Shown here: piece by piece, positions 1-64,000 of the stretch
How positions within the stretch are numbered: the first letter of the stretch is position 1
Layout: every line of letters begins with the position of its first letter
Made by a program: the position numbers and the translations under genes
Notes under the pieces: model-generated
The model's database searches: none
What the model was told of the DNA's origin: nothing
What the model saw: only the letters and a program-made list of their open reading frames with translations
Sequence record: MT446416.1
Origin: Escherichia virus TH47
Length of the DNA stretch: 64,000 bases
Reading direction: 5' to 3' (one strand)

Positions 1-302
1 CACCGTATGCACTTTCTAACTTCTCGCCAGTGTGATCATCAGTTAGTGAGTCATCCTCATAGTTCACGTCTACGCCCGTGATGTAAAACTGGCTATCGTC
101 TGGATCATTGAAATTAATTTTCTGAATGTTTACAATAACTGTATTGATTCCCAGGACACCGCCATCAGCCGTTACAAAGTACTGATAGTTTTCACAACCG
201 CCTGAATTGAAACCGTAATTAATTTCGGCCCGACCATCATTTAAACGCAGTGCCTGGGCGATGATTTCGTTTTCAAAGTTAGATTGAGCGATTGAGATCA
301 TT
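1..302 (-). CDS. hypothetical protein, C-terminus outside window
   Basis: ATG at 302 (minus) preceded by AGGAA; frame open to window edge. Confidence 0.5.
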
Positions 303-365
303 TTGTAGTTCCTTGTTTGCTTAAGATGGGACTATTATATAATAGCCCCGTTGTGTTGTCTAGTA

Positions 366-833
366 CTATTTCACGTTAATTTCAAAGTACTGCTCTTTGA
401 TGTTTTCCTGTTGGTAAATCTCGTTTAATGCTTTAAGATCTAACACCTGTTTACCTGCGGCCCGAATATACTTGTTAAGAGTCGCTAACAGCTTCTCAGG
501 CGTGTTTGTAGTCTTACGTGTTGGGATCTTATCGTGTCCCATAGCGTAGTACTGTTTACGTGGAATAGTACTGATAACGCTGCGGTACGGTTCCATGATC
601 AGCTTGTCTGTGTATTCGTCGCTATCCCCGAACTTCATACCGTGGATCGCAAAGGTCATCATCATGCGGTCGTTATCGCGGATATTGTGGGGGCAATCGG
701 CAAGCTCGCGAGTCAGTGACATAGTGATCCCCACGTCGCCACCCAGCGGTAAAGGTCGGGCGATAAAGAAACCGTTAGGGAATACTTTCAGGAAGTTTTC
801 TTGTACTGCTGCGACGAATTCGATGCTATTCAT
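366..833 (-). CDS. hypothetical early protein (155 aa)
   Basis: ORF with AAGGA RBS 8 nt upstream; promoter/stem-loop module directly upstream. Confidence 0.65.
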   Translation of the reverse strand: MNSIEFVAAVQENFLKVFPNGFFIARPLPLGGDVGITMSLTRELADCPHNIRDNDRMMMTFAIHGMKFGDSDEYTDKLIMEPYRSVISTIPRKQYYAMGHDKIPTRKTTNTPEKLLATLNKYIRAAGKQVLDLKALNEIYQQENIKEQYFEINVK

Positions 834-854
834 AATTCATTTCCTTAATTAGTG

Positions 855-913
855 GGGGAAGTTGTTTCCCCTCTCGATGAAAAACATTATACGCCAATTG
901 AGATAGTTTGCAA
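855..913 (-). promoter_or_regulatory. early promoter + 5'-UTR stem-loop module
   Basis: minus strand TTGCAA-N16-TATAAT, then hairpin GGGGAAnnnnnTTCCCC before RBS. Confidence 0.6.
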
Positions 914-1002
914 GTACTTTTTAAAAATAGTTTTCAGTACTCAATACTTATATAATAGATACACTTATGCACCCGGTGGGCTAGTGAGCTATCTCTCAAT
1001 GA

Positions 1003-1037
1003 ATATATAATAGCAAAATGGCTGACCGAAGTCAACC
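1003..1037 (-). promoter_or_regulatory. terminator-promoter cassette (copy a)
   Basis: minus-strand hairpin GGTTGAC-TTCG-GTCAGCC then T-rich tract; TTGACT inside stem serves as -35 for downstream TATTAT. Confidence 0.55.
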
Positions 1038-1048
1038 ACTTTTTTCAT

Positions 1049-1189
1049 TTATTTTTTAGCTTTTAGAATCGCCGCCTTTCGCGTCATGCCTTGCTTAATG
1101 TACTCCTTTACTTTCGCTTTACGTGCTTTCGCTTTATTTGCTTTCGTAAATGCCGAACAACTTTTATAGTTTAAACCTGTTGGATTCAT
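1049..1189 (-). CDS. small basic protein (46 aa)
   Basis: ATG directly after stop of upstream peptide gene (TAAATG); below ORF-track cutoff; followed by cassette terminator. Confidence 0.45.
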   Translation of the reverse strand: MNPTGLNYKSCSAFTKANKAKARKAKVKEYIKQGMTRKAAILKAKK

Positions 1190-1279
1190 TTAAATCACCA
1201 TAAAGAATAGATAGGTTACTAACAACGCCGCGATCAATGCACCGATCACCGCCGAACTGTAATAAGCAAATGATTTCAT
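1190..1279 (-). CDS. hydrophobic peptide (29 aa)
   Basis: ATGA start/stop overlap with upstream gene; single predicted transmembrane helix. Confidence 0.4.
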   Translation of the reverse strand: MKSFAYYSSAVIGALIAALLVTYLFFMVI

Positions 1280-1428
1280 TTTTTAGCCTGGAAGTAATGT
1301 TTAATTTGTGCGGCGGTCAGTGCACAATTTCGCAGGAAGTTTTCTGTATAACTGCGGCGAGTACTGAAAGAAAATTGACCTTTGCCGTTGCCGATAGTAA
1401 CATCAAACCGAGCGTTGTATTGTTTCAT
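1276..1428 (-). CDS. small protein (50 aa)
   Basis: ATG with GGAGA RBS; first gene behind module at 1448-1508. Confidence 0.45.
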   Translation of the reverse strand: MKQYNARFDVTIGNGKGQFSFSTRRSYTENFLRNCALTAAQIKHYFQAKK

Positions 1429-1447
1429 TTTGATTCTCCTTGTATCA

Positions 1448-1508
1448 GGGAGGAACCATTTCCCCCCCCTCTATGTAAAACATTATACAGTACTGAAAAC
1501 TAATTGCA
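1448..1508 (-). promoter_or_regulatory. early promoter + 5'-UTR stem-loop module
   Basis: TTGCAA-N16-TATAAT and GGGAGGAACCATTTCCCCCC hairpin. Confidence 0.6.
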
Positions 1509-1709
1509 AGTATTATTTTCTAAAAAATGATTGTATGCTGAATCAACCACTCTTTCGATAACATACGCCAACGGCCCGTATCCAACTACATGACTACAAT
1601 AGAAAGGACTACGATTAGAATCATCGTATGCAAATACTTTTTCAGGATCTGCATCAATCACATACATATTAACCTCTAAGATGTCGATCTTATCCTGTAC
1701 AGTAAGCAT
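1500..1709 (-). CDS. hypothetical protein (69 aa)
   Basis: internal ATG with AGGT RBS directly after stop of 1711..1962; the longer ORF-track version overlaps the neighbour. Confidence 0.45.
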   Translation of the reverse strand: MLTVQDKIDILEVNMYVIDADPEKVFAYDDSNRSPFYCSHVVGYGPLAYVIERVVDSAYNHFLENNTCN

Positions 1710-1710
1710 A

Positions 1711-1962
1711 TTAATTACCTTTTTCAATGTTTGATAATTCTTCCCAAAAACTTCCCGGATCAATATTATCATAATCCCCTGTAACGTCCTGTAACGCATT
1801 CTCAGGCTGTTTAACGGCTGGGGTAGCCATAGCCATTGCCTGGACTTGTTCGACGCTATAACGCTCATATAGGCGGCATTCTTCCGGTGTTAACATAGCA
1901 TCAATGCGTTTCATTGGTTTAATGATGCTTTCAACTTCATTCAGTACTTGATTAACGTTCAT
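1711..1962 (-). CDS. hypothetical acidic protein (83 aa)
   Basis: ATG with GAGGA RBS. Confidence 0.6.
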   Translation of the reverse strand: MNVNQVLNEVESIIKPMKRIDAMLTPEECRLYERYSVEQVQAMAMATPAVKQPENALQDVTGDYDNIDPGSFWEELSNIEKGN

Positions 1963-2013
1963 GGTATAATCCTCAATATAAGCGGCCTAAATCGACCGCT
2001 AACGATGTTTTGA

Positions 2014-2283
2014 TTAATAGGTGTATGGTTGACGCTCAAACAATGATTGCACGTTGTACGCCCCGCTAATGGGCTTCGCTGGTATGTCGATCTTATATTT
2101 CTCACGCTTAAAGATAATAAAACGGCAATTGTTCTTAACATCAAAATTGATTGAACGTTCCAGGAGTTTTCCATCGTGCACAAATACAAGATAACCGCTC
2201 GCTACTTGTTTTGTAGTACTGGTTGCAACCATTGACCGCCTAACATGCGTACCTGCATCGATTAAAGTACTGATATTTTTCAT
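2014..2283 (-). CDS. hypothetical protein (89 aa)
   Basis: ATG with AGAGGA RBS; promoter-like region and hairpin upstream (2290-2350). Confidence 0.6.
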   Translation of the reverse strand: MKNISTLIDAGTHVRRSMVATSTTKQVASGYLVFVHDGKLLERSINFDVKNNCRFIIFKREKYKIDIPAKPISGAYNVQSLFERQPYTY

Positions 2284-2363
2284 TTTACTATCCTCTTAAT
2301 TTGATTTAATTTCTTTCCCCTATGCAGACACTATATCAAAGTATCTGCATAAAGTAAAGCTAA

Positions 2364-2708
2364 TTAAAGATCTTTTTTGCGTTTAACATCAGTTACCGAA
2401 CTGTAAACAGTGATATTATTGTCACGGCAAAAACGGGAAAGATAAGAACCGCGTAAAAACTCTTTACCTTCCATATTAATAACCTTGCTAAATTCTTCCA
2501 TTGCTACAGTGTCAAAGTGATCCCCATAGCCATATTGGAACGGCACGTTTACTACTTCAATAAATTCGCCATTGATTTCAACATCTACCGTTAAAGAGAA
2601 ATAAGTATTACCATAAGACGCCTGGAACCAACGCCGGGCTGCAATATGTACAACTTCAACAGAAGACAGGTTGATGTTTTGTGCTGTGATAGTGTTGATG
2701 ATAGCCAT
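2364..2708 (-). CDS. hypothetical protein (114 aa)
   Basis: ATG with AAGAGGAA RBS; module upstream. Confidence 0.65.
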   Translation of the reverse strand: MAIINTITAQNINLSSVEVVHIAARRWFQASYGNTYFSLTVDVEINGEFIEVVNVPFQYGYGDHFDTVAMEEFSKVINMEGKEFLRGSYLSRFCRDNNITVYSSVTDVKRKKDL

Positions 2709-2726
2709 TTTTTGTTTCCTCTTAGT

Positions 2727-2782
2727 GGGGGAACCATTCCCCTTGATGTAATGTATTATACTTTATCTGATTTACTTTGCAA
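2727..2782 (-). promoter_or_regulatory. early promoter + stem-loop module
   Basis: TTGCAA-N16-TATAAT; hairpin GGGGGAACCATTCCCC. Confidence 0.6.
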
Positions 2783-2790
2783 GTACTTTT

Positions 2791-3018
2791 TTAATTTAAT
2801 TCATCCAGGCAAAGGATACGTTCTACACCTAAATCAGTTAAACTAATAGACGGCACTTGATAGGTTTCAATGTATGCTACACTTGCCCACTGACCGAACT
2901 CATTAACGGCCCAGGTATCCATTGCAAAATGCAATTCCGCACCTGCCTTGTTGGTAATGACTGCAACTACTTGTTCGTTGCCAGTAGTACCAGATACGCG
3001 AGTAATGATAATAGCCAT
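2791..3018 (-). CDS. hypothetical protein (75 aa)
   Basis: ATG at 3018 downstream of module; ORF-track N-terminal extension would run through the promoter module. Confidence 0.55.
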   Translation of the reverse strand: MAIIITRVSGTTGNEQVVAVITNKAGAELHFAMDTWAVNEFGQWASVAYIETYQVPSISLTDLGVERILCLDELN

Positions 3019-3038
3019 TGTTTTGATTCCTTTTATTT

Positions 3039-3103
3039 GGAGGGGAAACTGTTTCCCCCCCTCTCGATGTAAAACATTATACGCTAATCTCTTTATAGTG
3101 CAA
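3039..3103 (-). promoter_or_regulatory. early promoter + stem-loop module
   Basis: TTGCAC-N16-TATAAT; hairpin GGAGGGGAAACTGTTTCCCCCC. Confidence 0.6.
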
Positions 3104-3253
3104 GTACTTTTTATTACTTTTTGCAAAATACTTTAAACGCTCTCAATCGCTCTATAACAACATTAACGCCACCAGCTAGGGAAATGCATCAGATATTCAG
3201 TTTAATGCGTTAGAATCGTTTCTAGGCGGTGCTGGTGGCCTGGTAAACGGTAA

Positions 3254-3282
3254 ACACAAAAAATCCCACTGTTTAAGGTGGG
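3254..3282 (-). terminator. rho-independent terminator
   Basis: minus-strand hairpin CCCACCTTAAACAGTGGG followed by T-run, just after stop of 3306..3788. Confidence 0.6.
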
Positions 3283-3305
3283 CTAGTGATTCAGTACTTT
3301 AATTG

Positions 3306-3788
3306 TTATGCTTCAACTTTGCGATGAGCTTCGATCCATTCCTCGCGAGTCAATCCGCTTTCTTTGATAGCATCCAGTACTACCGAAATGCAGTTACCAC
3401 GCACCGGAATCAGATATTCTTCCCCGTTATCAAGTACTACCGCTACACGTTCTTGAATCCATTTTTTAGGCTTAGACTCCGGCTTATCTTCCCCATACTT
3501 AACCGCCAGGGCTTTTTGTGCCATCTCGGTAACTACTTCCATATCCAGCCCATCTACTACCGCCTGGATACTTTCAATTGTTGCTTGTAGTTCTGCTTCA
3601 CGGGCCGCCTTCGCTGCTTCAATCTCTGCCGCTTTATTTGCTTGTAGTTCTTTCGCAGTACTGTAAGCGATGTTAAAATTATTGCGAACCGCTTTCATGG
3701 TATCGTTATCCAGTTCAGCCAGGATCTCTGCCGCTACGTTAGTTTCATTTGCTACCAGTGCTTTGATGAATGATTTGATGTTAGCCAT
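3306..3788 (-). CDS. hypothetical coiled-coil protein (160 aa)
   Basis: ATG at 3788 with GAGGA RBS 8 nt upstream (ORF-track start is a TTG further up); Ala/Glu/Lys-rich heptad-like N-terminal half. Confidence 0.6.
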   Translation of the reverse strand: MANIKSFIKALVANETNVAAEILAELDNDTMKAVRNNFNIAYSTAKELQANKAAEIEAAKAAREAELQATIESIQAVVDGLDMEVVTEMAQKALAVKYGEDKPESKPKKWIQERVAVVLDNGEEYLIPVRGNCISVVLDAIKESGLTREEWIEAHRKVEA

Positions 3789-3889
3789 TAGATAAATCCT
3801 CAATTAAAGTTTAGTTTACGTTCATTAGTGTATCAAAGTTTAATCGACGTGTCCAGTTTTTCGTTCGACTTACTGGCGGTCTACTTAGT

Positions 3890-3939
3890 GTTCCCCGTCT
3901 TGATGTAATACATTCTACGCCTTTTTGCGGTAATGTCAA
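3890..3939 (-). promoter_or_regulatory. early promoter (degenerate module)
   Basis: TTGACA-N17-TAGAAT on minus strand; -35 abuts the stop codon of the HNH gene. Confidence 0.5.
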
Positions 3940-4500
3940 CTATCTTTTTGAATATTTTTTAATGTATCTCATAATCGCTGGCGGTGTAGTATTATACCTT
4001 TCAGCTAGTATAATTGAGTTAGCATCATGTGAATATGGTTTATACAGTTGTATAACTTCGTTAATCTCTTTTTCAGTTAGTTTTGTCCTAACATGCCTTA
4101 TACCTTCACTCTCATACTTCACTATTTTTTTAATAGGCGTTGCGTCGTCATGTATTCCGGTATCGTGTGCGTGTATTATGTTTTCCTTTCCGGTTGACCA
4201 TTCCAAATTACTGTAATGATTATTACTTTTATTTCTATCCTTATGATTAACCTGGACTTTCTTTCTTTTTGTTTTTTGTGCCCATTCTATTTGTGCAGGT
4301 GTCGGAGGGGGTAGATAGTTGGATGCAACCAATCTTTGAACATACTCAAAATGTTTTGATTTGTCTTCTCTTACAAGCGTTAATCTATGATACCCATCAG
4401 GGCGAATTGTTGGAGAAAGAATATTACTACCATAACGCCTAACATCCCCATACTCACTAATTTCATAAAGGGGATTCTCTTTTAATTGTTTCCATTCCAT
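3940..4500 (-). CDS. HNH homing endonuclease (I-HmuI/I-TevIII-like)
   Basis: N-terminal MEWKxLK..YEISEYG..DGYHRLTL and HNH core VNHKDRNKSNNHYSNLEWSTGKEN resemble the I-HmuI family (from memory). Confidence 0.8.
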   Translation of the reverse strand: MEWKQLKENPLYEISEYGDVRRYGSNILSPTIRPDGYHRLTLVREDKSKHFEYVQRLVASNYLPPPTPAQIEWAQKTKRKKVQVNHKDRNKSNNHYSNLEWSTGKENIIHAHDTGIHDDATPIKKIVKYESEGIRHVRTKLTEKEINEVIQLYKPYSHDANSIILAERYNTTPPAIMRYIKKYSKR

Positions 4501-4529
4501 TGATTTGATCCTTTTAGTTTCTCCTTTGT

Positions 4530-4574
4530 ATTATATCACACAAAAACAAAAAAAGCCCACTGTTTAAGGTGGGC
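4530..4574 (-). promoter_or_regulatory. terminator followed by extended -10 promoter
   Basis: hairpin GCCCACCTTAAACAGTGGGC + T-run, then TGTGATATAAT and RBS of the HNH gene. Confidence 0.55.
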
Positions 4575-4581
4575 TAGTGAT

Positions 4582-4881
4582 TTATAAACAGTTAATTACT
4601 CCTGTGTGCGTTACTTTCTCAGTATCCATTACAGTGACCGAACCGCGTTTAGTACTGGCATCATAATAAATTGTTGTGCTACCTTTCGCATCTTCTTCAT
4701 GGAACGGGCCGTTTTTAAATGCTTCTGGCTGGATCTCTAGATCCTTTAAAACAATATCGCCAGTTCTTTCTTCGGTCATTGCAACAGTGCACTGAATGAA
4801 TTTTTCACTACTTACATCTAACGACGCATTAACAGCGAAAGAGGAAACAGATAAAGCCAGGGAGATGATTGCTACTTTCAT
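4582..4881 (-). CDS. secreted small protein (99 aa)
   Basis: ATG at 4881 with AAGGA RBS; N-terminal signal-peptide-like MKVAIISLALSVSSFAVNA. Confidence 0.6.
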   Translation of the reverse strand: MKVAIISLALSVSSFAVNASLDVSSEKFIQCTVAMTEERTGDIVLKDLEIQPEAFKNGPFHEEDAKGSTTIYYDASTKRGSVTVMDTEKVTHTGVINCL

Positions 4882-4901
4882 TTGATTATCCTTAGTTACC
4901 A

Positions 4902-4955
4902 GGGGAACCGTTCCCCCTATGTAAAACATTATACGCGTTTAAAAACTATTATCAA
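4902..4955 (-). promoter_or_regulatory. early promoter + stem-loop module
   Basis: TTGATA-N16-TATAAT; hairpin GGGGAACCGTTCCCC. Confidence 0.6.
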
Positions 4956-4989
4956 GTACTTTAATATAAAAGTATTTGAAAAATAATTG

Positions 4990-5018
4990 TTGACAACTGC
5001 ATCCAGTACTGGCATAAT
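4990..5018 (+). promoter_or_regulatory. plus-strand sigma70-like promoter (CCAGTACTGG class)
   Basis: TTGACA-N17-CATAAT with CCAGTACTGG in spacer; back-to-back with minus module. Confidence 0.5.
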
Positions 5019-5024
5019 ACCTAC

Positions 5025-5118
5025 ATAAAGACAAAACAGTCTCCAACCCACCGGGTGCATAGATCCGTCTATTAAATGATTCAGTACTGCAAAATAAAGG
5101 GGATCAATTGATCCCCTC
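5025..5118 (+). ncRNA. candidate small RNA
   Basis: runs from promoter 4990-5018 through CCCACCGGGTGCA box (5047-5059) to perfect palindromic hairpin GGGGATCAATTGATCCCC (5099-5116); no ORF. Confidence 0.3.
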
Positions 5119-5122
5119 TGTA

Positions 5123-5344
5123 TTACTTAGTAAGGTATAAACAGAAGTCACCTTTATTTGCTACGCCGCCAGTGTAACGCGATGAATAGTTAGAAATATC
5201 TTGTACTTCTGCTATTACCAGTGTATCATCATTCATTTCGTCGCAGAAGCAAACGGCTGGATCTTTTACGCCGATATTGTCGGCATGTTCCCGCATAGAT
5301 TTAACCAGTGCTTCCAGTTGAGAAAGAGTAGTGATATTAGCCAT
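5123..5344 (-). CDS. hypothetical protein (73 aa)
   Basis: ATG at 5344 with GAGGA RBS; terminated by hairpin 5099-5116 + T-run. Confidence 0.55.
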   Translation of the reverse strand: MANITTLSQLEALVKSMREHADNIGVKDPAVCFCDEMNDDTLVIAEVQDISNYSSRYTGGVANKGDFCLYLTK

Positions 5345-5363
5345 TGTATTTTCCTCATTACCA

Positions 5364-5422
5364 GGGAGAACCATTTCTCCCCTCTATGTAAACTATTATA
5401 CAGTACTGGAAACTAATTGCAA
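5364..5422 (-). promoter_or_regulatory. early promoter + stem-loop module
   Basis: TTGCAA-N16-TATAAT; hairpin GGGAGAACCATTTCTCCC. Confidence 0.6.
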
Positions 5423-5534
5423 GTACTTAATGGTAAGATCCGCAACGGTTGCAGTAGTTTTATTTGTTCGATCATGATGCTTACTCCTGGTTAAAGGCGG
5501 GAACCATTCCCCGCCATTGTCACAGTACTGAATA

Positions 5535-5774
5535 TTACATTCCAACCATTGCAGCACGGATCGCAGTAGTGCTATACTTGAATCCGTCCGGCGTTGTAGT
5601 AGTACCGTTGGCTTTTAATCTGCGGTACATACATTCCGCTGCAATATCTTTCGTTTTACTTTGAGCGATGCAATTTTGAGCAATCCGGTACAATGATTCA
5701 TCGTTATTGATCCAAAGGCTTACATTCCAATGAGTTTTGTTTTTGTGTCCGTTGTAAGTTTTAGTACTAGCCAT
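5535..5774 (-). CDS. hypothetical protein (79 aa), paralog of 7563..7790
   Basis: shared motif T(K)T(F/Y)NGHKNxxHWNVSLWINNDESLY and C-terminal AAMVGM; GAGGA RBS. Confidence 0.7.
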   Translation of the reverse strand: MASTKTYNGHKNKTHWNVSLWINNDESLYRIAQNCIAQSKTKDIAAECMYRRLKANGTTTTPDGFKYSTTAIRAAMVGM

Positions 5775-5795
5775 TTTTTAATCCTCTTATATAGT

Positions 5796-5852
5796 GGGGA
5801 ACTATTCCCCACCTGATGTAAAGTATTATACGCTTTTAAACTTAGTTTGCAA
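5796..5852 (-). promoter_or_regulatory. early promoter + stem-loop module
   Basis: TTGCAA-N16-TATAAT; hairpin GGGGAACTATTCCCC; near-identical to module 7153-7209. Confidence 0.6.
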
Positions 5853-5863
5853 GTACTTTTTAA

Positions 5864-6475
5864 TTAATATGCGATTGATTCTACTACGCCATCAATAACA
5901 TTGAATTGATATTCGTTACCCTCAATCAGTGCCGTAATGTTTTCAGTAGTGAATTGATCCTTATATGCATTCTCTAAATCACGGTAAAACTTGCGTGACA
6001 ATTCACGAATAGTATCAGTTAGTAGTTTCTCAAGCTCATTAACTAACGTTTCTTGTTTTGAGGTTAAATCAGTGTAAGCCGATTCAATGTACCCGCTTAC
6101 AGTGTTCTCATGCGAGTAATGGGAGTGAGATCGCTTTACACTCATCGCCAAATCATCTTCATTCAGCAGGTGACGGATTGAGCGATACTTAGTTAATGCT
6201 CTTACCTTGCGTAAAAACTTCACTGCGTCAACGTGGTCAGTACTGATTGATGCACCGTCACCCTGGGACCAAAAACCACTGAATTGTATTTCAGCGTCAT
6301 TAATGCCATATTCTGGTAGTACTGTTTCTTTATAGTATTCAATTTCACTTTCAGAAAAATAATCGTCGTTTGTGTTTTTTTCACGTTCCCGAACCAGTTC
6401 GATAGCTGACGTTTTTTGTTCTGCGTTCAATTCAGAAAAATCCATAACATAAGTAGTAGTAGTGATAGTTTTCAT
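5864..6475 (-). CDS. hypothetical acidic protein (203 aa)
   Basis: ATG with GAGGG RBS; Asp/Glu-rich; two tandem promoters upstream. Confidence 0.65.
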   Translation of the reverse strand: MKTITTTTYVMDFSELNAEQKTSAIELVREREKNTNDDYFSESEIEYYKETVLPEYGINDAEIQFSGFWSQGDGASISTDHVDAVKFLRKVRALTKYRSIRHLLNEDDLAMSVKRSHSHYSHENTVSGYIESAYTDLTSKQETLVNELEKLLTDTIRELSRKFYRDLENAYKDQFTTENITALIEGNEYQFNVIDGVVESIAY

Positions 6476-6507
6476 TTTGTAACCCTCATTCAGTAGTTGA
6501 TGTAAGT

Positions 6508-6535
6508 ATTATACGCTTTTAAAAACAATTGTCAA
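6508..6535 (-). promoter_or_regulatory. sigma70-like promoter
   Basis: TTGACA-N16-TATAAT directly upstream of 5864..6475. Confidence 0.55.
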
Positions 6536-6586
6536 ACTATTTTATCAGGGGAGTTTTTCGTATGCCTTACTCCTGGGCTACTCAAC

Positions 6587-6653
6587 GGGGAGTTACTTAT
6601 TTCGTTCCCCGTCCTGATGTAATACATTATACGCCGTTAAACATAGTATGCAA
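6587..6653 (-). promoter_or_regulatory. early promoter + stem-loop module (second, tandem)
   Basis: TTGCAT-N16-TATAAT; hairpin GGGGAGTTACTTATTTCGTTCCCC; no ORF between it and the next promoter. Confidence 0.5.
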
Positions 6654-6696
6654 GTACTTTTTAAAATAGTTTTCAGTACTGAATAGTAAAAAGGTA

Positions 6697-6725
6697 TTGA
6701 CAGCACTATCCAGTACTGGCATAAT
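6697..6725 (+). promoter_or_regulatory. plus-strand promoter (CCAGTACTGG class)
   Basis: TTGACA-N17-CATAAT; followed by CCCACCGGGTGCA at 6747-6759. Confidence 0.5.
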
Positions 6726-6840
6726 ATACCCCATGACAACAGCTAACCCACCGGGTGCACAATTGTAACTGTACTAAACTACTTTTTCTATAGATACACT
6801 CCCGCACCCCGTGGGCCAAATTGTTCGTTTCAATAGATAC

Positions 6841-6869
6841 ATTATGCCAGTACTGACAAAATAAGTCAA
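6841..6869 (-). promoter_or_regulatory. minus-strand promoter (CCAGTACTGG class), convergent with 6697-6725
   Basis: TTGACT-N17-CATAAT on minus strand; followed by inverted CCCACGGGGTGCGG box (6804-6817). Confidence 0.5.
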
Positions 6870-6899
6870 TACTGGCAATTGTAAAGATTTGTAAACTAC

Positions 6900-7130
6900 T
6901 TATACTGCAATCGCGTCCAGGCTATAATAATAATAAGTGCCGTATTGGTGTACTTTATTACCTTTTATTTCAGTACTGAATGAATCCGAACGATTAGCAT
7001 ATGATGTTAATTTAAAGTACTTTGCTTTACTAATACGTTGCCATACACCGCAGATCCGCTGTAAGTAAGTAGTTTTATTAGTGGTAGTATCTTTTACGGT
7101 TTTAACTTCGGTCATATACATATTAGCCAT
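6900..7130 (-). CDS. hypothetical protein (76 aa)
   Basis: ATG at 7130 with AAGAGGA RBS; module upstream. Confidence 0.6.
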   Translation of the reverse strand: MANMYMTEVKTVKDTTTNKTTYLQRICGVWQRISKAKYFKLTSYANRSDSFSTEIKGNKVHQYGTYYYYSLDAIAV

Positions 7131-7152
7131 TTTTTTAATCCTCTTATGTAGT

Positions 7153-7209
7153 GGGGAAGTATTCCCCATCTGATATAAAGTATTATACGCTTTTAAACTT
7201 AGTATGCAA
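7153..7209 (-). promoter_or_regulatory. early promoter + stem-loop module
   Basis: TTGCAT-N16-TATAAT; hairpin GGGGAAGTATTCCCC. Confidence 0.6.
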
Positions 7210-7217
7210 GTACTTTT

Positions 7218-7481
7218 TTATAGTACTGCAATCTTTTTAGTACGGTACACGGTAACGCGATTGCCCTTGCGGTCGTGCTTTATTTCTACTACTCGCCGCG
7301 ATACACTATCAGGACTTTTTAACGCCGCCAACCAGTACTGTAAAGATCTGGCTTTACTTTGCTTTACTACCGCCCAACGTTTACCACGTTCCGATTGTCC
7401 GCCCATATCTTTAAACGTCGCCCCGTCCAGACGTGCGGCGATCCGTGCTTGTTCACGCGTCACAAAGTACATAATATTCAT
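7218..7481 (-). CDS. hypothetical basic protein (87 aa)
   Basis: ATG start; promoter-like TTGCAC...TATAAT upstream. Confidence 0.55.
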   Translation of the reverse strand: MNIMYFVTREQARIAARLDGATFKDMGGQSERGKRWAVVKQSKARSLQYWLAALKSPDSVSRRVVEIKHDRKGNRVTVYRTKKIAVL

Positions 7482-7562
7482 GCTGTTACCCCATCGTTGA
7501 CGTATAAAAGAAATCTATTATAAAGTACTATCACCGTGCAATAGTACTTTAAATATATTCTA

Positions 7563-7790
7563 TTACATTCCAACCATCGCCGCACGCACGCTTGATTTGC
7601 TATAACGTGCCCCATCAGGCGTGTGAGTACCTAAAAGGCGTAACATCCGCTCAACCGCTTTATCTCGCGTGTTGGTGCTTTTAATACTTTCCAGGGCCAA
7701 TTGGTACAGTGATTCATCGTTATTGATCCAAAGGCTTACATTCCAATGGTTGTAGTTTTTATGGCCGTTGAAAGTTTTAGTAGTAGTCAT
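7563..7790 (-). CDS. hypothetical protein (75 aa), paralog of 5535..5774
   Basis: paralog motifs as above; AAGAGGAA RBS. Confidence 0.7.
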   Translation of the reverse strand: MTTTKTFNGHKNYNHWNVSLWINNDESLYQLALESIKSTNTRDKAVERMLRLLGTHTPDGARYSKSSVRAAMVGM

Positions 7791-7810
7791 TTTTAATTCC
7801 TCTTAAGTGC

Positions 7811-7870
7811 AGCGGGAACCATTCCCGCTCTCGATGTAATACATTATACGCTATTTGATAGTACTGTCAA
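7811..7870 (-). promoter_or_regulatory. early promoter + stem-loop module
   Basis: TTGACA-N16-TATAAT; hairpin AGCGGGAACCATTCCCGCT; about 50 nt identical to module 8270-8330. Confidence 0.6.
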
Positions 7871-7883
7871 ACTAATTTTTAAC

Positions 7884-8246
7884 TTATTCGTAAATTTTGC
7901 CACTGTCAGCCCATACCAGGAAACGAGGCATATTATCCCATGCATCTTGTTTTAAATTTAAACCGTGTAATACTTCTGTACTTTCCATTCCTGGTACTGG
8001 TTTACTATACACCGCGAACATTTCACCCATATACTGATAAGCCATCGTTAAATCACTGGCGATCATCTTATGGATCATCGCATCAAGCATCACGGTAGCG
8101 GCGTATTGTTCACGCTTAAGCGGCAACATTGCAATAAGTCCACGATAAGCTGAAATGTGAATTTTTACCGTTTCTGCCGGAAGATCTTTCATCTCGTCGC
8201 GGAAGTTAACCAGGTTAGCAATAATTTTATTGATTTGTGTCGCCAT
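7884..8246 (-). CDS. hypothetical protein (120 aa)
   Basis: ATG with RBS; module upstream. Confidence 0.65.
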   Translation of the reverse strand: MATQINKIIANLVNFRDEMKDLPAETVKIHISAYRGLIAMLPLKREQYAATVMLDAMIHKMIASDLTMAYQYMGEMFAVYSKPVPGMESTEVLHGLNLKQDAWDNMPRFLVWADSGKIYE

Positions 8247-8269
8247 CGTTTTTAATCTCTCTTAAAGTG

Positions 8270-8330
8270 CAGCGGGAACCATTCCCGCTCTCGATGTAAT
8301 ACATTATACGCCGTTAAACATAGTATGCAA
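8270..8330 (-). promoter_or_regulatory. early promoter + stem-loop module
   Basis: TTGCAT-N16-TATAAT; hairpin AGCGGGAACCATTCCCGCT. Confidence 0.6.
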
Positions 8331-8380
8331 GTACTTTCTACAAATACTTTTAAAATAGTTTTCTTTCTATATAGGGGAAC

Positions 8381-8432
8381 TATCTTTCAGTACTATCTTT
8401 CAGTACTATCATTCAGTACTATCATTCAGTAC
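8381..8432. repeat. 4 x 13-bp direct repeat TATC(T/A)TTCAGTAC
   Basis: four contiguous units read directly. Confidence 0.85.
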
Positions 8433-8596
8433 TGAATCAATCCACTAAATCATCCCTATACCCCGTAAAACGGCCTCAGACGCATTCTAACGCATTAATA
8501 CACCTAAGCTATACATTTGCACCATTCCAATCATTCCAGGGCTTTACGGGCCGTTGAAACGCGTTAAATTATTTTCAATTATTTTGTTTTTAGGTA

Positions 8597-8624
8597 TTGA
8601 CTTGATCCTGAAAAAGCGTATAAT
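8597..8624 (+). promoter_or_regulatory. plus-strand sigma70-like promoter
   Basis: TTGACT-N16-TATAAT; CCCACAGGGTGCGG box about 30 nt downstream. Confidence 0.5.
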
Positions 8625-8813
8625 TACTACATAAGCCGGACACAAGGCACTAACCCACAGGGTGCGGAATTACGCCCAAAATTCAAGATATAAAAAAAGG
8701 ATACACTCCCGCACCCTAGCAGGTCAACGCACTTTCTCAGTACTGAAATATAGTACCATAGTACTTGCCAGGATAGCAAGCAAATTAATTAAAACTTTTT
8801 TGCTTCCAGGGTA

Positions 8814-8841
8814 TTGCTTTATTTTTTCAGTACTGTATAAT
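8814..8841 (+). promoter_or_regulatory. plus-strand promoter
   Basis: TTGCTT-N16-TATAAT; CCCACCGGGTGCA box at 8870-8882. Confidence 0.45.
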
Positions 8842-8937
8842 AGTTTCATCAAGTCGAGAAAGACTCAAGCCCACCGGGTGCATAGTTACGCCCAAAATTC
8901 AGTACTGAAAAAATTTTTAAAATATCTGTCCAGGCCG

Positions 8938-8966
8938 TTGACATTGCCCCCAGTTTATAAGATAAT
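8938..8966 (+). promoter_or_regulatory. plus-strand promoter
   Basis: TTGACA-N17-GATAAT; two GGGGAA...TCCCC-type hairpins downstream. Confidence 0.45.
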
Positions 8967-9059
8967 GATTCCAGATTCAGAAAAATCTAACTCCAGATAC
9001 TGCGGGGAAACTATCCCCACGCGGTAGGGGAACTATTGGAAAAAACAAAATAAAATTTT

Positions 9060-9200
9060 GATTTAGCCGTCTATACTTCCAGACGTGTAACCATCTAGCC
9101 GTTTAGCCGTCCAAACGTCTAGCCATCCAGCCATCCAGAAATCTAGCCGTTTAGCCGTCTAGATGGATAGCCATCTTTACTTCCATACTTCTGGAGGTCT
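9060..9200. repeat. iteron cluster (TAGCCRTY x about 9) with CCAAAATCC repeats just downstream
   Basis: tagccgtc / tagccgtt / tagccatc units within about 130 bp, interleaved with tctaga-type palindromes. Confidence 0.8.
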
Positions 9201-10099
9201 AGACATATCTACGTCCAAAATCCACCCAGGGTTACTACACCCAAAATCCGTCAGTACTATACCATAGATCTATCTTTTGAAAGGGAGTATTCAGTACTGC
9301 CATCATAGCCCTCACTATGTTACCCTAGGAGGATGAAGACTATCATGTAGTACTGAATACTGTTAGAGGGAATCCACCAGCTTGTGCTGGTGGCATAATG
9401 CTTTAGATTAAAATCAGTACTGACACCATTCTGTTAATATCAGTACTGTTATTACGATTTTCATATGAGGTTCAAAAAGATGTACCACCACAGGAGGAAC
9501 TATCTTTTCTGTACTGTCTCACGACAGGAGGTAGAGTAAATGAATTGTTCGCAGCAACTCATCTCTCTATGTAGAACATTATACAGTACTGAATCATAAT
9601 GTCAATAACTTTCTTTCACCATTCAGTACTGATATTCTTGAGAACTACCCGTCTACAAACATCATTATATCCCACAAATCATAAACGTCCCAACGTAAAT
9701 TTCAACTTTCGAAGATCCAACTTTTATTTCATAGGTACTCCAAAATTTTTAGGATCGAGATTTAGGATGGAGTACTAACCAACTTTTTGCTGGAGCCTCA
9801 AGGGGTAATTGAATTTTACCCCGAAGGGTAAAAGGGTAATTGAAATTAAGGTGAAAGTAATAATTCAGTACTAATCATTGCGTGATTACTTTTGATTACA
9901 TTTGATGTAATTTGCAAAATGGAAAAGGAGCTTGGAAACTAAAAAGTACGGTAGACTTCCTCTGCCTACTTAGTGGGATATCGACACCTTCAGTACTGAA
10001 TACTTTTGGGGCAGTACTGCTACGTTCTTGATTAAACGTGCACATTCCTGTACTCTATTACACTCTAGTACTCACTACTGATCAGTACTGATCACTACA

Positions 10100-10150
10100 G
10101 TGATTATAAATGATTACTTAAATGTTTATATATGATTACTTATGATTACT
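10100..10150. repeat. ATGATTACTTA direct repeats (3 copies)
   Basis: read directly. Confidence 0.7.
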
Positions 10151-10154
10151 TATG

Positions 10155-10175
10155 ACAAAGAGAAGCCAAAAGCTT
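10155..10175 (-). terminator. terminator of small-gene array
   Basis: hairpin GAGAAGC-nnnn-GCTTCTC followed by T-rich tract on minus strand. Confidence 0.5.
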
Positions 10176-10312
10176 CTCTGTAGAGTTACGGGGTTTAGCC
10201 TGGAGAGAATCCTAGTGATCGCATTTGTCCAGGCTGAATTTTAACAATTCGCCTGTACATAAAGGTTGTTCACTAGGAGCTTCCCCAGTCTCTATGTGCT
10301 CTATATGTTGAA

Positions 10313-10522
10313 TTACTTCCTATATATAAGTATTAACATATAGTAGTACTGATTATGCTGTACATTCTCTTTAATATTATAAGGGTCTATAGCAATCTCG
10401 GTACATCTGTTAAATGCATATCTATTAAATGCCAGTACTATTAGATTGTTAACCCATGCTTGTTCGTTTTCTTTTAGTTTACTTATATAGTACTCTTTAT
10501 ACTCTTTATACTCTTTATGCAT
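10313..10522 (-). CDS. small leader-family protein (69 aa)
   Basis: N-terminal MHKEYKEYKEYYISKL (9-bp unit repeated 3 times); C-terminal hydrophobic YxLILIY. Confidence 0.6.
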   Translation of the reverse strand: MHKEYKEYKEYYISKLKENEQAWVNNLIVLAFNRYAFNRCTEIAIDPYNIKENVQHNQYYYMLILIYRK

Positions 10523-10535
10523 AGTATTATCTCTA

Positions 10536-10718
10536 TTAATATGATAGTACTAGTGTTAGTACTGAGCACAATTGTTCTTTATAGTTCTTAGGGTATATAG
10601 AATCTTTTATGCACTCATTGAAGTGCCATAGGTATAATCTTGGGTCGCATTCTTTATATATTTTTACGGGGACGAATGTTAGTTTTCTTATATAGAAGTC
10701 TTTATGTTCTTTATTCAT
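10536..10718 (-). CDS. small leader-family protein (60 aa)
   Basis: MNKEHKDFYIRKL leader. Confidence 0.6.
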   Translation of the reverse strand: MNKEHKDFYIRKLTFVPVKIYKECDPRLYLWHFNECIKDSIYPKNYKEQLCSVLTLVLSY

Positions 10719-10920
10719 ATAGGAATAGTATACCTATGATGCCTGAGTACAGGTTAGTACTGTTATTATTGTCGTTTGCGTTTAAAGTCATTTGAATACA
10801 ATTATTGTAGCATAATCTGCCGAAATATGTATCAGTACTTAAAGGTGGTGTAGTTCTTAGAAACATTTGTTCTGATGTACTGAGGTGTTTGGAGTAGTAT
10901 TCTTTATGTTCTTTATTCAT
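10711..10920 (-). CDS. small leader-family protein (69 aa)
   Basis: MNKEHKEYYSKHL leader; body paralogous to 11285..11491 (CYNNCIQ...YSGIIGILFLYE). Confidence 0.65.
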   Translation of the reverse strand: MNKEHKEYYSKHLSTSEQMFLRTTPPLSTDTYFGRLCYNNCIQMTLNANDNNNSTNLYSGIIGILFLYE

Positions 10921-10925
10921 ATTAG

Positions 10926-11111
10926 TTAGTGTCTGTATATAAGTAATAGTAAGAATACGTACTGCACCTGTTCATCTTTAGTATTGAGTACTGTACGTAT
11001 TGCGTCATGGAACAAGAATATAGTACTTGGGTCATTAGAATTTAAGGGGTTTACGGGGACGGCGTGTTTGTAGTTCCCTTTAACAAATTGTATATAGTAT
11101 TCTTTATACAT
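10926..11111 (-). CDS. small leader-family protein (61 aa)
   Basis: MYKEYYIQFV leader. Confidence 0.6.
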   Translation of the reverse strand: MYKEYYIQFVKGNYKHAVPVNPLNSNDPSTIFLFHDAIRTVLNTKDEQVQYVFLLLLIYRH

Positions 11112-11112
11112 A

Positions 11113-11292
11113 TTAGTACCTGAATATTAGGGCGAGAATGTAGTACATATAATTTTGGTTCACAGCACAGTCAGTATGGTCAATGAATTGTTGGGTCTTT
11201 TTCTTATCCTTGAAATCTATTGGGTTTAGTAGTATAAGCATTTGGGAGTTTATATCCAGATGGCTTACGTAGAATTCTTTATAGTTATTCAT
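11113..11292 (-). CDS. small leader-family protein (59 aa)
   Basis: MNNYKEFYVSHL leader; ATGAATAA start/stop overlap with upstream gene; below ORF-track cutoff. Confidence 0.5.
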   Translation of the reverse strand: MNNYKEFYVSHLDINSQMLILLNPIDFKDKKKTQQFIDHTDCAVNQNYMYYILALIFRY

Positions 11293-11491
11293 AGAAGAAT
11301 ATTAGTCCTATTACACCTGAGTACATAATATTTTTGTTATTGTATTCTAATGCGTCTAGAGTACTACGTATACAATTATTAAAGCAATCTCTGGCGTGTT
11401 GTGTATCTAAACGTAAAGGTGATACACTCCTTAGAAACATTTGTTCTTCGTTGCTGAGGTATTTGGTGTAGAATTCTTTCTGTTCGTTCAT
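11285..11491 (-). CDS. small leader-family protein (68 aa)
   Basis: MNEQKEFYTKYL leader; CFNNCIR...YSGVIGLIFFYE. Confidence 0.65.
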   Translation of the reverse strand: MNEQKEFYTKYLSNEEQMFLRSVSPLRLDTQHARDCFNNCIRSTLDALEYNNKNIMYSGVIGLIFFYE

Positions 11492-11501
11492 ATTGGCCTC
11501 T

Positions 11502-11690
11502 TTAGTACACGAAAGCTAGGTACAGTACATGATACAGTACTTGATTATAGTTGTAATAATTTATCACGCATTTAGTGCACGTAATGAAGTAGTCTTTTTC
11601 GTAGTTTATTTCTATACCGCGAGGTTCATCTTCTAACAGATTACCTTGAAGGTGCGGTGGTAAATCTTTTATGTAGTATTCTTTATACAT
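11502..11690 (-). CDS. small leader-family protein (62 aa)
   Basis: conserved start MYKEYYIKDL at 11690; ORF-track N-terminal extension is read-through of the upstream copy. Confidence 0.55.
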   Translation of the reverse strand: MYKEYYIKDLPPHLQGNLLEDEPRGIEINYEKDYFITCTKCVINYYNYNQVLYHVLYLAFVY

Positions 11691-11691
11691 A

Positions 11692-11882
11692 TTAGTACCT
11701 GAATATAAGTAGGATAGTGTTATATAGTTGGTCATAACTACTACTATTTTCTATACTGCGTTCTATGCAGTTATTGAATCCCAGTACTGCCAAATCGTTA
11801 TCCAGGGGGGGACTTTATATCTGGCGTAGTATTCAAAAATGCTGGGGAGAAATTGTGTGTAGTATTCTTTGTGGTTGTTCAT
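11692..11882 (-). pseudogene. frameshifted leader-family member (poly-G7 tract 11805-11811)
   Basis: starts MNNHKEYYTQFL; frame breaks at the homopolymer; one extra C/G restores a 63-aa ORF ending ...GFNNCIERSIENSSSYDQLYNTILLIFRY. Confidence 0.5.
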
Positions 11883-11892
11883 ATTGTTCTCT

Positions 11893-12075
11893 TTAGTACT
11901 TATATATTAGGGCGAGGATGTAGTACAGTTTATATATTCTATCCTCGTACATTAGGGTGTACTTAGTACATTCTTGAAACATTGTTTTTGCGTCATCTTT
12001 TATGCCCAATGCAACGTTTGGTATATGGCTCTGTAGATGCATTGGAAGTTTCTCTATGTAGTATTCTTTATACAT
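11893..12075 (-). CDS. small leader-family protein (60 aa)
   Basis: conserved start MYKEYYIEKL at 12075 (ATGTATAA overlap with stop of 12068..12739). Confidence 0.55.
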   Translation of the reverse strand: MYKEYYIEKLPMHLQSHIPNVALGIKDDAKTMFQECTKYTLMYEDRIYKLYYILALIYKY

Positions 12076-12739
12076 AGTTTGAAATATACGTAATGAGGTG
12101 ATGAATTTTCTTATCAGTACTGATAAGTTCCTGTACATGTTTTGTTAGTTTGTACGCGTTTTTATAGAGTCCTGGATTATCGATTACAGTACTGTACATG
12201 AATTCTTCTTCTGGTGTTAATTCTTTGTTTTGTAGTTCTTTTAGGAATTGCAGTACTGTAATAGTTTCTTCTGTACGTTGCTGTTGGAAGAAATGCATGT
12301 TATCGTGTACTTTTTCTGAACCAATGCAGTACATATCGCCGATTTGGAATTGTGCTGTACGGATATCATGGGTGCTATTACAATTCCCGAAGAAGTATAC
12401 ATTCCCGAAAGATAGAATTATAGTGCACGGGATATTATCCAGGTGCATATAGATATAGATAGATGCGTCCTCTAGTGCTTTTGTGCTGGTATTAGTACTC
12501 AATACTTTTAAATCAGTATTATAGATATTCATATAATGAACAGCTATATTATTTTTCTTCATGTACAATTCAAGGTTCTTTGATACGTTAACTCCATTTG
12601 TACTGGTTTTTTTACTTTTCTTTAGGTTCTTTAGTACATTAGGGTGATAAGTATATGCATTAGTAATAGATTCAGCCTGGATGGATTGCAAGTACTTAAA
12701 GTGCTGTAGGTATCGTTTACTTTGTGGATTGAGTTTCAT
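12068..12739 (-). CDS. long leader-family protein (223 aa)
   Basis: N-terminal KRYLQHFKYL leader-like; C-terminal domain paralogous to 21657..22307. Confidence 0.6.
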   Translation of the reverse strand: MKLNPQSKRYLQHFKYLQSIQAESITNAYTYHPNVLKNLKKSKKTSTNGVNVSKNLELYMKKNNIAVHYMNIYNTDLKVLSTNTSTKALEDASIYIYMHLDNIPCTIILSFGNVYFFGNCNSTHDIRTAQFQIGDMYCIGSEKVHDNMHFFQQQRTEETITVLQFLKELQNKELTPEEEFMYSTVIDNPGLYKNAYKLTKHVQELISTDKKIHHLITYISNYV

Positions 12740-12750
12740 ATTGGTTTCCT

Positions 12751-12930
12751 TTATATAGATGCGAGTGCGAGGATTTCCCTGTAGGGATTATCTTGTGTTA
12801 GTGCGTGATGAATGCAGCTATTGAGATTAATATTTTTAGTACTGTTAGTTGCTAGGTTGTAGTACTTCACGAAGGTGTCGTACATGAAACGGTCTTTAAT
12901 GCTTATGTGTTCTATATAGTATTCTTGCAT
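12751..12930 (-). CDS. small leader-family protein (59 aa)
   Basis: conserved start MQEYYIEHI at 12930. Confidence 0.5.
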   Translation of the reverse strand: MQEYYIEHISIKDRFMYDTFVKYYNLATNSTKNINLNSCIHHALTQDNPYREILALASI

Positions 12931-12995
12931 ATTATTCCTTAGATTTAGATTAGTTTTAGTACTTCTCTGTACGTGTACTTTTCGTTTTGTGCTTC

Positions 12996-13118
12996 TACTG
13001 TACATGATAGAAAGTATCGTTTTTATCTCTTTTGTTCCCGACTGTGTAGTACCTTTGGAATTGATTATAAATGTATCTATCTTTGTGCTGAAGTTTATAG
13101 ATATAGAATTCTTGCATA
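12996..13118 (-). pseudogene. truncated leader-family copy
   Basis: MQEFYIYKL... ORF of 40 codons; flanking sequence duplicates 12921-12980. Confidence 0.35.
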
Positions 13119-13125
13119 GAGTACC

Positions 13126-13311
13126 TTAGATAGAGATTAGTTTTAGTACTTCAATATATGTGCGGTACTCTGCTTTAATTAAATTTGTACACACTGTAAG
13201 GGAACTTCTTTGTATAAGTTTATTGCCGCTTTTATACGCATTTCTCCACACATAGAGATGAGATCTTTCTGGCATAGATAGTTTATTTGTATAGTACTCA
13301 AATGTATTCAT
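13126..13311 (-). CDS. small leader-family protein (61 aa)
   Basis: start MNTFEYYTNKL at 13311. Confidence 0.5.
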   Translation of the reverse strand: MNTFEYYTNKLSMPERSHLYVWRNAYKSGNKLIQRSSLTVCTNLIKAEYRTYIEVLKLISI

Positions 13312-13321
13312 AGTATTCTCT

Positions 13322-13507
13322 TTACATATCAATAAGTTTCAGTACTGCTCTGTACGTGTACTTAGTTGTTAGTGTTTCTTTTATAGCAGTACAGAAGTAA
13401 TGTTGTTTGTCTCTAGTACTGACGCGTTTGTAGTACCATACATGGGAGTTGTGGCTGTACTTGTCCCTGTCGGATAGTTTTTGGTAATAGTAGCTTTTAT
13501 GATTCAT
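13322..13507 (-). CDS. small leader-family protein (61 aa)
   Basis: MNHKSYYYQKL leader. Confidence 0.55.
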   Translation of the reverse strand: MNHKSYYYQKLSDRDKYSHNSHVWYYKRVSTRDKQHYFCTAIKETLTTKYTYRAVLKLIDM

Positions 13508-13618
13508 TGTAATGTAATTAGCCTTATTATGTTAAAGTACTCGGTCCCTGGTACACCTTGTAGAATATTATCAACTACATTTATTTGGTGCAGGATGAGT
13601 ACATTCGGTGCGGATCTT

Positions 13619-13717
13619 TTAAGGTTTTTTTAAAGTACTGAATTCTTGTTTAAGGATGTTCTGCACATCTTTAGGGAGAATATCTAAGTAGTACTGATGA
13701 ATGTTCATAGTTTTCAT
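13619..13717 (-). pseudogene. truncated leader-family copy
   Basis: MKTMNIHQYYLDILPKD... stops after 32 codons; resembles N-terminus of 13916..14128. Confidence 0.35.
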
Positions 13718-13728
13718 ATAGTACTCTT

Positions 13729-13914
13729 TTAGAACTTAAAGATGAGGTTCATGATAGATAAGTACTTAGTTTCAGGAAATTGATGTTCTATTGCATAACG
13801 TGTCGCCAGTCTGAAGTCAAATTTATAAAAGGGAGTATTCATATCCAGAGGTTCATTGGGGAATGAATCTCGGTATTGCTTGTGCAGCTTACTACAGTAG
13901 AATTCTTTATACAT
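13729..13914 (-). CDS. small leader-family protein (61 aa)
   Basis: MYKEFYCSKL leader. Confidence 0.6.
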   Translation of the reverse strand: MYKEFYCSKLHKQYRDSFPNEPLDMNTPFYKFDFRLATRYAIEHQFPETKYLSIMNLIFKF

Positions 13915-13915
13915 A

Positions 13916-14128
13916 TTAGTGCTCGATTAATAGGGTAAGGATGTAATAGTATTGCATACTTTCTACCCCTTGTAAAGCATTTCTTATTTTATTATTCCTG
14001 TACGAGTTCAAGAGTTTAGGACAATGTTTGAGGTTTATATAATTATTTTGTGTATACAGTAGGCTTTCTCGTAGACCTTTTGTTGGTAGTGCATCGATGT
14101 AGTACTGTTCAATGTTCATAGTGTTCAT
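13916..14128 (-). CDS. small leader-family protein (70 aa)
   Basis: MNTMNIEQYYIDAL leader. Confidence 0.55.
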   Translation of the reverse strand: MNTMNIEQYYIDALPTKGLRESLLYTQNNYINLKHCPKLLNSYRNNKIRNALQGVESMQYYYILTLLIEH

Positions 14129-14352
14129 AGAGCTACCAGTACTAAGATTTTTGATAATTGTTTATTGCTATCCCCGCAGATGTTGCTGTGTAAAATACTC
14201 GCGGTGAGGGTATCAAGTGCACTGTTCAGCATAAGGTTACATCCAGTACTGTTATGTGTTTTTAGCTCTATCAGCCACGAACTATCCGCGAGAAACTTCG
14301 CGTACTCTAGTTCAGTTAGAGTATTGATGTAGTACTTAAGTGTAGTTGTCAT
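14125..14352 (-). CDS. small leader-family protein (75 aa), first gene of array
   Basis: MTTTLKYYINTL; AAGGAG RBS; promoter 14378-14406. Confidence 0.6.
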   Translation of the reverse strand: MTTTLKYYINTLTELEYAKFLADSSWLIELKTHNSTGCNLMLNSALDTLTASILHSNICGDSNKQLSKILVLVAL

Positions 14353-14377
14353 GTACAGTTCTCCTTATATTCCTTCT

Positions 14378-14406
14378 ATAGTACACCAGTACTGAAAGGA
14401 TGTCAA
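14378..14406 (-). promoter_or_regulatory. promoter of small-gene array
   Basis: TTGACA-N17-TACTAT on minus strand, divergent from the first RCC1-like gene promoter. Confidence 0.55.
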
Positions 14407-14410
14407 GGGT

Positions 14411-14450
14411 TTTGTTTATGGGGTAAATATGATATAATGAATAAAGGAGG
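14411..14450 (+). promoter_or_regulatory. promoter/RBS cassette of RCC1-like gene 1
   Basis: TTGTTT-N16-TATAAT then AAGGAGG 5 nt before ATG; same TATAAT-AAGGAGG cassette upstream of genes 3, 4 and 6. Confidence 0.5.
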
Positions 14451-14455
14451 GAAAT

Positions 14456-15577
14456 ATGTTACCTTTTGTTAGAATGTTTGATTATGGAAATGAAGCACCT
14501 GATCCTAGTTCGGGATTTCGAATAATAAGTACAGGAGACGCATTACTATTAATTACTGAGAGTGGTGATTTGTGGGTGCGTGGTTATAACCGTTATGGCA
14601 AGTTAGGTATAGGTAATAACACCACTACCTATGTACTTGATTGGACGAAGGTTAGAAGTGATGTGAAGTTTGCGTGTGGTAGTGGATTGGTAACAGTTAT
14701 CTTTACTAAGGATAATCGTATATTGTACTGTGGTGACAAATGGTTTGAAACGGGTGGTGTTGGTAGTGCACAGATTTTCACATGGACAGATGTTACGCAC
14801 CAATTTGGGGTAGTAGATTTGAGTACAGTAAGGGATATGAAAATGTCTTATTACACGATTGGATTATTGACTACTAATAATCAATTATACGCTAAGGGAT
14901 TTGATAATAACCTATCATTTGGTGGGGTTACTAATAAGGCGACTGCTGTGTTTATTGCGAATAATGTACAAGAGTTGTATACGAGTTTAGTTAGTACTAT
15001 CTACGTTGATACAAGTGGTATATTACATCGTTGTGGCATGAGTGATAACGGTTCGTTGGGTAATAATGGTAGTTTAACTTCGTATCTAAGTTATTCACAG
15101 CCTGGTATGACGATTAAGGACATTGGAATGATGACTACGAACACTGGGTTATTATATACTGATTCTAGTGCACGCACGAGATATTTTATTGCTGGACAGA
15201 ACTTGAATAAACAGATGGGTAATGCGGCGTCTGCGAGTGCCATTACGAGTACTTACACAGAGCTTTCTGGTAGTGTTGATAAGTTTTCTTCTTTATGGGA
15301 GAATGATGGGATATTGATGACATTTGCTGTGGGTAAGAACACTAATCAGTTATTTTATGCTGGGACGAATACTTTTCATGCGAGTGGTGGTGAATCTTCA
15401 TATGCGGATACATATGAGTTAGTCCCGATGGTGTTTAATGACATACAGGAAGTGTTATGTGCACAGCGTTTATCGGTGGTACATGATTCTACGAAGTGGT
15501 ATTACTGTGGTGATGCTAATTCAATGTATGGTTTACCGGACGTAAGTACTTTTACTGAGTTACCGTTGCCCTTTTAA
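14456..15577 (+). CDS. RCC1-like repeat (beta-propeller) protein, paralog 1
   Basis: 373 aa; leader MLPFVRMFDYGN; repeated G-x-N-x-x-G-x-LG-x-G blocks. Confidence 0.7.
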   Translation: MLPFVRMFDYGNEAPDPSSGFRIISTGDALLLITESGDLWVRGYNRYGKLGIGNNTTTYVLDWTKVRSDVKFACGSGLVTVIFTKDNRILYCGDKWFETGGVGSAQIFTWTDVTHQFGVVDLSTVRDMKMSYYTIGLLTTNNQLYAKGFDNNLSFGGVTNKATAVFIANNVQELYTSLVSTIYVDTSGILHRCGMSDNGSLGNNGSLTSYLSYSQPGMTIKDIGMMTTNTGLLYTDSSARTRYFIAGQNLNKQMGNAASASAITSTYTELSGSVDKFSSLWENDGILMTFAVGKNTNQLFYAGTNTFHASGGESSYADTYELVPMVFNDIQEVLCAQRLSVVHDSTKWYYCGDANSMYGLPDVSTFTELPLPF

Positions 15578-15585
15578 TAATAGGT

Positions 15586-15616
15586 CAGTACTGAAATATG
15601 TACTGGTATTTTTTGT
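15586..15616 (+). terminator. candidate terminator
   Basis: CAGTA...TACTG hairpin followed by T-run. Confidence 0.4.
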
Positions 15617-15654
15617 AAATACTATATAATTATTTTAATTTTGGAGATTTAATC

Positions 15655-16824
15655 ATGTTACCTTTTGTTAGAATGTTTGATTATGGGAATGTAGCACCTG
15701 CACCACCGAAATTTAAAAAAATACTCACCAATAACTACAACGTTGCAGTTTTAACAAGCAGTGGGGATTTATATGTACGTGGGAATAATCAAAACGGTCA
15801 ATTGGGTTTAGGTCACAAAGAAAAAGTTACTACATGGACGTTTAGTACTTCTGGTGTTCAAGATTTTTGGTTTGGTAGTTCAACACTAGTGGTTAAAAAA
15901 ACCGATGATGAAATATGGTACAGTGGACAGTCAACCTCTGTTGGTATGCCAGGGGCATCTGTATCGGGGTGGACTTCTGCCATGCCGACATTCAATACAT
16001 TAACATTACCAATATTAGATATGGCAGTTAGTAATCAGACTACAAGTGTATTACTATCAGACCGAACAATATGGAGTACTGGGGTAGGAAGTAATGGTCA
16101 ATTGGGTAATGGAACTGCGACGAACAACATTTCAGGTAAATTCGTCAAAAGTACTGTTTCGACAGAAGAAGAACAATTACCAGTTAAATTGTTTGCCAGT
16201 AATTTAATGCATGGATATGTTACCGAGAACGGCTGGTTATACTACACTGGGCAACCCAATGCAGTTAGCACTAATGGCAGTGCGGTATATAGTGTTTATA
16301 CTAGTGCTCCTATTAGTCTAAGGAATACCATTAATATCAAGTACTATACAAATAATGGAACTTCGATGGCGATGGCTATTGGTACAGATCCAAATGGTAA
16401 GACCGTACTTGCTAATGGTGGCCCTAGGATATTTGGTGCACAGGCTGACGGAGTAAATGGTCAACTAAGTAATATTAGGCCATTTGCTGTTCAAACCGAA
16501 TCATTGATGCCTCCTGGGGATTTGGTAAGTATTGCTCATAATACTTCATATTATAACCAAGTTATTGCTACAACAGATGGTATATATTGTTGCGGCTACA
16601 ACCAATCTACACACGCTGGTATGTTAGGCATTGGTACATCTACTAACGCATTAGTATATACCAAAGCAATCGTACCTGATGGTTTTGATTATAGTAAATC
16701 GCAAATGGCAGGTGAGTATAACCGTACTTATATAACTGATGGTAATTTTGTATATAGTACAGGGACAGATGTCACATATGGTGGCATTAATAGCTTAGAA
16801 TTTGTAATAGATTCACCATTATAA
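15655..16824 (+). CDS. RCC1-like repeat protein, paralog 2
   Basis: 389 aa; MLPFVRMFDYGN; NGQLGLG / NGQLGNG motifs. Confidence 0.75.
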   Translation: MLPFVRMFDYGNVAPAPPKFKKILTNNYNVAVLTSSGDLYVRGNNQNGQLGLGHKEKVTTWTFSTSGVQDFWFGSSTLVVKKTDDEIWYSGQSTSVGMPGASVSGWTSAMPTFNTLTLPILDMAVSNQTTSVLLSDRTIWSTGVGSNGQLGNGTATNNISGKFVKSTVSTEEEQLPVKLFASNLMHGYVTENGWLYYTGQPNAVSTNGSAVYSVYTSAPISLRNTINIKYYTNNGTSMAMAIGTDPNGKTVLANGGPRIFGAQADGVNGQLSNIRPFAVQTESLMPPGDLVSIAHNTSYYNQVIATTDGIYCCGYNQSTHAGMLGIGTSTNALVYTKAIVPDGFDYSKSQMAGEYNRTYITDGNFVYSTGTDVTYGGINSLEFVIDSPL

Positions 16825-16832
16825 AAAGAAAA

Positions 16833-16862
16833 GCCAGTACTTGATACTGGCTTTTCTTTTTG
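16833..16862 (+). terminator. rho-independent terminator
   Basis: GCCAGTACTTGATACTGGC hairpin + TTTTCTTTT. Confidence 0.65.
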
Positions 16863-16897
16863 TATTAAATATAGTATAATGAATAAAGGAGGGAATT

Positions 16898-18007
16898 ATG
16901 TTACCTTTTGTTAGAATGTTTGATTACGGGAATATTGCACCTGAAGCTCCAAAGATAAAGAAAGTACTGTGCGGTCGTGATAATTTGTACGTCCTCTATG
17001 GCGATGGCTCACTTTATGGTTGTGGGGATAATGCGTATTTTCAGTTAAACGTTAAAAATGCAGCAACAAGAAATACTTGGATATTAATTTCAGAAGGTGT
17101 TACTGATGTATGGGCTGGGGCGTACAATATTCTTTATCTCAAGGGTGAAGAATTCATAATGCATGGAGTTACCACACAATTAGGCACAGGAGATACTATG
17201 ATTCCGTTGGGTGGTTTGAATGTTACTTCTTCATTTCCACATATATCTAATATTAAAATGATATCAATTGGTGCAGATACAATGCACTACGTTGATGCTA
17301 GTGGTTCGATTGTTTATGGTAGAGGCATGAATGGTAACTATTCACTCGGTGGTGGGTATTCCACGGCTCAGAGTACTTTTGTTTCAGTTATTAATACCGG
17401 AGCTAATACAGTCCTTGATATATTGGGTACACAGAATAACACATTAATATTAACATCAAATGGTGAACTTCTCGGTTGTGGGAGTAGTGGGTATGGTTCA
17501 CTTGGCGTAAGTCCAGGACAGTATACTACACTAGTAAGCAGGTTAACCAGTGTTAAACTGTTTGGTGGTAACAGTACTGGTACTCTTGCTTATTCAGCCA
17601 GCAATATATACAACGCAGGTTGGCAGTATGTTGGTCAACTTGGTAACGGTATTACAACGAACACACTACTATATCCATTTGCATTAAACTCCACTACTAT
17701 TGATAGTAAGATACATAAAATATCAAAATCAAGTACAACTTCACGTGTTAATATGTACGCAACAACCGAAGGAAAGATATATAGTACTGGTGAATTTGGT
17801 AGAAATGGTTCTGGTGGTAGTTTGAGTAGATTCACCAATACACTAACTTTAGATAATTACAACCCAGAAAAATCAGCATTATACACATGTGCAAATTTTA
17901 GTATAGTATTTGATGGTAATAATCAAATTTATGCTTGTGGTTCTTTTTTGTATGTGCCAGGTCCTATTACCACGAACTCATGGTCTGCAATTACAATGCC
18001 GAAATGA
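16898..18007 (+). CDS. RCC1-like repeat protein, paralog 3
   Basis: 369 aa; MLPFVRMFDYGN; upstream TATAAT-AAGGAGG cassette. Confidence 0.7.
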   Translation: MLPFVRMFDYGNIAPEAPKIKKVLCGRDNLYVLYGDGSLYGCGDNAYFQLNVKNAATRNTWILISEGVTDVWAGAYNILYLKGEEFIMHGVTTQLGTGDTMIPLGGLNVTSSFPHISNIKMISIGADTMHYVDASGSIVYGRGMNGNYSLGGGYSTAQSTFVSVINTGANTVLDILGTQNNTLILTSNGELLGCGSSGYGSLGVSPGQYTTLVSRLTSVKLFGGNSTGTLAYSASNIYNAGWQYVGQLGNGITTNTLLYPFALNSTTIDSKIHKISKSSTTSRVNMYATTEGKIYSTGEFGRNGSGGSLSRFTNTLTLDNYNPEKSALYTCANFSIVFDGNNQIYACGSFLYVPGPITTNSWSAITMPK

Positions 18008-18021
18008 TACTATAAAACTAT

Positions 18022-18051
18022 GCCAGTACTTGATACTGGCTTTTCTTTTTG
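18022..18051 (+). terminator. rho-independent terminator
   Basis: same GCCAGTACTTGATACTGGC hairpin + T-run. Confidence 0.65.
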
Positions 18052-18085
18052 ATTAAATATAGTATAAAGAATAAAGGAGGGAATT

Positions 18086-19243
18086 ATGTTACCTTTTGCT
18101 AGAATGGTTAAGTACGGAAATAGAGTTCCAGTACCTGTTGGGATTAAGAAGATAAACTCTGTCGGTACTAGTCAGATGATATTGACGAATACAGGCGACG
18201 TGTATGCATATGGTCAAAACACCAACTGGAGATTTGGTAGTGGTAGTTCTAGTGAGATTAGTGGGGGAGTTCCACAGATGGTAATGCAGGGTGTATCGGA
18301 TATGATATGTCATCCCAGATGTACATTATTAATAATGTCTGATGGACGTTATCTTGCTGCTGGGAACTCTACAGTACTGGGAGGTAGTTCAGGATTGAAT
18401 TATGTAGATGTTAGTTCTAAGTTCGCTACATTAGGAACTATCAAGAAAATTGATTTTACCCGAAGGAACAGTACTTCGTATACAGTATATGCATTAAACA
18501 CTGATGGTGATTTATATGGTATTGGATATGGAAACCGTGGTCAATTGGGGTTAGGTAAAAATAATAGTTTAGGTGCATTTACGAAGATAAACACCAATTG
18601 CAGGAATTTTGTAAGTTGTTCTTATGAGACGATAGTGGCTCTTAAGAATGATAATACTGCGTGGTTCTGTGGAAATTATTCGTTTATTAGTGGTAATACT
18701 GATGTTACTACATTTACTAACCTTGGTGATACTGCAATACTTAATATCTACGGTAATGGTTTAAATGGTGAGTTGTTATACACAAAAAGTGATGGTTTAT
18801 ATTTCCGTGGTTTAGCGTCGAACCGATATGGTTATTCATTCAGTTTAGAACAGCGTGCAATTAATAGCAAGATTACATTGCCGTTTGCTTATGATGTAAG
18901 TACGTTTAAGATTCTCACAGATGAACAGACAACAACCGTCAGTGTGTGGATTTCCAATTCAGACGTTCATTATGGGGTTGGTGCAAATAGCAGTAACACT
19001 AACAGAATGGGATTCACCAACCCAACTATGCCAGGTGCTGGTTCAAACTTTACATTACAGGATTTCAGTTCAGTGCAGGGCACTATTGAGACTGTTGTTA
19101 GTGCAAGTTATTATACAACTCTTATAAACTCTAATGGGAAAGTATTTGGCAGTGGGCCTTTTGATGATGATTCTTTAACTTATTTTCCTGGGAATAATCC
19201 AAAACTGATGAACTACACAGAAATTAAATTGAATATAAATTAG
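18086..19243 (+). CDS. RCC1-like repeat protein, paralog 4
   Basis: 385 aa; MLPFARMVKYGN; NRGQLGLG. Confidence 0.7.
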   Translation: MLPFARMVKYGNRVPVPVGIKKINSVGTSQMILTNTGDVYAYGQNTNWRFGSGSSSEISGGVPQMVMQGVSDMICHPRCTLLIMSDGRYLAAGNSTVLGGSSGLNYVDVSSKFATLGTIKKIDFTRRNSTSYTVYALNTDGDLYGIGYGNRGQLGLGKNNSLGAFTKINTNCRNFVSCSYETIVALKNDNTAWFCGNYSFISGNTDVTTFTNLGDTAILNIYGNGLNGELLYTKSDGLYFRGLASNRYGYSFSLEQRAINSKITLPFAYDVSTFKILTDEQTTTVSVWISNSDVHYGVGANSSNTNRMGFTNPTMPGAGSNFTLQDFSSVQGTIETVVSASYYTTLINSNGKVFGSGPFDDDSLTYFPGNNPKLMNYTEIKLNIN

Positions 19244-19255
19244 GAGAGAATAATT

Positions 19256-20416
19256 ATGTTACCTTTTGCTAGAATGGTTAAGTACGGAAACATTGCACCA
19301 TCCCCTGCTGCCATTAAAAAATTAGTTACCGGATATAACTGGGTTATGGTATTGGGTAGTAATGGTAAATTATATACCCGTGGTGCCAATTCAAGTGGTC
19401 AGTTGGGTTTAGGAGACAATACAGCCAGAACATCATGGACATTAACTGCATCGGATGTCATTGATGTATGGTGTGGTCAGTATGCCACAATGATTCACAA
19501 ATCAGATGGTACATATCAATACACAGGGAAACAATACAATGTGTGTATGGGTACATCATCTGTTAATGCATGGACTTCTATGCAAACTCTTATTAATCAA
19601 GTTAATTCTCAAGGAACAATTACAGAAATATCACTAGGAAATAACTTCATTTCAATACTTATGAGTAATGGGACCATTTGGTGTGGTGGTTATAACACAG
19701 GAGGACAGCTTGGCAATGCTTCTTATTCTAACAGTTTTACTACATTAGTAAAATCAATTATACCAAGTGGTGCGGTTCCGAAAAGGATTATTGCAGGTAT
19801 AAACATGTGTTCATTTATTGCCGAAAGTGGTAGATTATATTACACAGGTGAAGTTAATGGTGATACTAACAGTACTTCAACCGTGAGTTTTTATAATGTA
19901 TTCACATTGTCAGATAGATTACCAGCAACTGTTAGTACTATAGCATTTATAAGTACTGTTAATGATATGGTGCAAGGTATTGCAAGAAACAAAAGCACGT
20001 CAGTTGTTTCAGTGTACACAGGTGGTGATCAATTATATGGACAGGCTGCTACTGGTACTGATACTACAACAAAAATATTGACAACTGTTGTGGCAAATCA
20101 ACCACAAGGAAATATATTAGATATAGGATATGGGTACGGATATTACTCTAACTTTGTTATTACTGACACAGGTGTATACGTTGCTGGTAATAACTCAGCG
20201 ACTTCATACTATGGACAATTAAGTACAGGTTCAACTACTAACGTATTAACTTACACTAAGTCTATTACTCCTGATTTAAATTTCAATGATGTTAAAATCC
20301 AAAGTTGCTATGGTAAAACATATATGACAGATGGAAACAAAATATATTCAAGTGGTACTAACCTAGTATCTGGTGGTACTGCTAGTACTATATTTGTTGA
20401 AGATTCACCAATTTAA
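19256..20416 (+). CDS. RCC1-like repeat protein, paralog 5
   Basis: 386 aa; MLPFARMVKYGN; 12-nt spacer from paralog 4 (co-transcribed). Confidence 0.75.
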   Translation: MLPFARMVKYGNIAPSPAAIKKLVTGYNWVMVLGSNGKLYTRGANSSGQLGLGDNTARTSWTLTASDVIDVWCGQYATMIHKSDGTYQYTGKQYNVCMGTSSVNAWTSMQTLINQVNSQGTITEISLGNNFISILMSNGTIWCGGYNTGGQLGNASYSNSFTTLVKSIIPSGAVPKRIIAGINMCSFIAESGRLYYTGEVNGDTNSTSTVSFYNVFTLSDRLPATVSTIAFISTVNDMVQGIARNKSTSVVSVYTGGDQLYGQAATGTDTTTKILTTVVANQPQGNILDIGYGYGYYSNFVITDTGVYVAGNNSATSYYGQLSTGSTTNVLTYTKSITPDLNFNDVKIQSCYGKTYMTDGNKIYSSGTNLVSGGTASTIFVEDSPI

Positions 20417-20423
20417 AATAATG

Positions 20424-20452
20424 CCAGTACTCTGTACTGGTATTCTTATTTG
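20424..20452 (+). terminator. rho-independent terminator
   Basis: CCAGTACTCTGTACTGG hairpin + T-rich tract. Confidence 0.55.
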
Positions 20453-20486
20453 TATTAAATATAGTATAATGAATAAAGGAGGAATT

Positions 20487-21623
20487 ATGTTACCTTTTGC
20501 AAGAATGGTTAAGTACGGGAATATAAAAGTAAAGAGTACTATCCAAAAAGTTATCCTTGGTGGTGGTGGTCAATGTGTGGTAACATTACTCAGTGATGGT
20601 AGAGTGTATGGACGTGGTTACAACACTACACATGGGTTAGGTACTGGTACAACAACATTCGTAAGTGATTGGGTATTAATGGGCGATAATATTGTTGATA
20701 TCCATTCAAATGGTGTTCCTGGCACATTCCTTATCACCAAAGAAAATAGAATTTTGTATTCTGGTTGGGCGACACCAATCAATGGTACAACTGCACATTA
20801 TACACGTTTCACTGATTTAACATCAACTGTATTTGCTGCGGTGGATGTTAGTAATATTAAAACAATTACTGGAAATATTAATGCTACAATGGTCCTGTTG
20901 AATGATGGTTCTCTTTATGGTAGTGGTGCAAATACAGGTGTTATTGGTAATGGTAGAAATGTTGCATTATCAACACAAACATATGTAACTAATGATGTGA
21001 GAGAAGTAAAAACATATGGATCCATGACTACTATAACAAAAAATAACAATCAAATACTGGGTAGTGGTCTTTTATACCACGGCGTGAACGGTACAAATTC
21101 AATAATAAACACGTCTTCATATACATTACTGTACACATTACCGAGTTCTGATTGTTTTCAATTTGCATTTGATGAATATACATTTGGATATGTTGACCCT
21201 AGCACTAATACTTCTTATATAAGAGGTATACCAATAAATGGTTCATTGGGTAATGGTGTTACTAATAATACAGCAGTTACAACATGGGTTACTAAAGTTT
21301 GGAATACACCAATTGATAGTTCTATACCTAATAAATCACATACACTTAACCATGTCTCCTTGTTCAATGATGGAAACTTATGGACAACTGGTGCATCTAA
21401 TGTCGGTTATTCCAATGGTACAAATAGCACAACAGCTAATACTTGGACCAGTTCATCTAATTTACCATTCAACACCAATAACATCACAGACTATGCGTTG
21501 GGTAGTAATATTACTGTGGTGGTAATCGACTACAGGTCTATGTACATACTAGCTAACAACTTAATTGCTGGAACTACATCAACCACTTACAAATTTGAGC
21601 CATATAATTCTCCACCAGTTTAA
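20487..21623 (+). CDS. RCC1-like repeat protein, paralog 6
   Basis: conserved start MLPFARMVKYGN at 20487 after AAGGAGG; ORF-track extension to 20373 rejected. Confidence 0.7.
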   Translation: MLPFARMVKYGNIKVKSTIQKVILGGGGQCVVTLLSDGRVYGRGYNTTHGLGTGTTTFVSDWVLMGDNIVDIHSNGVPGTFLITKENRILYSGWATPINGTTAHYTRFTDLTSTVFAAVDVSNIKTITGNINATMVLLNDGSLYGSGANTGVIGNGRNVALSTQTYVTNDVREVKTYGSMTTITKNNNQILGSGLLYHGVNGTNSIINTSSYTLLYTLPSSDCFQFAFDEYTFGYVDPSTNTSYIRGIPINGSLGNGVTNNTAVTTWVTKVWNTPIDSSIPNKSHTLNHVSLFNDGNLWTTGASNVGYSNGTNSTTANTWTSSSNLPFNTNNITDYALGSNITVVVIDYRSMYILANNLIAGTTSTTYKFEPYNSPPV

Positions 21624-21629
21624 TATAAT

Positions 21630-21658
21630 GCCAGTACTTGAGTACTGGCTTTTCTTTT
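21630..21658. terminator. bidirectional terminator
   Basis: GCCAGTACTTGAGTACTGGC hairpin flanked by T-run, between convergent genes. Confidence 0.6.
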
Positions 21659-22307
21659 ACATATTATATAATGTGAATGCAGTCACTTTACCAGTTGTTG
21701 TTAGTTCATTATAAAGATACTCCAAGATTCTCGCACACTCTAAGTATATCTCGATATCATCATGAATAAGTGAGTACTGGAATAGCTGTTCTTCAGATAA
21801 TTTGTATTGACTCCCTCTTAATGAATTGAGAATATCTTTCACATCATCAAGTACTGGGTAAAGTACGAAATCTTCATCATATTTTGAAGCAATAAATTCA
21901 AATCCACCACCATCAGTACTAGATATACCAATCAGTACTTTATCAATCAAGTTAATGTTTATATAACGGTTGTGATTTGGGTGAATTGAAATCTCAAACA
22001 TACGAGTACTGTTACAATCAACATCAATATACAAATATACATCATTGAATTTATAAGTTAAGCAACCATACTCAATGTAATCAGAGCAAATAATTGATGA
22101 ATTTTTTCTCGTCTCTGCGTAATGCATATTGATATTCTTTTTACGCATAAGTAATTCGAACTTTGCACTAAACTTACCACCAGTAAGATAATTAGTATTA
22201 GGACGTTTGTAACTGGCAACTGGCCTATGGGATGATGAAAAGTATCTTTTTGTGAATCGTTTCTGTTTAGTGAAATATTCTTGATAGAACTTATTTCTTT
22301 TATTCAT
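21657..22307 (-). CDS. long leader-family protein (216 aa)
   Basis: start MNKRNKFYQEYF at 22307 with GAGG RBS; C-terminal domain paralogous to 12068..12739 and FQYS family. Confidence 0.6.
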   Translation of the reverse strand: MNKRNKFYQEYFTKQKRFTKRYFSSSHRPVASYKRPNTNYLTGGKFSAKFELLMRKKNINMHYAETRKNSSIICSDYIEYGCLTYKFNDVYLYIDVDCNSTRMFEISIHPNHNRYININLIDKVLIGISSTDGGGFEFIASKYDEDFVLYPVLDDVKDILNSLRGSQYKLSEEQLFQYSLIHDDIEIYLECARILEYLYNELTTTGKVTAFTLYNM

Positions 22308-22385
22308 GAGTGCCTCAATTAAATTGCTGTAAAATTGTACGTTATAAAATGAGTAAATAAAGTATAACACAAGGAGATTTTTATT

Positions 22386-23510
22386 ATGTTACCTTTCGTA
22401 TTGTTATTTGATTATGGGAACGAAAAACAAGAAAGTTCTTATGATGTTAGTGTATATGGAAACAATAACTACATTTTAAATAAACAAACTGGAAACCTTT
22501 TTGCATCTGGTGCTGCGGCATTTATGGGTGATAACACCGTTAAGTATTATATTACCCAAATCGAATCAAATGTTCATAGCTGTGAGATAGGCTTCCTATC
22601 ATCATGGATAATTAAGAAGGACAAAACTGTTTTCATTTTAGGAAACAAAAGTTCAATTGGTCTAACCGATTCGACCACATCATGGTTTGAAATTACAAAT
22701 TTATTTTCTGCTGTTCCTGAAATATGGGACAACCTATTTGAATGTAAAGTTCAATTGGGATATAACTGCATACGTGTTATGACACCACTAGGTTCAATCT
22801 ATGCGATTGGCACAAACACTTATGGTGCATTGGGTACTGGTACTACATCCTCATCAACTTCGTTCGTTAAAAGTGGTGCTGTGGATGCTGTACGCATGGA
22901 ATCAACTGAACGTTCAGTTTTCTATCAAAACAGTTCTGGAAAATGGTTTGGATGTGGTGATAACACATATGGTATACTAGGTCTAGGAACTACCGCCAGT
23001 CGTGTAAACTCATACACCGCACCAGTATGGACTAATGCAGAAGCTGTTAGCTTCTCTAACCGTGGTATCATATACAGCCTCAATGGTACTCTATACTCAT
23101 GTGGTGACAAAGTTAATGGTCAGCTAGGGGATGGATATACACAAAGCATAGACGCTGCCAGGAGCACACCATACACCATAGGAACCGCATTCCAAATTGG
23201 TAAGGCAATAACATCAGCTACACAAGCATCAGCCAACGTATTCATTGGTAAAGATAATAAGTTCTATGGTACTGGTAGTATTGCTGCTGGTATAAATGGT
23301 AGTGCTAGTGCTACATTAAGTAAAGTTACTGCGTTATCAGCATCACTACCACCTGACATTACATACAATGATATTATAACATTTAATACAGGGACCGTAA
23401 CTTTTATTCAAGCAAAAGGACAACTATATTATGTTGGTAGAAGAACTTACATAGATAATAGTTCAGACGTTACCACACAGTTCAGTTTAATTGGTGGCTT
23501 AGATAATTAA
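22386..23510 (+). CDS. RCC1-like repeat protein, paralog 7
   Basis: 374 aa; MLPFVLLFDYGN; YGALGTG / YGILGLG / NGQLGDG. Confidence 0.7.
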   Translation: MLPFVLLFDYGNEKQESSYDVSVYGNNNYILNKQTGNLFASGAAAFMGDNTVKYYITQIESNVHSCEIGFLSSWIIKKDKTVFILGNKSSIGLTDSTTSWFEITNLFSAVPEIWDNLFECKVQLGYNCIRVMTPLGSIYAIGTNTYGALGTGTTSSSTSFVKSGAVDAVRMESTERSVFYQNSSGKWFGCGDNTYGILGLGTTASRVNSYTAPVWTNAEAVSFSNRGIIYSLNGTLYSCGDKVNGQLGDGYTQSIDAARSTPYTIGTAFQIGKAITSATQASANVFIGKDNKFYGTGSIAAGINGSASATLSKVTALSASLPPDITYNDIITFNTGTVTFIQAKGQLYYVGRRTYIDNSSDVTTQFSLIGGLDN

Positions 23511-23517
23511 AATTAAT

Positions 23518-23548
23518 CCAGTACTATAATAGTACTGGATTTTTTATT
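23518..23548. terminator. bidirectional terminator
   Basis: CCAGTACTATAATAGTACTGG hairpin + T6. Confidence 0.6.
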
Positions 23549-23918
23549 ATAACATACGTTTTTTACGAATAGTATTGTGGATATTTTTTAAGTAGTTCAC
23601 ACCTTTACACAACCCATAAAATACACCAGCACATACACCAAATACAGGTATCATACATGCAAACATCGTTATCAATTCCCACATCTCCATGCCATCTTGA
23701 TTCGGTCCAAGGTCAAAGATAACAACCGAAACCAAACCTGTGATACTTAGCATATAATATGCCATGAAGATAAAAAAAGAAACAATACCAACATCAGAGC
23801 GAACTGAATTTAGCATATTATATACTGGGGTTACACAGAAGTAATACAATAACCAAACCAAAGAGCCTAAACTAAACACAATAATAGTAATGATCGAAAA
23901 TATTTCACGATAACTCAT
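23547..23918 (-). CDS. small polytopic membrane protein, family member 1
   Basis: 123 aa, 3-4 hydrophobic helices, basic C-terminal tail. Confidence 0.6.
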   Translation of the reverse strand: MSYREIFSIITIIVFSLGSLVWLLYYFCVTPVYNMLNSVRSDVGIVSFFIFMAYYMLSITGLVSVVIFDLGPNQDGMEMWELITMFACMIPVFGVCAGVFYGLCKGVNYLKNIHNTIRKKRML

Positions 23919-23919
23919 T

Positions 23920-24282
23920 TTAGTTCCTCTTACCTAAACGCTCATGGATTTCGGAAATCTTATTATACATCCACGCCATCAACTCAACGGATGCACAGAG
24001 AATAACCACACACAGTGTTAGTGAACATACCATAATACCAAATGTTATAAAATTCAAACTCGATGTTAATAATGCAACCAGCATTAGAATAAAACCAAAA
24101 TTGAATGCTGTACTCAACACAGTATATGCTGGACTATATCTCCTTTGTATTACATCATATATATTTGATAATGGTCGCTTATGGAAGTACTTCCCAATGC
24201 ACACGAATGCATTCAGTGAGAAGATAAATGTATACGCCATTACCATTAATTGACCAATAAAAGATAATTCAATATTATTCAT
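23920..24282 (-). CDS. small polytopic membrane protein, family member 2
   Basis: 120 aa; 1-nt gap to neighbour. Confidence 0.6.
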   Translation of the reverse strand: MNNIELSFIGQLMVMAYTFIFSLNAFVCIGKYFHKRPLSNIYDVIQRRYSPAYTVLSTAFNFGFILMLVALLTSSLNFITFGIMVCSLTLCVVILCASVELMAWMYNKISEIHERLGKRN

Positions 24283-24283
24283 G

Positions 24284-24655
24284 TTATCCTCGTTTGCGGT
24301 ATTTGATGCTTTGGTGCATTCTCTGAAAATGTGGAACTAATACATATTGTACGGTTTGCCAAATTACCATCAGATTATGGACAGCACCACCGAGTAGACC
24401 AAACATTAGACAGATAATTACCAGTACTGGATCACCATCTACCATACCCCATTTGAATATATGTAAAATCCATACAGTGATAAGTAGTAATAAACTAATC
24501 CAATACGTAGTAAAAAATCCCGCATGTAATTCATAATCATCAGCAATTTCATCGTATACGGTTTCCAAGAAGGATACACAGAAGAACTTGCCAATAATAA
24601 CAATTGTACTAATAAACAACATAGCAGTTAATATAATAAGTGCAATTTCCATCAC
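24284..24655 (-). CDS. small polytopic membrane protein, family member 3
   Basis: 123 aa. Confidence 0.6.
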   Translation of the reverse strand: MMEIALIILTAMLFISTIVIIGKFFCVSFLETVYDEIADDYELHAGFFTTYWISLLLLITVWILHIFKWGMVDGDPVLVIICLMFGLLGGAVHNLMVIWQTVQYVLVPHFQRMHQSIKYRKRG

Positions 24656-24966
24656 ATCCCTCGTTTACGCTTTTGATTGCGTCTAAATTCGGTTAGCCCA
24701 CGAATAATCGGTGGCATCAGACTACATAAAAAAATAACAGTTGTTGGCAATAACATGAAGTCAATCATTGCTGTATTAACAGGTGGATCACATACCAAAT
24801 AATACAAACACGTAATACTAATTATGGTTGACCCAATAAAAAGAATACAAAATTCTTTTATCTGTTTTTCAACATAATCAAACATCTTCAATACAAATAA
24901 AAATCCAACCCAACACATAATAAAATAGAATGAATACAACGTGTAAATCAATGTTACGATATCCAT
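24652..24966 (-). CDS. small polytopic membrane protein, family member 4
   Basis: 104 aa; ATGA overlap. Confidence 0.6.
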   Translation of the reverse strand: MDIVTLIYTLYSFYFIMCWVGFLFVLKMFDYVEKQIKEFCILFIGSTIISITCLYYLVCDPPVNTAMIDFMLLPTTVIFLCSLMPPIIRGLTEFRRNQKRKRGM

Positions 24967-25304
24967 TAGTACCTCGCATCAGGAACTTTAGAACGCAATT
25001 TATGAACGGCTGGGATCAACAACAAACTTACATATGCAATAGTTGAACCCCAATAGAATACTAATATAATTGGTTCACCATTAGAACGTAAACCTCTACT
25101 AATCATTGAGTAGTGAATAATAGGCATAAACATCGCCATAAAAAACCATGCGTGTAATTTTAATTGCAGCATGTTATCAGAGATGAATACTGAAATTGGT
25201 CGTTTAAAGAACCACATCAGAAAGTAGAACCCAGCACTAACAATATAGTACATAGTACTAACTTTCATATACCACGGCATTAAGTGTAAAAAATATTCCA
25301 TCAT
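24966..25304 (-). CDS. small polytopic membrane protein, family member 5
   Basis: 112 aa; W(F/Y)FK(R/K) motif after first helix. Confidence 0.6.
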   Translation of the reverse strand: MMEYFLHLMPWYMKVSTMYYIVSAGFYFLMWFFKRPISVFISDNMLQLKLHAWFFMAMFMPIIHYSMISRGLRSNGEPIILVFYWGSTIAYVSLLLIPAVHKLRSKVPDARY

Positions 25305-25648
25305 TCCTCCGGTATCTTGTTTCGAAGTTCAATCATAACACAACAAAGTTTAATGAACAAGTAAAAAACTACACATATCATACCTATGGTTCCATAAACG
25401 ACTGAAAAAGCTGGTAGTGCTTTTCCGGCGAGAACAGCCACAACACATGCTATAAATGTTGATGCAAACAATGATTGATTAATGAAAGAATTCATAAAAT
25501 CTTCACCATTACGCTTATAGAATTGTCGTTTAAAATACCATCCTAGAAACATAACTACCCAAAATGTTACATAACCTGTTAGAATAATCCCTGCAATTGA
25601 ATGTGCAACAGAACTACTCTTTAAAAACTCAAGATAAGATTCAAACAT
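25301..25648 (-). CDS. small polytopic membrane protein, family member 6
   Basis: 115 aa. Confidence 0.6.
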   Translation of the reverse strand: MFESYLEFLKSSSVAHSIAGIILTGYVTFWVVMFLGWYFKRQFYKRNGEDFMNSFINQSLFASTFIACVVAVLAGKALPAFSVVYGTIGMICVVFYLFIKLCCVMIELRNKIPEE

Positions 25649-25986
25649 TAGAAGTCCCCACGAATTTTTGCTCTACCATTAATGATGAGATTAAACAAGT
25701 ATATCAGCACCCAAATTAGTAATCCAAGGAATACAATATATTGTGATATTGAGTTCAACTGTGGATTAGCACAATAAATTAAGTGTGCGATAAGACCAAC
25801 AATTGCAAACATACCTTGGATAATAGTGAAAAGAAGTAGTGAAATGTTTCCATCAGGATACAGTTTGAAAACGATTTTCTTTTTAAAATACCATAGTACT
25901 ACAACTAGTGCATGATAAAAGAAAAAACCAAACAGATAAATCAAAGTAATACTAAGCATTGTATCTGAATTAAAAAACTCAAGCAT
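25648..25986 (-). CDS. small polytopic membrane protein, family member 7
   Basis: 112 aa; first gene behind promoter 26016-26044. Confidence 0.6.
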   Translation of the reverse strand: MLEFFNSDTMLSITLIYLFGFFFYHALVVVLWYFKKKIVFKLYPDGNISLLLFTIIQGMFAIVGLIAHLIYCANPQLNSISQYIVFLGLLIWVLIYLFNLIINGRAKIRGDF

Positions 25987-26015
25987 ATCGTATCTCCGGT
26001 GGTGAATATTAAGTT

Positions 26016-26044
26016 ATAGTACTACACTATGGTAGTACTGTCAA
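26016..26044 (-). promoter_or_regulatory. promoter of membrane-protein operon
   Basis: TTGACA-N17-TACTAT on minus strand (same type as small-array promoter). Confidence 0.5.
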
Positions 26045-26053
26045 TACATGTAA

Positions 26054-26824
26054 TTAAATTTTCTCAAGGAACAAGTTTTCGCACTGCTCTTCCCAATCAT
26101 ACGGGTTGTTGTTGTATACTGCTGAAATCAACAGAGGCATACGCAGTGAAGGAGCACGAAGTGCATCTTCATGTTTCAGCATCCAATTCAGGATTGCTTT
26201 GCTACCATTACTATTAACACCTTTAGTTGACAGGATGTTGGTCTTGTTCATTACGTTTTCAATGTGAATCATGATATCGCTTTTAGTCTGGATCTGTAAG
26301 TCAACATACACAGAGCGAGACATAAGAGCAGCATAGTGAGCAGACATTTTGGTTTTAGCTTTAGCATTCAGTGCTAAATCTTTGTTAGTAATGAATACGA
26401 TACGACCGTTAAAATCAAAGCTGTTAGGGATACCGTTGGTAGTTAAGTACTTAGAGCTAGTCATGTAAGACACAGTACGTTTACCGCTGTCCAGTACTGC
26501 TTTGAGCAGGTTCATACCGTCTTCTGAATCAAAGATGCTGTCCATATCATCCAGTACTAATACGTTAGTGCTGTGACGATTCTTGTACAGAACTTCATAC
26601 AGAGCAAGAGTAGTCATCTTACCACTGATAGTAACTACGTTCCATTCTGCTGCGTCATGAGCTTTCTGGAGGCGTTGTGACAGGGTGTAAGTCTTACCAA
26701 CACCAGGTGCACCGCTGACAACCATACTTTTTACAGTACTGCTATCATCGAGCAAACACTCAAGAGCAACCATCATGGAGTTGAAGTTTTTCTGGATTTG
26801 AATGCTACGTGCTTCTCTGGTCAT
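26054..26824 (-). CDS. AAA+/P-loop ATPase
   Basis: Walker A GAPGVGKT and Walker B VLVLDDMD; 256 aa. Confidence 0.75.
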   Translation of the reverse strand: MTREARSIQIQKNFNSMMVALECLLDDSSTVKSMVVSGAPGVGKTYTLSQRLQKAHDAAEWNVVTISGKMTTLALYEVLYKNRHSTNVLVLDDMDSIFDSEDGMNLLKAVLDSGKRTVSYMTSSKYLTTNGIPNSFDFNGRIVFITNKDLALNAKAKTKMSAHYAALMSRSVYVDLQIQTKSDIMIHIENVMNKTNILSTKGVNSNGSKAILNWMLKHEDALRAPSLRMPLLISAVYNNNPYDWEEQCENLFLEKI

Positions 26825-26852
26825 TTCGTTATCCTCATCAGTTGATGAAATA

Positions 26853-26885
26853 ATTATAGCAAAAAGGGCTGACCGAAGTCAACCC
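26853..26885 (-). promoter_or_regulatory. terminator-promoter cassette (copy b)
   Basis: GGGTTGACTTCGGTCAGCCC hairpin + T5, TTGACT(-35)-N18-TATAAT, then GAGGA RBS. Confidence 0.6.
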
Positions 26886-26895
26886 TTTTGTATTG

Positions 26896-28044
26896 TTATT
26901 TCTTGTCTAAGATTTGTACTTCACCATAAATCTGTACGATTTGCTTTTCTGGATTACCTTCGATAAGTTTTAGAAAAGATTTCAGTACTGCAACGTGGTC
27001 TTCATAGTATGCAATCCTAATGAAGTTGTAACCGTTGTTGATGGCGTACTCAGTTTTTATTGCGTCTTTTATCTTTCTTTGTTCAAAAGCACTTTTGCCG
27101 CCCCATAATTTGATTGATTGAAAATGTTGTACTCCATCATATTCCAGAAGGATTCGTTTACTTTCAATAAATCGATCAAAAGGTAATGGCTTTTTGAACT
27201 TACAATCAATGAAGCGTTTCTCTTTTATGGTATCATCTTCTAACATACCATCAATATCAACTAAATTCTTACTCTCACCTGATGAACAGGTAGGACATGA
27301 AGACTCAGATGATATATAGTTATGATATGATGGATAAAATGGGTTATTACAATCATTACACTGTAAATGTAATTTTGTTTTTGATGTTTCATAAACACCT
27401 CCCACAAATCCAATAAAGGTATTATTACAAACTGCGTTTCTTTTATCTATTTCATATTTGACTACTAGAATATTCAAACGAATCTTTTTTGCCGAGCTGT
27501 AATCACGACATTCAACACAATTATGACCATTAAGAAAATCATAAATGTTCTCACATAAACGAGTATGGTTGTTTTTACATTTGTACCAAAATTTAGATTT
27601 GAATTTTGTAGTAAATTCACCTTCAAATTTGATAAATGTAATAGATTCACGTTTACACTCTTTTTGTATTTCTTTTAATGCATCAGATTCAGATATTTTG
27701 ATAGTGTTTTGGTACTCTTTTCTTTTCTTCTTACCACATATCTGACATCCACCAGAGATAAGATAACTTTTCAGTGAACTTGTACATAAAGTGCTGCATG
27801 TTCCACATCTAAACAGAACTTTATTCTTTTCTAGTCCAAAAAATTGATTACTGTTTGATATCTGTAAGCCAAAAATAGTATCTTCTTTTTCAATGGCTTT
27901 TAGTTTAATTTCATCAATTCTAACGATAGTTTTTTTATTTTTTACAGGAACATTTTCTATTTTCATGTACTCAAATTTAGTACATAATTCTTCAATAATA
28001 TAAACTTTCTCACCATCTTCATTTAAATAGTACTTTTCAAACAT
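26896..28044 (-). CDS. zinc-ribbon-repeat protein with C-terminal PD-(D/E)xK-like (DUF559/Vsr-like) nuclease domain
   Basis: multiple CxxC pairs; C-terminal ...DCKF...LLEYDGVQHF...FIRIAY pattern. Confidence 0.55.
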   Translation of the reverse strand: MFEKYYLNEDGEKVYIIEELCTKFEYMKIENVPVKNKKTIVRIDEIKLKAIEKEDTIFGLQISNSNQFFGLEKNKVLFRCGTCSTLCTSSLKSYLISGGCQICGKKKRKEYQNTIKISESDALKEIQKECKRESITFIKFEGEFTTKFKSKFWYKCKNNHTRLCENIYDFLNGHNCVECRDYSSAKKIRLNILVVKYEIDKRNAVCNNTFIGFVGGVYETSKTKLHLQCNDCNNPFYPSYHNYISSESSCPTCSSGESKNLVDIDGMLEDDTIKEKRFIDCKFKKPLPFDRFIESKRILLEYDGVQHFQSIKLWGGKSAFEQRKIKDAIKTEYAINNGYNFIRIAYYEDHVAVLKSFLKLIEGNPEKQIVQIYGEVQILDKK

Positions 28045-28060
28045 TACTCAATACTCCTTT

Positions 28061-28273
28061 TCAGTACTGAACCCGTCCAGCACCATTAATCTTAGCCTGA
28101 ATCTTATCTTTTTCGACAAGACCTTCTTTGTAATCGATGGACGTATTATCGCACTGAATTACATCTAAGTCAAGTACTTCTTGTGTACTTAATGAAGTAT
28201 TGTCTGCAATTTGTTGTAAAGTAATGATATCAGTACCGAAGAATTCTGCTAAACGTATAAAAGATAATTTCAT
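28061..28273 (-). CDS. hypothetical protein (70 aa)
   Basis: ORF co-oriented and tightly spaced with downstream nuclease gene. Confidence 0.5.
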   Translation of the reverse strand: MKLSFIRLAEFFGTDIITLQQIADNTSLSTQEVLDLDVIQCDNTSIDYKEGLVEKDKIQAKINGAGRVQY

Positions 28274-28299
28274 GTGTTACCTCTTAAGTTGATGAAATA

Positions 28300-28331
28300 A
28301 TTATAGCAAAAAGGGCCGACCGAAGTCAACC
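28300..28331 (-). promoter_or_regulatory. terminator-promoter cassette (copy c)
   Basis: same hairpin and TATAAT. Confidence 0.6.
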
Positions 28332-29116
28332 ATGTTTGAAAGGATTTTTTAATGGTTTTAGTACTGTATGTATTCTGCTGTGTAGTTCTTCTTCCCACAA
28401 AACATTTACATTATAAACTAAATCATTGTAATCACTGTACTCAAATATAAAATCATACTTTTCATCAAAAGTATGAGAAATCAATTTCATTTTCATCAGT
28501 ACAATAGAACTTTTAAATTTATATGTTTCTTTTTCTTCTCCGGTTTTTGAGATTGGTATATTTTTTACAAATTCTTTGAATTCATCATCAGTCATAGTTT
28601 AACCATATATTATTTAACCAGTATTAGTCCCAATATAGTCACTCCATAAATTATATATATTGTTTTCAACACAATCATCATCGCTTAATTCTATCATTGA
28701 TGATATAAGTACTGATACGGTTTGTGTGTTCAAATCGGTATCGCGATGTTTCAACCACCATTTCAGGGTGAGGGTGAGTGTTCGTGCTGTGTTTGGATTA
28801 TTTGTAAATTTATATCTGGTGGTATCGAGAATCATTTTAAATCTTCTTTCATTTAATTATATAAACAAAGTACTCATGTAATTTTAATTACTTTTGTATA
28901 TTGAATCACATTGTCTACTCAATAGTTTATAGTATGCTTTACCACGAGGAAATAGTTTACGTGTATGTTCTCCTTTTCCCCACGGTCCTAAATATGTTTT
29001 ACGCGTGTCATGATTATTAAAGTTCTTTGATACAGTTGATTTTGTACCAATAGGATCTTTCTTACTAAAATAGATAGACATTATAAAGTTTTCTCTTTAC
29101 TAAGTTTATGTATTAA

Positions 29117-29136
29117 CGGACTGACCGAAGTCAACC
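29117..29136 (-). terminator. cassette hairpin (copy d, degenerate promoter)
   Basis: GGGTTGACTTCGGTCAGTCC downstream of denV stop. Confidence 0.5.
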
Positions 29137-29143
29137 CTTTCCT

Positions 29144-29659
29144 TTAATAATTATTCATTTCATCTTTGATTTGTTCTTCAATTTCGTCGAACATATCAGT
29201 ACTAGATTCTATATTACTACTTACGTCCTGCATATCTTTAACGTACTGTGGGCGTTCAACGTCAGTAAATTTATACCACTTAGGCTTCATCTGGAGCTTC
29301 TCAATCAAACGCTCACGAGACATTTTAATCTCTGACTCCGATGGTACGTAGTCATTACAAAACTCAGCAGGGAAGCCGCTAATGTCGTTTACTTCAGTGT
29401 TTTGAATCTTCATACCACGACGCAAACATTCATTAACAATATCAATATGACGCTTCTGTAAGTACAATAACTTGTTGTAGAAGAATGTTACATGACCTGA
29501 ACCTAACAGGTAAGTACTGTTAATTTTGAAATCACGGACTCGCTTACGTGCTTGAACATGTTTTTGTACAGCACCAAACACACGTGGGAGTTCACGATAT
29601 TCAGCCATCAGATGTTGGTCAGCAAGTTCTTTAACGTGTACTAAGTTAATGCGTGTCAT
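29144..29659 (-). CDS. denV: pyrimidine-dimer DNA glycosylase (endonuclease V) homolog
   Basis: N-terminal [35 protein letters not shown] closely matches T4 DenV as recalled; about 35-aa acidic C-terminal extension. Confidence 0.85.
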
Positions 29660-29687
29660 GTATTCATCCTCTCGTTTCGATGAAATG

Positions 29688-29719
29688 ATTATAGCAAAAA
29701 GGGCTGACCGAAGTCAACC
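29688..29719 (-). promoter_or_regulatory. terminator-promoter cassette (copy e)
   Basis: hairpin + TATAAT upstream of denV. Confidence 0.6.
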
Positions 29720-29728
29720 TTTTTCTTA

Positions 29729-31252
29729 TTATTGTTTTACCCCGCCCCACTTTTCATAGATTGCAATAATCTTATACAAGTTTGTGATGTTAGTTGTTTC
29801 CGTGTAACCATCTTTCATTTCATTTTTGGTAAGTACACCTTTACCAAAAATCCTCTTACACTCCTGTTCTGCTGACCTACAACTTTTGGGAGTGCTGAAA
29901 TGATAATACAACATTGAAGAAACTTTATATATACATTTATTGTCTTGGTGCTTCTGGCGGCGACCATGAACCTTTTCAATTCCATATTTCAATGCAATAG
30001 GTAACTCACCATCATAGATCACATGAATGTATGCAAATTGTTGATTATGATTAGAACATTCGGGGCAACCGGAACCACCAAGGTGAGCATTTGGAGTTAT
30101 TTTGAACTCACCATGTTCGCTACATTCAACCTTAACTAATTTATGTGCATTCACATAATTCGTTTTAGGATATGTGTACTTCCCATTATGTACTTTAGAT
30201 GCCTTTTCAATAAATTCAGGTGTACTAGAACGTTCACATCCTGAACATTTAGAACAACCATTTTTTTCATGTAGATGGTGTGTTGGTTGCTGCGTGAACA
30301 CACCATGTTCTTTACAAACAATCGATACTTTAGTTTTTAAGTTTTTATATTTAACTAAAGAATAATCATATTTGTCTCCATGTATTTCATGTGCTTTTTT
30401 GATGAACGTTTCGGTAGTTAACGCCATCTTTCCACTACACTCTAAACAACCATTGCCAGCCACATGTTTACTGGCAAGTTGCTCAAAATCACCATGTTCT
30501 GGACATGTAATTATAACTTTTCCACGTCCATTTATATAGATAGTTTTATCATATGAATATTTGTCACCGTGAACTTCTTTACATTTTTTGATGAAATCCG
30601 GGGTGTCTTTATATCTATACGTACCACTACATTTAGCACATTTAAAACCACTTAGGTGGTTTGCTGGGGTTTGTTCAAAATCACCATGTTCTTTGCATGT
30701 TATTGTAACTTTGGTTTTTGAGTTGATGTACACAACTTTATCGTATGTGTACTCAAAATTATGTTTAACATTTGCCTTCATGATAAAGTGCTCATTCGTA
30801 GAAACTCTTCCCAAGTGTACAATTGAACCGTCTTTATTCATCTTAGTGCATAAATTACATCCACGTTTTTTTCTTAAATGATCACTAACTCTTTTCTCAA
30901 AATCACCATGTTCTGGACATGTTATAATTACTCTAGAAGAATTAGAAACATCATCTTGTACCTTATCATAAAGGTACACATCACCAAAAATAGCACGAGA
31001 CTGTTCGATGAATTTAGCTTTACCCTTTCGAAAGTGTAGTCCATTTTTTGTATATCTACATTTTTTGCAGCCAGATGACCGTAAATGAGTTCCAGCAATT
31101 TGTTCGAACTCACCATGTTCTGGACATGTAATAATCACTGAGGTTCTTGAATTAACATAAACCACTTTAGTATAATCGTACTTAAAATTATGCAATTTAT
31201 TCGCTTGTTTTACAAACTCTTCTTTATTCATTGCGACTGGCATTGTATTCAT
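29729..31252 (-). CDS. zinc-ribbon-repeat protein with C-terminal GIY-YIG-superfamily (T5orf172-like) domain
   Basis: repeated ITCPEHGDFEQ...C..C modules; C-terminal AYIHVIYDG...LKYGIE...DGYTET. Confidence 0.55.
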   Translation of the reverse strand: MNTMPVAMNKEEFVKQANKLHNFKYDYTKVVYVNSRTSVIITCPEHGEFEQIAGTHLRSSGCKKCRYTKNGLHFRKGKAKFIEQSRAIFGDVYLYDKVQDDVSNSSRVIITCPEHGDFEKRVSDHLRKKRGCNLCTKMNKDGSIVHLGRVSTNEHFIMKANVKHNFEYTYDKVVYINSKTKVTITCKEHGDFEQTPANHLSGFKCAKCSGTYRYKDTPDFIKKCKEVHGDKYSYDKTIYINGRGKVIITCPEHGDFEQLASKHVAGNGCLECSGKMALTTETFIKKAHEIHGDKYDYSLVKYKNLKTKVSIVCKEHGVFTQQPTHHLHEKNGCSKCSGCERSSTPEFIEKASKVHNGKYTYPKTNYVNAHKLVKVECSEHGEFKITPNAHLGGSGCPECSNHNQQFAYIHVIYDGELPIALKYGIEKVHGRRQKHQDNKCIYKVSSMLYYHFSTPKSCRSAEQECKRIFGKGVLTKNEMKDGYTETTNITNLYKIIAIYEKWGGVKQ

Positions 31253-31272
31253 CCTCTCGTCTTGATGAAATA

Positions 31273-31305
31273 ATTATAGCAAAAAGGGCTGACCGAAGTC
31301 AACCC
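31273..31305 (-). promoter_or_regulatory. terminator-promoter cassette (copy f)
   Basis: same element. Confidence 0.6.
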
Positions 31306-31712
31306 TTTTTTCTTTCAATCAAACATAGTCTACCAGAATGTACCATGCGATGGTGATTAGAACAAAGAATCATACACTTTCGAATTTCATCTTTGATAGA
31401 TTCTCGACTTTTACTGAACATAGAACTTGGTGTATGTTCTTTGGTATTAGGATCAAGATGGTGAAAGTCTAAACATTCTGGATACTTCATCATACAAATA
31501 CTACAACCATAAAATGATTTAACTCTGGTCATGAAATCTTTATTTTTTCTTTTGATTTCTTCAAGTTTTTTGACCTCAGTTTTTTTATTTCTGGTTTTCT
31601 TACTGGTAATATTTCTACAATCGTTGCATGTATTTCTATGTTTCCCAGTATCACTTCTTATACCAAATTCACTAATGTTTTTTTCAATATTACATGTAAT
31701 ACACTTCTTCAT
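31299..31712 (-). CDS. HNH endonuclease (137 aa)
   Basis: CSICMM...CLDFHHLDPNTKE...CMILCSNHHRMVH; extra CxxC pairs. Confidence 0.7.
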   Translation of the reverse strand: MKKCITCNIEKNISEFGIRSDTGKHRNTCNDCRNITSKKTRNKKTEVKKLEEIKRKNKDFMTRVKSFYGCSICMMKYPECLDFHHLDPNTKEHTPSSMFSKSRESIKDEIRKCMILCSNHHRMVHSGRLCLIERKKG

Positions 31713-33555
31713 TGTTTAATCCATTTATTCAACAATACCCAACTTCACAATCTCATACCCGTCCAGATAGCCGTAGTAACACTCAGGTGTTTCATAAGAT
31801 GAACCATCATGGATGCCCTGGCATTGACTTTTGGAATTCTCAAGCAATCGTTGCAGTACTGATACGTCATCATGAACGTAATACAAGTTAGCATATAGGT
31901 CAGTTACAATACAGTACTCCAACATGTCAAATGTATCAATCGAAATTTCAACCTTAGCAAATCGTTTCTTTTCTTTATTACACAATGCGTACATATTAAT
32001 CTCCATAATCAAGTTTAACCAACTTACCACACAGATACCCAAAGTTTTCAGGCTTCGCATCTGAATAGAAGAAGTCAGTACTTAACTCTGAATTCAATGC
32101 TAAAGCACACAACTCCACCCAAAATAAACCCCTATGTTGTACTGGCTTACAACGTTTCTGTACAGTTACTAGTCCAGTACATGATGACCACAAAGTAGGA
32201 CAGATACCAGTATCACTACGCTTGGAGTACTGCATCCATCAGTCGATTACGAGTACGTAGTTTCATATAAGTTATCCTTATTTCAAAGAATCATAGTAAG
32301 CAGTGTCAAAGATTGGAGTCATAATAACATAGTCAATACGGTCAATGTAAGTTGAACTCCACATTTCTGGTTTGTCATAAAATTGACGCTCGCGTTCATT
32401 CATACGAGTCAGTACTTCTTCCAATTTACTACGTGAAGCCATCAATGTATTACGCGATCCATAAGTGAAGTACTCAGTCCATTGATATTCATATTCAGTA
32501 CTGATAGATTGAATAGTACCATCTTTGAAATGAGCTAAGGCATATCCTTTCTCTACAAAGTTATCAGGTGGAAGAACACCATCTGGATTAGTTTTCAATG
32601 CTTTGGTTAACTTTTCTTTAATTTCAGTTAACGTGCATACTGAACGAATGTTCTTCAGGTTTGATACTTGAAAATCACTGTACTTTCCAAAGAAAAATAC
32701 ACGCCAATCTTTAGGTTCATTATCAGATACGGTAATATTCGGATGATGGGCGAGTAAACGAAGAAGGCCAGCTTTGTGACCGTTAATGTAGATCTCATGG
32801 ATGTGGTTAGCAGTTTTCTTAAAAGTAATCATGACAATTCCTCGATTGTGGGGATGAGAAGTTCATCCCCTTGATAAACATTATACAGTACTGAATGAGT
32901 TTGTCAACTCAAAATAAATTCATTTCATGTGCGTATTGTGGTTCAAGATGCGATAAGTTTTTGAAGCTTTCTTTCAACTCAGCATCATCTACATACACCG
33001 TGCCTGGTACATTCCCCATAGTGAAACCTACCCACACAGTCATGTCACCAGTCCCTAAGCGTGGCATTGATAGCGAACCATCAGGTGAAACATCAAACGC
33101 TACACTGAAGTCATCAGTAACAACGTCATAACCATTTTCGAGAATAATACATCCACTATCTTTAAGCTTCTGAATGTGGATAGCAGCCTCTACAGCACGT
33201 TTGAAGTTATAGTAAGACTCTTTATCCTCAAACATTGATTGTTTAATCAGACGCTTGTTTAGCTCGGTTACTTTGTGCATTTGACGCATTACTTATCCAT
33301 CTCCAACAGTTGTAGAATTTCATAAGAGCCTGGTGGTGCTGGATTCCTGATCTCAGGGAATTGAGTACTTTTAGGATTACCACCAGCATTAAATTCATCA
33401 AGTAATGATTCGAGTTCATTCCTATCATGAACAACAAACACGCAATATCCAGTACCTTCTTCAAGAACAGTAGTTGAACCCGCACAATCCCATACTGTAT
33501 CAATACATAATAATTCTTTAGTGTTTTTGTTACGCAATGCAAACATATATGTCTC

Positions 33556-33924
33556 CTATCGATTCGGCATATTCTTTCGTAGTCGCAAGAGAAATTCAAC
33601 CACTGACCATGTTGAAATGAAGGTAATATAAGTTGCCAAGAATCCGGTAAGAATAAATGCAACCAGCGTACTACCATTTGGTCCATCTGCTTTAATACCA
33701 ATTATACCATCAACTACAGTGAAACATGTAGCCATTAGCGTGTAGCAGACGTACAACACAAAGAAGAACTCATTCTCCATTGAAGGGTAGAAACGGTTAA
33801 ACACTTTATAAAATTTAAAGTACAGTAGGATTATACCAACAAAGACATAAAATGTAAACAGGGTTGTTATAATATATGAGATTAGGTTCAAATTATACAT
33901 ATTAACGCTCCGGTAAATTATCAC
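33556..33924 (-). CDS. small polytopic membrane protein (family, second cluster)
   Basis: 122 aa; FKFYKVFNRFYP motif; C-terminal RLRKNMPNR. Confidence 0.6.
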   Translation of the reverse strand: MIIYRSVNMYNLNLISYIITTLFTFYVFVGIILLYFKFYKVFNRFYPSMENEFFFVLYVCYTLMATCFTVVDGIIGIKADGPNGSTLVAFILTGFLATYITFISTWSVVEFLLRLRKNMPNR

Positions 33925-34249
33925 GTAAGGTTTTAATTCGATTATACAATTTCACTGAAACATTACCAAATATACCATATCCAAGTACTAAAATGTATGC
34001 AATAAGCATAGTAATAATTACTATAGTGCCAAAACTATAATGTACACTACTGATACCCAATGTAGTTTCAACGATTATTTGGGAAAGAGAAAGAATCAAA
34101 AGTACAACTACAATAGGATGATTTGGATACATCCTATTAAATAGTGTTTTGTACTTGAAGAAGCAAAGCACTCCACCAAATAAGAAGTAAACAATGTAAA
34201 TGCAAGCAACAGCATAGGCAAACACGTTAGTGTAATAAATCATTATCAA
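33902..34249 (-). CDS. small polytopic membrane protein (family)
   Basis: 115 aa; FKYKTLFNRMYP; C-terminal LRDNLPER. Confidence 0.6.
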   Translation of the reverse strand: MIMIYYTNVFAYAVACIYIVYFLFGGVLCFFKYKTLFNRMYPNHPIVVVLLILSLSQIIVETTLGISSVHYSFGTIVIITMLIAYILVLGYGIFGNVSVKLYNRIKTLRDNLPER

Positions 34250-34252
34250 TCC

Positions 34253-34591
34253 TTATTTTTCAGGGATATTAGAACGCCATACATCAAGGCGATGGATCAG
34301 CTCAAAAAACAACCATACTGGAAAGAAAGATATCATAACACCAAGTGATAACCCGGTCAATACCGATACCAGATTTAATTCATCAGTACTATATCCACAT
34401 ATCAGTACTTCTAATATTCCCCACGTACACGCACAGAATACCAAGAATGAAATCGGTGCATCATAATAGATACGTTCATATAAAGTAGTGTATCGGAAGA
34501 ATGCAATAATGTAGCAAAACATGAAATATACCCACATCAATGACACTACATAGAATGACACTTTATTAATTAATTCAAAATTTTGTTCCAT
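34253..34591 (-). CDS. small polytopic membrane protein (family)
   Basis: 112 aa; FRYTTLYERIYY; C-terminal WRSNIPEK. Confidence 0.6.
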   Translation of the reverse strand: MEQNFELINKVSFYVVSLMWVYFMFCYIIAFFRYTTLYERIYYDAPISFLVFCACTWGILEVLICGYSTDELNLVSVLTGLSLGVMISFFPVWLFFELIHRLDVWRSNIPEK

Positions 34592-34885
34592 TTTATACCT
34601 TCAAATATTCAGAAAATAATGCATGAGCTTCTTCTATATTCTTGAGATAATACATATGATATAGATTTGGTTGACCATTTTTATAACTTAAATCGAAGTA
34701 CTTTAAACTATGCACCTTCATGACAAAAACAAATAATGACTTAAAACCAATCTCACCGTACTTAATAAACAGTTCATCTAAATGAATGTAACTCTTAGTT
34801 TCAGATAATTCCTTCACATCAGCTTCAATTTCTTGTAAGCGAAGTTTACCGATTAAGTTTTCAAATGAACGCATGATGTTGTTCC

Positions 34886-35299
34886 TTATGCTGGTACACA
34901 ATTTTTTATAATGAATACACGTTTCATGAATGAACTTTCATATACGTACTTCAGTTTACCATTTTCACGCATACGATGAAACACATCTTTACCACTAGTA
35001 CTCCAGGTTGAACCAGTCTCTGTATCAACATTGTTCATAACACCAGATGTTACGTTCACCCCGTACTTGAAGCTAAAGGTACTACCTTCTTCTACCAGAG
35101 GGATTGGTGTACTACGTTCATGTTCCAGTACAAGTTTACTGCCGATGATGTTGTACGAAGTTAGATTGCATTTTAAAACACCCATCTCTTGTGCAGTTGG
35201 GTAATTCTTCTCAAACAAATCAGATACTTCATTTGCATAACAAACTGAACTAATCATCAGAAGTAATGAACTGATAGAACGGAAAATAACTTTTAACAT
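34886..35299 (-). CDS. secreted protein (137 aa)
   Basis: signal-peptide-like N-terminus; cassette copy upstream. Confidence 0.6.
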   Translation of the reverse strand: MLKVIFRSISSLLLMISSVCYANEVSDLFEKNYPTAQEMGVLKCNLTSYNIIGSKLVLEHERSTPIPLVEEGSTFSFKYGVNVTSGVMNNVDTETGSTWSTSGKDVFHRMRENGKLKYVYESSFMKRVFIIKNCVPA

Positions 35300-35325
35300 G
35301 TTTGCCTCCAGTAGTTGATGAAATG

Positions 35326-35358
35326 ATTATAGCAAAAAGGGCCGACCGAAGTCAACCC
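35326..35358 (-). promoter_or_regulatory. terminator-promoter cassette (copy g)
   Basis: same element. Confidence 0.6.
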
Positions 35359-35363
35359 TTTTT

Positions 35364-35976
35364 TTATATTTTACATATTATGTCTGGTTTTGGCTTTTCA
35401 TTCTTTGGCTTTTCAAATGGATTTGGCTTAGGGGACTTTTTATCTTTGTCATCTTTAGCTTTCTTTTTGTTTTCTTTTTTATCCGATTTGTCAGCTTTGT
35501 CTTTCTTATCCTTGGAATCTTTGTCAGCTTTAGATTGTGGTTCCTCACATACAGCAGCTTTTGGCTCCGGCATATCACATGAGTTATCCACAGGTTTAAT
35601 GAACTCTTTACAGTTGTAGAAGTATAAACTTTCATTGGTAGTAAGATTGTGGAATCTAAAGGTATTTTCACCATTAGTATATACTTTCTTAGTACTCTCA
35701 ATATCATTACACATTGCAACCGTGTCACCGGAATTCATGCTCGACACCTAGTACATCAGATTTACGTTCAGATAGTATTCCAGACGTATATCGATCTTTG
35801 TTATCAAATGCATTGAACCCTATAGTTTTATTATTGTCATGTACTAATCCTCTAGTGTAAGACTTAGTATAGAACTCACCGTTTCTAAACTCCTGTCTAG
35901 CAATGGAGCACTGGTATTCAGTACTATAAGCTATATCAGTAAACAATACAAGTGAAAATAAAACATATTTAAACAT
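35364..35976 (-). pseudogene. split gene (two frames) paralogous to 34886..35299; C-terminal Lys-rich low-complexity tail
   Basis: ORFs 35725..35976 (signal peptide) and 35364..35747 overlap by 23 nt in +1 frame; together they resemble the single 34886 protein. Confidence 0.45.
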
Positions 35977-36022
35977 TGCATTACCTCTTATAAAAACCCT
36001 CTACAATATTTACAAAAAAAAA

Positions 36023-36040
36023 GGTTGACCGAAGTCAACC
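36023..36040 (-). terminator. cassette hairpin (copy h)
   Basis: perfect GGTTGAC-CGAA-GTCAACC palindrome with 9-nt T-run on minus strand. Confidence 0.6.
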
Positions 36041-36050
36041 TTTTAAATGT

Positions 36051-37580
36051 TTATTTTTGATACTTGCTCATGATATCTTTTTCCCAAGAAGTTACGTTAC
36101 CATTGTCGTAATCCTTGAATGAGTTATCAAGTGTAGTTAGTGCATACTCATATGCTTCTGGTGATTCGATGTCAACATCATCTGCACCATTGACTAAATC
36201 AGACCAAGCCTTTTGAAGTTTACGAGCATTATTACCAACATTATTTTTAATCCAACTAATGTTTCTGTTGATACTTTTACTATCAGCCCCGGCTTTTTTA
36301 CCAATCTCTGATATCCACATCATTAGCTTTTGAAGTTCATGAATTGAGTTATCGTTCATTTCACGATCTTTAGAAAGTTCTGCTTCCATACCATCGGAAC
36401 CAGTACTGTCAGATGAACCAACGTCAATTCCATTTTTAGCTAATAGTTTACCAAGTTCAAAGAATGCAGCTTCAGCAGGGAAGTCATAACCTTTCTCTTT
36501 GTAGTTATTCCATGCACTATCAAACTCGTCAACAAAACGGTTAGCATAATCTGGATTTTTAACTAATGCTTTATATACTGCCATTGCATGTTCAAAACCT
36601 TCTTTATCTGACCCAAACTCTTCCATCTCAGGACGATGAATGTATCCATCCATATCAACGGTATCAGGTAGTTCTTCTTGCTCAGGCTCAACATCTTTCT
36701 GTTCAACTGCACCTTCTTCATCTTTACGTAGTAGATATCCATCAGGTGTCACTTTCTCACCATGTTCTGCTTCATACTTTTTCATGGTATTGAATGCAGC
36801 ATCCATAGCTGTTACGAAGCGACTTTTCTCACCTTGTACATAAGATTTAAGTGCACTATTAACAGCGTCAGATACGAGCTTAACCTTATCGTCTTTACCT
36901 TCTAAACGGTTTTCAAGTTTAGCCAGTACATTCTTGACTTGCTGGGCATTAGCACGGTCTGCTTTACCAATACTATCAAAAGTTTTAAGAATACCATCAA
37001 GACTTGCTTCACCCTGTTCAGGTTCTTTGGAATCTTCTTTGTGTGTACCTTCAAGTGCACGCATGATAGTACTGAATACTTCAGTAGGTTCAGTGCTCTT
37101 ATTACCTTTCATTGCATCAAGTACAGCTTGTGCTTTACCTTTGAGTTCTTCTTTAGGAACTGCCTGTAGTGCTTTGACAATACCCTGAATCAACTGTGGT
37201 TTGTTAGCAAATATCTTACCTAAGTTATCAGAAAGTTCTTTGACAGGGTTAGATGCTTTTGATTGTGCAGGTGCTTCTGGTTCTACTTCTGGACGTTCTT
37301 GTGCATTATCCATTGCAGCTAGTTGTTCTTTTTGATGAGCATTAAGTAATCCCAAAGCATTCATGTATTTTAATTTTTCATGTGGATTCATTTTGGAAGT
37401 ATCTGTTACTTCACCTGGCTTTGCATTTTCTACACCTTGTGCACCAGTGCTTTGGTTACGACTCATTTTTCTACCACTATGATAGTTTCCAGCAGGGCGG
37501 TACTCCGACTTGCGTTTTGAATGTTGAACAATTGCACCATTTCTGTGCTTCATATCACCATTATTATAATCACTAGGCAT
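36051..37580 (-). CDS. large hydrophilic protein (509 aa)
   Basis: long ORF, basic N-terminus, acidic and coiled-coil-like body; no recognised domain. Confidence 0.65.
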   Translation of the reverse strand: MPSDYNNGDMKHRNGAIVQHSKRKSEYRPAGNYHSGRKMSRNQSTGAQGVENAKPGEVTDTSKMNPHEKLKYMNALGLLNAHQKEQLAAMDNAQERPEVEPEAPAQSKASNPVKELSDNLGKIFANKPQLIQGIVKALQAVPKEELKGKAQAVLDAMKGNKSTEPTEVFSTIMRALEGTHKEDSKEPEQGEASLDGILKTFDSIGKADRANAQQVKNVLAKLENRLEGKDDKVKLVSDAVNSALKSYVQGEKSRFVTAMDAAFNTMKKYEAEHGEKVTPDGYLLRKDEEGAVEQKDVEPEQEELPDTVDMDGYIHRPEMEEFGSDKEGFEHAMAVYKALVKNPDYANRFVDEFDSAWNNYKEKGYDFPAEAAFFELGKLLAKNGIDVGSSDSTGSDGMEAELSKDREMNDNSIHELQKLMMWISEIGKKAGADSKSINRNISWIKNNVGNNARKLQKAWSDLVNGADDVDIESPEAYEYALTTLDNSFKDYDNGNVTSWEKDIMSKYQK

Positions 37581-37623
37581 CGTGTGCCCTCCTTTAACAT
37601 AAAATATATTATTATTTATTATA

Positions 37624-38808
37624 CTACTTAATACTGTTCACATCAAGTTCTTGTACATTATATGATTCAATTATTTTTATTAATTTTTCATATTCCGATT
37701 CATTGATTGTTTCAGTATACCCGTCCAAATAATTTATTTTATCAATAACTTTTCTTTTTATGCCACTCATATGTTTAATAAAATATTCAAGTTCTTTGAT
37801 TAAAATACCATCAGCACTGTAATATGTTTTATATTTTTCAGTTCTAAATAAGTTTTTATTATATTGTTCAAATCTGTATATATAGTTGTTTGTTATACCA
37901 AATTTATAATATAACCTACCATTACCTAGTACTCGATGTATATAAAAATACCCAGGTTTACTTGGGTCATATCCACCTCGACTACAACTTGGACAACCTC
38001 TTTTCTTTTGAACAATATTTTGATATCGAGTTGTCCATTCAGGATGTTCACATTCTGAACATTTTAATGTAATTAATGTATGTACATTTTTATATATAAA
38101 TGGTTTATAAGTATATCCGTTAGATGTGCAAATTTCATTAAGTCTTTTAATTGATTCATCTTGTGAAAGACAAAGTTTTCTAGCTGTGGATTGATTTCCA
38201 CATTTTGCACATCCATTACCTTGATATACAAATTTATCATAACTTAAACTAAATTCATCATGGTCGGGATTGCAACATTTTAATGTAATTTTAGTTCTAT
38301 TATTTTTATATTCAAAAGGTTTATAAGTATATCCAGTAGTATTACATATGTTATTTACATTTAATTCTGCTTGTTGTTGGGTTAATTTTAACTTTCCACC
38401 ACATTCAATACATCCATTTTTCTTATTAACTAAAGAATTATAATTAGTTTCATGTGGTTTATGGGAGGCAACTCCACAATGAATTATTATTTTTGTTCCT
38501 ATAGCACCTTTAAAATCAAAGGGTTCATAAGTATATCCTTTTAATTCACATATTTCATGAACTTTAGTTCTTGCTGTTTTTTCTTTTAAAGAATTTCTTC
38601 CTTTACATTCTGGACACCCAGTTCTTTTATAAATGAATTTACTAAATTTACATTTCCATTCTTCATGTTTAAAGTTATCACATTTAAGTTCTAATATTGT
38701 TTTAGTGTTAATATAAGTGAAAGGTTTATATGTATAATTTTGTTCTAAACATCTGTTCGCTACTATTTTTTCAGCTTCTTCTTGTGTTAATCGTATCCCA
38801 CTAGCCAT
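37624..38808 (-). CDS. zinc-ribbon-repeat protein with C-terminal GIY-YIG-superfamily (T5orf172-like) domain
   Basis: four C..H..C..C modules; C-terminal GYFYIHRV...YKFGIT...DGYTETINESEY. Confidence 0.55.
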   Translation of the reverse strand: MASGIRLTQEEAEKIVANRCLEQNYTYKPFTYINTKTILELKCDNFKHEEWKCKFSKFIYKRTGCPECKGRNSLKEKTARTKVHEICELKGYTYEPFDFKGAIGTKIIIHCGVASHKPHETNYNSLVNKKNGCIECGGKLKLTQQQAELNVNNICNTTGYTYKPFEYKNNRTKITLKCCNPDHDEFSLSYDKFVYQGNGCAKCGNQSTARKLCLSQDESIKRLNEICTSNGYTYKPFIYKNVHTLITLKCSECEHPEWTTRYQNIVQKKRGCPSCSRGGYDPSKPGYFYIHRVLGNGRLYYKFGITNNYIYRFEQYNKNLFRTEKYKTYYSADGILIKELEYFIKHMSGIKRKVIDKINYLDGYTETINESEYEKLIKIIESYNVQELDVNSIK

Positions 38809-38852
38809 GAAATATAATCCTTGAATCTTTGTTATTTCATATATTTACTATA

Positions 38853-38880
38853 TAAAAAAAAGGCTGACCGAAGTCAACCC
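38853..38880 (-). promoter_or_regulatory. terminator-promoter cassette (copy i)
   Basis: same hairpin. Confidence 0.55.
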
Positions 38881-39110
38881 CTTTTAATTATTTTTTAAAC
38901 TTATGTTTTTCGCCGTCAATAGAGTTCACGATGACATCATGAATCTTGCGAAGGTTATGAGTTTTCTTTAGTGCTTCATGTAGTGCACGGAATGCTGCGT
39001 GTACTGTTGCCTTGAAGTGCTCTTTAGGAGTCACTTTAAGTTTCTCAATGATATCACGTACATAAATTGGATGATCTTCAAATACACGATTCAATTCATG
39101 GCCTAGTGAT

Positions 39111-39271
39111 TATAAACTGAAAGCTTTTTCGCGTGAAGGACGATCATGTGCAAGACTTTGGTCAGGCTTTAGTAGACCTAGTGAATCAAGATACTTATGC
39201 TTATGTGCATTATCAATTCCAGAAATATCCACATCATGCGATGGATCTTTCTTATTCCATTTATCAACCAT
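39111..39271 (-). CDS. small protein (53 aa)
   Basis: ATG ORF filling gap in ORF track; below cutoff. Confidence 0.35.
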
Positions 39272-42200
39272 TTCACACTCCTTAAAGAGATAAATTACTT
39301 TAATATTTATACTTCATGTGCTGTTTATTTCCACAGACACTTAAGATTATATCACATATGAAATGGTTGTTCCAAAGTCAAATCAGTACTGTTTAAGTTC
39401 TGAACTGAAGATAAAGGAATCCATATCTTCTAGTGTTAACTTCAAGTCCGGTGTGTACTTTAATATCACACATTCAGGTTTCTTAATGGCAGCTTGATAG
39501 GCAGCAATTGCCAACTGTTGAAGCTGCTCTGGTGTGTAGTTCATGCGTTCTGCATTGAATACGATGTTGTTAATATCACCACCTGGCAGCTTCTCAAACT
39601 CACGCATAACAGCAGCCATCACATCATCAGATGTATTCTTATAAGCCCAATGAGGTAGTTGCATAACATCATAAATCTCGCCATTGTCGTTCATAAGAGA
39701 GATCCATTTTTTACCGTCCGATGAACTAAACAGACGACCTTTAATAGCAATGTTCTCTACCAAATTAACAAAGGCAAATATGTCTTGCTCATTTAGTTCA
39801 ATGCTATTAACGTTAATCCAACCCATACTACATCTCCAGTTATAAATCACGAACGACATTCATTAAACACAATTTGGGCTTTATCGCATTCAAAACCCAT
39901 ATGCATTCTTTGTAAGTTGCTATTATAGCATCTAAATGCTCAGTTACAATGCTTTCTTGAAAATATTCTTCTTCATTGAGTTTTGCTAAATTAGTCACAT
40001 CACATGTAGGTACTATAGGTCTGGATTGTACACCCATTCCATTATTGATATTGGTAAAATGTAAAAAATTGTACTTCACCACACCGTTATCTACACTTAT
40101 GATGCATGTCAAATGTTCCAACTCAGTTAGTTCGGTATTACAAGTGACATGAATGAATCCAGCATTATAGGCTCTATAATCATCTACTAATATCTCAAAA
40201 TCATTACGTTCAAATATAAGTGAAATGAGTTTGTCTTGTGGTTTAACCTTCTGAAATTTTACCGAATTTACGTATGATACTTTAATCTTAGATGAAATTA
40301 TCTTTTTACTAAGTGCAGTTAATTCTTCTTTAGCCTTAAAAGTTAAAGTTATAGGTCTAAATCTAGAACTTTTGTTCTTCTTTGATACTTTGAACTTACC
40401 TTTTCTATTCATTAATTAAACCCCACATAAAGTAAAAGGGATGGCATATTACCAACCCTATATCTTTTATTTTTTAATAGATTCATAAAGCAGAAACAAC
40501 CAAATAAACATTGATGAACAAACTACTACTGGGATTAATGTAAATTCAGTAAAGAATAAAAGTATTCCATAAGTTAGTATGCAACATAAGTTTACGTACA
40601 TAATTGCTTCTGCATTTTTATTTTTCATTTTATATGCAATGAATGTTGGTGACCACATTACCAAAAATGCAAACAACGCACATATGATGATTACAGTTTC
40701 CATATTACACCTCCGCAAAATAATGTTCTGTACTGCTATTATTTACAGAGAATATCTAAAAAAATTGATCTAGATCAATTTTTAGTCACTTTACAATTTG
40801 AATCTTTTTTGTACTGAACAATCACATTGTTCTTAAGGAAGATGATGGTCCCATAGGAACCTTGGGCTGCAACTTCAACAATATGGTTCTTATATGTTTC
40901 AGTATACCCTTCCATCTCGTTGATACACACTACATGATACTTTGGTTTAGCACATACAACAGTACTCAAGAATAGCAGTACTAGTACTAGATATTTCATT
41001 TTATTACCTTATAAACAAGAACAGGAATCCTTTTACGGATTCCTATAATTTAGTCCTTTAATGTACCATTGTGTAAACGATTATACACATCATTGCGACG
41101 CAACGCAACAATATCTTCAGCGTACTTCATTGTAAACGCCCATGCTTTTGGATGCACATTAAGCTTCATACGAATGCGATTCTTCATCAATTCACCGCTT
41201 AGGCGAACAAACTCATGAACACCACGACTTCCGTACTCTGAAATCAAATCATTGATGTACATGTTGCGAAGGGTTTCGTCTGTACATTCTTTAACCATTT
41301 CTACGTCTGCCACGATGCTTGCATTTACTGAAGTACTGATCATTTTTAAGTTACCTTATTTGAATTGGACTGTAATTTTATCACCTTCAACTACGAACTT
41401 ACAGTCGTAGCGACGGGCCATATCCATATACATATGCTCAGAATACCACGGAACATCAATATCAGGATGCTCTGCGTATTGTAGCACTTCACGGTCACCA
41501 ACAGTAGTGATGACGAAAGGAATGTTCATCTCTCGCAAAAACAACTCAGCACCTGGTGAACGATTGACAAACTCAGTGTCGTTACGCAAAGTAAAACCAT
41601 TGTATTGTAATTTAAGCTTCATGATTATCCTCTAAGTTAATACCATTCTTTTAAACCATCAAGTTCGGCTATGTGAGTAATTATAACACAGATCACACTG
41701 AGGTCAAGCATTATTTGCTCATAATTTAATTTTATTCTATCATCATTGTATGCTCTAAAAACAACATCAAAGTCGAAGTAGTTATCGTTTTCATCATTCA
41801 TTGGAATGATTCTATATCTACGCCTACCATCATCATTGAATACAGTTAAACACTGTTTAAATTTCTTCATTATCTGTGTATTCAATGCATTGTAATATGC
41901 AACATCATATTGTGTACAACGTGGGTCATTGGGTAGATAAAACGATACAAATTTTTTTAATTCTATTTGAGTCTTATCCATATACAGCCTCATGTATTAC
42001 TCTTTTACTTTGGCGGTACTCATCCTTTGCTTCTTTCACTGACATGATACGAACCAGTTTAGCACTACCACAATAGTACTGAACCTGACTACGACCAATG
42101 TCAACATGATTATCAGGAACTTCATATACTGATACAGCAAACCCTGCACGATGTAATTTACCCAAGTCCATAGTAAAGAACTTAAACAAATCATTCAAAC

Positions 42201-42443
42201 TCTGACAGCCAAATGCCCAGCCACGTTTGATTGAATAGATTCCATCTTCAGTTGGTTCTGGTTGGAATTGCGAAGGCGTGGTCATGCACAAACGGTCAAA
42301 TCCATTTTTAGTACTGTATCGTGAAGAGTACCGTGCGAACGGACCTACTGTTTTTGCTGGATCTAAGTTAGGTTCAATATAACTGAATTTAAGTTCAAAA
42401 CGATATACGTACATAATTAAAATCCCCAGTATTTGATGAAATA

Positions 42444-42475
42444 ATTATAACAAAAAAGGCTGACCGAAGTCAACC
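42444..42475 (-). promoter_or_regulatory. terminator-promoter cassette (copy j)
   Basis: same element; TGA stop of 42470..42691 lies inside the stem. Confidence 0.6.
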
Positions 42476-45400
42476 TTTATTTTGAAGTTCTTGAACTAAT
42501 TGTCGTACTTCTTTGATGTTATGACACTGCTTTACAGTGAAGTAATCATACTTACGACCATAGGTTCTTGGGTCATCACCTTCCATATACTGCTGCACAT
42601 CAAAGATTTGTAAGTAGGGATGCTGCATAACACGAATGTTATCACATTGATAAATCAACATATGTTTAGTCCTCATATTTACACAAGCCACCGAATGTTG
42701 CCTGTTTTGCTGCCTTACGCATCATCACAAGTTTAACATACTGTTCGCCATTACTTTCTTCATATACATCAACTTGAAGAAATGCAAGCATATTGGGATC
42801 AGTATCATTCGAGTACTGCGTAAAACTAATGTCACCTACAGTATGTTCTTTAACAAAATTATACACTTCACCGTCGATATAAACGATAGTATGGTCATCG
42901 CTATCACCTTGGTAAATGTGTTTAATATCACCTTCAGTACAGACTAGTCCAGGTAATGGTTCTGCATAAGACATACCACACACAATCATACAAACAAAAA
43001 ACAAAATTACTTTCATGATTTGTTTCCTTTGGATAAAATTGATTTCTTCACTTTGTACTGCTTGTAGTTATTATACCAAACATCGGTTACATAAATCAAG
43101 TACCAAAGTGATGGATATAATGCTAGACCAATAAAAACTGAAAAAATACTTGTATTAATAAAATCAATACAGTACAGTGTAAATGCAAAGATTAGAATAC
43201 CAATGGTAATCATACTAGCTGTATATGGTACACTATCAGATGCAAACCATGAATCAATCTTACTAATTAAAGTATACTTTCCAGTACTAACAGCATAAAC
43301 AATTGCTACTATACCAAATAATGCCATTGAAATAGTTATTACTGAGTTAATAAGAATCGGAGTAATTAATACATAAAGCATTACATCGTTTATCATTTGT
43401 TATACCTTAAAGTTCACAATGAATATTCAATTTATCAATATCCTGATCGCGTTTGTTCGACGAATCTTGATAAATGTCTATGTAAATATCCCCATCCTTT
43501 GTCTTGGGGTCCACTATCAATATTACATTTGCTATTATACCAGCATCTGATTTATATGTCGATACCTTTTTATTCCCAATCAAACTCTCGGCCCTGAAAC
43601 GGTAAACCTCATTATCTACGACAATATTGTTTCCATTTTGTGGGTCATTAGAAAGTACATGCCATGTTCCATCGTTTCCCATACAATCAAGGGAAGCAGG
43701 TACGGCTGTACTGAACCTTGAATAAAGCATGAATACTACAAACACCATTATCATTCTTATATATTTTTTCATTATAACCTCTAACGAGTAATACTTCTAT
43801 ACAAATAATATGTACAGAAGTATTTAATACTATTAGAGAATTTTTGAACGTTACTTCTTGCTAGTTAGTTTTTCTTTCAGGATATCAATCCAAATGGAAA
43901 CTTTACCAGCAAACAATGCATTAGCAAACCATACAATTCCAACAATGTTCTCAACTAAATTCATAATTGAAACAAAAGGTCCAATTGGGAATACAAAACT
44001 TACTAACCATGACAGTACTGAAATAAGTACTACAACAAAGAAGATTCGTGCAATAGGTGAGTCTAGCATAAACAACTCACGAAACTCATCACGCTCGGTT
44101 TCGTCTTTAATGAAGAATTCGAAAACCATAACCAATAACAGAATTAGAGCAGGAATTGAAATTAGAACTGATAACATGTTTTATATCCTCAAGTTTAAGT
44201 GTTAAGTTTCAGACTACAAGAACCATTATACAGTACTACGAACGTTTGTCAACATTTGTTTCTTCAATAAGCATAAGATAACTTAACACGAAGAGTAATA
44301 CAGATACAATGTCAATAACGGTGAAGCTTACTGGAATGATAATAGACACTAGAACGAGTGCCACGTTTAGCAAGAATACAGTAGTGATATCTACCAGCTT
44401 TCGTTTAGTGGCTACTGCTACTAGTGTAGGGTAGAACATAAACAATAATGCAACTACAAAACTCAATACTAGATACATTTCTTTTTCACCTTAAGAAAAT
44501 TATAACATAAAACAACCTCAACATCTGGCTCATCATACAAGTACTCAAAGCGTTCTTTACTACGCTTAGTACCGATGTACTCACCATTCTTATGCCAACG
44601 CCACCCACCACTCTCTGGTTGGTCAGACTTCAGTACTGGATGATAGCACATGACAATTTCTTCTGGACCTTCAATAAGGTTCTTGTACTTCGTCAAAATC
44701 TGTTCAAGCGTATCTGCTACACCATAAGATGGGTGCATAAGATAAGACTCAGGACGTGGACGACCACTTGGCAGAATGTCATCAGTACTATTAAAGATAG
44801 CACGGAAGTCTTCTGACGTGTATAAACTTCCATCTTCATGGATCATTGGATATTCATCCACTACATCATAATCAGTGAAGTGCTCGATGGCATGTTCAGG
44901 TCTGTAACCTGCGAGAATACCTGTATGTTTCGTCTGTACAATAGTCATAACAGATGTACTATTGTTTACATTAGGATCATGAATCTCAGCCCAAAAAGGA
45001 TGATGAGGATCAAATGTAGCATTAACTAAAGTACAATCACCAATGTAGTCGAAATTAGTTTCTTTAAAGTTCAAAGAAACACCACGCAATGCCCAATCAG
45101 GAGAAGTGATGAAATTAAGATTTACTAACATAGTATCCTCAGTTGCAGTTGTTTTTTGATGTAGTTATTGTATCAGAGACGTGTCAATTTGTACAACATT
45201 TATTGTAACTATTTCGTACATATATTCAATTGCATTGAACTCTGCATACCACTCTACAATCTCACAAGCAGCATCAACTTGGTTTTTCGCATTAACACGT
45301 CTGGCATAGGTGCTGCTCATTTTGAATCTACCATATTCATAGACATTGTAGACACCATGACACCACCACATCTTAGTCATTAATGCTAGGCCATACAGTG

Positions 45401-48400
45401 AATTGTAAGTCTTGGTATTCAAATTTACCAATATCATTCTTCTTACGGAATGATTCTTCAACCTGAATTTCTGCGTCGTACTGACCATCGGCCTTTACTA
45501 CGTACTTAAAATTTTCTACATGTGAAAAACGATACCCTTCTCCGTCTTGCTTGGATACTTGTACTGACCCTTCAACTAGATATAAATTCATTTGTCATTC
45601 TCCATCATATTCTGTGAGTATTACACTATGTACTGTTTCAACATAGCGTTGTGTTTTTGGTGTGTTGTACTTAGTTACTTCATCAAACAATTTAAATAGA
45701 GCATGTGTGGGGCTTAATGCACGAACAAATACATCAATCTTCTGAACTTCTTTCTTATAACCACGTACATTATTAAACTCAGATACATGCTCATAAACAA
45801 TGTAGTAACGATTCATATATTAAGTAGTTCCATAAATTCATCGATCAAGGAAGTTCTAATGCACATAACAAATTCAAAATCAACATCGATAGTATCGAGT
45901 AGTTTGAACAACTTTGGTACATTTGGATCATTCAACTGGAAGTTATGAATCAAGCTCTGTTGAAACACACTTTCTTCAGTACTGTAATCAATAACAAAAT
46001 ATTCAGCTACACCTGGTGGTGAATAAACATCATATAATATCTGACGTTTATTGTGTGTTTCTGAACCAGGACAATATATAAGTTCTATTTCATACGAACC
46101 TGCCGAGGATCTATCATAAAACACAATTTCAGTACTGATTATTTCACTACCATCACTACGTTCATAAAAACATACATCGGCATATCGTTTACCATTGGGC
46201 TTCAAAATCTCATGAGTTGTTTTACCATAACATTTATCAGTTTCAATGTGAATTTTGTCTTGATATTCAGAACGTCTTACATCATTTCCACGATTAAACA
46301 ATAAGATTAACAACTCATTAATATCCATTATTTCGCCTCAATGACTTTAAGGTTAACGAAATCACCTTTTACTTTCATGCATTTGAATTCAGTGCGAGTT
46401 TCATCCCCACTATCGCGAGGCCAATGAGTAGCAGAGTAGCACTGGTCTGGTGTTTTATATACACCTTCACCAATAGTACGAGTGATTTCACCATTGGTGA
46501 GAACTACTGCGAGATATAAAGTAAACATGATATTCGCCTTAGAATAATTTATTAATAATAGCACCCACCGCAAGAACTGCAATAATTACAGATACCCACA
46601 TTACTGCATTCACTGTACCAGTTAGTTCTTTATCAAACTCCCTGCACTTCTTACGGTACTCTTCCCACTCTTTGTTATTCACACTGCCGCTCCTAATAGG
46701 TCGGTAGCTTTCTTCAGTACTACGTCAATGGTTTCCAGTACTGCACCTTTGTGTTCAATTGATACAATATTATTATAAGTATCAAGGTCCAAGTACTCCA
46801 TATATTCAGTTTTGAATACACGAACATCAGTACTGGTGATTTTAAGATCGCAACCTTTATCCCAGATGACCTGCATCATTTCATTGGTAGTCATTATTCA
46901 ACCTTATCATAAACAAGTTTGTGTGTACTTATTACTTTGTTGAGGTGTCCTGGACAATCATATACATACAGACGCTCCTGACGTTTTTCCCAACTCCCAC
47001 AAATACGTCCTGCTTGTGTACATATTTCATATTCGTTAATAAAAGACTTACCTGTGAATGTACAATCCTGACGAACTAAGTCTTTTGCACTAAACCTGCC
47101 GTCATCATTACATGCTGTAAGAAACATTGTACAGAATACAAAGACAACAGTCAATAGTTTTTTAATCATTGAACATCACCCCAACGGAAGCCATTCATAT
47201 AATTTAAATTCACCTCAACGAGTTCATGTGTTTTTGTACACCAAATTGACAGAGTTTTTGTAAAATCACCTGGTGAACTTTCATATTTCACACAATATCC
47301 TTCGATACGGAGAACCGAATGAGTCCATAATTCCCACTCAATCCAAATTTCATTTGGGTGATATACAATATCTTCGTTTAACTTGTGATATTCATCCAGT
47401 GGAAGCTGTGTAGTGATATCAATATATTTTACATTTCGACTGAGTTTTTCAAGCTGATATCGTGTATTAGCTAGATATTCTTCGTCATTCAGACGAGTTA
47501 ATAAACCTGCTGCACGGGTTGTATCAAGACTCATTGTTATTCTCCATGAACCACAGATGTATCCACGCGAACTGTACCACTCATATAAGACGTAGTAGTG
47601 TTTGCATTAGGGCAATAAACTGTATACAAGGTTACGCCAGAACCATCCTTTTGCATACGATAAATCTTACATCCTGCTTCTTGTAATTCAATAGGGAGAA
47701 TAAAATCACTTGTGCGTTCTTTGGTTGAAGCGTCACATGCAGTGAGTAAAAATGCAACGAGTACTGCTACGATATATTTCATTAACGAACCTCCACTTCT
47801 TGAGAAAGAGCATGAGTCAGTGCATTTGAATTCGAACCATTCATTTCATGCTGACATACAAACATAATGGCATCTTGTACTGAACCTGCGATTTCATACT
47901 CACGACCTTCAGGATCAGTTACCAGGTGTTCAACGATGCAACCACCACTAAGTACAGAAGCACCAGTACTTACACTAATTCTGTAACCTAAAAAATCAAA
48001 CTGCATACATGCGTCAGTAGGTTTCATCCAATAACCGCTGTTTTGATTCAAATCGATGATTACAAAACCTTGAGTGTTAGTTTGAAACATAGTTAATTCC
48101 TCATTTAATTTAAAAGGGCGGGAACGCAGTGACGAGTACGATTATGCTGTCTTTCCTTTCACTGCATTCCCTTTGATATAAACATTATACAGTACTGATA
48201 TCTTATGTCAAGTATTAATCACCAAAAATCATCAGATACCCAAACCAACCCACACAGACGACTAAGCTAACAATACCAAAGACAATCTCTAAAGTCATGT
48301 TGCATCCTTAATCAAGGATTTTATATTCAATATGACCAAAGTATCCAGCCTCAAGGATGCGATTACCATCAGCATCTTCCAAATCCCACCCACGGGATGT

Positions 48401-48714
48401 TTCGGCAATAATAGTCATGATGTGACCTTTAGTGAAGGTTCCACTCATAGTGGATACATCCTCAAGTAATTGAACCTTCTTACCAACATTTGTATTTGAT
48501 TTAAACATACTTTACCCTTATTCGTTGATTACGTCAAGTACTTTGTCCAGTTTCTTACCAATACTATCCTTTGGTTTCTCACCATTCTGGAATACATTAG
48601 TACTGCAATACTCAGGACGGGTATTAGGGAACTTCTCGTTCATCCAGGAGTGACCATATACACCAAGAATGATACCTACGATAAGAATGATGATTTGCAT
48701 GATATATCCTCTAA

Positions 48715-49509
48715 TTAAATTACATACGGTTTATAGTAATGAATCTCGTTTGCGATTGCAGTGAAGACTTTATTATTAAATCTTTCACCATAATCACGAA
48801 GTGATTCACCTTCTTCGCTTTCAATGAAGTAATTATATACTGGTAGACGTGCGTTGTCAACACCTATAAATGATTTCATGTAAATTTGTACTAAACGATT
48901 CATTCCTTCATTTAAGCATTGCACCTCAAAGTGCTTGATACCTTTGTCTAAATGTTTGAATGCATTAATGATACCACGTTTAAAATCACGCTGCATAGTA
49001 CTGAATAAATTCTCAGGGAACACGGTAATAGGTGACATTGATTTAAGAATGTATGTATCTTTGGCATTCTTAATGTACTCAATAAAGCAGTAGTTAACGT
49101 CCGGCTCAATTGAACGATCCGCGTTATGATACCAGTGTTTAAACTCACTGTACTCAGCAAACTTATGCTGGCGTAATGCGTTACAATCCTCACACAGTGC
49201 AGTTATGTTCTCTTTATCATTACCGCCCTGGAGACAGTCCAGTACATTATGGTCTAACGTCATGCGTACAAGGCGTTTACCTTTAAGTACATAAGGTCTG
49301 AATTTATAACGGTCTTTAGTACTGTGCTTATGTAAAGTGAATACCACATTGGATTCACCACAACAATCACATTTAAAGCCATCACGTGACATTACATGAA
49401 TGAGTTTTCGAGTATTTGGGCCGAACTCAGATTTAGTAATGTTGCCGACAATTTCTGATGGGTCGTAGTATTTTGAATTCCGGCGAATCAATTCATCTAT
49501 AGTGCTCAT
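48715..49509 (-). CDS. HNH endonuclease-domain protein (264 aa)
   Basis: CDCCGESN...DHNVLDCLQGGNDKENITALCEDCN HNH core. Confidence 0.7.
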   Translation of the reverse strand: MSTIDELIRRNSKYYDPSEIVGNITKSEFGPNTRKLIHVMSRDGFKCDCCGESNVVFTLHKHSTKDRYKFRPYVLKGKRLVRMTLDHNVLDCLQGGNDKENITALCEDCNALRQHKFAEYSEFKHWYHNADRSIEPDVNYCFIEYIKNAKDTYILKSMSPITVFPENLFSTMQRDFKRGIINAFKHLDKGIKHFEVQCLNEGMNRLVQIYMKSFIGVDNARLPVYNYFIESEEGESLRDYGERFNNKVFTAIANEIHYYKPYVI

Positions 49510-49949
49510 TTTACATTAATCCTTCTATGCTACAACCAATAAGTACTTTTTTCACTTCAATAACTCGTACCAAATAGAATCCATTTGAAAAGTTAAAACT
49601 ATACATTTGTACTAAGGCATCTGCTTCAGATTTCGCACGGATACATGATAGATATAGTTCTCGTATATCGCCATCCAACGATGCTTGTTTCTCGTCATTG
49701 ATAACAATAGAACGAATCTCAAAACGAACACCATAACTCATTCTGTTTGTCCAACAATTAGTTTTTCTTTAGTATTACTATTGTAACACCACATTAATTC
49801 TTCACCAACTGTTCTAAGTGAAACGCTGTTTACTTGTTCATACGTACTGTCACGTACTGCAATGCATTGATTCATTGAATTCATTGGGGTGATTTGTACA
49901 CCAGATTGTGGTGAAAGAGCAATAATTAAAAAGATTACTGAATTCATTA

Positions 49950-50552
49950 GATATTCCTCAATGGTTAATCATCCATCTCTTCGAGATGTCTGTTCGCTTC
50001 TAATACTACGTATTCTACGCGAATGAATCATAACTGTCAAGGACTTTTAATATTGACGGGATTTGTTGAGGACTTTTTCATCCCCCGCAGGGGAATGATG
50101 GTAAGAAAAAAGAGACAATTAAGTCTCTTCTTGACGCTGATGGCATCGGATTTTATTGTATCGTGAATTTAGGACGGATCTATATTGTAATAAATCAATC
50201 GCAAACGGAAGCGGGTTGCTCTGTTTCTCCCTATCACGGTCATATGCAACGGTCACTGGTCTTTTCATCCCAGCACTCACTTAAAACTCCATACAATCGA
50301 AGTTCAAGCTGTCTTATAATAAGACTCCCTTAGCAAATCTGGTAAGGTGCGATCCTTATATGTCTATCGAGGAACTCTCGGTATGCTTATCGGAGTTCTT
50401 TATACAGCCGCATTGCCGTGAGGGGTTCAAACTATGCCCACATCTAACGGGTTTCTTTTGCTGTTCGTTCTGTAGCACAACTCATCTGCCCTCTACATTT
50501 TCGAGTGGTTCAGGATTATTTTATTCTAAATGAGCTACAGGTTTTTTTTATT
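49950..50552. other. GC-elevated ORF-free island (candidate structured RNA or decayed element)
   Basis: no ORF of 60 aa or more in any frame; visibly higher GC than flanks; several hairpins; promoter TTGACA-N17-TAGAAT at its minus-strand 3' edge. Confidence 0.3.
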
Positions 50553-51197
50553 CTAAATTTTACTTAATGACAAAGTAATACGTCCATTAAGTAAATCATC
50601 GTTTAAAACATCAATTCTACGTTGTAAACCTTTTATTACACCATCTGACACACTATTATTATATTTTTTAATAATATCAGAAAGATGTTCTTTTTTGGCT
50701 AATTGCCATTTTGCATGAGCTTCTTCAGGTGTGGGAAATGCACCCAAATGATATTTTTTCTTATTTTTGTAAATTTGTGCATAATATGGATTTTTGTATT
50801 CAAAACTCATATTTTTTTTAGGTATATGATAACAAACACCAAGTGGTTGATTTTTATTATTTTTGTCAATGATACACATGTTTATTTCATTTGGTACAAA
50901 TGAACACGTTTCAGGAGAATACATTTTTTTATTACCGTCGATTAAATCTTTATCTAATTCATAACCATCTTTGTAATTTGATATATACCATTCTTTAAAT
51001 TTAGAGTATGTTTTCCATTCATCACATATAATAACTCCTATATATGTTTTATGAGTTTCTTGATACTTTTCAGAATAACATCGTTTTATCATATCTTTCC
51101 ATGTATAATAAACTTTACTATAAACACTTTTTTTTGTGGAATCACCTTTAACATCATTGATTCCAAAACCATATACCAATTTCATATTAAATTCCAA
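50553..51197 (-). CDS. putative freestanding homing-endonuclease-like protein
   Basis: N-terminal YGFGINDV...YYTWKDMIKRCYS...ICDEW resembles N-terminal domains of phage HNH-type endonucleases (memory only). Confidence 0.4.
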   Translation of the reverse strand: MEFNMKLVYGFGINDVKGDSTKKSVYSKVYYTWKDMIKRCYSEKYQETHKTYIGVIICDEWKTYSKFKEWYISNYKDGYELDKDLIDGNKKMYSPETCSFVPNEINMCIIDKNNKNQPLGVCYHIPKKNMSFEYKNPYYAQIYKNKKKYHLGAFPTPEEAHAKWQLAKKEHLSDIIKKYNNSVSDGVIKGLQRRIDVLNDDLLNGRITLSLSKI

Positions 51198-51253
51198 TTA
51201 TGGTTATCATACTAACATTGTATCACACTTTCTAAATTTGTCCCATAAAAAAA

Positions 51254-51273
51254 GGGCTGACAGAAGTCAACCC
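51254..51273 (-). terminator. cassette-type terminator (copy k)
   Basis: GGGTTGACTTCTGTCAGCCC + T8 directly after sigma gene stop. Confidence 0.6.
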
Positions 51274-51280
51274 TTTAATC

Positions 51281-52246
51281 TTAAAAATCTTCGAACTCAT
51301 AACCTTTTGTCTTAACCATCTTACGCAGTCGTTCCATTGCTTCAGAGTACTTACGGTGCAATGAAGAACGAGCAGTCATGACCTTACCCTTCTCATCTTC
51401 AAAACCACTCTCAATGATTTCTCGTAGCGTTTCTGGTTCAGAATAAGAACCAATACCATGTACACGTTCAATCAATTCACGGTCTTTGGCAGATAGGTTA
51501 CTCATCATTTCTGCAATACTTTGTACCAGTGGGGTACTGACAGTTTCTACGCCTAAGTTGTAATCAGGTTCAACTGAAGTAACAATGTCAGATAATGTAC
51601 TTTCTGAATCATTACTCATTTTCATATTCAATGCTACATAAGTGTTATTGTAAGTTAGACAATTCTTAACGTGTTGAATCTCAATACCAGTCTCTTTTGA
51701 CACCATCTCAGGAGTTGGGTATTTACCATGTTTCCTTTGATACTCTTCAACACAACGTTTCACATAAATGTTATTAACACTCATATAACGTGGGAAATGC
51801 ACTAGATAATTAGCATCTGCACTTTCGTTATAGATTGTCATGTACACAGTTGTTGTTGCATATGTAATGAACTTAACATTTTTGGTAGTGTCGAACGTAT
51901 GAATTGCTCGCATTAAACCTTCAACACCATAAGAAATCTTATCTTCAAATGGGATAAAACATGTACATTTACGTGCAACACTTACTACCATTGGATAGTT
52001 GTAGCGAACCAAAAGGTCAATGTTCTTTTCAACGTCAATACCATCACGCACTGCTTGGATGAGCATTTCATTCGTTATACCTTTAGGGCGAGTTAAACTG
52101 ATACCTGTTTTTGGTTTCTCAAACTTGTGACCGTCATGTTCTTCTTCATCAACCGAATCTAGAGCCTCTAAGACGTTGACTTCTTCACTAGCAAAACACT
52201 CATCCAGTACTTCTTCAAAAATTGCATTTAAATCAAGCTTTTTCAC
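51281..52246 (-). CDS. sigma-70 family RNA polymerase sigma factor
   Basis: region 2: YGVEGLMRAIHTFD...FITYATTTV...HFPRYM; region 4-like LSAKDRELIERVHG...ARSSLHRKYSEAMERLRK. Confidence 0.75.
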   Translation of the reverse strand: MKKLDLNAIFEEVLDECFASEEVNVLEALDSVDEEEHDGHKFEKPKTGISLTRPKGITNEMLIQAVRDGIDVEKNIDLLVRYNYPMVVSVARKCTCFIPFEDKISYGVEGLMRAIHTFDTTKNVKFITYATTTVYMTIYNESADANYLVHFPRYMSVNNIYVKRCVEEYQRKHGKYPTPEMVSKETGIEIQHVKNCLTYNNTYVALNMKMSNDSESTLSDIVTSVEPDYNLGVETVSTPLVQSIAEMMSNLSAKDRELIERVHGIGSYSEPETLREIIESGFEDEKGKVMTARSSLHRKYSEAMERLRKMVKTKGYEFEDF

Positions 52247-53838
52247 TTACTTCTCCTAATGAATGAAATCAAAAACGGTATACATTAATATTATCATCGG
52301 TATAGATATCATGGTTATGAACATCCATGAAGGTATCAAATACCTTATCAAGAAGAGTATTATACTCTTCATGTAATGCTGCATCAAGCATGTATTCACC
52401 ACCACTACCCATAAAGAATGTATAATCATTATGGAGATAATCAATCTTCTTGGTAAACTTACCCTTATTAATGATTAAGTGAATGATGTAATCTTTTGAC
52501 ACAAGAACACAGTGACAACTCGCCTTGCGGTCTGGTATCACAGTCTCTTGTGAAATCAAGTATCTCAGTACTTTGTTAATTTCACTAACCTCACCGCAAG
52601 CACTAAACAGTCGGTCGTGTACATACAATGTTTTTTGTGAAACTACACCATAACTAAGTTTTGGCTTCAACGGGAATAGGTTCAAAAATGAACGCTGCTC
52701 AGTTGATGTCACTTTTGAATCAGTAAGTAATACTCCCAAGCGTTTATCAATATAAACAGTTGTCATATTAAACCTTATCTAAAAATTTAGCATAGATATA
52801 AAATTCTTTATCGTTGAATACATTAATTCTAATATCGAAGCGTTGAAGTGTATTCATGTATAATGAACTTTTTAAATAAAAATACAATGCAACAAATTCA
52901 GATATATGCATATTCTTTTTATTATTACATAAATTCTTTAGCATTTTAATGCTATCAAAATCATCTTTATCATATCTGTACTGGAAAAAATTGTATCTAT
53001 TTGAACGGCACTCATAGATGAGAAGGGCCATTATATCAATACATGCTTGAGATTTACAGTACTTATTCAATACAGGGTAATCACCAGTACATAATGCTAC
53101 GAAGATTTTATGTGCAAGTGTTGCTTTGCCTTCAATCGTATAATAGCCAAAAAATTTAATGATTAAGTAATGTATAAATCTAAGCATTGGATTTAGAATT
53201 TCTCCGAAATTACAAGTGTATCATCATAGTCATCAGCAACGGAGTTCAGTACTTCCAAATTACTTTCACCAGAAATACTTTGTACTTCGTTCAAAAGATA
53301 GTTTAGATCAACAGTTGTTACTTTTTCTGAATCAAACACACAGAAAGTCAATTCAGCGTTTGGACAGATCTTCTTCAGATTATCAGCAACAACTTGTTTG
53401 AAGTTAAAAGATGGGGAAGCAACCAGGTTAACTGCAACGAGAATAGATTTCATAATGTTTTCCTTTTTAGCTGATAATTAAATTAGGAGCACATTGTACT
53501 CCATGTTATTGGTTAAGTCAAATACTTTTAGATACCGAGTACTGAATTCAATTCTTTACGCTTGTTATATGAATCAGATTCAAACTTGCTTTTCTTATTG
53601 AAAAGGGATTCGATATCCTTATAGATAGCTTCGATGGATTTAGTTACAACCCATTCGGATTCCTGAAGCATAGCTTGAAGACGTGCGTACTCAACTTTGA
53701 TAGTACTGCGAAGTTCTTCACAAGCTTCTTCGTTCTTAATTAGTGCTTCACTAAGTTCTTTGACCTTATCGATGTTCATAAGTTCCTTACCATTTCCTAG
53801 TTTTGATGTAATAATTATATATCTCTCAATAACTCACG

Positions 53839-54270
53839 TCAACTGTTTTCCGTACCTTTCTCTGCCATTTTGGTGATGTGCCATTTGAGTACTGATTTGT
53901 GTACCATAAAAAATGTGAATGCAAAGACTGTAATGGCTGCTGAAGTAACACTATTAGATAAAGACCCAAGTTGGATGTTAGTACCTAAAATAACAATAAA
54001 TGGATACAACACAATAAATCTACTGTAAGGTTCGTCTCCAGTATCACGGATAAATACAAGCCTTTCATGATCAGTATCCATTGTGACAATTACAATTGGA
54101 AAGAACATAAGTGCAGACATAAGAGCAATACCAATTTGTGCTACATTGGAAATTGTAAACCACAAAGGATTTAAACCATATGAAATGTTATTTTCAGTAC
54201 AGTAATATCCGAATGTATTGAATGTACAAACTAAAAATACAAAAATGCAAATCTTATTGTATGCCCTCAT
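53839..54270 (-). CDS. polytopic membrane protein (143 aa), paralog of 54267..54704
   Basis: several hydrophobic helices; RLVFIRDTG vs RLLFVKVFG motif. Confidence 0.6.
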   Translation of the reverse strand: MRAYNKICIFVFLVCTFNTFGYYCTENNISYGLNPLWFTISNVAQIGIALMSALMFFPIVIVTMDTDHERLVFIRDTGDEPYSRFIVLYPFIVILGTNIQLGSLSNSVTSAAITVFAFTFFMVHKSVLKWHITKMAEKGTENS

Positions 54271-54704
54271 TTGTTTAGCTCCGTTAATTTTCGTTTAACT
54301 TCAAGATCATAATACTCATCAGCATATGAGTTTTGAACAGTTCTTGTATATTCCAACATTACAAACATAGAACCACACACCCACAGATAAGTATAGTAAT
54401 CAAATACAAAAGCATAGATAATACATGGTATTAAAATAAATGTAAACACAAAACTATATCTCTTAGTACCGAATACTTTAACAAAAAGCAGACGGCGGTA
54501 ATCACGTGCAAATGTATGAATACATATAGAAAATATAATCAATGAATACCATGAAATGCCCTGGATTACACCTGAAACATTTACAAGTTTATGTCCGTCT
54601 GGAAACCCCAGTGCATTAAGCACTGGAGCCATAACCCAACCAATAATAGCAATAAGAAATAGATACTTTGCATTGCTAAGTGTGAACATTATTTCAGTCC
54701 CCAT
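54267..54704 (-). CDS. polytopic membrane protein (145 aa)
   Basis: as above. Confidence 0.6.
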   Translation of the reverse strand: MGTEIMFTLSNAKYLFLIAIIGWVMAPVLNALGFPDGHKLVNVSGVIQGISWYSLIIFSICIHTFARDYRRLLFVKVFGTKRYSFVFTFILIPCIIYAFVFDYYTYLWVCGSMFVMLEYTRTVQNSYADEYYDLEVKRKLTELNK

Positions 54705-57026
54705 GCCTTTTTAATAGCATCCACTGCGTTCTGGTCTACGACTTCCTGTTTAGTAGCACTGGCTTGTAGTTTATCAACTACATAGTTCTTAGCATCTTTT
54801 TCAATCATAAACTTACCATCAACTAAACACCCAAATACTTTAGAGTTACGTGCTGGGTATGTCCCGATTTCATCAAGAGTACGAACTTTCTTATCAACTA
54901 CAATTGCTTTGATGTAACCAGTTTCCAGTACTGTAGTAATGACAGTCATTTCGATTGCAATTGGTGACTCTTCCCAGAATGCAATCCACTTTGTGAAGCT
55001 GCGATCCGGTGAATCTTTTGTTGGCTTCAGTTTAATTGCACTGTTGAAAATGTACTGCTTGAATCCATCTTCAACCACTTCACTGATACTTAGGTAACCT
55101 TCACGTTCTTCTGCGTTGCGTTTGAATTGAGTAGCTAATACGTCCATCGTTAAATCCTCTTGTCAGTTATTGCGGTACGAAGCTATTATACTACCATTTA
55201 CTATTTGGAGTCAACACATTTCAACAAGTATTTTTCTATGTATCTTATATGTGATGGTGGTAACAGTAAGTTTTCGTATCTAACCCTGTACACACTACAA
55301 TCTCCTAGATGAAAATGACTGGTAGGATACAAGTCAGTTCTAATACTAACACGTTTACGATTATCAGTAAAGTTAATTAATGATTTTGGATTGTTATTAG
55401 CATGAGTTCTTACAAAGTATTCAATTTCATTGAGTGCTTTTTCGTCGTATACATACTTGTCAAACACACCTAGTGTAAAGTACCTTGGATGGTACATATA
55501 TGAGAATAACAATGCAGGAATATACTTCTTTATCCCTTCGTGTTTTGCAATAGCTGAAGCATATGCAAAATGTGATGCATCAGAGAAGATGTTAAGAAAA
55601 ATGAAATATGACACTAATAAACCTAGAATCAGCAAAAGTGTCATTCAAAACCTCTGTATTTTTCATATACTTCAACACATTCCATGATCTTGTCATCATC
55701 AGTCATGTCATAACCCTGAAGAAATTCTTCTTTATCAACATTAGCAGCCATCATGTCATCATCCGAAATCCTTGAATCATAGAATGTGTACATATCTTTA
55801 TAGTACTGCTTGTTGTGCTGTTCATCCTTAACCTTAGCATACCCAGCACAAAACGATGGTGATTTAACTACATTCCATTTATGCTTTTTGATAGGCTTAT
55901 CATTAGCATGTTTTTCACGGTATTGCTGGCGGTAACGTTCACGCATCTCAGGCATGTATTCTTCCGCAGTACGTTTTGGTTGGGCTTTCCCTGTTCCAAT
56001 CGTCTTGATTGTTTGACGCTGGTCTTCCGCATGTACTGGTGCAACAAAGCAGGAAGTACTGAATACAACAGCAGTGATTACTAGAAAGTGTTTAAACATA
56101 ATCAAACCTCTTTTACAATAATGTCGATTTGCACAGGAATAGCAATCTCACTATTGCATGAATAAACATCTGCACAGTACTCAATATCTAGTACTTCATA
56201 GTATTTTTCAAAGCCACAGATTGTAAGATTCAACGTAGCACCAATAGCTGGCAATACGGGAAAGGATAAAAATGCAATTTTAGAATTAAATTCTTCATTA
56301 ATATCTTGATATACAGTGGCAGTAATCATAATGGTAACTCCTGAAGTGGTTTAATAATACTCAGTACTGGGTGATTTTCAATCATCGGTCGCCCTGGTAC
56401 ACCTGTTAGCACAACTGGAATCGAACTAATGTCTTTTACATAGTTGAATCCCTCAAATGTGAATTCTTGCTTTTTCTCATTATACAATACCCACAGAATA
56501 ACGTCAGCTTTTTTCTGTATATTTTTTAACTGTCGAGTACTAACACATGGTCCAAAGTCTGTCCACGATTTGTACTTGATACCTTTCACTTCAATTCTTA
56601 AGTTGTTTACTTTGATATCACATTCACCATCACGACCATCACTTTGGAACGCTGGATCAATGTTAAGTGCAATACCTGAATAGTTTTCAATTTCATTAAA
56701 AAGTACAAATGATGCATGTTCACATACCATCCCTACAAAATGACTGTGAGCGTGATTAAATCCATACGGCGATTTACTTGCAGGTGCAAGAATCTTATAT
56801 CGTTCAGATTTCTCAATTGCTTTAGCCATAAAAGAATCAGCTTCATCTTTGTATAGCTTAACAGTCATTTTGCCATTTTTCAGTACTAAACGTTTTTCTA
56901 CAACACTCATAAAATCCCCTTATTGATATTCCATTTAAGTATACGTCAAAAACACAACTCAGTCAAGGTGCTTTTTTACCTATCCAGAATAAATACGTTA
57001 TAATAATTATACCAATGGAGGGATGA

Positions 57027-58184
57027 ATGTCAAGATCGATTGCTGCTGCTGGACGATATAAGTTCGGTGAATGTGGATATGTAGTCGATGGTGCAATTCT
57101 CAACGATGGGACTAAACTCAAAAATGTTCGAATCTATCGTCATAGAAGCCATAGATTATATGATTTACTTGATCCTGTAAGTAATGTAATTTATCGTAAA
57201 GTACAAATTACAACAAAGGATATACAAGGATATCAATTAAACTACAACAAAACTAATGATCAAATCCTAAGTGAAATAAGAAAGAACTCTTTTTTCGTAA
57301 GAGGATACTCAGATGCTAAACTTGAATCAGATCCTACTGGGTTTGTTTATAAGTTTCTTTTGCACAAAACAATTCTAGGTAGTTCACAAACACTATATAA
57401 TATGTACACCCCTGAATGCGGGATTATAGATAGAGATATAGACAACATCCTTATGTTCCCAACGTTCGTAGGTGATGATTTGGTAGGTGGTCGCCTATTC
57501 AACGCAGGTTCAGCCATTGATACAACTGGAATGCGTATTACCGTTATACTTCCTGACGGAACCGAGTACTTCACAACTGAAATAATTGATGATGTTTTTA
57601 GTATTCCAGTTGATCCAATTACTCAATCCGGTAAAGGAACCATCATACTCACTTCTGACATATATAATACCAAAACTATTGAATTTGATATACTAGAAAG
57701 CGGCGAAGATATTGACTTCGTTACTTCAGTACTTCTATCTCAGTTTGAGTACACGTCCGATGGTATGTACATGGCAACTGTACCAGCTACTGTGCATGAG
57801 CGTGGTGAGTATCTTGCTCTACAAGCATACAGTGGTGATTTATTCCAAATTGGAGTAGACCTCATTGTAGATCCTAGCGGTAATATTACTGTGTACCAAA
57901 CTGATGATGCTCCAATCTCATTGAGTATTATTGGTAAAACCTTACACACCACTCCATATCACAACACGTATACTGATAGTGATTGGGTAGTTGATGGTGA
58001 TTCTATGTACACACTGTCCATTCCTGCCAGTGAACATGGTAAAATCCTCCCACAAGTTCAAGTCTATGCTGAAGACAATCACGTTGTACTAAGTGAAGTT
58101 GAACTAGATGCCGATGATAATGTTGTATTAAAAGTTGTTGAACCATTTGGCTGTACTGTAGTCATTGTTGGTTATAACGCATAA
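57027..58184 (+). CDS. hypothetical protein (385 aa), plus-strand
   Basis: GGAGGG RBS; ends at bidirectional terminator. Confidence 0.65.
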   Translation: MSRSIAAAGRYKFGECGYVVDGAILNDGTKLKNVRIYRHRSHRLYDLLDPVSNVIYRKVQITTKDIQGYQLNYNKTNDQILSEIRKNSFFVRGYSDAKLESDPTGFVYKFLLHKTILGSSQTLYNMYTPECGIIDRDIDNILMFPTFVGDDLVGGRLFNAGSAIDTTGMRITVILPDGTEYFTTEIIDDVFSIPVDPITQSGKGTIILTSDIYNTKTIEFDILESGEDIDFVTSVLLSQFEYTSDGMYMATVPATVHERGEYLALQAYSGDLFQIGVDLIVDPSGNITVYQTDDAPISLSIIGKTLHTTPYHNTYTDSDWVVDGDSMYTLSIPASEHGKILPQVQVYAEDNHVVLSEVELDADDNVVLKVVEPFGCTVVIVGYNA

Positions 58185-58220
58185 CAAAAAAGCCACTACA
58201 ATGTAGTGGCTTTTCTTTTA
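58185..58220. terminator. bidirectional terminator
   Basis: GCCACTACAATGTAGTGGC hairpin flanked by A-run and T-run. Confidence 0.65.
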
Positions 58221-61207
58221 TCTATATCTTATTTGAAGTTTTTACGTAGAACTTCTTCCAGTGTTTGTTCTGGATTAGCAATTGCAACAGTGTAAATCAA
58301 ATCTTTGAATGCCTGTACTGCTTGCTCAGTTGCTTCTTTACCGAAGTTAGCTGAAATACTGCTAAACATATTTTCAGCACGTTCAGAACTAATTAGTTCA
58401 TTAACAAAGGTATCAATCTCTTTTTTGAGTTGTCCAGTTGTCATGTCACCAATTAGCATTTCATCAACTTCTGGCTTTTCATCAGTACTAACACGTACAT
58501 TTGTAAAGCCAAATACATCATCCAGTGAACCAAAACTATGTTTAACTTTAGAAACAATAGATGGCTTGGTGCGTTCTACTGGTTCTACTGGTTCTTCTTG
58601 TTTCTCTTCAGAATCAGTACTTGATTCGTATGGCTTGGTGAACATATGAGTGAGAACGTCATCAATGTTTTTAATCATACCTTCAACACGTTCTTCAGTT
58701 TTCTTAGTAACTTCTTTGAATGCTTGCTCAAGTAGACGATCTTGAACTGTAGTACGTACATCACCAACAACACCACGTAATTTTTCATTACACTGGTCTA
58801 GAATTGATAATAGTTCACCACTTTTAATTTTGTCAACCAATAAATCAAGGTCAGATTTAACTTCAGGTTTCTTCTCAATACCATTTAGTAAGCTGTTAAG
58901 CTCTTGAGCACCCTCAATCGCTTCTTGATGACTGGTAAATTGAACAGGCACATCAACACCATCTAGAACGATATTGAGTACTTTACCATCTACATAAGCG
59001 TAAGAGTAATATTCTTTTTTGAAGGAAATGGTTTTGAAGAAAATGTTGCTCATATTGTTACTCCTTATTTCCCAGATGCTGGGTATGTTTTAAACATATA
59101 GTGACATTGTACTAAATCATTGAATTTCAATCCAAAATCTTTAGTACCCATCAGTGTGTGATAAAAATAATGTGAAATCTCATTGGTTTCTGCATCTTTA
59201 ATATAGATACCGAACTCGGTACAGCAGAACTGAACGACTTCATTATAACCTACTAATTTCGAAACAACAAGTACTTGATCATAAGAATTTGCATCAAAAC
59301 GAATGATATACATATCTTCAGTTTCAGGATGCACAATCATACCACCACGTGAAATGATTTTGACAAAATTCTCGCTCAAGTACTGAATTGTTGAACTCAT
59401 GTCCATCTACGACTCCTTGCGTATAACACGTCCTGTTAAGTGCTCATCTGCACAGAACTTCATTATAAATGCCTTAAGATAGAAGTTGTCTAAGATGCGG
59501 TATGCTTGCTTCTTCATAACAACTTCCTTCTTTTCTACATCTACAATTATATCATGTTCTTCATGAAGTTCCTGGATCATTTTGTAAGTTTGGAAATTTA
59601 GTACGCTCATAACCACCTATATCCTCCATTTCCCATAAAATTCCAATCGCAACTGAAAGATCATGGTGAATTTGAAAATAGCCATGTGCAGCAGTGTAGA
59701 TATAACCATGCTTGGTTATTGCATAACCCCACTTCTTACTCTCCGAATGCATCGCACGCTTCAATGCATATGGTGATCGGGGTAGCTTCTCTGGCTCTGG
59801 CTCACGGTTTTCGTTGTAAATCTCTTGTTCGATTCTCAACGCTTTATGATATGAGTATACATGAATTAGACGACAAAGTACAATAGTAATGCAACAAATA
59901 ATTGTAAAATATATCAGATTAATCATTTCAACCTCTGCATAGAAACGTACTCGTTGATTGCATCAACTAAATCATATCCAGACATCACCGTATCATTGAT
60001 GGTCACATTGTACTTTTTACGAACTTGTGTACCATCTGTTTTACTGTATAGTGATCCATCTGGTTGAATTGTTAAAGTATTGTTTAGAATAAAATCAAAC
60101 ATTTCTTCTTTTGATAGATTTACAGTACGTGTGTCAATATGATCAGTACTTACCAATTCACGAGTATGTTTGACACCGTACTCGGTGTGTTCACCTACAC
60201 TACGATGCAATACCTTTAACTGCTCGGCTGCTGTCTCTTCATCATAGACATGAATAGTTTCAGTACTGTATACAATATCTTGAATATTACCAGTACTTAC
60301 TTCTGTCCATGTATCTTTGAAATGTGTTTTGATTGTTTTCATAGTAGTTCGTATTAGTTATATGAAGTGAATAAATCAATATTTGCATCATCTACACTGA
60401 TTAATTTACCAGTTGAACTAACAAACACAATATTACCACCAGGGGTGAGTTGAACACGCTGGTTTACTGAATATTGATCACTAAGGTTATAATTAGCCCA
60501 TTCAACTACATAACGCTGTTCAACACCATTAGTATCATAAAGATAAACGTGTGTAACATCACGCATTTTTAAACGTTCTAGTAGTGTTGAGTTATCCATG
60601 AAATCAGATGGTGTGTCACTACGTAATGCGATACCGAACTCACCAATACCAGTACGAATAGTTAGACCGTTGGAAAAACGACTACAAAGAGTTTTCTCGT
60701 CAGCAATATGCATCCATAAAACATTCTTTACTTCAATCTCAATGAACTCACAATTTTCAAAAACTAAACCTACTTTAGAAACCTTACCATTAAATTGCAT
60801 CATAAACTCCTGTTTTTTTGTATTTTAAAATAAAATCTCTTGCTGCTTTCATAAGTTTAAATGGAATAGCTAATTCTTTAACAGTACTATCCATGAAATG
60901 TTCTTCTTCTGTATCATAGAATGTTGACATGTAATGGTCACAATCGTCAATTCTATCCCAGAAATCGGATGTACTTGGCTTGTTAGCGATGACAGTTATT
61001 TGTTTATCAGTTTTAGTATAGGAGGCATGTATCGTTAATCCAACATCACCCTTTTCAACACGAATTATAAACGAATTATTAGATGTATAACTCAGCCAAC
61101 AATCTTCACCGAAGTATACAGTACTGTGTTTCTTCTCAAATGTATTACTGTTTTCAAGTACATCAATGACAATATCAACCGCATTGTCACTTAAAATTTT
61201 GACCATA

Positions 61208-61612
61208 TCATCTTCCTCGTAGGTTTCTGGCAATTTCAAAGATACCATTAATGTTGTCAACTGTCAATCCACACATATCGTATACAGTAGATAGCTGAAA
61301 GAACATATCTTCATCTATAGTAACATGTTCAATCTGCATTTGCAAGAGCACTTCACCAAGAAAATGATCGTATGTTTGTATCTTAAAAGAATCATAATAT
61401 ATATCAATGAAGAATTTTGGCACACCATAGAACGAAACGACAAGTACAATGTTGTCAGAAGCTTCACATGGAACACTCAATGTATTTTTAAATGAACGGT
61501 ATTCAAATGTGTACGGGTCCACGTCACATGTATAGAATGAACTACACCCTTCAGAAAATATTACACCATTTTCAATTAGCATAGATAGTGCATGTGGTGG
61601 AATTTTCAACAT
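61208..61612 (-). CDS. FQYS-family protein (134 aa)
   Basis: C-terminal IDEDMFFQLSTVYDMCGLTVDNINGIFEIARNL. Confidence 0.55.
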   Translation of the reverse strand: MLKIPPHALSMLIENGVIFSEGCSSFYTCDVDPYTFEYRSFKNTLSVPCEASDNIVLVVSFYGVPKFFIDIYYDSFKIQTYDHFLGEVLLQMQIEHVTIDEDMFFQLSTVYDMCGLTVDNINGIFEIARNLRGR

Positions 61613-61620
61613 TTCAATGT

Positions 61621-62037
61621 TTATCCTTTATTTTGTTGTACGTTATTATGTAGTACACCACAAATATAAAATAATTTACTTAGATTAGAATAACTTATGT
61701 TAGTTAGATCGTATACGAAATTTAGTTGCATATACATATCTTCAGTTAAATCATACAATGATTCGTCCACATCAATTACAATTTTCTTTGTAGTGTCAAT
61801 CTCTACTTTATTAGGCCATACATCAATAACATAATCATCACCATGTTTTTCAGATATGGAAATGAAAACATTATCGCTTTGTTCTAAAAACTCCATGTAT
61901 CCGTTAAGAAATGATCCAGTTATTATCTCATATTCACCAGAATGATACGTTGTTCTGGACTCAAATTCATTTAAAAATATCAAACGATATGTTTGGTTGA
62001 TATACTCATCAATTAAACTAATAACTTCTTTATTCAT
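61621..62037 (-). CDS. FQYS-family protein (138 aa)
   Basis: start MNKEVISL at 62037 with GGGGA RBS; C-terminal ESLYDLTEDMYMQLNFVYDLTNISYSNLSKLFYICGVL. Confidence 0.5.
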   Translation of the reverse strand: MNKEVISLIDEYINQTYRLIFLNEFESRTTYHSGEYEIITGSFLNGYMEFLEQSDNVFISISEKHGDDYVIDVWPNKVEIDTTKKIVIDVDESLYDLTEDMYMQLNFVYDLTNISYSNLSKLFYICGVLHNNVQQNKG

Positions 62038-62766
62038 TACATTAATCCCCACAAGAAAAAAGGCCGATTCATAATGAATCAGCCTTAAGTATAACACAGT
62101 AGAAGTAAAAATGTCAACTTCTAAAATACAGTATCAAAGAGGAATAAAAAAGATACTGTTAGAGGGTAACGAATATAATGAACCATGAGGGTGATATCAT
62201 TATACTTTAAAAGAGTGATAGCTTCTAGACAAAAGGAGGAATTCAGTACCGACTAGAAGCTATCCGGTTAAACGATTTCAGTACTGAATGTTTAGTTTAG
62301 GATGAGTATGTCCATCTTCGATTTGCTTTAGAATCGAGTCGCGGATCTCCACTGCACCCTGATAACTGTATTTATCGTTCGGAACTACCCATGTATATTC
62401 ACCATCAGTGGTTTTAAAATCAATACATGGATTGTCTCTGTATTCAGATGCAATGATTGATATAACATGCAATGAATTCAATGAATGATTTGTATAAGGA
62501 TAATTGTTATTGTCTCGGAACGTGAATGTTTTTAGTTCATCAGGTGCAACAATAAATTCCATTATTCATCCTCGTACTTCTTGAATGGTGGAACATCTAC
62601 CTTGAAGTCTTTGCACATCTTAGTTGCACGAACTTCAGTATTGTTGTGGTAATTTTTATTAAATTCATAAGAAACATAATTACGAATACCAGGTGTATGA
62701 ATAATAGCAAGAACCAATGTACGACCAAATAAGCATAACAAATTCAAAAACATATTAAGCTCCGAG

Positions 62767-63126
62767 TTATGGATTAATCAAACGACACATACCAACTATA
62801 ACATTTATCTCTTCTAATGTCAAGTCACCAATGTCATTTATCATTGAGTACTGGAATAATGACTCTTCTGTGTACTCAAAATCACGTACTGCTATAAAAA
62901 TTGGCTCCTTAGAAACATCTAATGTTATCTTAGCCATTGTACTATATAAATCAAATTGATACAAAATATTAGGAGAAGTATATGCTATGTATATATTATT
63001 ACATTCTGATGGATGTACCAGTGTGAATCCATCATAACATAATATTTTTATGTTAGGATCATCAAAATTACCAGTATAAAGATTCTTACGAACATCTTGC
63101 ATTATACAAGTTATTAAACTAGTCAT
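62767..63126 (-). CDS. FQYS-family protein (119 aa)
   Basis: C-terminal EESLFQYSMINDIGDLTLEEINVIVGMCRL. Confidence 0.6.
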   Translation of the reverse strand: MTSLITCIMQDVRKNLYTGNFDDPNIKILCYDGFTLVHPSECNNIYIAYTSPNILYQFDLYSTMAKITLDVSKEPIFIAVRDFEYTEESLFQYSMINDIGDLTLEEINVIVGMCRLINP

Positions 63127-63535
63127 TAAACGGATTTAGAACCTCTTCTGGAATTAATCTTTGAACTTTAAGTATAGCATTAATGTCCTCAAATGTCAAT
63201 CCATTTAGATCGTTTACGAGACAGTACTGAAAGAATTTTTCTTCAGTATCTATATCGTCAAAATTCAATTCAATTCTAGTGTCAATATAATCACTATTTA
63301 CATTAGCAATTCTGATTTTAACTCGTTCAAAATACACATCAAATGAATAAAAATGATCATTGATTTCATAACCAAGAAAAATATTAAAACATTTACTCAA
63401 ATCAGTGGTTTCGTTCAAATCGCCATCATAGCAAAAAACTCTAACTTCACCAATATCTTCTAATTGTACATCATGCAGTGACCATGCGTTGTTTTTTAAT
63501 ACGTAGTTCACCATTTTAACAATGTTGTATTTCAT
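63119..63535 (-). CDS. FQYS-family protein (138 aa)
   Basis: C-terminal EEKFFQYCLVNDLNGLTFEDINAILKVQRL. Confidence 0.6.
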   Translation of the reverse strand: MKYNIVKMVNYVLKNNAWSLHDVQLEDIGEVRVFCYDGDLNETTDLSKCFNIFLGYEINDHFYSFDVYFERVKIRIANVNSDYIDTRIELNFDDIDTEEKFFQYCLVNDLNGLTFEDINAILKVQRLIPEEVLNPFND

Positions 63536-63552
63536 AGTGTACCTTAAAAAAT

Positions 63553-63960
63553 TTATTTACGATTCCTTGCGGAGTTCTTGTTCCTCGCTCTGAATGTTGG
63601 TGTCATCGAATGACAATTAGGGCAAAGGATTTTTAAATTCGGTAGGTCATTATTTGTAGCATCACCATCAATGTGCTCAACTTCTGTCAGTACTGCACCA
63701 TCAACTGGGTGACGTTTATCCCATCCACATTCTTCACATGCAGTTCCGCGTGTTTCATGTAGATATCTTCTCACAAATGGGCATAACTGTATGGTAATAC
63801 CTTTATATCCAGGATGTTCACCGTTAAGCCATTTATCAACTTTCTGTTGATATTGTAGCTCTTGTTGACATGCAACACTACAATATTTTGTTTGGCCCTT
63901 TCGAACCAATTCAATTTTACAACATGTACAATAACGTTTTTCTTTCATATAGTTCTCCAT
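63553..63960 (-). CDS. HNH endonuclease (135 aa)
   Basis: HIDGDATNNDLPNLKILCPNCH core plus N-terminal CxxC pairs. Confidence 0.7.
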   Translation of the reverse strand: MENYMKEKRYCTCCKIELVRKGQTKYCSVACQQELQYQQKVDKWLNGEHPGYKGITIQLCPFVRRYLHETRGTACEECGWDKRHPVDGAVLTEVEHIDGDATNNDLPNLKILCPNCHSMTPTFRARNKNSARNRK

Positions 63961-64000
63961 ATATTATGGAGTATTTATATGTAAGAAAAATATCATTTTT

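Follow-up and report, generated by a model that had tools for sequence, protein, structure and literature searches.

Over-representation of the palindrome AGTACT together with absence of GCGC in RaK2/121Q-like jumbo phages: a possible DNA-level self label

The stretch of DNA analyzed here, referred to as the window, comprises 64,000 nucleotides of Escherichia virus TH47, a jumbo phage of E. coli. It contains 228 copies of AGTACT, the type II restriction site of ScaI, dispersed over positions 1 to 64000: 178 lie in open reading frames (ORFs), 48 are intergenic, and 2 fall on ORF boundaries. One hundred dinucleotide-preserving shuffles of the window gave 21.3 ± 4.5 copies with a maximum of 33, and AGTACT is the most over-represented of the 4,096 hexamers. 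The initial annotation had judged by eye that the word is far more common than a hexamer should be, the opposite of avoidance for a restriction-like palindrome, and the counts bear this out: the observed/expected ratio under a first-order Markov background is 10.8, far from 1, and 340 kb of PBECO4 contain 868 copies versus 96 expected (9.1-fold). Avoidance of a ScaI-type target was rejected on these two figures. At higher orders the ratio in the window falls to 5.2 (order 2), 2.6 (order 3), and 1.2 (order 4), because AGTAC and GTACT already hold the signal; composition is not the cause. Copies are spaced from one per 281 bp in the window to one per 392 bp in PBECO4, and all 4-kb bins of the window are above expectation, with 4 to 35 copies each compared to about 1.3 expected. 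The literature searched yielded no mention of the motif, nor any ScaI digestion or SMRT/nanopore data on AGTACT methylation.

The enrichment is specific to the exact hexamer. One-mismatch variants reach merely 0.4- to 2.5-fold in the window, most of them above 1, and AGTACT is the only palindromic hexamer there above 1.6-fold, many others being depleted; in PBECO4, dozens of other palindromes are, unlike AGTACT, wholly purged. CGTACG and GGTACC, which are sister words of AGTACT, show no enrichment and do not occur at all. AGTACT is the core of a 12-bp palindrome, TTCAGTACTGAA, found at 6672..6683 and also at 6969, 8425, 8898, 9989, 28060, and 62277. The flank preferences have two-fold symmetry: C is favored at -1 with G at +1, and T at -3 with A at +3. 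At -1, G falls to 6 to 10%, and the half-site TTC-AGT is preferred to the same degree in coding and intergenic DNA. Two longer forms had been described as frequent; one is (CAGTACTG, 58 copies in the window), but the other, CCAGTACTGG, occurs just 3 times.

Some sites occupy recognizable regulatory contexts. An early promoter at 886..918 on the minus strand has an A-tract, AGTAC-TTGCAw, a spacer, and TATAAT, followed by the 5' hairpin GGGGAAnnnnTTCCCC. It is one of eight near-identical early promoters, and AGTACT overlaps the upstream edge of its -35 element; the other seven copies have AGTACT at 2782, 3103, 5422, 5852, 6653, 7209, and 8330. In the promoter at 5395..5427 (minus strand), AGTACT is present both at the -35 edge (5422) and immediately upstream of the -10 element (5402, AGTACTGTATAAT), and the layout AGTACT-N-TATAAT is seen again at 1489, 7524, 8829, 9585, 32887, 44232, and 48191. 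A promoter-like TTGACA-N17-CATAAT at 6697..6725 on the plus strand, with a twin at 4990-5018, has a spacer that ends in CCAGTACTGG, so that AGTACTG gives the TG of an extended -10. TTGCAAGTACT is present five times, TTGCA-type -35 neighbors of AGTACT number 10 overall, and about 12 sites lie just upstream of a good -10. The placement of AGTACT in -35 regions and promoter spacers is real, but it concerns only about 22 to 25 of the 228 sites. A sigma-70 promoter element was rejected as the identity of the motif, since fixed -35/-10 placement applies to only about 22 of the 228 sites, at two differing positions, and 178 are intragenic.

AGTACT had been noted in the stems of the RCC1-gene terminators, and it lies in both arms. 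One intrinsic terminator, at 21630..21649 on the plus strand, follows an RCC1-like gene and pairs GCCAGTAC with GUACUGGC next to a U-run (-13.2 kcal/mol, z = -4.4); the other, at 23515..23541 on the plus strand, follows the last RCC1-like gene and has a 12-bp stem and then a U-run (-15.7 kcal/mol, z = -5.5). A hairpin at 9415..9448 (minus strand) has a 14-bp stem formed by two copies of CAGTACTG (-17.8 kcal/mol). The terminator stem was rejected as a class for the motif as a whole, since it fits just two or three hairpins, or about 6 AGTACT sites.

The highest AGTACT density, 22 sites in 2,066 bp, is found in the non-coding region at 8247..10312, where the majority of the long palindromic forms are also located, with TTCAGTACTGAA at 8425, 8898, and 9989. 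The physical terminus of phage fEgEco12 has been mapped (PMC13070987), and its left end aligns to approximately position 9970 of the window; positions 1-9970 are therefore the start of a terminal repeat of about 21 kb, and the density peak surrounds the physical genome end. Five of the seven TTCAGTACTGAA copies lie within 3.4 kb of that end. A tandem repeat at 8379..8433 on the plus strand, reported earlier as 13-bp direct repeats at 8381-8432, consists of four copies of ATC(T/A)TTCAGTACT with one AGTACT apiece, the final copy making a 14-bp perfect palindrome, ATTCAGTACTGAAT.

The initial annotation had further proposed that AGTACT saturates promoters, terminators, and repeats. The distribution does not agree with this: the 178 copies in ORFs and 48 intergenic copies compare with 17 and 3.2 expected in the window, only about 25 being promoter-like and about 6 in terminator stems. 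Genes hold 78 to 84% of the copies, and the 178 coding sites are found in all three codon phases (77/40/61), from which it follows that the motif is not mainly a promoter, terminator, or repeat mark. The profile along genes is flat, with an approximately two-fold bump in PBECO4 at 0 to 40 nt past stop codons; distances between sites are near Poisson, and close pairs able to form stems are rare and near the Poisson expectation outside the early region. Shuffling synonymous codons reduces the coding sites from 178 to 53, and shuffling codon order reduces them to 25; AGTACT sites distort both codon choice and amino acid order. PBECO4 retains AGTACT at 79% of the window sites versus 54 to 55% for background hexamers (p = 8e-9). 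Across three orthologous pairs from the window and RaK2, with 6 and 12 sites, respectively, a single position is in common, and the enrichment is retained between genera with almost no DNA similarity. Three recently inserted, mobile-looking zinc-ribbon genes have 3 copies in 3.9 kb versus 12 expected (p = 0.002). Several results point to selection on AGTACT as a DNA word itself; per-site selection is weak, and it is density rather than position that is selected. The initial annotation had suggested a functional role, for which a protein-binding site, a modification target, and a recombination signal were the candidates. This suggestion is in keeping with the codon shuffles, the conservation, and the enrichment across genera if a general functional site is meant, but the same results speak against promoters and terminators as what defines the role.

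The trait spans the RaK2/121Q-like jumbo phages, i.e., four named genera (Asteriusvirus, Alcyoneusvirus, Mimasvirus, and Eneladusvirus) and the unclassified phage XaC1, all with AGTACT at 6.7- to 14.9-fold and with no GCGC at all (in PBECO4, 0 versus 176 expected). Compared to restriction-site avoidance in phages, the direction is reversed, a 9- to 15-fold gain in place of a loss. The more distantly related jumbo phages PA5oct, XacN1, and Atu_ph07 have AGTACT at no more than chance frequency or not at all; the count is 0 to 2 in these phages and in phi92. GCGC counts lie close to expectation in PA5oct and Atu_ph07, with a moderate reduction (0.5- to 0.6-fold) in XacN1 and phi92. Summed over the phages without the signature, AGTACT occurs 8 times versus about 36 expected. 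This shortage suggests that restriction pressure on AGTACT exists, and a genome with about 900 copies therefore presumably has its sites covered or modified. The host composition is the opposite: in a sample of 50 kb of E. coli DNA there are 3 AGTACT, 342 GCGC, and 240 GATC, which puts AGTACT at one per ~17 kb and GCGC at one per ~150 bp, compared to one AGTACT per ~300 bp and no GCGC in the phage.

The same signature is present in unrelated prophages of about 33 kb in Enterobacteriaceae, with AGTACT at 10- to 18-fold, the same flank preferences, and no GCGC at most sampled loci, a few having short GCGC-bearing islands. In one of them the signature stops sharply at the boundary with host DNA. 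No core genes common to these prophages and the jumbo phages were found, and within the ~22 of ~33 kb sampled per prophage, the genes present in both lineages were only mobile or tail genes. One pair of tail proteins is 50% identical over 950 amino acids; the prophages do exchange genes with jumbo phages, the tail protein included. The AGTACT-GCGC link is one of co-occurrence. The recurrence of the pair in unrelated phages gives it the look of a sequence label distinguishing phage from host DNA.

Several other explanations were weighed. That AGTACT serves chiefly to build promoters, terminators, or RNA hairpins, as the initial annotation had stressed for the first two, or acts as a self-complementary RNA motif, deserves hardly any credence: the 10 sites next to a -35-like TTGC, the ~12 just above a good -10, the three strong hairpins with AGTACT in both arms, and the bump past stop codons in PBECO4 are what it would predict, but they are set against a large intragenic majority in all codon phases, a flat gene profile, and the rarity of stem-capable pairs beyond the early region. 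A site for an Enterobacterales host protein that the phage titrates or exploits is somewhat easier to entertain, though still very improbable. AGTACT and its flanks are common to two unrelated phage lineages of one host family, and the nucleoid-occlusion factor SlmA binds GTGAGTACTCAC, likewise a 12-bp palindrome with the identical AGTACT core (PMC3020112). However, its consensus GT(R)AG(Y)(R)CT(Y)AC requires G1, T2, A4, G5, and a purine at position 3 (PMC3020112), whereas the phage flanks are T, T, C, with the required G1 and purine at 3 disfavored and G at -1 in just 6 to 10% of sites. GTRAGYRCTYAC has no match in the window and the 340 kb of PBECO4 (404 kb together), and membership in the SlmA sites was rejected; furthermore, AGTACT is missing or avoided in other phages infecting these hosts. 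LexA boxes (CTG-N10-CAG, with AGTACT pairs 18 bp apart) were also rejected, as the spacing distribution has no 18-bp peak. A functionless product of mutational or repair bias, e.g., very-short-patch-like biased gene conversion under heavy recombination, is unlikely. Such conversion could yield apparent conservation of sites as well as enrichment in all codon phases, and CpG deamination on both strands turns GCGC into GTAC, CpG being slightly depleted (rho, 0.76 to 0.79). Yet the one-step neighbors are not depleted as donors should be, the expected pool of 176 GCGC is far smaller than the excess of about 770 AGTACT, and CGTACG and GGTACC are absent where enrichment would be due; neither the palindromic flanks nor the genome-end peak is predicted, and AGTACT arose in two unrelated lineages.

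Two further readings were considered. AGTACT may be the target of phage-directed modification, by methylation or another group, which would provide a private epigenetic mark like GATC for Dam, SeqA, and MutH and would also shield the ~900 sites from ScaI-type enzymes; this is possible, if doubtful. Recognition is as strict as for restriction/modification enzymes, the spacing (one per 280 to 390 bp) comes close to the one per 208 bp found for GATC in E. coli, AGTACT is rarer than expected in phages without the signature, and the jumbo-phage clade encodes two DNA methyltransferases. RaK2 DNA is reported to have CpG methylation and to be cut by methylation-insensitive enzymes only (PMC3622015), the latter being counted in favor of modification. 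However, a 12-bp preference (TTC...GAA) is unusual for a 6-bp methyltransferase, and the two enzymes of the clade, one Dam-like and one a DNMT3-like, seemingly CpG-directed C5 enzyme, appear to be accounted for; nothing linking either of them to AGTACT was found. Phage phi92 has a C5 methyltransferase 51% identical to that of the clade yet lacks AGTACT, C-to-T changes are not in excess at the sites lost when the window is compared with PBECO4, no methyltransferase turned up in the portions of the prophages that were sampled, and the predicted fragments obtained from fEgEco12 DNA with 10 enzymes, ScaI not among them (PMC13070987), were counted on the same side. Less probable is a Chi-like signal that, read on either strand, would switch off a nuclease/helicase so that linear phage DNA survives and host DNA is degraded, a palindrome acting in both directions. 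The dispersed sites under density selection, the peak beside a physical DNA end where exonucleases enter, and the association with GCGC absence and opposite host abundance are all consistent with it, but known Chi sequences are asymmetric, and no cognate nuclease is known. In addition, the E. coli Chi octamer is itself enriched in PBECO4 (21 versus 2.3 expected, about 9-fold), and RecBCD may therefore already be dealt with.

We favor, with a probability of roughly 40%, the reading of AGTACT as a word selected at the DNA level that labels the phage's own DNA and is recognized by a symmetric factor of strict sequence specificity. Dense AGTACT together with zero GCGC would part phage from host DNA by sequence alone. 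The observed traits are that the word is symmetric, hexamer-exact, and densest at the genome end and that GCGC was lost in two unrelated lineages. The reader would be a symmetric protein made or delivered in infection, perhaps an enzyme of the restriction/modification type or else a small DNA-binding dimer, and may mark, shield, or organize the phage DNA; Pfam assigned none of the 132 ORFs of the window to a DNA-binding or restriction/modification family. GCGC-containing DNA would be destroyed by a nuclease active during infection. Also weighing against this reading are the methyltransferases of the clade, which seem accounted for, the C5 homologue of phi92, the finding of only mobile or tail genes in common between the two lineages within the prophage parts sampled, and the possibility of biased gene conversion. 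The minority of sites in promoters (-35 edge or spacer) and terminator stems may reflect regulation by the same factor or mere AGTACT abundance. More tentatively, the label could be half of a two-word self/non-self system in which these phages would destroy any DNA with GCGC, the phages being spared by their own lack of GCGC and the host exposed about every 150 bp, and a second factor would read AGTACT to license, protect, or organize phage DNA. The ~33-kb prophages might own the same transferable system or mimic the code to survive or exploit jumbo-phage infection.

Phage T4 separates its own from host DNA by modified bases, and phiKZ-like phages keep their DNA inside a protein shell; to our knowledge, the RaK2/121Q-like phages have neither. 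A label encoded in composition would, if true, be a third route to self/non-self discrimination, and of the hundreds of uncharacterized phage proteins, one or two factors are implicated by the signature. The two words also offer an easy means of recognizing such phages and prophages in metagenomic data and predict diagnostic behavior on digestion with ScaI or HhaI. For engineering, GCGC-bearing cassettes or recoding of AGTACT may cripple candidate therapy phages.

AGTACT has parallels among known dispersed words. HIP1 of cyanobacteria (GCGATCGC) is a short perfect palindrome, many-fold over-represented in coding and non-coding DNA and in all frames, with one copy per few hundred bp, and it is kept across species while its positions turn over. 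The phage word shares the perfect palindromy, the genome-wide over-representation, and the all-frame coding occurrence. It is not HIP1 proper, being a different word carried by Enterobacterales phages and not by a cyanobacterium; HIP1 is 8 bp long and resides in cellular chromosomes, compared to 6 to 12 bp in phage genomes, and AGTACT, unlike HIP1, has no evident cognate methyltransferase, is coupled to total GCGC loss, and faces a host of opposite composition. Like DUS/USS and Chi, AGTACT is a dispersed, genome-wide enriched oligomer, intragenic too, under weak selection for density. Those words are each read by one machine (ComP or RecBCD) that tells own from foreign DNA, and they are asymmetric, 8 to 12 nt long, and bacterial-chromosomal, whereas AGTACT is palindromic and hence without orientation, 3 to 20 times denser, and phage-borne. 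GATC, the palindrome of Dam, SeqA, and MutH and possibly a comparable genome-wide mark, is found in the E. coli sample once every 208 bp, compared to once per 281 to 392 bp for AGTACT, but is merely 1.35-fold over-represented there; in the window phage it is under-represented (0.67-fold).

AGTACT occurs 228 times in the window, compared to 21.3 ± 4.5 times (maximum, 33) in dinucleotide-preserving shuffles, which bears out the impression in the initial annotation that the word is far commoner than chance. It ranks first among all hexamers and is the sole strongly enriched palindromic hexamer, many others being depleted. Markov models of order 0, 1, 2, 3, and 4 give expected counts of 21.7, 21.1, 44.2, 87.7, and 189.9, respectively; the observed/expected ratio drops at high order because AGTAC and GTACT, and not composition, hold the signal. 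All 4-kb bins are enriched, with 4 to 35 sites each versus about 1.3 expected.

With our own greedy ORF calls as gene models (133 ORFs, 87% coding), 178 sites lie inside ORFs (17 expected; 3.2 per kb), 48 are intergenic (3.2 expected; 5.75 per kb), and 2 fall on an ORF boundary. The initial annotation had the word saturating promoters, terminators, and repeats, and its individual examples are real. Eight nearly identical early promoters on the minus strand carry it in the order A-tract, AGTAC-TTGCAw, spacer, and TATAAT; the arrangement AGTACT-N-TATAAT recurs, and AGTACTG forms the extended -10 in two plus-strand promoters. It is found in both arms of two terminators 3' of RCC1-like genes and in one more hairpin, and the 13-bp repeat is present in four copies at 8379-8433. 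Of the two longer forms described as recurrent, CAGTACTG is frequent (58 times) and CCAGTACTGG is rare (only 3 times). What did not hold up is the view of promoters and terminators as the main location, since about 22 of the 228 sites are promoter-like and about 6 are in hairpin stems.

The coding sites use all three codon phases (77/40/61). Shuffling synonymous codons within the window's genes yields 53 ± 6.5 sites and shuffling codon order yields 25 ± 5, both far below the 178 observed; codon choice and amino acid order are therefore bent toward the DNA word, and codon or dipeptide bias was rejected as its source. In the 340-kb sequence of the Asteriusvirus relative PBECO4, 727 of 868 sites are coding, and their density stays level across genes except for a drop at the ribosome-binding site and start codon and a roughly 2-fold rise 0 to 40 nt past stop codons. 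Spacing is near Poisson, with a modest surplus of 11- to 25-bp pairs in the early region; the spacing distribution has no helical phasing and no 18-bp peak, and LexA and paired-site models were rejected on these grounds. Being mostly coding, flat in profile, and near Poisson in spacing, AGTACT is thus a genome-wide word and not a promoter or terminator element, and the promoter/terminator reading is excluded as the main explanation.

The flanks of AGTACT are symmetric: 47% of sites have C at -1 and 48% have G at +1, and T occupies -3 in 48% and A occupies +3 in 43%; at -1, G is depleted (6 to 10%). The preferred half-site, TTC-AGT, accounts for 11 to 12% of half-sites, coding and intergenic alike, and gives a 12-bp palindrome, TTCAGTACTGAA, with 15 copies in PBECO4 and 7 in the window, 5 of which lie ≤3.4 kb from the genome end. 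One-mismatch variants of AGTACT are merely 0.4- to 2.5-fold enriched, and core recognition is therefore close to all-or-none. Motif information is highest at the dyad, a pattern more typical of restriction/modification enzymes or of ribbon-type binders reading a single major groove than of helix-turn-helix dimers, and a protein reading AGTACT may accordingly be restriction/modification-like or of the ribbon type.

Conservation also marks the sites. Where the window aligns with PBECO4 (87% identity over 28 kb aligned), 110 of 140 AGTACT sites are intact, compared to 54% of all hexamer windows and 55% of flanking ones (p = 8e-9), and the excess is seen separately in coding and intergenic DNA. 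AGTACT is a strongly selected, symmetric, DNA-level word. Between genera, one position is common to 6 window sites and 12 sites of the Klebsiella phage RaK2 in three orthologue pairs; density, unlike position, is kept, a pattern that fits many weakly selected sites with a cumulative effect. Three treble-clef zinc-ribbon paralogues (DUF4379, DUF723, CapR) at 26896-28044, 29729-31252, and 37624-38808, nuclease-like and annotated as endonucleases in relatives, are AGTACT-poor (3 sites versus 12 expected, p = 0.002), and all three also lack GCGC. The second and third have no counterpart in the PBECO4 alignment and look like recent insertions relative to that phage; the first has a PBECO4 counterpart, gp306 (annotated endonuclease), too diverged for alignment.

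The window's matches are jumbo E. coli myoviruses in the Asteriusvirus group, with EC.P1, WPEC3, BF17, and fEgEco12 about 97% identical to it and PBECO4 and 121Q about 84%. The left physical end of fEgEco12 has been mapped by PhageTerm and restriction digests (PMC13070987). It aligns, in reverse orientation, to window position ~9970, and window 1-9970 is therefore the start of a direct terminal repeat of about 21 kb; the remainder of the window is unique sequence ahead of the right-hand repeat. The noncoding end region (8247-10312) holds 22 AGTACT sites in 2,066 bp, and the word, dense everywhere, reaches its highest density at the genome end. TGATTAC(T/A)T repeats with a period of about 10 bp lie on both sides of this end (9883-9915 and 10101-10155), and about 19 tandem 8-bp units (TAGCCGTY-like iterons) at 9068-9219 in the same noncoding region could be a replication or packaging element.

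Relatives were sampled as pieces of 15 to 50 kb, the exception being PBECO4, whose positions 1-340000 were assembled from loci L002, L003, L013, L001, L014, L016, and L017. PBECO4 has 868 AGTACT sites versus 96 expected and no GCGC versus 176 expected; the window likewise has no GCGC (41 expected). Enrichment of AGTACT is 12.9-fold in RaK2 (GCGC, 0 versus 7 expected), 14.9-fold in the Pectobacterium phage CBB (0 versus 17), 11-fold in EJP2 (0 versus 20), 7.3-fold in JNE01 (0 versus 14), 7.1-fold in Yersinia phage fHe-Yen9-04 (0 versus 10), and 6.7-fold in XaC1, recorded as a Xanthomonas phage (0 versus 15). GCGC is at zero in each sampled RaK2-like relative (loci L001 to L009, L013, L014, L016, and L017, PBECO4 pieces included), and the AGTACT excess is always paired with total GCGC absence. 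The distant jumbo relatives PA5oct (AGTACT, 0 versus 6.1 expected; GCGC, 14 versus 18), XacN1 (0 versus 4.1; 34 versus 67), and Atu_ph07 (2 versus 2.5; 27 versus 28) have neither, nor does coliphage phi92 (0 versus 5.7; 9 versus 15). Summed over nine samples without the signature, AGTACT occurs 8 times versus about 36 expected; ordinary phages of the same hosts thus appear to avoid it, and such avoidance elsewhere implies that the approximately 900 sites of a signature-bearing genome are presumably protected. One 50-kb sample of E. coli K-12 contains 3 AGTACT, 342 GCGC, and 240 GATC.

Dozens of type II restriction palindromes are wholly missing from PBECO4, among them CCATGG (0 versus 45 expected), TGGCCA (0 versus 41), GCATGC (0 versus 38), CTGCAG (0 versus 34), GGTACC (0 versus 30), and GGATCC (0 versus 28); GTCGAC and the asymmetric words GGTCTC/GAGACC and CTCCTC/GAGGAG are also absent. 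The purging of palindromes indicates DNA exposed to restriction-type selection, and against this background a 9-fold surplus of a ScaI site stands out all the more. In PBECO4 1-340000, the E. coli Chi octamer GCTGGTGG, counted with its complement, is found 21 times versus 2.3 expected, an excess that may come partly from codon patterns because CACCAG and TGCTGG are also about 3-fold enriched.

The same signature recurs in a second lineage. We scored 120 loci returned by an IMG/VR scan for the 14-mer ATTCAGTACTGAAT; in about 30 of them, AGTACT is enriched 9- to 30-fold, and all of these have zero GCGC (up to 26 expected). Twenty-one of these form one cluster of 26- to 35-kb contigs (GC, 0.40 to 0.43) with lambda-like terminase, portal, and protease-capsid genes and a long tail fiber. 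These prophages, from Leclercia, Phytobacter, Enterobacter, and Escherichia sp., encode no protein similar to any PBECO4 ORF at E < 1e-8. Across this ~33-kb family (loci L021 to L216, e.g., L208, L209, L210, L212, and L213), sampled over about 22 of the ~33 kb per prophage, AGTACT is enriched 10- to 18-fold and GCGC is at zero in most sampled loci, a few of which hold short GCGC-bearing islands. The AGTACT flanks resemble those in jumbo phages, with C at -1 in 54%, G there in 8%, and T at -3 in 44%. In Enterobacter bugandensis, AGTACT is abundant in the prophage part and GCGC is all but missing (one site), and the adjoining host DNA has 0 AGTACT and 25 to 37 GCGC per 2 kb. A sharp boundary with host DNA is seen in L212. 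Family members whose terminase is just 41 to 45% identical to the query split into two sets, one with the signature (L213 and L194 to L196) and one without it (L211, L193, and L198 to L201; AGTACT, 0 to 3; GCGC, 42 to 72), and these signature-free close relatives provide a natural presence/absence panel. The pairing of AGTACT excess with GCGC absence thus occurs in two unrelated Enterobacterales phage lineages, not in their relatives, and is opposite to the host pattern. A tail protein of 930 to 950 aa is 50% identical between PBECO4 (gp063, L002:41226-44015) and a prophage (L194:17611-20466), which indicates shared hosts and gene exchange between the two lineages.

We infer that the AGTACT/GCGC pair marks the phage's DNA as its own: AGTACT would be read by a strict factor of two-fold symmetry that modifies, covers, or organizes the DNA, and a nuclease active during infection would target GCGC. 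Rival readings take the word as a modification mark or Chi-like attenuator, as a product of biased gene conversion, as the site of a host factor, or as having a promoter/terminator or RNA role. On modification, RaK2 DNA is reported to have methylated CpG and to be cut by methylation-insensitive enzymes only (PMC3622015), and ten enzymes, ScaI not among them, produced the predicted patterns from fEgEco12 DNA (PMC13070987). PBECO4 encodes one Dam-like methyltransferase (PF05869) and one short DNMT3-like C5 enzyme; phi92, with 0 AGTACT, has a C5 homologue 51% identical, and both enzymes are now less favored as AGTACT readers. An origin of AGTACT from GCGC by double deamination to GTAC was rejected, since the counts disagree with it and both CGTACG and GGTACC are missing. 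SlmA was also rejected: its site has 0 consensus matches, and the phage flanks contradict its published requirements (PMC3020112).

The search for a reader among window ORFs, PBECO4 methyltransferases, and shared genes identified none. No HTH, RHH, or other DNA-binding family and no restriction/modification family turned up when all 132 window ORFs were scanned against Pfam. In phmmer comparisons, apart from the tail protein and a handful of small ORFs, jumbo-phage and signature-bearing prophage ORFs share only a mobile protein of 214 aa, 39% identical between the lineages. The last (window 50553-51197, minus strand), annotated as an HNH endonuclease or DNA-binding protein in other phages and without a Pfam match, occurs in 24 loci with the signature and in none of the 13 loci without it. 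It was rejected as the determinant because neither PBECO4 nor any 97%-identical relative of the window has it and its family spans 1,503 diverse phage records. Prophage groups A and B, which bear the signature, share an SF2 helicase-like protein and small unknown proteins not found in group C, a comparison confounded by module mosaicism.

Our literature search found no mention of AGTACT enrichment or GCGC absence for these phages, and neither is mentioned in the genome descriptions of CBB, RaK2, phAPEC6, Sharanji, fEgEco12, and MIJ3. The nearest known phenomena are HIP1 of cyanobacteria, uptake sequences and Chi, and GATC; the AGTACT case is a phage-borne, palindromic, two-word form of the same phenomenon.

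Other elements of the window include the eight strong early promoters (840-8340, minus strand), each of which combines a full A/T tract resembling an UP element with a conserved transcribed hairpin, GGGGAAnnnnTTCCCC, directly past the start site and precedes a small ORF. A phage sigma factor (51281-52246, minus strand) matches sigma-70 regions 2 and 3, with region 4 not detected, which would suggest -35-independent promoter recognition. Two tandem paralogue arrays comprise seven RCC1-like beta-propeller genes (14456-23510, plus strand) and seven back-to-back genes of about 105 to 125 aa (23547-25986, minus strand). tRNA and Rfam scans of the whole window were empty, with no match for an unannotated noncoding element at 50325-50450 (plus strand). 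This element is about 80% identical in four genera otherwise without DNA similarity (L005:12466-12590, L009:9405-9528, and L008:9140-9268, all minus strand); it has the invariant blocks TAAGGTGCGATCCTTATATGTCTATC and GCCGCATTGCCGTG and a stem showing compensatory changes, and is a candidate structured RNA.

Follow-up and report, generated by a model that had tools for sequence, protein, structure and literature searches.

Promoter and 5'-leader stem-loop modules precede most small genes in a probable terminal-repeat array of a jumbo coliphage

The first 8.3 kb of a 64,000-nucleotide stretch of Escherichia virus TH47 DNA (MT446416.1; the whole stretch is termed the window here) contain small minus-strand genes, most of which are preceded by a promoter-plus-hairpin module. 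Minus-strand reading with a regex scan located 13 predicted promoters of the form TTGNNN-N16-TA(T/G)AAT at positions 855–8343, which matches the approximately 13 given for this region in a preliminary description. The form TTGCAA-N16-TATAAT reported there was accurate for the spacing and the commonest −35 hexamer, but TTGCAA occurs in only 5 of the 13 modules (TTGCAT and TTGACA occur in three each, TTGCAC and TTGATA in one each) and the −10 hexamer is TA(T/G)AAT. Modules are named here by the start of their −35 hexamer. A hairpin had been described after each promoter; a GGGGAA..TTCCCC-type hairpin begins 9–15 nt past the −10 hexamer in 10 of the 13, with a Shine-Dalgarno (SD) site and ATG next, whereas the M6535 promoter has none, and the M6653 and M3939 leaders open with GACGGGGAAC and then run on as longer structured leaders. 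The predicted features are as follows.

8244–8342, minus strand: M8330, with UP/AGTACT element, −35 TTGCAT (8330–8325), −10 TATAAT (8308–8303), hairpin 8289–8271 (AGCGGGAA tgg TTCCCGCT), SD site and ATG 8246; gene of 120 aa, first of the array
7788–7882, minus strand: M7870, −35 TTGACA (7870–7865), −10 7848–7843, hairpin 7829–7811, ATG 7790 (DUF7249 gene, 75 aa)
7128–7221, minus strand: M7209, −35 TTGCAT, −10 7187–7182, hairpin 7168–7152 (TGGGGAA tac TTCCCCA), ATG 7130 (76 aa)
6540–6665, minus strand: M6653, canonical promoter with −35 at 6653 and −10 at 6631–6626, then a predicted transcript of ~75 nt (6618–6540)
6473–6547, minus strand: M6535, TTGACA-N16-TATAAT without hairpin, ATG 6475 (203 aa)
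5772–5864, minus strand: M5852, −35 TTGCAA, −10 5830–5825, hairpin 5813–5793 (GGTGGGGAA tag TTCCCCACT), ATG 5774 (DUF7249 paralogue, 79 aa)
5496–5515, minus strand: hairpin-only remnant (GGCGGGGAATGGTTCCCGCC) with no recognisable promoter, before a truncated 24-codon ORF (ATG 5475)
5342–5434, minus strand: M5422, −35 TTGCAA, extended −10 TGTATAAT (5402–5395), hairpin 5382–5363 (GGGGAGAA atgg TTCTCCCT), ATG 5344 (73 aa)
4879–4967, minus strand: M4955, −35 TTGATA, −10 4933–4928, hairpin 4919–4900, ATG 4881 (99 aa, signal-peptide-like N-terminus)
3786–3951, minus strand: M3939, TTGACA-N16-TAGAAT, leader of 125–130 nt opening like that of M6653, ATG 3788 (160 aa)
3016–3115, minus strand: M3103, −35 TTGCAC, −10 3081–3076, hairpin 3061–3039 (GGGGGGGAAA cag TTTCCCCTCC), ATG 3018 (75 aa)
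2706–2794, minus strand: M2782, −35 TTGCAA, −10 2760–2755, hairpin 2742–2728 (GGGGAA tgg TTCCCC), ATG 2708 (114 aa)
1426–1521, minus strand: M1509, −35 TTGCAA, extended −10, hairpin 1468–1447 with a G.U pair, ATG 1428 (50 aa)
831–925, minus strand: M913, −35 TTGCAA, −10 891–886, hairpin 871–855 (GGGGAA acaac TTCCCC), ATG 833 (155 aa)

The interval 6618–6540 was considered as a gene and rejected; it is conserved, structured and ORF-less. Units follow a common order: an A-rich/AGTACT upstream element, a near-consensus promoter of host sigma-70 type (TTGCAA or TTGACA, N16, TATAAT), a start region (..CAT..), a G/C-rich stem-loop of 6–10 bp and an unstructured A-rich stretch that holds the SD site before the ATG. 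A repeat finder, independent of the promoter scan, returned an 11-copy family of 62-nt repeats at module positions, and a stringent composite pattern gave 5 matches compared to 0.06 expected from shuffles. Of 21 minus-strand ORFs, about 14 are served by a promoter of their own (together with the canonical hairpin in 10 cases), which upholds the earlier statement that modules precede most small genes. Among promoter-like sites elsewhere in the window, at most two have a comparable hairpin. The window also has a second composite type, in which the −35 hexamer is carried in the stem of a true terminator.

The window has ~90% identity to Asteriusvirus genomes, spread over 5–12 mosaic pieces. Asteriusvirus comprises RaK2-like coliphages of 350 kb, and the source phage is a jumbo coliphage rather than a T4-type phage. 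In vB_Ec-M-J, a direct terminal repeat of 21,525 bp is annotated and contains the module array, which starts 1.76 kb in from the end, with transcription directed inward; the array of Klebsiella jumbo phage fENko-Kae01 is arranged in the same way. The cassette array most likely lies in the part of the ~21 kb direct terminal repeat that is closest to the physical left end. Genes for five window proteins have homologues in Vequintavirus ZYD, where gene order differs, and all 10 proteins searched from this array, a putative host-takeover region in the preliminary description, belong to PHROG families of unknown function.

Gene content was compared among five Asteriusvirus relatives and one Vequintavirus. 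Each Asteriusvirus relative locus fetched has 17–21 promoter-plus-hairpin units, located within the ~21 kb direct terminal repeat and without exception on the same strand as the genes, and modules are not missing from relatives but stand at orthologous places in every one examined. The architecture is common to Vequintavirus ZYD (rV5-like), fENko-Kae01 and IMG/VR contigs; stem sequences differ. Genes have been gained, lost and replaced at module boundaries, with junctions in cassettes. For example, 121Q lacks the M5852 module and gene as one unit (5534–5861), the M913 gene has been inserted here in comparison with all five relatives, and the ortholog of the gene after M7209 is preceded by a different module type in four relatives. 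The latter gene (7130–6900) has ~96% nucleotide identity to Vequintavirus ZYD, whereas its module has only ~67%. Indel junctions occur in M2782 (2712, 2737) and in M1509 (1441, 1472, 1519). By manual count, ~14 of ~21 large-indel junctions lie in modules, namely within the hairpin, directly before the −35 hexamer or between SD and ATG, but this count alone does not prove that modules are the recombination substrate: if whole-gene changes are the only ones to survive, junctions would be intergenic anyway, and modules make up most of the intergenic DNA here.

Chimeric modules are stronger evidence of recombination than the junction count. Two near-identical module pairs followed by differing genes had been pointed out; the genes do differ within each pair, and identity is 93% across 91 nt in the first (5774–5864 and 7131–7221) and 89% across 62 nt in the second (7790–7851 and 8250–8311). 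In the second pair, M7870 and M8330, near-identity is confined to the part from the −10 hexamer through the hairpin (100%), with only 67% in the −35/spacer half. M8330 is a chimera: its promoter half matches M6653 at 94% identity, and its stretch from the −10 hexamer through the hairpin matches M7870 at 100%. M4955 is likewise chimeric and combines two modules that are neighbours in vB_Ec-M-J; the gene that separates them there is absent here. Genes 7790–7563 and 5774–5535 are paralogues (DUF7249). The chimeras, with the indel and replacement junctions in cassettes, accord with the modular recombination suggested earlier: related phages have exchanged, lost and acquired genes at these expression units, with gene indels and replacements that mostly start or end within modules.

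Comparative data suggest that the hairpin is under selection as sense-strand RNA. The pairs in 60 unique hairpins comprise 439 of Watson-Crick type, 16 sense-strand G.U and only 1 A.C. In 33 triloop hairpins, both sides change at 7 of 10 stem pairs (42 cells), and the covariation score is 0.392 compared to 0.169 for shuffles (none of the 500 attains the observed score) and 0.08–0.18 for slid controls. The covariation hairpin set was chosen by ability to pair, so the percentage paired is inflated. It is decidedly improbable that the hairpin is a functionless passenger in modules that were recently copied from a single promoter region by duplication and gene conversion. The modules are mosaic and homogenised by recombination, and folding z-scores of single hairpins are weak (−2.1 to +0.4) because shuffled G-runs and C-runs also fold well; however, pairing survives both-side changes and G.U intermediates, orthologues pair despite different stems (AGCGGGAA/TTCCCGCT here and GACGGGGG/CTCCCGTT in 121Q), and pairing is held in another phage subfamily with differently sequenced stems. 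It would be very surprising if the inverted repeat acted as duplex DNA, whether as a dimeric-repressor operator that shuts early promoters or as a cruciform/recombinase target. A near-perfect palindrome at a fixed spot just past the start site does occupy a common operator position, but an asymmetry of 16 G.U to 1 A.C is meaningless in duplex DNA, half-site spacing is not constant (module loops are 3, 4 or 5 nt long) and half-site sequences undergo compensatory change; a DNA operator is unlikely.

A stem-loop could also act as a terminator or attenuator that limits read-through out of the gene upstream, a role proposed for the promoter-early stem-loop (PeSL) cassettes of T4-type phages, in which GGGG...CCCC stem-loops cut lacZ expression about as much as the rrnB T1 terminator. 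We regard this as improbable here. None of the module hairpins of the window passes the U-tract criterion, in contrast to canonical terminators within the same 10 kb, so the module hairpin is not a classical terminator. One orthologous module hairpin is annotated as a terminator, from an ARNold call, in the phage G17 record, but it is only 1 of 9 annotated terminators in the fetched G17 stretch. The hairpin also lies downstream of the promoter that would need protection, so promoter occlusion would not be preventable, and a separate composite with the −35 hexamer inside a true terminator stem exists.

A possible, though doubtful, alternative is that the stem-loop is a regulon-wide RNA operator that a phage or host protein binds on every immediate-early message, which would turn the whole message class off or on together; the binder might act as translational repressor, as endoribonuclease adaptor or as antitermination/processivity factor in the manner of lambda N at boxB. 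The three loop-adjoining stem pairs (G-C, A-U, A-U) are invariant across the 33 triloop hairpins, giving a GAA-N3-5-UUC top that fits sequence-specific protein recognition better than pure stabilisation, under which A-U pairs are unexpected. The hairpin is restricted to the terminal-repeat promoter class and resembles boxB-type protein-binding hairpins in size. However, rV5-like modules have another top at the same position (GGCGGCA atag UGCCGC), so the conserved top is lineage-specific, and gene conversion (concerted evolution) could hold it identical without a binding partner. No candidate binding protein was identified, and with promoters each 300–500 bp antitermination seems superfluous.

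We favour, with reasonable confidence, the reading that these are standardised promoter plus 5'-leader stem-loop expression cassettes with a stabiliser/insulator hairpin, shuffled by homologous recombination. Host RNA polymerase would fire each predicted promoter straight after DNA entry. The 5'-end stem-loop, as a 5'-terminal stabiliser and context insulator, would slow 5'-end-dependent decay and leave the ribosome-binding site open, whichever gene comes next. With transcription assumed to begin at the A of the conserved CAT, 102 of the 103 unique leaders have an unpaired 5' tail of 0–7 nt; pairing leaves the SD zone free in 90 of the 103. Assumed tails of 4–7 nt may exceed the limit for full RNase E/RppH protection. 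Early expression of the array genes is suggested by promoter type, terminal-repeat location and RNA-seq from the distant relative PA5oct, in which terminal-repeat genes are early and host RNA polymerase-dependent (PMC7318152). The RpoD-like promoters of phage CBB are likewise concentrated in its region of small ORFs. Comparison indicates that homologous recombination between units, within the genome, between Asteriusvirus strains and with rV5-like phages that have similar units, deletes, inserts, replaces and reorders genes; expression would survive such shuffling because each gene is bordered by copies of one ~90-nt unit. Towards the terminal-repeat end, most of the small genes share a ready-made expression unit of a predicted strong host-type promoter and a 5' RNA hairpin.

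In mRNAs of E. coli and its phages, the ompA 5' UTR hairpin and the T7 phi10 leader (GGGAGACCACAACGGUUUCCC) serve as stabiliser stem-loops at the 5' terminus. They likewise place a G/C-rich hairpin a few nucleotides from the transcript 5' end with an open ribosome-binding site after it, and the stem sequence here is even similar to that of the T7 leader. In contrast, the hairpins here form a multi-copy family fused to a host-type promoter, and protection may be weaker with 5' tails that are predicted to reach as much as 7 nt. Lambda nut/boxB is also a small promoter-proximal stem-loop with a conserved top, but the hairpins here lack a boxA-like partner, an N-like protein was not identified, and dozens of copies serve one or two genes each. 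T5 pre-early genes are located in the T5 terminal repeat. In both PA5oct and T5, as here, small genes without known function are arrayed in a long direct terminal repeat and served by host RNA polymerase (the repeat of PA5oct also holds non-coding RNAs), and no promoter-plus-leader-hairpin module is described for these phages in the accounts consulted. The resemblance to PeSL cassettes (Arbiol et al. 2010, PMC2839356; Comeau et al. 2014, PMC4122927) that had been noted extends to short, many-copy intergenic composites in regions of small non-essential ORFans, with a strong sigma-70-like promoter, A/T-rich upstream region, G-run/C-run stem-loop and then SD and ATG, and to close relatives that differ at cassettes and retain chimeric ones. 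It does not extend to stem-loop position or U-tract. PeSL stem-loops are terminators/attenuators that stand before, inside or directly behind the promoter hexamers, and all five described positions are at or before the start site, whereas the stem-loop here would lie in the leader at ~+1 to +30 if the start is the conserved CAT, lacks a U-tract, belongs to Asteriusvirus and has comparative data that point to an RNA-level role instead of termination. The second composite of the window is closer to the classical PeSL layout. On sequence grounds, we would classify the modules as a variant of the T4-type PeSL cassette with the stem-loop in the transcribed 5' leader.

The small open reading frames (ORFs) on the minus strand of window 1-8350 are arrayed head-to-tail, and a scan with the promoter pattern TTGNNN-N15-19-TANAAT finds 13 minus-strand sites among them, every one with a spacer of exactly 16 nt. 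The promoter-plus-hairpin modules that they head are named by the window position at which the -35 hexamer starts (M8330 and so on).

Module -35 starts in the window
8330, 7870, 7209, 6653, 6535, 5852, 5422, 4955, 3939, 3103, 2782, 1509, 913; minus strand; 13 modules

The promoters read TTGCAA or TTGACA, N16, TATAAT, with AAAAAGTAC upstream. A G-rich/C-rich hairpin follows 9-15 nt past the -10 hexamer in 10 of the 13 modules, for example AGCGGGAA tgg TTCCCGCT or GGGGAGAA atgg TTCTCCCT, and 3' of it lie an A-rich stretch with a Shine-Dalgarno (SD) site and then the ATG. Stems of this GGGGAA..TTCCCC type have free energies of -8 to -17 kcal/mol (10 window modules; 103 unique leaders overall). 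M6535 is a promoter without a hairpin, the leaders of M6653 and M3939 start with GACGGGGAAC and continue as longer structured leaders, and a further hairpin, at 5515-5496, no longer has a promoter and stands before a truncated ORF. A generic repeat finder, run independently of the promoter scan, returned an 11-copy, 62-nt repeat family at the module positions, and a stringent composite pattern occurs five times against 0.06 expected. Together with the pair identities, these results confirm, with small corrections only, the promoter and hairpin modules proposed in a preliminary description. The proposed form TTGCAA-N16-TATAAT holds for the spacer in all 13 modules, and TTGCAA is the -35 hexamer in only 5 of them. 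Two pairs of modules had been called almost identical; this stands for the first (5774-5864 versus 7131-7221, 93% identity over 91 nt), and the second (7790-7851 versus 8250-8311, 89% over 62 nt) is identical solely from the -10 through the hairpin. The whole window gave no match to Rfam at gathering thresholds and no tRNA or tmRNA with ARAGORN.

The array region shares about 90% identity with the Asteriusvirus jumbo coliphages slurp01, phAPEC6, 121Q, PBECO4 and G17, the matches being split into 5-12 mosaic pieces. In phage vB_Ec-M-J the homologous array lies within an annotated 21,525-bp direct terminal repeat. There the orthologue of window gene 8246-7884 comes first in the array; it begins 1,760 bp from the genome end and is directed inward. 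The same arrangement is found within a PhageTerm-defined repeat of the Klebsiella jumbo phage fENko-Kae01, and restriction digestion has confirmed repeats of ~21 kb in fEgEco12. By alignment, the physical left genome end falls near window position 9980, and the module array extends past the left edge of the window. Two tandem arrays, which may be packaging, end-recognition or protein-binding repeats, lie in the 1.6 kb of non-coding DNA that separates the first module from this inferred end.

Tandem arrays beside the inferred genome end
8379-8433; 13-bp unit, 4.2 copies, contains AGTACT
9064-9162; 8-bp unit TAGCCGTC, ~12 copies

Five Asteriusvirus loci were scanned in the same way; each has 17-21 promoter-plus-hairpin units, with unchanged spacing and without exception on the gene strand. 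The unit also occurs in fENko-Kae01 (hairpin GGGGGAA acatc TTCCCCC), in the rV5-like Vequintavirus ZYD, whose -10 boxes are more degenerate and whose stems differ (GGGCGGCA atag TGCCGCTC; GGCGGGAAA tgg TTTCCCGCC), and in IMG/VR contigs, such as one of 109 kb with 8 units in 12.6 kb. The publications examined on rV5, CBB, fENko-Kae01, fEgEco12 and PA5oct give promoters or terminal repeats and do not contain the promoter-plus-leader-hairpin unit. Strong promoter-like sites at 26-57 kb of the window have short leaders without a hairpin, with at most two exceptions (32907, perhaps 48211), so the hairpin marks one promoter class. As judged from sequence comparison, the feature is real, multi-copy and comparatively supported.

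The hairpin starts beyond the expected transcription start and is thus located in the transcribed leader. For an account of its pairing, promoters were defined without regard to hairpins and the best downstream inverted repeat was taken for each; the 60 unique hairpins contain 439 Watson-Crick pairs, 16 sense-strand G.U pairs, 1 A.C pair and 6 other mismatches, counts that refer to hairpins chosen for their ability to pair. A sense-strand A.C pair corresponds to G.U in the antisense strand, and the two wobbles should arise equally often by transition from Watson-Crick pairs, so the 16:1 asymmetry points to selection on the sense-strand RNA. Covariation was scored, without a covariance model, in 33 ungapped, loop-anchored triloop hairpins, since MAFFT alignment of whole modules put the stems out of register. 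Both sides change in 7 of 10 stem pairs (42 cells), and the score is 0.392 versus 0.169 +/- 0.019 in shuffled sets (0 of 500 reach 0.392) and 0.08-0.18 with slid partners, again among hairpins selected for pairing. Folding z-scores of single leaders are weak (-2.1 to +0.4) and not significant alone. Pairing rather than sequence thus appears to be selected in the transcribed strand, as would be expected of a 5'-terminal stabiliser.

Several other roles for the hairpin were weighed. A transcription terminator would combine a G/C-rich stem with an immediate U-tract; no window module has a T-run after its hairpin, a T-run is present at canonical terminators nearby (4575-4554, 3282-3265, 1042-1015), and module hairpins make up one of the nine ARNold terminators annotated in the G17 stretch examined, which makes termination unlikely. 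A DNA operator is unlikely given the G.U asymmetry and the variable spacing; loops of 3, 4 or 5 nt argue against the fixed half-site spacing of a DNA-binding dimer. A leader peptide starting at a loop AUG was dropped because most loops (UAG, UGG, CGG, CAC) lack AUG, and an N4-type hairpin promoter was set aside, the hairpins being downstream of strong sigma-70 promoters. The main alternative is an RNA operator, with the conserved hairpin top as the site bound by a protein; the three loop-adjacent stem pairs are invariant among the 33 triloop hairpins. A wider proposal joins two parts: that the unit is an adaptor common to unrelated virulent enterobacterial phages (Asteriusvirus and other RaK2-like jumbo phages; rV5-like Vequintavirinae), which trade ready-to-express early genes at co-infection, and that a dedicated factor binds the hairpin top, so that the whole immediate-early class forms one RNA regulon. 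This joint reading is speculative and rather improbable. The preferred reading, a stabiliser of the mRNA 5' end or an insulator from sequence context, is what we infer for the leader hairpin. In 91 of 103 unique leaders a conserved CAT is located 8 nt past the -10; if transcription starts at its A, as is assumed here, 102 of 103 leaders have an unpaired 5' tail of 0-7 nt, mostly 3-5. These leaders have a mean folding energy of -13 kcal/mol, and 90 of the 103 leave the SD zone unpaired.

Exchange of cassettes was traced through collinear chains against five relatives, with blastn at a tight X-drop that exposed junctions; default gapped blastn bridged replaced segments. By our count, about 14 of about 21 junctions of large indels and replacements lie within modules.

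Junctions against five relatives (window positions)
864-868, 1472, 2737, 3065, 4918, 5491; in the hairpin
1519, 3949, 5428, 5851/5861, 7880; just upstream of the -35
298, 1441, 2712, 3024; between SD and ATG
about seven; elsewhere

Phage 121Q lacks exactly M5852 and its gene (5534-5861), and, compared with all five relatives, gene 833-366 is an insertion. Chimeric modules outweigh the junction count as evidence, because whole-gene changes must end in intergenic DNA, which here is mostly module. Where vB_Ec-M-J has two modules around an extra gene, the window has the single module M4955, whose 5' part resembles the upstream and whose 3' part the downstream vB_Ec-M-J module, with the crossover in the shared hairpin-SD stretch. 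This pattern is that of deletion mediated by promoter-early stem-loop cassettes (PeSLs) of T4-type phages, as drawn by Arbiol et al. (PMC2839356). M8330 has a promoter half like that of M6653 (94% identity) joined to the -10-to-hairpin half of M7870 (100%). Gene 7130-6900 has one module type in the window and phAPEC6 and another in four other relatives. Vequintavirus ZYD has homologues of five window genes in a different order; gene 7130-6900 shares ~96% nucleotide identity with its ZYD homologue from ATG to stop, against only ~67% in the preceding module, which fits a recent transfer apparently bounded by modules. A portable promoter-plus-leader unit would make any inserted gene expressible, and the same unit would supply homology for gene exchange.

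The module genes are probably early, by analogy and from near-consensus promoters for the host polymerase and their location in the terminal repeat. By RNA-seq, most genes in the terminal repeat of the related phage PA5oct are early, and PA5oct relies on the RNA polymerase of its host (PMC7318152); in phage CBB the small-ORF region is where RpoD-like promoters cluster. Searches of Pfam and PHROGs gave no function for cassette genes: ten cassette proteins all fall in PHROGs families of unknown function, and the only Pfam matches are DUF7249 and an HNH/NUMOD4 homing endonuclease at 3940-4500. The endonuclease gene (HNH_3/NUMOD4, minus strand) has its own promoter, and its block, 3950-4548, is inserted, by comparison with slurp01, between a terminator and M3939. 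The DUF7249 paralogues at 7790-7563 and 5774-5535 (minus) share, in their 5' ends and part of their modules, a 103-nt repeat of 88% identity (repeat pair D6); ZYD also has a DUF7249 homologue.

Further elements occur in and around the array. M6653 precedes no ORF; its conserved transcript of ~75 nt (6618-6540, minus) is predicted to close on itself through AUCAGG...CCUGAU and to contain an internal hairpin. Related phages have two copies of this ORF-less RNA per genome, each followed by a hairpin-less promoter, and M3939 has a related leader of 125-130 nt (3904-3789). No covariation was found among 10 copies of the RNA, so that both a small RNA and a long leader are conceivable. The palindrome AGTACT occurs 228 times in the whole window versus ~22 expected (60 versus 2.7 in the first 10 kb; densest at 8001-16000), most commonly as CAGTACTG and frequently within genes; in modules it adjoins the -35 (AAAGTACTTGCAA) or falls within the spacer and creates an extended -10 (CAGTACTGTATAAT). 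The palindrome may serve as a binding site for a protein or as a target of DNA modification. Promoter-like sites on the plus strand (TTGACA-N17-TGGCATAAT and similar) are followed by repeated ~90-nt units with a CCCACCGGGTGC box (repeat pairs D7-D9).

Plus-strand promoter-like sites and units
4990-5120; plus
6697-6830; plus
8597-8720; plus
8814-8920; plus
8938-8966; plus

These units converge on early genes, at least one runs into a palindromic terminator at 5090-5120, and fENko-Kae01 has a similar unit; they may be antisense or convergent small RNAs. One minus-strand terminator, GCCCACCTTAAACAGTGGGC plus a T-run, is present in two copies of 97% identity (3258-3291 and 4549-4582; repeat pair D10), so terminators too are repeated units in the array region.

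Jumbo phages carry tens of kilobases of small genes of unknown function that vary among close relatives, and how such regions are built and expressed is poorly understood. The modules offer a concrete, testable mechanism for both, and exchange apparently crosses phage families, as the module-bounded gene ~96% identical to its rV5-like counterpart indicates. The leader hairpin is available in over 100 natural variants, compensatory changes included; they form a data set on 5'-end mRNA protection in E. coli and are also of use in designing phage or synthetic expression parts. Modules further flag gene starts and transcription units where the genome records examined say only 'hypothetical protein'.

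Leaders of ompA and T7 phi10 carry 5'-terminal stabiliser stem-loops, to which the module hairpin is probably functionally alike. Among described systems the closest is the PeSL of T4-type phages, in which a strong early promoter and a GGGG..CCCC stem-loop lie between small ORFans and modular shuffling and mini-circles are reported (Arbiol et al. 2010, PMC2839356; Comeau et al. 2014, PMC4122927). Its five subclasses place the stem-loop 5' of the -35, between the two hexamers or overlapping them, or directly behind the -10 but ahead of the start site. The role of modules in genome evolution is close to that of PeSLs, and they share a stable polyG...polyC-type stem-loop within the motif, an A/T-rich region upstream of predicted sigma-70-like early promoters, a position after one small ORFan's stop codon and ahead of the next one's SD/ATG in a plastic region, and insertion, deletion and replacement junctions between close relatives that appear to fall in the cassettes. 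They differ in stem-loop position, which is at or before the start site in PeSLs but past it in modules; in function, the PeSL stem-loop being a terminator whereas that of modules likely has another role; and in lineage, the best matches being Asteriusvirus rather than T4-type phages. The classical PeSL layout is better matched by a second composite, in which the -35 lies within the stem of an intrinsic terminator (GGGTTGACTTCGGTCAGCCC), the T-run behind that stem continues into the -10 (TTTTTGCTATAAT) and a short hairpin-less leader follows.

PeSL-like sites outside the modules
1042-1007; minus; second composite
26882, 28329, 29717, 31302, 35355, 42473 (26.9-42.5 kb); six -35 starts of the second composite
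362-334; minus; promoter-like TAGACA-N17-TATAAT before the gene starting at 300, stem GGGGCTATTATATAATAGTCCC overlapping the -10

The last of these corresponds to the PeSL subclass in which the stem-loop overlaps the -10. Sequence comparison documents three things about the modules, their promoter, their RNA-level hairpin and the junctions of recombination, and they are best called PeSL-like shuffling cassettes with the stem-loop as a transcribed 5'-leader RNA structure.

Follow-up and report, generated by a model that had tools for sequence, protein, structure and literature searches.

We conclude that the 186-aa HNH gene described here is quite probably a freestanding homing-endonuclease cassette of the I-HmuI type, which arrived in the early-gene region of one Asteriusvirus lineage. 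The element belongs to a known and very common class; what is added here are its empty sites, its breakpoints, two sister cassettes and the overlap of its tail with promoter-like DNA. The window, which is the whole 64,000-nt stretch of DNA that was analysed (Escherichia virus TH47, sequence record MT446416.1), comes from an Asteriusvirus of the 121Q/PBECO4 group, coliphages of ~350 kb. For the 186-aa protein we infer endonuclease activity, a target site and homing. The features of the locus are all on the minus strand and are listed below.

4582 to 4881, minus strand: upstream resident gene of 99 aa (phrog_31669, function not assigned), found in all relatives
4554 to 4575, minus strand: intrinsic terminator hairpin of the 99-aa gene, AGCCCACCTTAAACAGTGGGCT, resident DNA common to the empty-site alleles
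4530 to 4540, minus strand: TGTGATATAAT, promoter-like canonical extended -10 (TG-A-TATAAT)
3972 to 4539, minus strand: segment of 568 bp without nucleotide homology to any empty-site allele
4508 to 4513, minus strand: AAGGAT, Shine-Dalgarno-like, 8 nt 5' of the ATG
3940 to 4500, minus strand: HNH homing-endonuclease ORF, 186 aa, ATG start, NUMOD4 and HNH_3 domains
3940 to 3971, minus strand: tail of the ORF, last 10 codons (MRYIKKYSKR) and stop, from the alignment with empty alleles
3912 to 3939, minus strand: resident sigma-70-type promoter of the 160-aa gene (TTGACA 3939-3934, 16-nt spacer, TAGAAT 3917-3912)
3306 to 3788, minus strand: downstream resident gene of 160 aa (phrog_27871, weak DUF3846 match), found in all relatives

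The terminator hairpin of the 99-aa gene is GC-rich, has a folding energy of -12 kcal/mol (z = -3.2 relative to shuffles) and is followed by a T-run (TTTTTTTGTTTTTG), with the T-tract extending to 4540. The leader between TGTGATATAAT and the ATG of the HNH gene is 29 nt long. At the other end, the TAG stop codon (3940-3942) is immediately followed by TTGACA, and the promoter to which this box belongs agrees with the consensus at 11 of 12 positions. The first-pass annotation had described the stop as abutting the downstream TTGACA, and TAG indeed touches the -35 box. All of the elements that it had described are present, and the range that it had assigned, 3935-4574, is one base off at each end, since the -35 box occupies 3934-3939 and the hairpin 4554-4575.

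The 186-aa protein was matched by Pfam HNH_3 (30.4 bits, cutoff 24.8) and NUMOD4 (27.4 bits, cutoff 23.4), and by HNH endonuclease families in PHROGs (best E 2e-29). In the PDB, I-HmuI (1U3E) was the sole significant match both by sequence (E 9.5e-9, residues 1-116) and by fold (E 3.7e-9, probability 1.00, 132 columns). The ORF and its domains lie well outside what chance would give, and the earlier description of an I-HmuI-like HNH gene of 186 aa holds. The NUMOD4 match covers residues 1-42, and strands were modelled at 3-53 with pLDDT >95 in an AlphaFold model that was built from 33 homologues (mean pLDDT 86). The HNH beta-beta-alpha-metal motif aligns with the catalytic region of I-HmuI. 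Since residues including H86, N98 and N107 are invariant in the 33 homologues, along with D88, N93, N94, L99 and E100, the catalytic motif is intact as judged from the alignment. The C-terminal third was modelled as three helices (143-153, 162-168 and 173-184, pLDDT 68-91), while the fold alignment to 1U3E spans 132 columns only. As modelled, these helices (143-184) fit a helix-turn-helix (HTH); a search for a Pfam HTH domain in the protein found none.

I-HmuI of Bacillus phage SPO1 has the same domain order, with an N-terminal NUMOD4-type beta-sheet, the HNH beta-beta-alpha-metal motif and C-terminal helices, and the same MEWK start. The two proteins differ in that they are only ~30% identical, in that the catalytic His is preceded by Asp74 in I-HmuI and by Asn85 in the 186-aa protein, and in an additional IEWAQKTKRKKVQ insert in the latter. 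I-HmuI is encoded within a group I intron of a DNA polymerase gene. The window gene, in contrast, is intergenic and lies outside any self-splicing intron; a search of 2500-6000 with Rfam gave no match at E up to 1, to a group I intron or to any other family, and the gene is therefore freestanding. Apart from this gene, a second, unrelated HNH-type ORF (136 aa stop-to-stop; PF01844 E 2e-4, just above cutoff) was seen at the far end of the window, at 63556-63963 on the minus strand.

The flanks of the cassette matched 37 phage records at 84-94% identity, the collections offering no closer relative of the window, and 3972-4539 was covered by none of these 37 related Asteriusvirus records nor by any other phage record. 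As tblastn against 50,697 phage records gave no HNH homologue >38.5% identical, no Asteriusvirus relative has an orthologue anywhere in its genome. Seventeen relatives were fetched; in 15 of them the junction could be anchored, cut out and aligned, and all 15 carry a clean empty site with sharp breakpoints. Empty type (i) consists of the 99-aa gene, terminator, promoter and 160-aa gene (slurp01, JP4, 121Q, PBECO4, G17 and SD-2_S15), while in type (ii) an additional 76-aa gene separates the 99-aa gene from the terminator (ELP-22, phAPEC6, SHEFM2K, EC.P1, SP27, UE-S1, A4 and vB_Ec-M-J). The window allele is type (i) plus the HNH gene. A comparison with relatives lacking the insert had been proposed by the first-pass annotation, and it turned up the 15 empty sites; the outcome that was named there as speaking against a mobile cassette, all relatives carrying the gene at the same position, came out the opposite way, with the gene in 0 of 37.

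Homology breaks at 4539/4540 (after ...GGGCTTTTTTTGTTTTTGT) and at 3971/3972 (where it resumes with TGAGATAC...), and the window has 568 bp in place of ~13 bp (AGTATCGTAGTAC) in the empty alleles. The left joint lies within a common TTTTTGT run. The picture of a cassette inserted in an intergenic junction thus stands as regards its absence from the relatives, but the event was not a pure insertion, as the ~13 bp of resident DNA were replaced. It is plausible that the insertion left flanking expression undisturbed.

Several further searches returned no second copy of this allele. In a search of 5.8 billion protein clusters, the protein formed a cluster of one member, its source being one 352,450-bp NCBI contig, and the next best hit reached only 44% identity across 47% of the length. 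The locus was absent from the E. coli genome and plasmid collections, and a scan for the promoter of the 160-aa gene found no further empty sites. A packaging-associated HNH protein had also been considered as an identity for the gene product and was ruled out by domain type, early-region location and absence from relatives.

Two other differences between alleles were observed around the terminator. The 76-aa gene is an orphan without a PHROG match that 8 of the 15 aligned relatives carry and that the window and 6 relatives lack; its position (for example 2271-2501 in L002 and 2123-2353 in L003) corresponds to ~4576-4581 of the window. It is a second presence/absence polymorphism in the same intergenic spot, with the terminator stem as one boundary. 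The window also lacks 12 bp (TATAGTACTGAA, with a CTAG variant in JP4 and G17) at ~4576/4577 that are present in all six type (i) alleles. This gap follows the stop codon of the 99-aa gene and precedes the terminator, with the HNH joint ~40 nt away.

Two homologous cassettes were found in other RaK2-like jumbo phages. The first is a 175-aa ORF of Klebsiella phage KP13-7 (genus Alcyoneusvirus, 38.5-40% identity), and the second, the best homologue in IMG/VR, is a 162-aa ORF (41-46% identity, and 41-50% in the IMG/VR search) on a 359,777-bp contig, here L019, whose relatives include Salmonella phage 7t3 and Klebsiella phage fENko-Kae01. Their loci differ from that of the window and from one another. 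At the KP13-7 site ~575 bp are missing in RCIP0023, K64-1, RaK2 and Muenster, and at the L019 site 540 bp are missing in 7t3 and Kae01. The 5' ends of the cassettes read TTTTTGTGATATAAT in L019 and TTTTTTTGTTATATAAT in KP13-7, followed by AAAAGGAT 7-8 nt 5' of the ATG. At the 3' end, the TGA stop of L019 is the TGA within agTTGACA, so that the two overlap, and the TAA stop of KP13-7 lies 3 nt 5' of TTGACA. Cassettes of this kind can be written as TGTKATATAAT...AAAAGGAT...ATGGNATGG, and in all three the stop codon is 0-3 nt from, or overlaps, TTGACA. DNA identity between the window and L019 is 0.77 over promoter, ribosome-binding site (RBS) and start, 0.80 over the HNH motif and 0.83 over the stop/-35 end, against ~0.5 in the body.

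These comparisons suggest that the placing of the stop codon beside the -35 box is no accident. Among 80 IMG/VR loci of HNH_3 homologues, TTGACA at the stop codon was found only in L019, so the stop/-35 arrangement is particular to the cassettes of RaK2-like jumbo phages and not to HNH_3 genes generally. Scans of IMG/VR with patterns of the 5' and 3' ends recovered L019 only, a fixed-spacing pattern recovered none, and a metagenome scan for closer homologues gave ≤44% identity; three cassettes of this subfamily were found in all. KP13-7 carries TAATATTTGACAAGATTATTCAGTACTGC where its relatives carry AAAAGTACTTGCATAATTCTTTCAGTACTGC, and the flanks are 100% identical only from TTCAGTACTGC on. 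The KP13-7 cassette thus brought in TTGACA together with the start of the spacer, in place of the resident TTGCAT. As an observation on the two sister loci together, the -35 box is TTGCAT in HNH-less relatives and TTGACA in the HNH carriers KP13-7 and L019 (L007 3520-3560 against L099/L100 ~395-440, and L019 3478-3520 against L101 ~790-840).

In vB_Ec-M-J, the site corresponding to that of the window lies inside the annotated direct terminal repeat of 21.5 kb, and fEgEco12 has a comparable 21-kb repeat (PMC13070987). All three HNH sites are in regions that are annotated as long direct terminal repeats (~20 kb) in relatives, as seen in L018 (vB_Ec-M-J 5197-7627), in L102 (fENko-Kae01) and in Muenster hit H189. 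With its site in a terminal repeat, the cassette would be carried twice by a packaged genome.

The first-pass annotation had given the gene its own extended -10 promoter just past the terminator. The motif is there, and its conservation in the two homologous cassettes supports TGTGATATAAT as a promoter, but it has no usable -35 and as an 11-mer it is not above chance (7 matches with ≤1 mismatch in the window, 5.7 expected). L019 and KP13-7 have weak -35 boxes, GGGACA and TGAACA, respectively, which stand 16-17 nt 5' of TATAAT. In the window this position is occupied by the terminator stem, and hence only the extended -10 is left. TGT[G/T]ATATAAT is invariant across the three homologous cassettes (n = 3), and so is AAAAGGAT, which is followed by the ATG (n = 3). 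The best evidence for function is these conserved non-coding ends around proteins that are only 40-46% identical, and it suggests that the cassette promoter and RBS are functional. Hairpins that sequester the RBS occur in some homing endonuclease genes of T4; such a hairpin was sought in the 5' UTR of the window gene, and the fold found (-2.8 kcal/mol, z = +1.4) was no better than shuffled sequence.

The final ~33 nt of the ORF (ATGAGATACATTAAAAAATATTCAAAAAGATAG) encode MRYIKKYSKR, which is most of the predicted last helix. This tail aligns at 28 of 35 positions with G17 DNA (TGAGATACTTTAAAAATAGTTTTAAAAAAGTAG) lying 5' of the same -35 box, a score that was reached by 0 of 2000 shuffles. The tail was at first read as captured resident DNA, and this reading was weakened when the same tail was seen in L019 (KKYSK) and KP13-7 (AGATGCATTAA). 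In L019 the tail ...KKKYSKSS is encoded by AAATATTCCAAAAGCAG, while the KP13-7 tail corresponds to AGATACATTAA of the window. Because the tail is both part of the cassette and like A-rich upstream DNA, the right-hand joint can be placed only within 3940-3971. The origin of the tail is ambiguous: an ancestor may have absorbed an upstream region into its reading frame, or the likeness may merely have provided homology for integration.

Estrem et al. are said to have described UP elements with a proximal subsite AAAAAARNR. When compared with this subsite, the resident AAAAAAGTA agrees at every position and AAAAAGATA of the window at 8 of 9, and upstream-element function may survive in the window. 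The gene had been called wedged precisely between the terminator and the -35 box; the stop codon does touch the box, but the last 32 nt of the ORF are in, or mimic, the A-rich UP-like region upstream of the promoter.

The 160-aa gene is driven from one of many related promoters. At least 11 copies of a 62-nt promoter module (family D1) are present at 865-8343, the copy abutting the HNH gene being 3891-3952. The module consensus is approximately TTTTAAAAAGTAC-TTGCAT-N16-TATAAT-GTATTACATCRAG, followed by a GGGGAA...TTCCCC hairpin, and the regions upstream of the modules are A-rich. Hairpins of the CCCAC...GTGGG type are found at 4554-4575 and at 3265-3282. The modules are spaced by 0.3-1.3 kb, with one also at 9565-9611, and a 5' UTR hairpin GGGGAA...TTCCCC often comes next (families D1, D4 and D5). 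The HNH joints fall in the T-tract and 5' of the -35 box, and the boundary of the 76-aa polymorphism is at the terminator stem.

In T4-type phages, PeSLs join a stem-loop to a sigma-70-like promoter whose upstream region is AT-rich (PMC2839356, PMC4122927). The modules of the window are like PeSLs in being repeated, in combining these two elements and in lying beside small orphan genes; PeSLs mark boundaries of insertions and deletions, as the modules of the window may also do; by analogy, the polymorphism of the 76-aa gene at the terminator stem fits this picture. They are unlike PeSLs in phage family and in module sequence, and recombination at the window modules is what we infer. In RaK2-like phages, early and terminal-repeat regions have been reported to contain RpoD-like promoters accompanied by UP-like elements, and the freestanding HNH genes CBB_420, 528 and 535 are said to resemble genes of RaK2 and GAP32 (PMC5259590). 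These genes share the phage group and the element class with the window gene; the window protein is without a homologue >38.5% identical in the phage collection.

The preferred reading can be put as a sequence of steps. Host sigma-70 RNA polymerase would transcribe the HNH gene early from the extended -10 promoter, and the transcript would continue into the 160-aa gene, since the cassette has no terminator of its own. During mixed infection, the enzyme would nick or cut the intact terminator-promoter junction, or a nearby site, in relatives lacking the gene, and recombinational repair would copy the cassette into the cut allele. The first arrival probably used short homologies, namely TTTTTGT in the T-tract of the terminator and, 5' of the -35 box, the A-rich tail. 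The tail and the retained -35 box would keep the downstream promoter usable.

Freestanding homing endonuclease genes are reportedly treated by Edgell et al. 2010 (cited in PMC5259590) and include seg and mob of T4-like phages and F-TflI, F-TflII and F-TflIV of T5. The window gene is like these in being intergenic and variable between related phages, in having its own putative expression signals and, probably, in a spread by intronless homing, and it is unlike them in protein subfamily and host phage lineage. The window cassette seems further to differ from seg/mob and F-Tfl in a stop codon that touches the next -35 box and in an ORF tail that overlaps the upstream region.

Movement of the gene need not have depended on its product. 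It may be a passenger that was moved by recombination between terminator/promoter modules, as in the PeSL shuffling of T4, with the endonuclease uninvolved and maybe no longer active or site-specific. We regard this as unlikely, even though the site is one of the at least 11 copies of the 62-nt module in 8.3 kb, the unrelated 76-aa gene is polymorphic in the same spot with the terminator stem as boundary, and both cassette joints are in sequence that is common with the resident T-tract and the region 5' of the -35 box. Against it, the catalytic residues are intact. Promoter and RBS have also been kept between homologues with no more than 40-46% identity, an argument for expression of the gene and for selection on it. 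A self-spreading element would fit the finding that members of this HNH subfamily inserted independently three times, in three phage genera. Passenger movement and homing are in any case compatible and do not exclude one another. Loss in the relatives of a gene that was ancestral to the group is hardly credible. The ~13 bp that are present in the empty alleles and not in the window would be in line with it, but a replacement alone gives no direction; the gene is missing in every relative, across several species and two empty-site haplotypes, a remnant of the ORF was seen in none of them, and the KP13-7 and L019 homologues are at other loci and likewise unique to their genomes.

The nuclease might instead have been domesticated, so that it excludes co-infecting relatives, nicks host or phage DNA, or regulates the adjacent promoter module. 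The seg and mob genes of T4 cause marker exclusion, which offers a precedent. The DNA that encodes the recognition helix of the predicted HTH is like the region 5' of the promoter's -35 box, and the early-gene region is driven by host-type promoters (PMC5259590). We nevertheless hold domestication to be very improbable: the gene is missing in all 37 relatives and is therefore dispensable, it has no partner genes, and exclusion by cutting relatives would be the same chemistry as homing and hard to distinguish from it. The homing cassette thus remains the reading that we prefer.

A more specific form of the homing reading was also considered, namely that the three HNH genes are a subfamily specialised for RaK2-like terminator-promoter modules, with ends that mimic the T-tract and the UP-like region plus -35 box, and with the module as target. 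We put this forward tentatively, as a possibility with the balance against it. If it is true, such an element could insert at any one of dozens of modules and restore a functional promoter as it does so, and the DNA for the HTH recognition helix would double as the region contacted 5' of the -35 box. The same ends at three different promoter junctions suggest a way in which such elements could move to new sites without silencing of the neighbours. Apart from this proposal, the locus offers a clean natural freestanding homing endonuclease gene, a 568-bp cassette with defined junctions and 15 empty alleles as substrates. If the link with PeSL shuffling holds, it would help to account for the turnover of genes in the early regions that jumbo phages have in their terminal repeats; if the link fails, the gene is one more orphan homing endonuclease gene.

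Some repeats in the window were recorded separately. AGTACT, a palindrome, was counted 228 times where base composition predicts 21.7, most densely at 4000-16000, and the three most over-represented hexamers are GTACTG, CAGTAC and AGTACT. AGTACT-type motifs are located in promoter spacers (TTGACA N8 YAGTACTGTATAAT), hairpins and genes. The HNH insert contains 0 AGTACT against ~3.7 expected at the local density. The motif TAGTACTGA, which flanks the terminator on either side in empty alleles but is absent from the window, was considered as the target and dropped, as AGTACTG occurs ~110 times per strand in the window (3.6 expected). A literature search joining 'AGTACT' and 'jumbo phage' found no paper. 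Two short tandem arrays were also observed. Four tandem copies of GATAGTACTGAAW with a period of 13 lie at 8394-8433 on the minus strand, just 5' of a promoter module, and an array with an 8-nt period (CGTCTAGC / CATCCAGC, ~9 overlapping register copies) is present at 9068-9219.

Follow-up and report, generated by a model that had tools for sequence, protein, structure and literature searches.

Introduction

In E. coli, a stem-loop located a few nucleotides from the 5′ end stabilises the RNA that carries it, as known from work on the ompA 5′-UTR. T4-type phages carry PeSL (promoter-early stem-loop) cassettes, in which a stem-loop is combined with a promoter and with a Shine-Dalgarno (SD) sequence and start codon (PMC2839356, PMC4122927). 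ORF-free transcripts of a direct terminal repeat (DTR) have been described in the Pseudomonas jumbo phage PA5oct, where ncRNA001 and ncRNA002, of 236 and 451 nt, are highly expressed and no promoter was reported for them (PMC7318152).

The present analysis concerns a 64,000-nt stretch of Escherichia virus TH47 (MT446416.1), hereafter the window, and in particular two facing promoters at 6697–6725 (plus strand) and 6841–6869 (minus strand), each followed by a conserved box. The leader that contains this box, organised in the hairpins hp1, hpB and hp2, appears to be an undescribed RNA motif and to mark an undescribed family of small RNAs, within the known class of phage early regulatory cassettes and leader RNAs.

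Results

Seven promoter-box units lie in the terminal repeat

The region 4800–9200 of the window shares 86–92% identity with ~35 Asteriusvirus genomes (121Q, PBECO4, G17, slurp01, vB_Ec-M-J and others), and in vB_Ec-M-J the matching stretch lies within an annotated DTR of 21,525 bp. Since base 1 of vB_Ec-M-J, which is the physical genome end, aligns to position 9970, positions 1–9970 of the window correspond to the outer half of a ~21 kb DTR. This half reads toward the physical genome end, and the minus strand carries the small DTR genes. A change in the sign of the GC skew is seen at ~10 kb of the window.

A previous sequence-only reading had singled out several promoters followed by a common box. 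These box-linked promoters are real: a consensus scan recovered those at 4990–5018 (+), 6697–6725 (+), 6869–6841 (−) and 8597–8624 (+), while the promoter at 8814–8841, with its weak −35 (TTGCTT), fell below the cut-off of the scan. The box is also more frequent than expected from composition, with six matches to CCCACCGGGTGC at up to two mismatches against 0.56 expected, a number that none of 100 shuffles reached. The matches are at 5047, 6747, 8654 and 8870 (+) and at 980–969 and 6815–6804 (−), and comprise all three further sites at which the same box had been noticed, namely after the 8597–8624 and 8814–8841 promoters and at 980–969. A seventh, half-degenerate box, CTGCTAGGGTGC, is located at 8722–8711 (−) opposite the 8597 unit; it had escaped the earlier reading, as had the second convergent pair, U4/U5 (8597/8779). 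The boxes are promoter-linked on the transcribed strand, as had been proposed, but the measured distance is 21–29 nt after the −10 hexamer and not 25–30 nt.

Three of the promoters had been described as sharing TTGAC(A/T)-N7-spacer-CATAAT. TTGACA-N7-CCAGTACTGG-CATAAT is indeed exact in the 4990 and 6697 promoters, but the third (6869) carries TCAGTACTGG. The notion that the shared spacer is special to the box promoters did not survive: AGTACT, by far the commonest palindromic hexamer in the window, occurs 228 times where composition predicts 21.7, and ordinary gene promoters without a box are likewise preceded by AGTACTG(G)-YATAAT, within the DTR as well as beyond it. CCAGTACTGG as a spacer represents one instance, or a by-product, of a genome-wide AGTACT motif.

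A covariance model (R1) built from 46 units identified exactly seven units (U1–U7) in the 64-kb window, six as full matches with 30.6–45.7 bits and one as a partial match, and nothing else above 10 bits; bit scores are the safer guide here, the R1 E-values being rough because the calibration was shortened. All seven units are at positions below 9000, that is in the DTR part, and the covariance model search over 9971–64000 (54 kb) gave no convincing unit. The features of the units are the following.

4990..5018, plus strand: U1 promoter, TTGACA-17-CATAAT with TG and with AGTACT in the spacer; 11/12
5025..5125, plus strand: U1 predicted ORF-free small RNA of ~96–101 nt; R1 45.7 bits
5029–5042, plus strand: U1 hp1, AGAC-AAAACA-GUCU
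5046–5058, plus strand: U1 hpB/box
5059–5072, plus strand: U1 local hairpin
5098–5117, plus strand: U1 terminator palindrome, perfect, 20 nt
6697..6725, plus strand: U2 promoter, TTGACA-17-CATAAT with TG; 11/12
6732..6772, plus strand: U2 leader, short A-rich type without stable hp1; R1 30.6 bits
6746–6758, plus strand: U2 hpB/box
6841..6869, minus strand: U3 promoter, convergent with U2, TTGACT-17-CATAAT with TG; 10/12
6790..6836, minus strand: U3 leader; R1 37.4 bits
6834–6820, minus strand: U3 hp1, AUUG-AAACGAA-CAAU
6816–6804, minus strand: U3 hpB/box
6809–6792, minus strand: U3 hp2
8597..8624, plus strand: U4 promoter, TTGACT-16-TATAAT; 11/12
8631..8679, plus strand: U4 leader; R1 39.4 bits
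8635–8648, plus strand: U4 hp1, GCC-GGACACAA-GGC
8653–8665, plus strand: U4 hpB/box
8660–8677, plus strand: U4 hp2, GGGUG/CGCCC
8692..8779, minus strand: U5, degenerate unit convergent with U4; R1 partial match, 17.7 bits
8779–8750, minus strand: U5 promoter-like TTGCTA-18-TACTAT
8743–8729, minus strand: U5 hp1
8722–8711, minus strand: U5 half box CTGCTAGGGTGC, CCC half missing
8717–8692, minus strand: U5 hp2 and seven-U run, terminator-like (site 8717–8698 in the scan)
8814..8895, plus strand: U6, facing the genome end; R1 41.0 bits
8814–8841, plus strand: U6 promoter, TTGCTT-16-TATAAT, weak −35
8852–8865, plus strand: U6 hp1, AGUC-GAGAAA-GACU
8869–8881, plus strand: U6 hpB/box
8876–8893, plus strand: U6 hp2
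955..1042, minus strand: U7 leader, running with the genes; R1 44.6 bits
1042–1015, minus strand: U7 terminator hairpin, with the −35 inside it
1035–1007, minus strand: U7 promoter, TTGACT-17-TATTAT, from the consensus scan
998–985, minus strand: U7 hp1, UGAG-AGAUAG-CUCA
981–969, minus strand: U7 hpB/box
974–957, minus strand: U7 hp2

The leader starts with a hairpin conserved in pairing

The module begins at +1 of a near-consensus host sigma-70 promoter and is a structured RNA leader of 45–50 nt. Between the box and the predicted start, at the A of the conserved CAT, lie 15–24 nt that form hp1, which begins 1–5 nt from the predicted 5′ end, has a stem of 3–5 bp and a purine-rich loop of 6–8 nt (GNGAAA, AGAUAA, AGAACAA, GGACACAA and similar), and is separated from hpB by a spacer of 3–6 nt. 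Its stems vary yet stay complementary (AGAC/GUCU, GCC/GGC, AGUC/GACU, UGAG/CUCA, CGC/GCG, GGAG/CUCC, ACCG/CGGU); 32 distinct stem sequences were counted among 67 distinct leaders, and in the tool alignments all four hp1 pairs are changed on both sides. Because hp1 pairing is underestimated (60–64%) in MAFFT and covariance-model alignments, where the register of the hairpin is fixed, we used a position-constrained hairpin search with shuffles, in which the 3′ arm had to end 2–7 nt before the box. A hairpin of at least 3 bp was found at this fixed place in 78% of the 67 leaders compared to 24% in shuffles, where the highest value of 1000 was 42%. Roughly one fifth of the leaders, short and A-rich, are without a stable hp1 and form 2 bp only; U2 is among them.

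The seven units were compared with vB_Ec-M-J, G17, the Klebsiella phages Muenster and fENko-Kae01 and the Erwinia phage Hallingskeid. In vB_Ec-M-J the U3 hp1 stem is GGC...GCC instead, with the pairing retained. About a dozen individual leader variants are identical across genera despite differing flanks: the variant AUAAGCCGGACACAAGGCACUAA is common to this window, Muenster, RaK2 and Hallingskeid, and the 23-nt leader of U4 is identical in Muenster, RaK2 and Hallingskeid. The leader at 8631–8659 is exchanged precisely for another variant in vB_Ec-M-J, where the flanks are identical.

The box is a hairpin with an alternative partner

The box is an RNA hairpin inside a larger structured leader (hp1-hpB-hp2), rather than a bare sequence box or a linear operator. 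The hpB consensus, R-CCC-(AYN or UNNA)-GGG-U followed by GC, is matched by 89 of the 97 distinct units. The base 5′ of CCC is always A or G (45/44) and is therefore able to pair with the U after GGG. Loops of 3 or 4 nt are found, with ACA (45), AUA (16) and ACC (8) the most frequent, next to UAGA, ACG, UCAA and others; in 12/89 units a loop differing by one nucleotide in length is tolerated between the two halves, CCC and GGG. RNAalifold and RNAfold picked the hpB helix independently, and its predicted free energy is uniform (−3.9 ± 0.3 kcal/mol). The CCC/GGG stem itself is almost devoid of covariation, with two informative sequences: the only two R1 matches with A in place of G7, the first G of GGG, both have U in place of C3, the last C of CCC, giving a CCU...AGG double change. 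As this stem almost never covaries, it could also be invariant because DNA or the single strand is recognised.

In hp2, GGGUGC alternatively pairs with a YRYCY-type segment 6–8 nt downstream (UGUAUCU, UACGCCC, UACACCC, UCCGUCC). The two hairpins share the GGG run, are mutually exclusive and are close in predicted free energy. The hp2 cells are paired in 88.7% of cases compared to at most 52% when the partner is slid. The pairing is largely of G-U wobbles and therefore exists on the transcribed sense strand only. It reaches −3 kcal/mol or better in 55/89 units and is absent or weak in 24/89. A mini-ORF, with GGGUG as SD followed by NUG-UAU-CUA-UAG, fits the UGUAUCU subfamily only and was rejected as a general feature because position d7 is G in only ~55% of units.

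The loop indel, the purine-U closing pair, the two compensatory changes, the strand-specific wobble and the covariation of hp1 argue for a constraint on the RNA and not on a duplex operator. We hold the anatomy of the module, the existence of the family and the RNA-level constraint to be highly probable. Among the three functions suggested by the sequence-only reading, a putative processing or recognition site on the RNA is the best fit.

The module heads three kinds of predicted transcripts

About one third of the units are lone and gene-less, and point against the genes. In four genera, a GC-rich bidirectional terminator follows from 39–41 nt after their box, and their predicted RNAs are ORF-free, 93–106 nt long and with AGUACUG at a fixed position; the U-tails of these terminators are poor in the direction of the small RNA. 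U1 belongs to this type. The 4990 unit had been expected to give an ORF-free RNA of about 90 nt ending at a palindromic hairpin; this layout stands, but the predicted length is ~96–101 nt. It folds with −24.9 kcal/mol (z −3.6). In sRNAs of the Hfq type an A/U-rich single strand leads into an intrinsic terminator that ends in a U-run; in U1 an A/U-rich linker precedes the perfect hairpin, whose tail after 5117, CUCUGUAUU, is below the plus-strand cut-off of the terminator scan. A short AUG frame in U1 is not conserved, with 11 codons here compared to 4 in vB_Ec-M-J. The candidate small RNA is strengthened by the recurrence of its promoter-leader-box layout, with the lengths given above, in at least four genera, and U1 is a credible small-RNA gene as predicted from sequence.

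Each of the four complete DTRs has two convergent pairs, located 1–7 kb from the physical end; in this phage, U2/U3 and U4/U5 form these pairs, with complementary transcripts predicted. The antisense overlap anticipated for the facing 6697 and 6841 promoters is supported, with predicted starts at ~6732 (+) and ~6834 (−) and ~100 nt of mutual overlap. The predicted convergent transcripts enter the leader of the partner and form long hairpins closed by box and anti-box (−30 to −43 kcal/mol, z −4 to −5.4).

In gene-directed units the −35 usually lies within the stem of the terminator that ends the preceding gene, as in U7 and in most such units of the relatives. The U7 transcript enters the promoter/hairpin/SD cassette of ORF 833–366. 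In the predicted transcripts the module gives way to a terminator, to a convergent unit or to another promoter cassette, and never directly to an SD with ATG. Downstream of U6 no clear terminator was found.

The module is found in RaK2-like jumbo phages

Over the DTR loci of relatives, R1 gave 110 matches, 97 of them distinct, with 24–54 bits. The four complete DTRs hold ~9–16 units per phage and, being repeated, therefore provide twice as many copies per virion genome. The phages with the module infect Escherichia, Salmonella, Klebsiella, Cronobacter, Erwinia, Pectobacterium and Yersinia. In a pattern scan of IMG/VR the motif was found, besides a few chance matches, only in contigs of 345–378 kb; the carriers include RaK2, 121Q, GAP32, Pectobacterium phage CBB and Yersinia phage fHe-Yen9-04. 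The same scan over bacterial genomes (596 Gb) returned 70 scattered single matches against ~140 estimated by chance, which is about chance level, none of them in Enterobacterales and all with R1 scores of at most 27.7 bits.

Rfam release 15 gave no match in the whole window at the gathering score and, with E up to 10 over 800–9300, three weak unrelated matches, none on the hp1-hpB-hp2 leader of any unit. The weakest of these permissive matches covers the U1 locus on the opposite strand. ARAGORN found no tRNA or tmRNA gene in the window. The motif and its units are not described in the literature on Asteriusvirus, RaK2 and Sharanji or in a jumbo-phage review, nor did searches for literal box strings find them. 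In GenBank records the units are unannotated, have the promoters alone marked (GAP32) or are overlaid by spurious ORFs; U1, conserved in 35+ Asteriusvirus records, is annotated as RNA in none.

Discussion

Proposed function of the module

The 6697/6869 locus may well be one convergent pair of a family of immediate-early units that fills the DTR of RaK2-like jumbo phages and whose module acts as RNA; we prefer this reading, with a confidence that stays somewhat below even. A role tied to the RNA itself, through factor binding, stability, processing or titration, is favoured because the module heads gene-less, convergent and operon-leader RNAs alike. For such a role we tentatively propose a mechanism of handle and stability, in which the module would work at the RNA level. 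The hairpin hp1 would shield the triphosphate 5′ end against 5′-end-dependent decay, and hpB with the following GC would serve as the handle by which one factor, encoded by phage or host, recognises the RNA in a sequence-specific way. This hpB-reading factor would set the fate of the whole class of immediate-early RNAs, by stabilisation, processing or timed turnover, and the gene-less units would be small RNAs carrying or titrating it. The part of hp1 as a 5′ stabiliser is suggested by its place, as a hairpin starting 1–5 nt into the RNA conforms to the known stem-loop rule; against a pure stability role, individual hp1 sequences are nucleotide-conserved across genera, which such a role leaves unexplained. 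Pfam and PHROGs searches with ~15 DTR ORFs provided no RNA-binding candidate, the matches being DUF7249 (twice), a weak DUF3846 and an HNH/NUMOD4 endonuclease.

Alternative explanations

The gene-less units could instead be trans-acting base-pairing sRNAs, using the 5′ leaders or the box as seeds and hpB/hp2 plus terminator as scaffold. The classical sRNA layout and constant length of the lone units would suit this, as would the nucleotide conservation of about a dozen leader variants across genera within variable flanks, the perfectly complementary partners with long box:anti-box hairpins (z −4 to −5.4) that convergent pairs yield, and the documented ORF-free, highly expressed DTR transcripts of the distant relative PA5oct (PMC7318152). 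We nevertheless regard it as unlikely. The candidate seed is mostly locked in hp1, and no complementary target of at least 11 nt was found elsewhere in the window, where the seven leaders have chance matches of 9–10 nt only. With E. coli rRNA, the rrn leader and tRNA-Glu there is no convincing complementarity common to the usual box variants; a G-U-rich 13-nt match to 23S rRNA (E. coli rrnB) was rejected, being present for the ACC variant and lacking for the ACA and AUA variants. Moreover, ordinary early operons carry the same module at their 5′ end.

Rather less likely still is a cis-acting processive antitermination (nut/put-like) or elongation control, in which the nascent hp1-hpB, with or without a factor, modifies the RNA polymerase that made it for read-through of the many terminators of the DTR. 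The fixed promoter-proximal position at every strong early promoter and the layout of a hairpin plus conserved element are what such a signal would look like, several intrinsic terminators lie between successive units in the DTR, and the hpB/hp2 alternative resembles attenuator logic, U5 without its CCC half ending in hp2 and a seven-U run. An antitermination-type signal, one of the guesses of the sequence-only reading, is nevertheless possible only as a poor fit, as about one third of the units are gene-less with a terminator at 39–41 nt, a spacing conserved across genera, which is the opposite of read-through. In addition, nearly all DTR genes possess a promoter cassette of their own, the consensus sequences of boxA, lambda boxB and ops are lacking, and no arginine-rich N-like ORF was seen in the window's half of the DTR.

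We give only a small chance to a further elaboration, in which hpB with GC would be a constant protein-loading handle and the dozen or so interchangeable 5′ specificity hairpins, each of them nucleotide-conserved, would direct an early factor to its targets, or, as a variant, hpB/hp2 would be a new switch that needs no protein to reprogram the host RNA polymerase. If the handle with specificity hairpins were true, these phages would possess a multi-copy RNA system that, during takeover, aims one factor at different conserved targets, which could be nucleic acids or proteins of the host or of the phage.

Class-wide shut-off of pre-early genes is known in principle for terminal-repeat phages such as T5. 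A phage early protein might likewise bind the box as double-stranded DNA, an operator or roadblock CCCAYNGGGTGC at +20 to +32, and shut off the immediate-early class; 12 nearly invariant positions with almost no covariation, at a fixed distance and orientation to the promoters, would be in line with it. The operator proposed by the sequence-only reading is, however, disfavoured, and we judge it improbable. CCC and GGG lie 3 or 4 nt apart, with the 1-bp change in 12/89 units, and dyad symmetry is absent, CCCAC/GGGTG not being an inverted repeat. The purine-U closing pair and the compensatory CCU...AGG double changes suit a hairpin, hp2 depends on G-U pairs of the sense strand only, and the covariation of hp1 indicates that the neighbouring sequence is constrained as RNA.

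Very improbable, finally, are DNA-level promoter cassettes with the leader as passenger (R-loop-primed origins, RNA polymerase sinks or anchors at the entering end, or PeSL-like recombination modules): convergent pairs do cluster near the physical end, at 1–4 kb, in all four complete DTRs, gene-directed units overlap terminator stem-loops as PeSLs do (PMC4122927) and one leader variant is precisely swapped between this phage and vB_Ec-M-J, but in a passenger hp1 would not stay paired through 32 stems, nor would hpB be invariant and the sRNA length fixed across genera.

Significance

RaK2-like jumbo phages (121Q, PBECO4, RaK2, GAP32, CBB and others) are common candidates for therapy and biocontrol, and in phages of at least seven host genera a motif of 45–50 nt marks every strong host-type early promoter. 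The covariance model is a ready annotation tool for RaK2-like DTRs, it adds a set of predicted small RNAs, unannotated in current records or hidden there under spurious ORFs, and the module offers a short, mutable target for probing the control of the immediate-early class. If it is true that one factor reads the invariant hairpin, this would give a handle on the entire takeover programme.

Comparison with known systems

Several resemblances noted by eye, to Chi, an NtrC half-site, a DnaA box, the tRNA-Val acceptor end, the tmRNA PK1 region and the RNase P S-domain, were dropped because they failed on the commoner variants or on spacing. To our knowledge, the enterobacterial I-E and I-F CRISPR repeats, near-identity to which would point to an RNA anti-CRISPR mimic, bear no resemblance to the module. 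Isolated GGCGGTAG cores occur inside ORFs and are not conserved in vB_Ec-M-J, and no match to the RfaH ops element GGCGGTAGnnTG was found in the leaders.

With lambda nut (boxA and boxB with N) and HK022 put, the module shares a promoter-proximal place in early phage RNA and the combination of small purine-loop hairpins with a conserved segment. In put, two specific stem-loops of ~70 nt confer resistance to termination on RNA polymerase in cis. The boxA consensus (CGCUCUUA / UGCUCUUUA) is absent from window 1–10000 and was found in 0/97 units within one mismatch; a boxB-type hairpin with a 5-nt GNRA-like loop is present in 1/97 leaders, the loops being of 6–8 nt in hp1 and 3–4 nt in hpB; and no ORF with an Arg-rich N-terminus, as expected of an N-like protein, lies in window 1–10000, which is the window's half of the DTR. 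In contrast to nut and put, the distance from +1 is fixed here and many copies are directly followed by a terminator that apparently defines the RNA end. The alternative hairpins hpB and hp2 recall an attenuator, and U5 hp2 with its U-run is terminator-like where the CCC half is missing; the difference is that hp2 in most units is without a following U-tract, so that no terminator is controlled.

Like PA5oct, a related jumbo myovirus, the phages studied here bear non-coding units in their long terminal repeat; homology to the PA5oct ncRNAs was rejected, as R1 scored at most 8.7 bits across the PA5oct region that holds both. The likeness to the ompA-type 5′ stabilising stem-loop lies in the position of hp1 near the predicted 5′ end and in the preservation, across the family, of pairing and not of sequence. 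It differs in that individual hp1 variants, loops included, are here nucleotide-conserved across genera, and the adjacent hpB is without counterpart in that system.

Like the present units, the PeSLs are short, repeated regulatory cassettes that sit in plastic early regions of myoviruses related to T4 and are implicated in modular exchange; as in the U7-type units (−35 in 1042–1015), a sigma-70 early promoter close to consensus is joined to a terminator stem-loop. U1–U4 and U6 lack a terminator stem-loop upstream of or overlapping the promoter. One third of the units here are, unlike PeSLs, gene-less, and the module never stands directly before an SD and start codon. Whereas PeSLs are without a conserved transcribed leader, here it is the leader, hp1-hpB-hp2, that defines the unit.

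Leader exchange and composite promoter design

A 28-nt leader variant, running from hp1 to the loop of the box hairpin in a box unit (a sigma-70 promoter with its transcribed leader hp1-hpB-hp2), is exactly replaced between TH47 (8631-8659) and vB_Ec-M-J (L006 1348-1320). With both the promoter and the downstream flanks identical in the two phages, the sequence comparison suggests cassette conversion between units.

Promoter and hairpin are merged in one element of the direct terminal repeat (DTR):

1042-1007, minus strand: composite terminator/promoter

Here a 12-bp terminator hairpin holds the -35 TTGACT within its loop and stem, and its U-tract extends into the -10. This hairpin-embedded -35 design was found again in most gene-direction units of relatives (GGGGTTGACTTCGGTCAGCCCCTTTTG).

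Overrepresentation of AGTACT

The hexamer AGTACT occurs 228 times in the whole window, against 21.7 expected from base composition, and outnumbers the next palindromic hexamer there more than 3-fold. The 25% of the sequence outside ORFs of at least 80 aa holds 44% of the sites, which lie in promoter spacers, directly upstream of the -35 (AGTACTTGCAA) and within predicted sRNAs; in GAP32-like phages AGTACT forms terminator stems (CCAGTACTGG). AGTACT is probably the site of a DNA-binding or modifying protein. Four of the 228 sites serve as examples:

5005-5010: AGTACT
6712-6717: AGTACT
8397-8402: AGTACT
44232-44237: AGTACT

Chi octamers and regulator-like sites

Four Chi octamers (GCTGGTGG) fall within 10 kb of the GC-poor DTR, arranged as inverted pairs, and one of them adjoins a CATAAT hexamer. 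In relatives (L010, L030 and Muenster) Chi is located within box-unit promoter spacers.

3169-3176/3231-3238: inverted Chi pair
9374-9381/9386-9393: inverted Chi pair

Two kinds of regulator-like site that are absent from the TH47 64-kb window occur in the Klebsiella and Erwinia relatives: a Fur-box-like palindrome, such as GCGAATGATTATCATTTCGC or GAGAATGATAATCATT, flanked by convergent unit pairs, and a LexA-box-like CTGTACAAATAAACAG upstream of sRNA terminators.

L007 (Muenster locus) 2411-2451; L008 1027-1063, 7303-7332 and L009 19373-19402, 19911-19947 (loci of further relatives): Fur-box-like/LexA-box-like sites

Repeats and genome ends

Three repeat arrays lie around the DTR end, the last just past 9970, the position equivalent to the physical genome end of vB_Ec-M-J:

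8379-8433: tandem array of ACTATCATTCAGT, 4.2 copies
9064-9162: TAGCCGTC-based array, periods of 8/16/24/32 nt
10089-10155: TGATTAC-type 10-nt repeats

In Muenster, 17 nt separate an outward-pointing box copy, CCCACTGGGTGC (L007 18-29), from the physical end as defined by PhageTerm.

DTR genes and their promoter cassette

Inserted amid the small genes of the DTR is a homing-endonuclease ORF, with a bidirectional terminator (4554-4575) flanking it; two further proteins are paralogous. About 15 other DTR ORFs tested were without a Pfam family, and their PHROGs matches were solely of unknown function.

4500-3940, minus strand: HNH_3 + NUMOD4 homing-endonuclease ORF, 186 aa
7790-7563 and 5774-5535, minus strand: paralogous DUF7249 proteins, 75-79 aa

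Ahead of nearly every DTR gene stands a second repeated cassette, distinct from the box units:

913-886, 1509-1482, 2782-2755, 5422-5395 and 5852-5825, minus strand: second cassette

In it, TTGCAA-16-TATAAT is followed by a GC-rich palindromic hairpin of the GGGGAAC..GTTCCCC type, with SD and ATG after that, a layout that resembles the promoter-early stem-loop (PeSL) cassette of T4-type phages.
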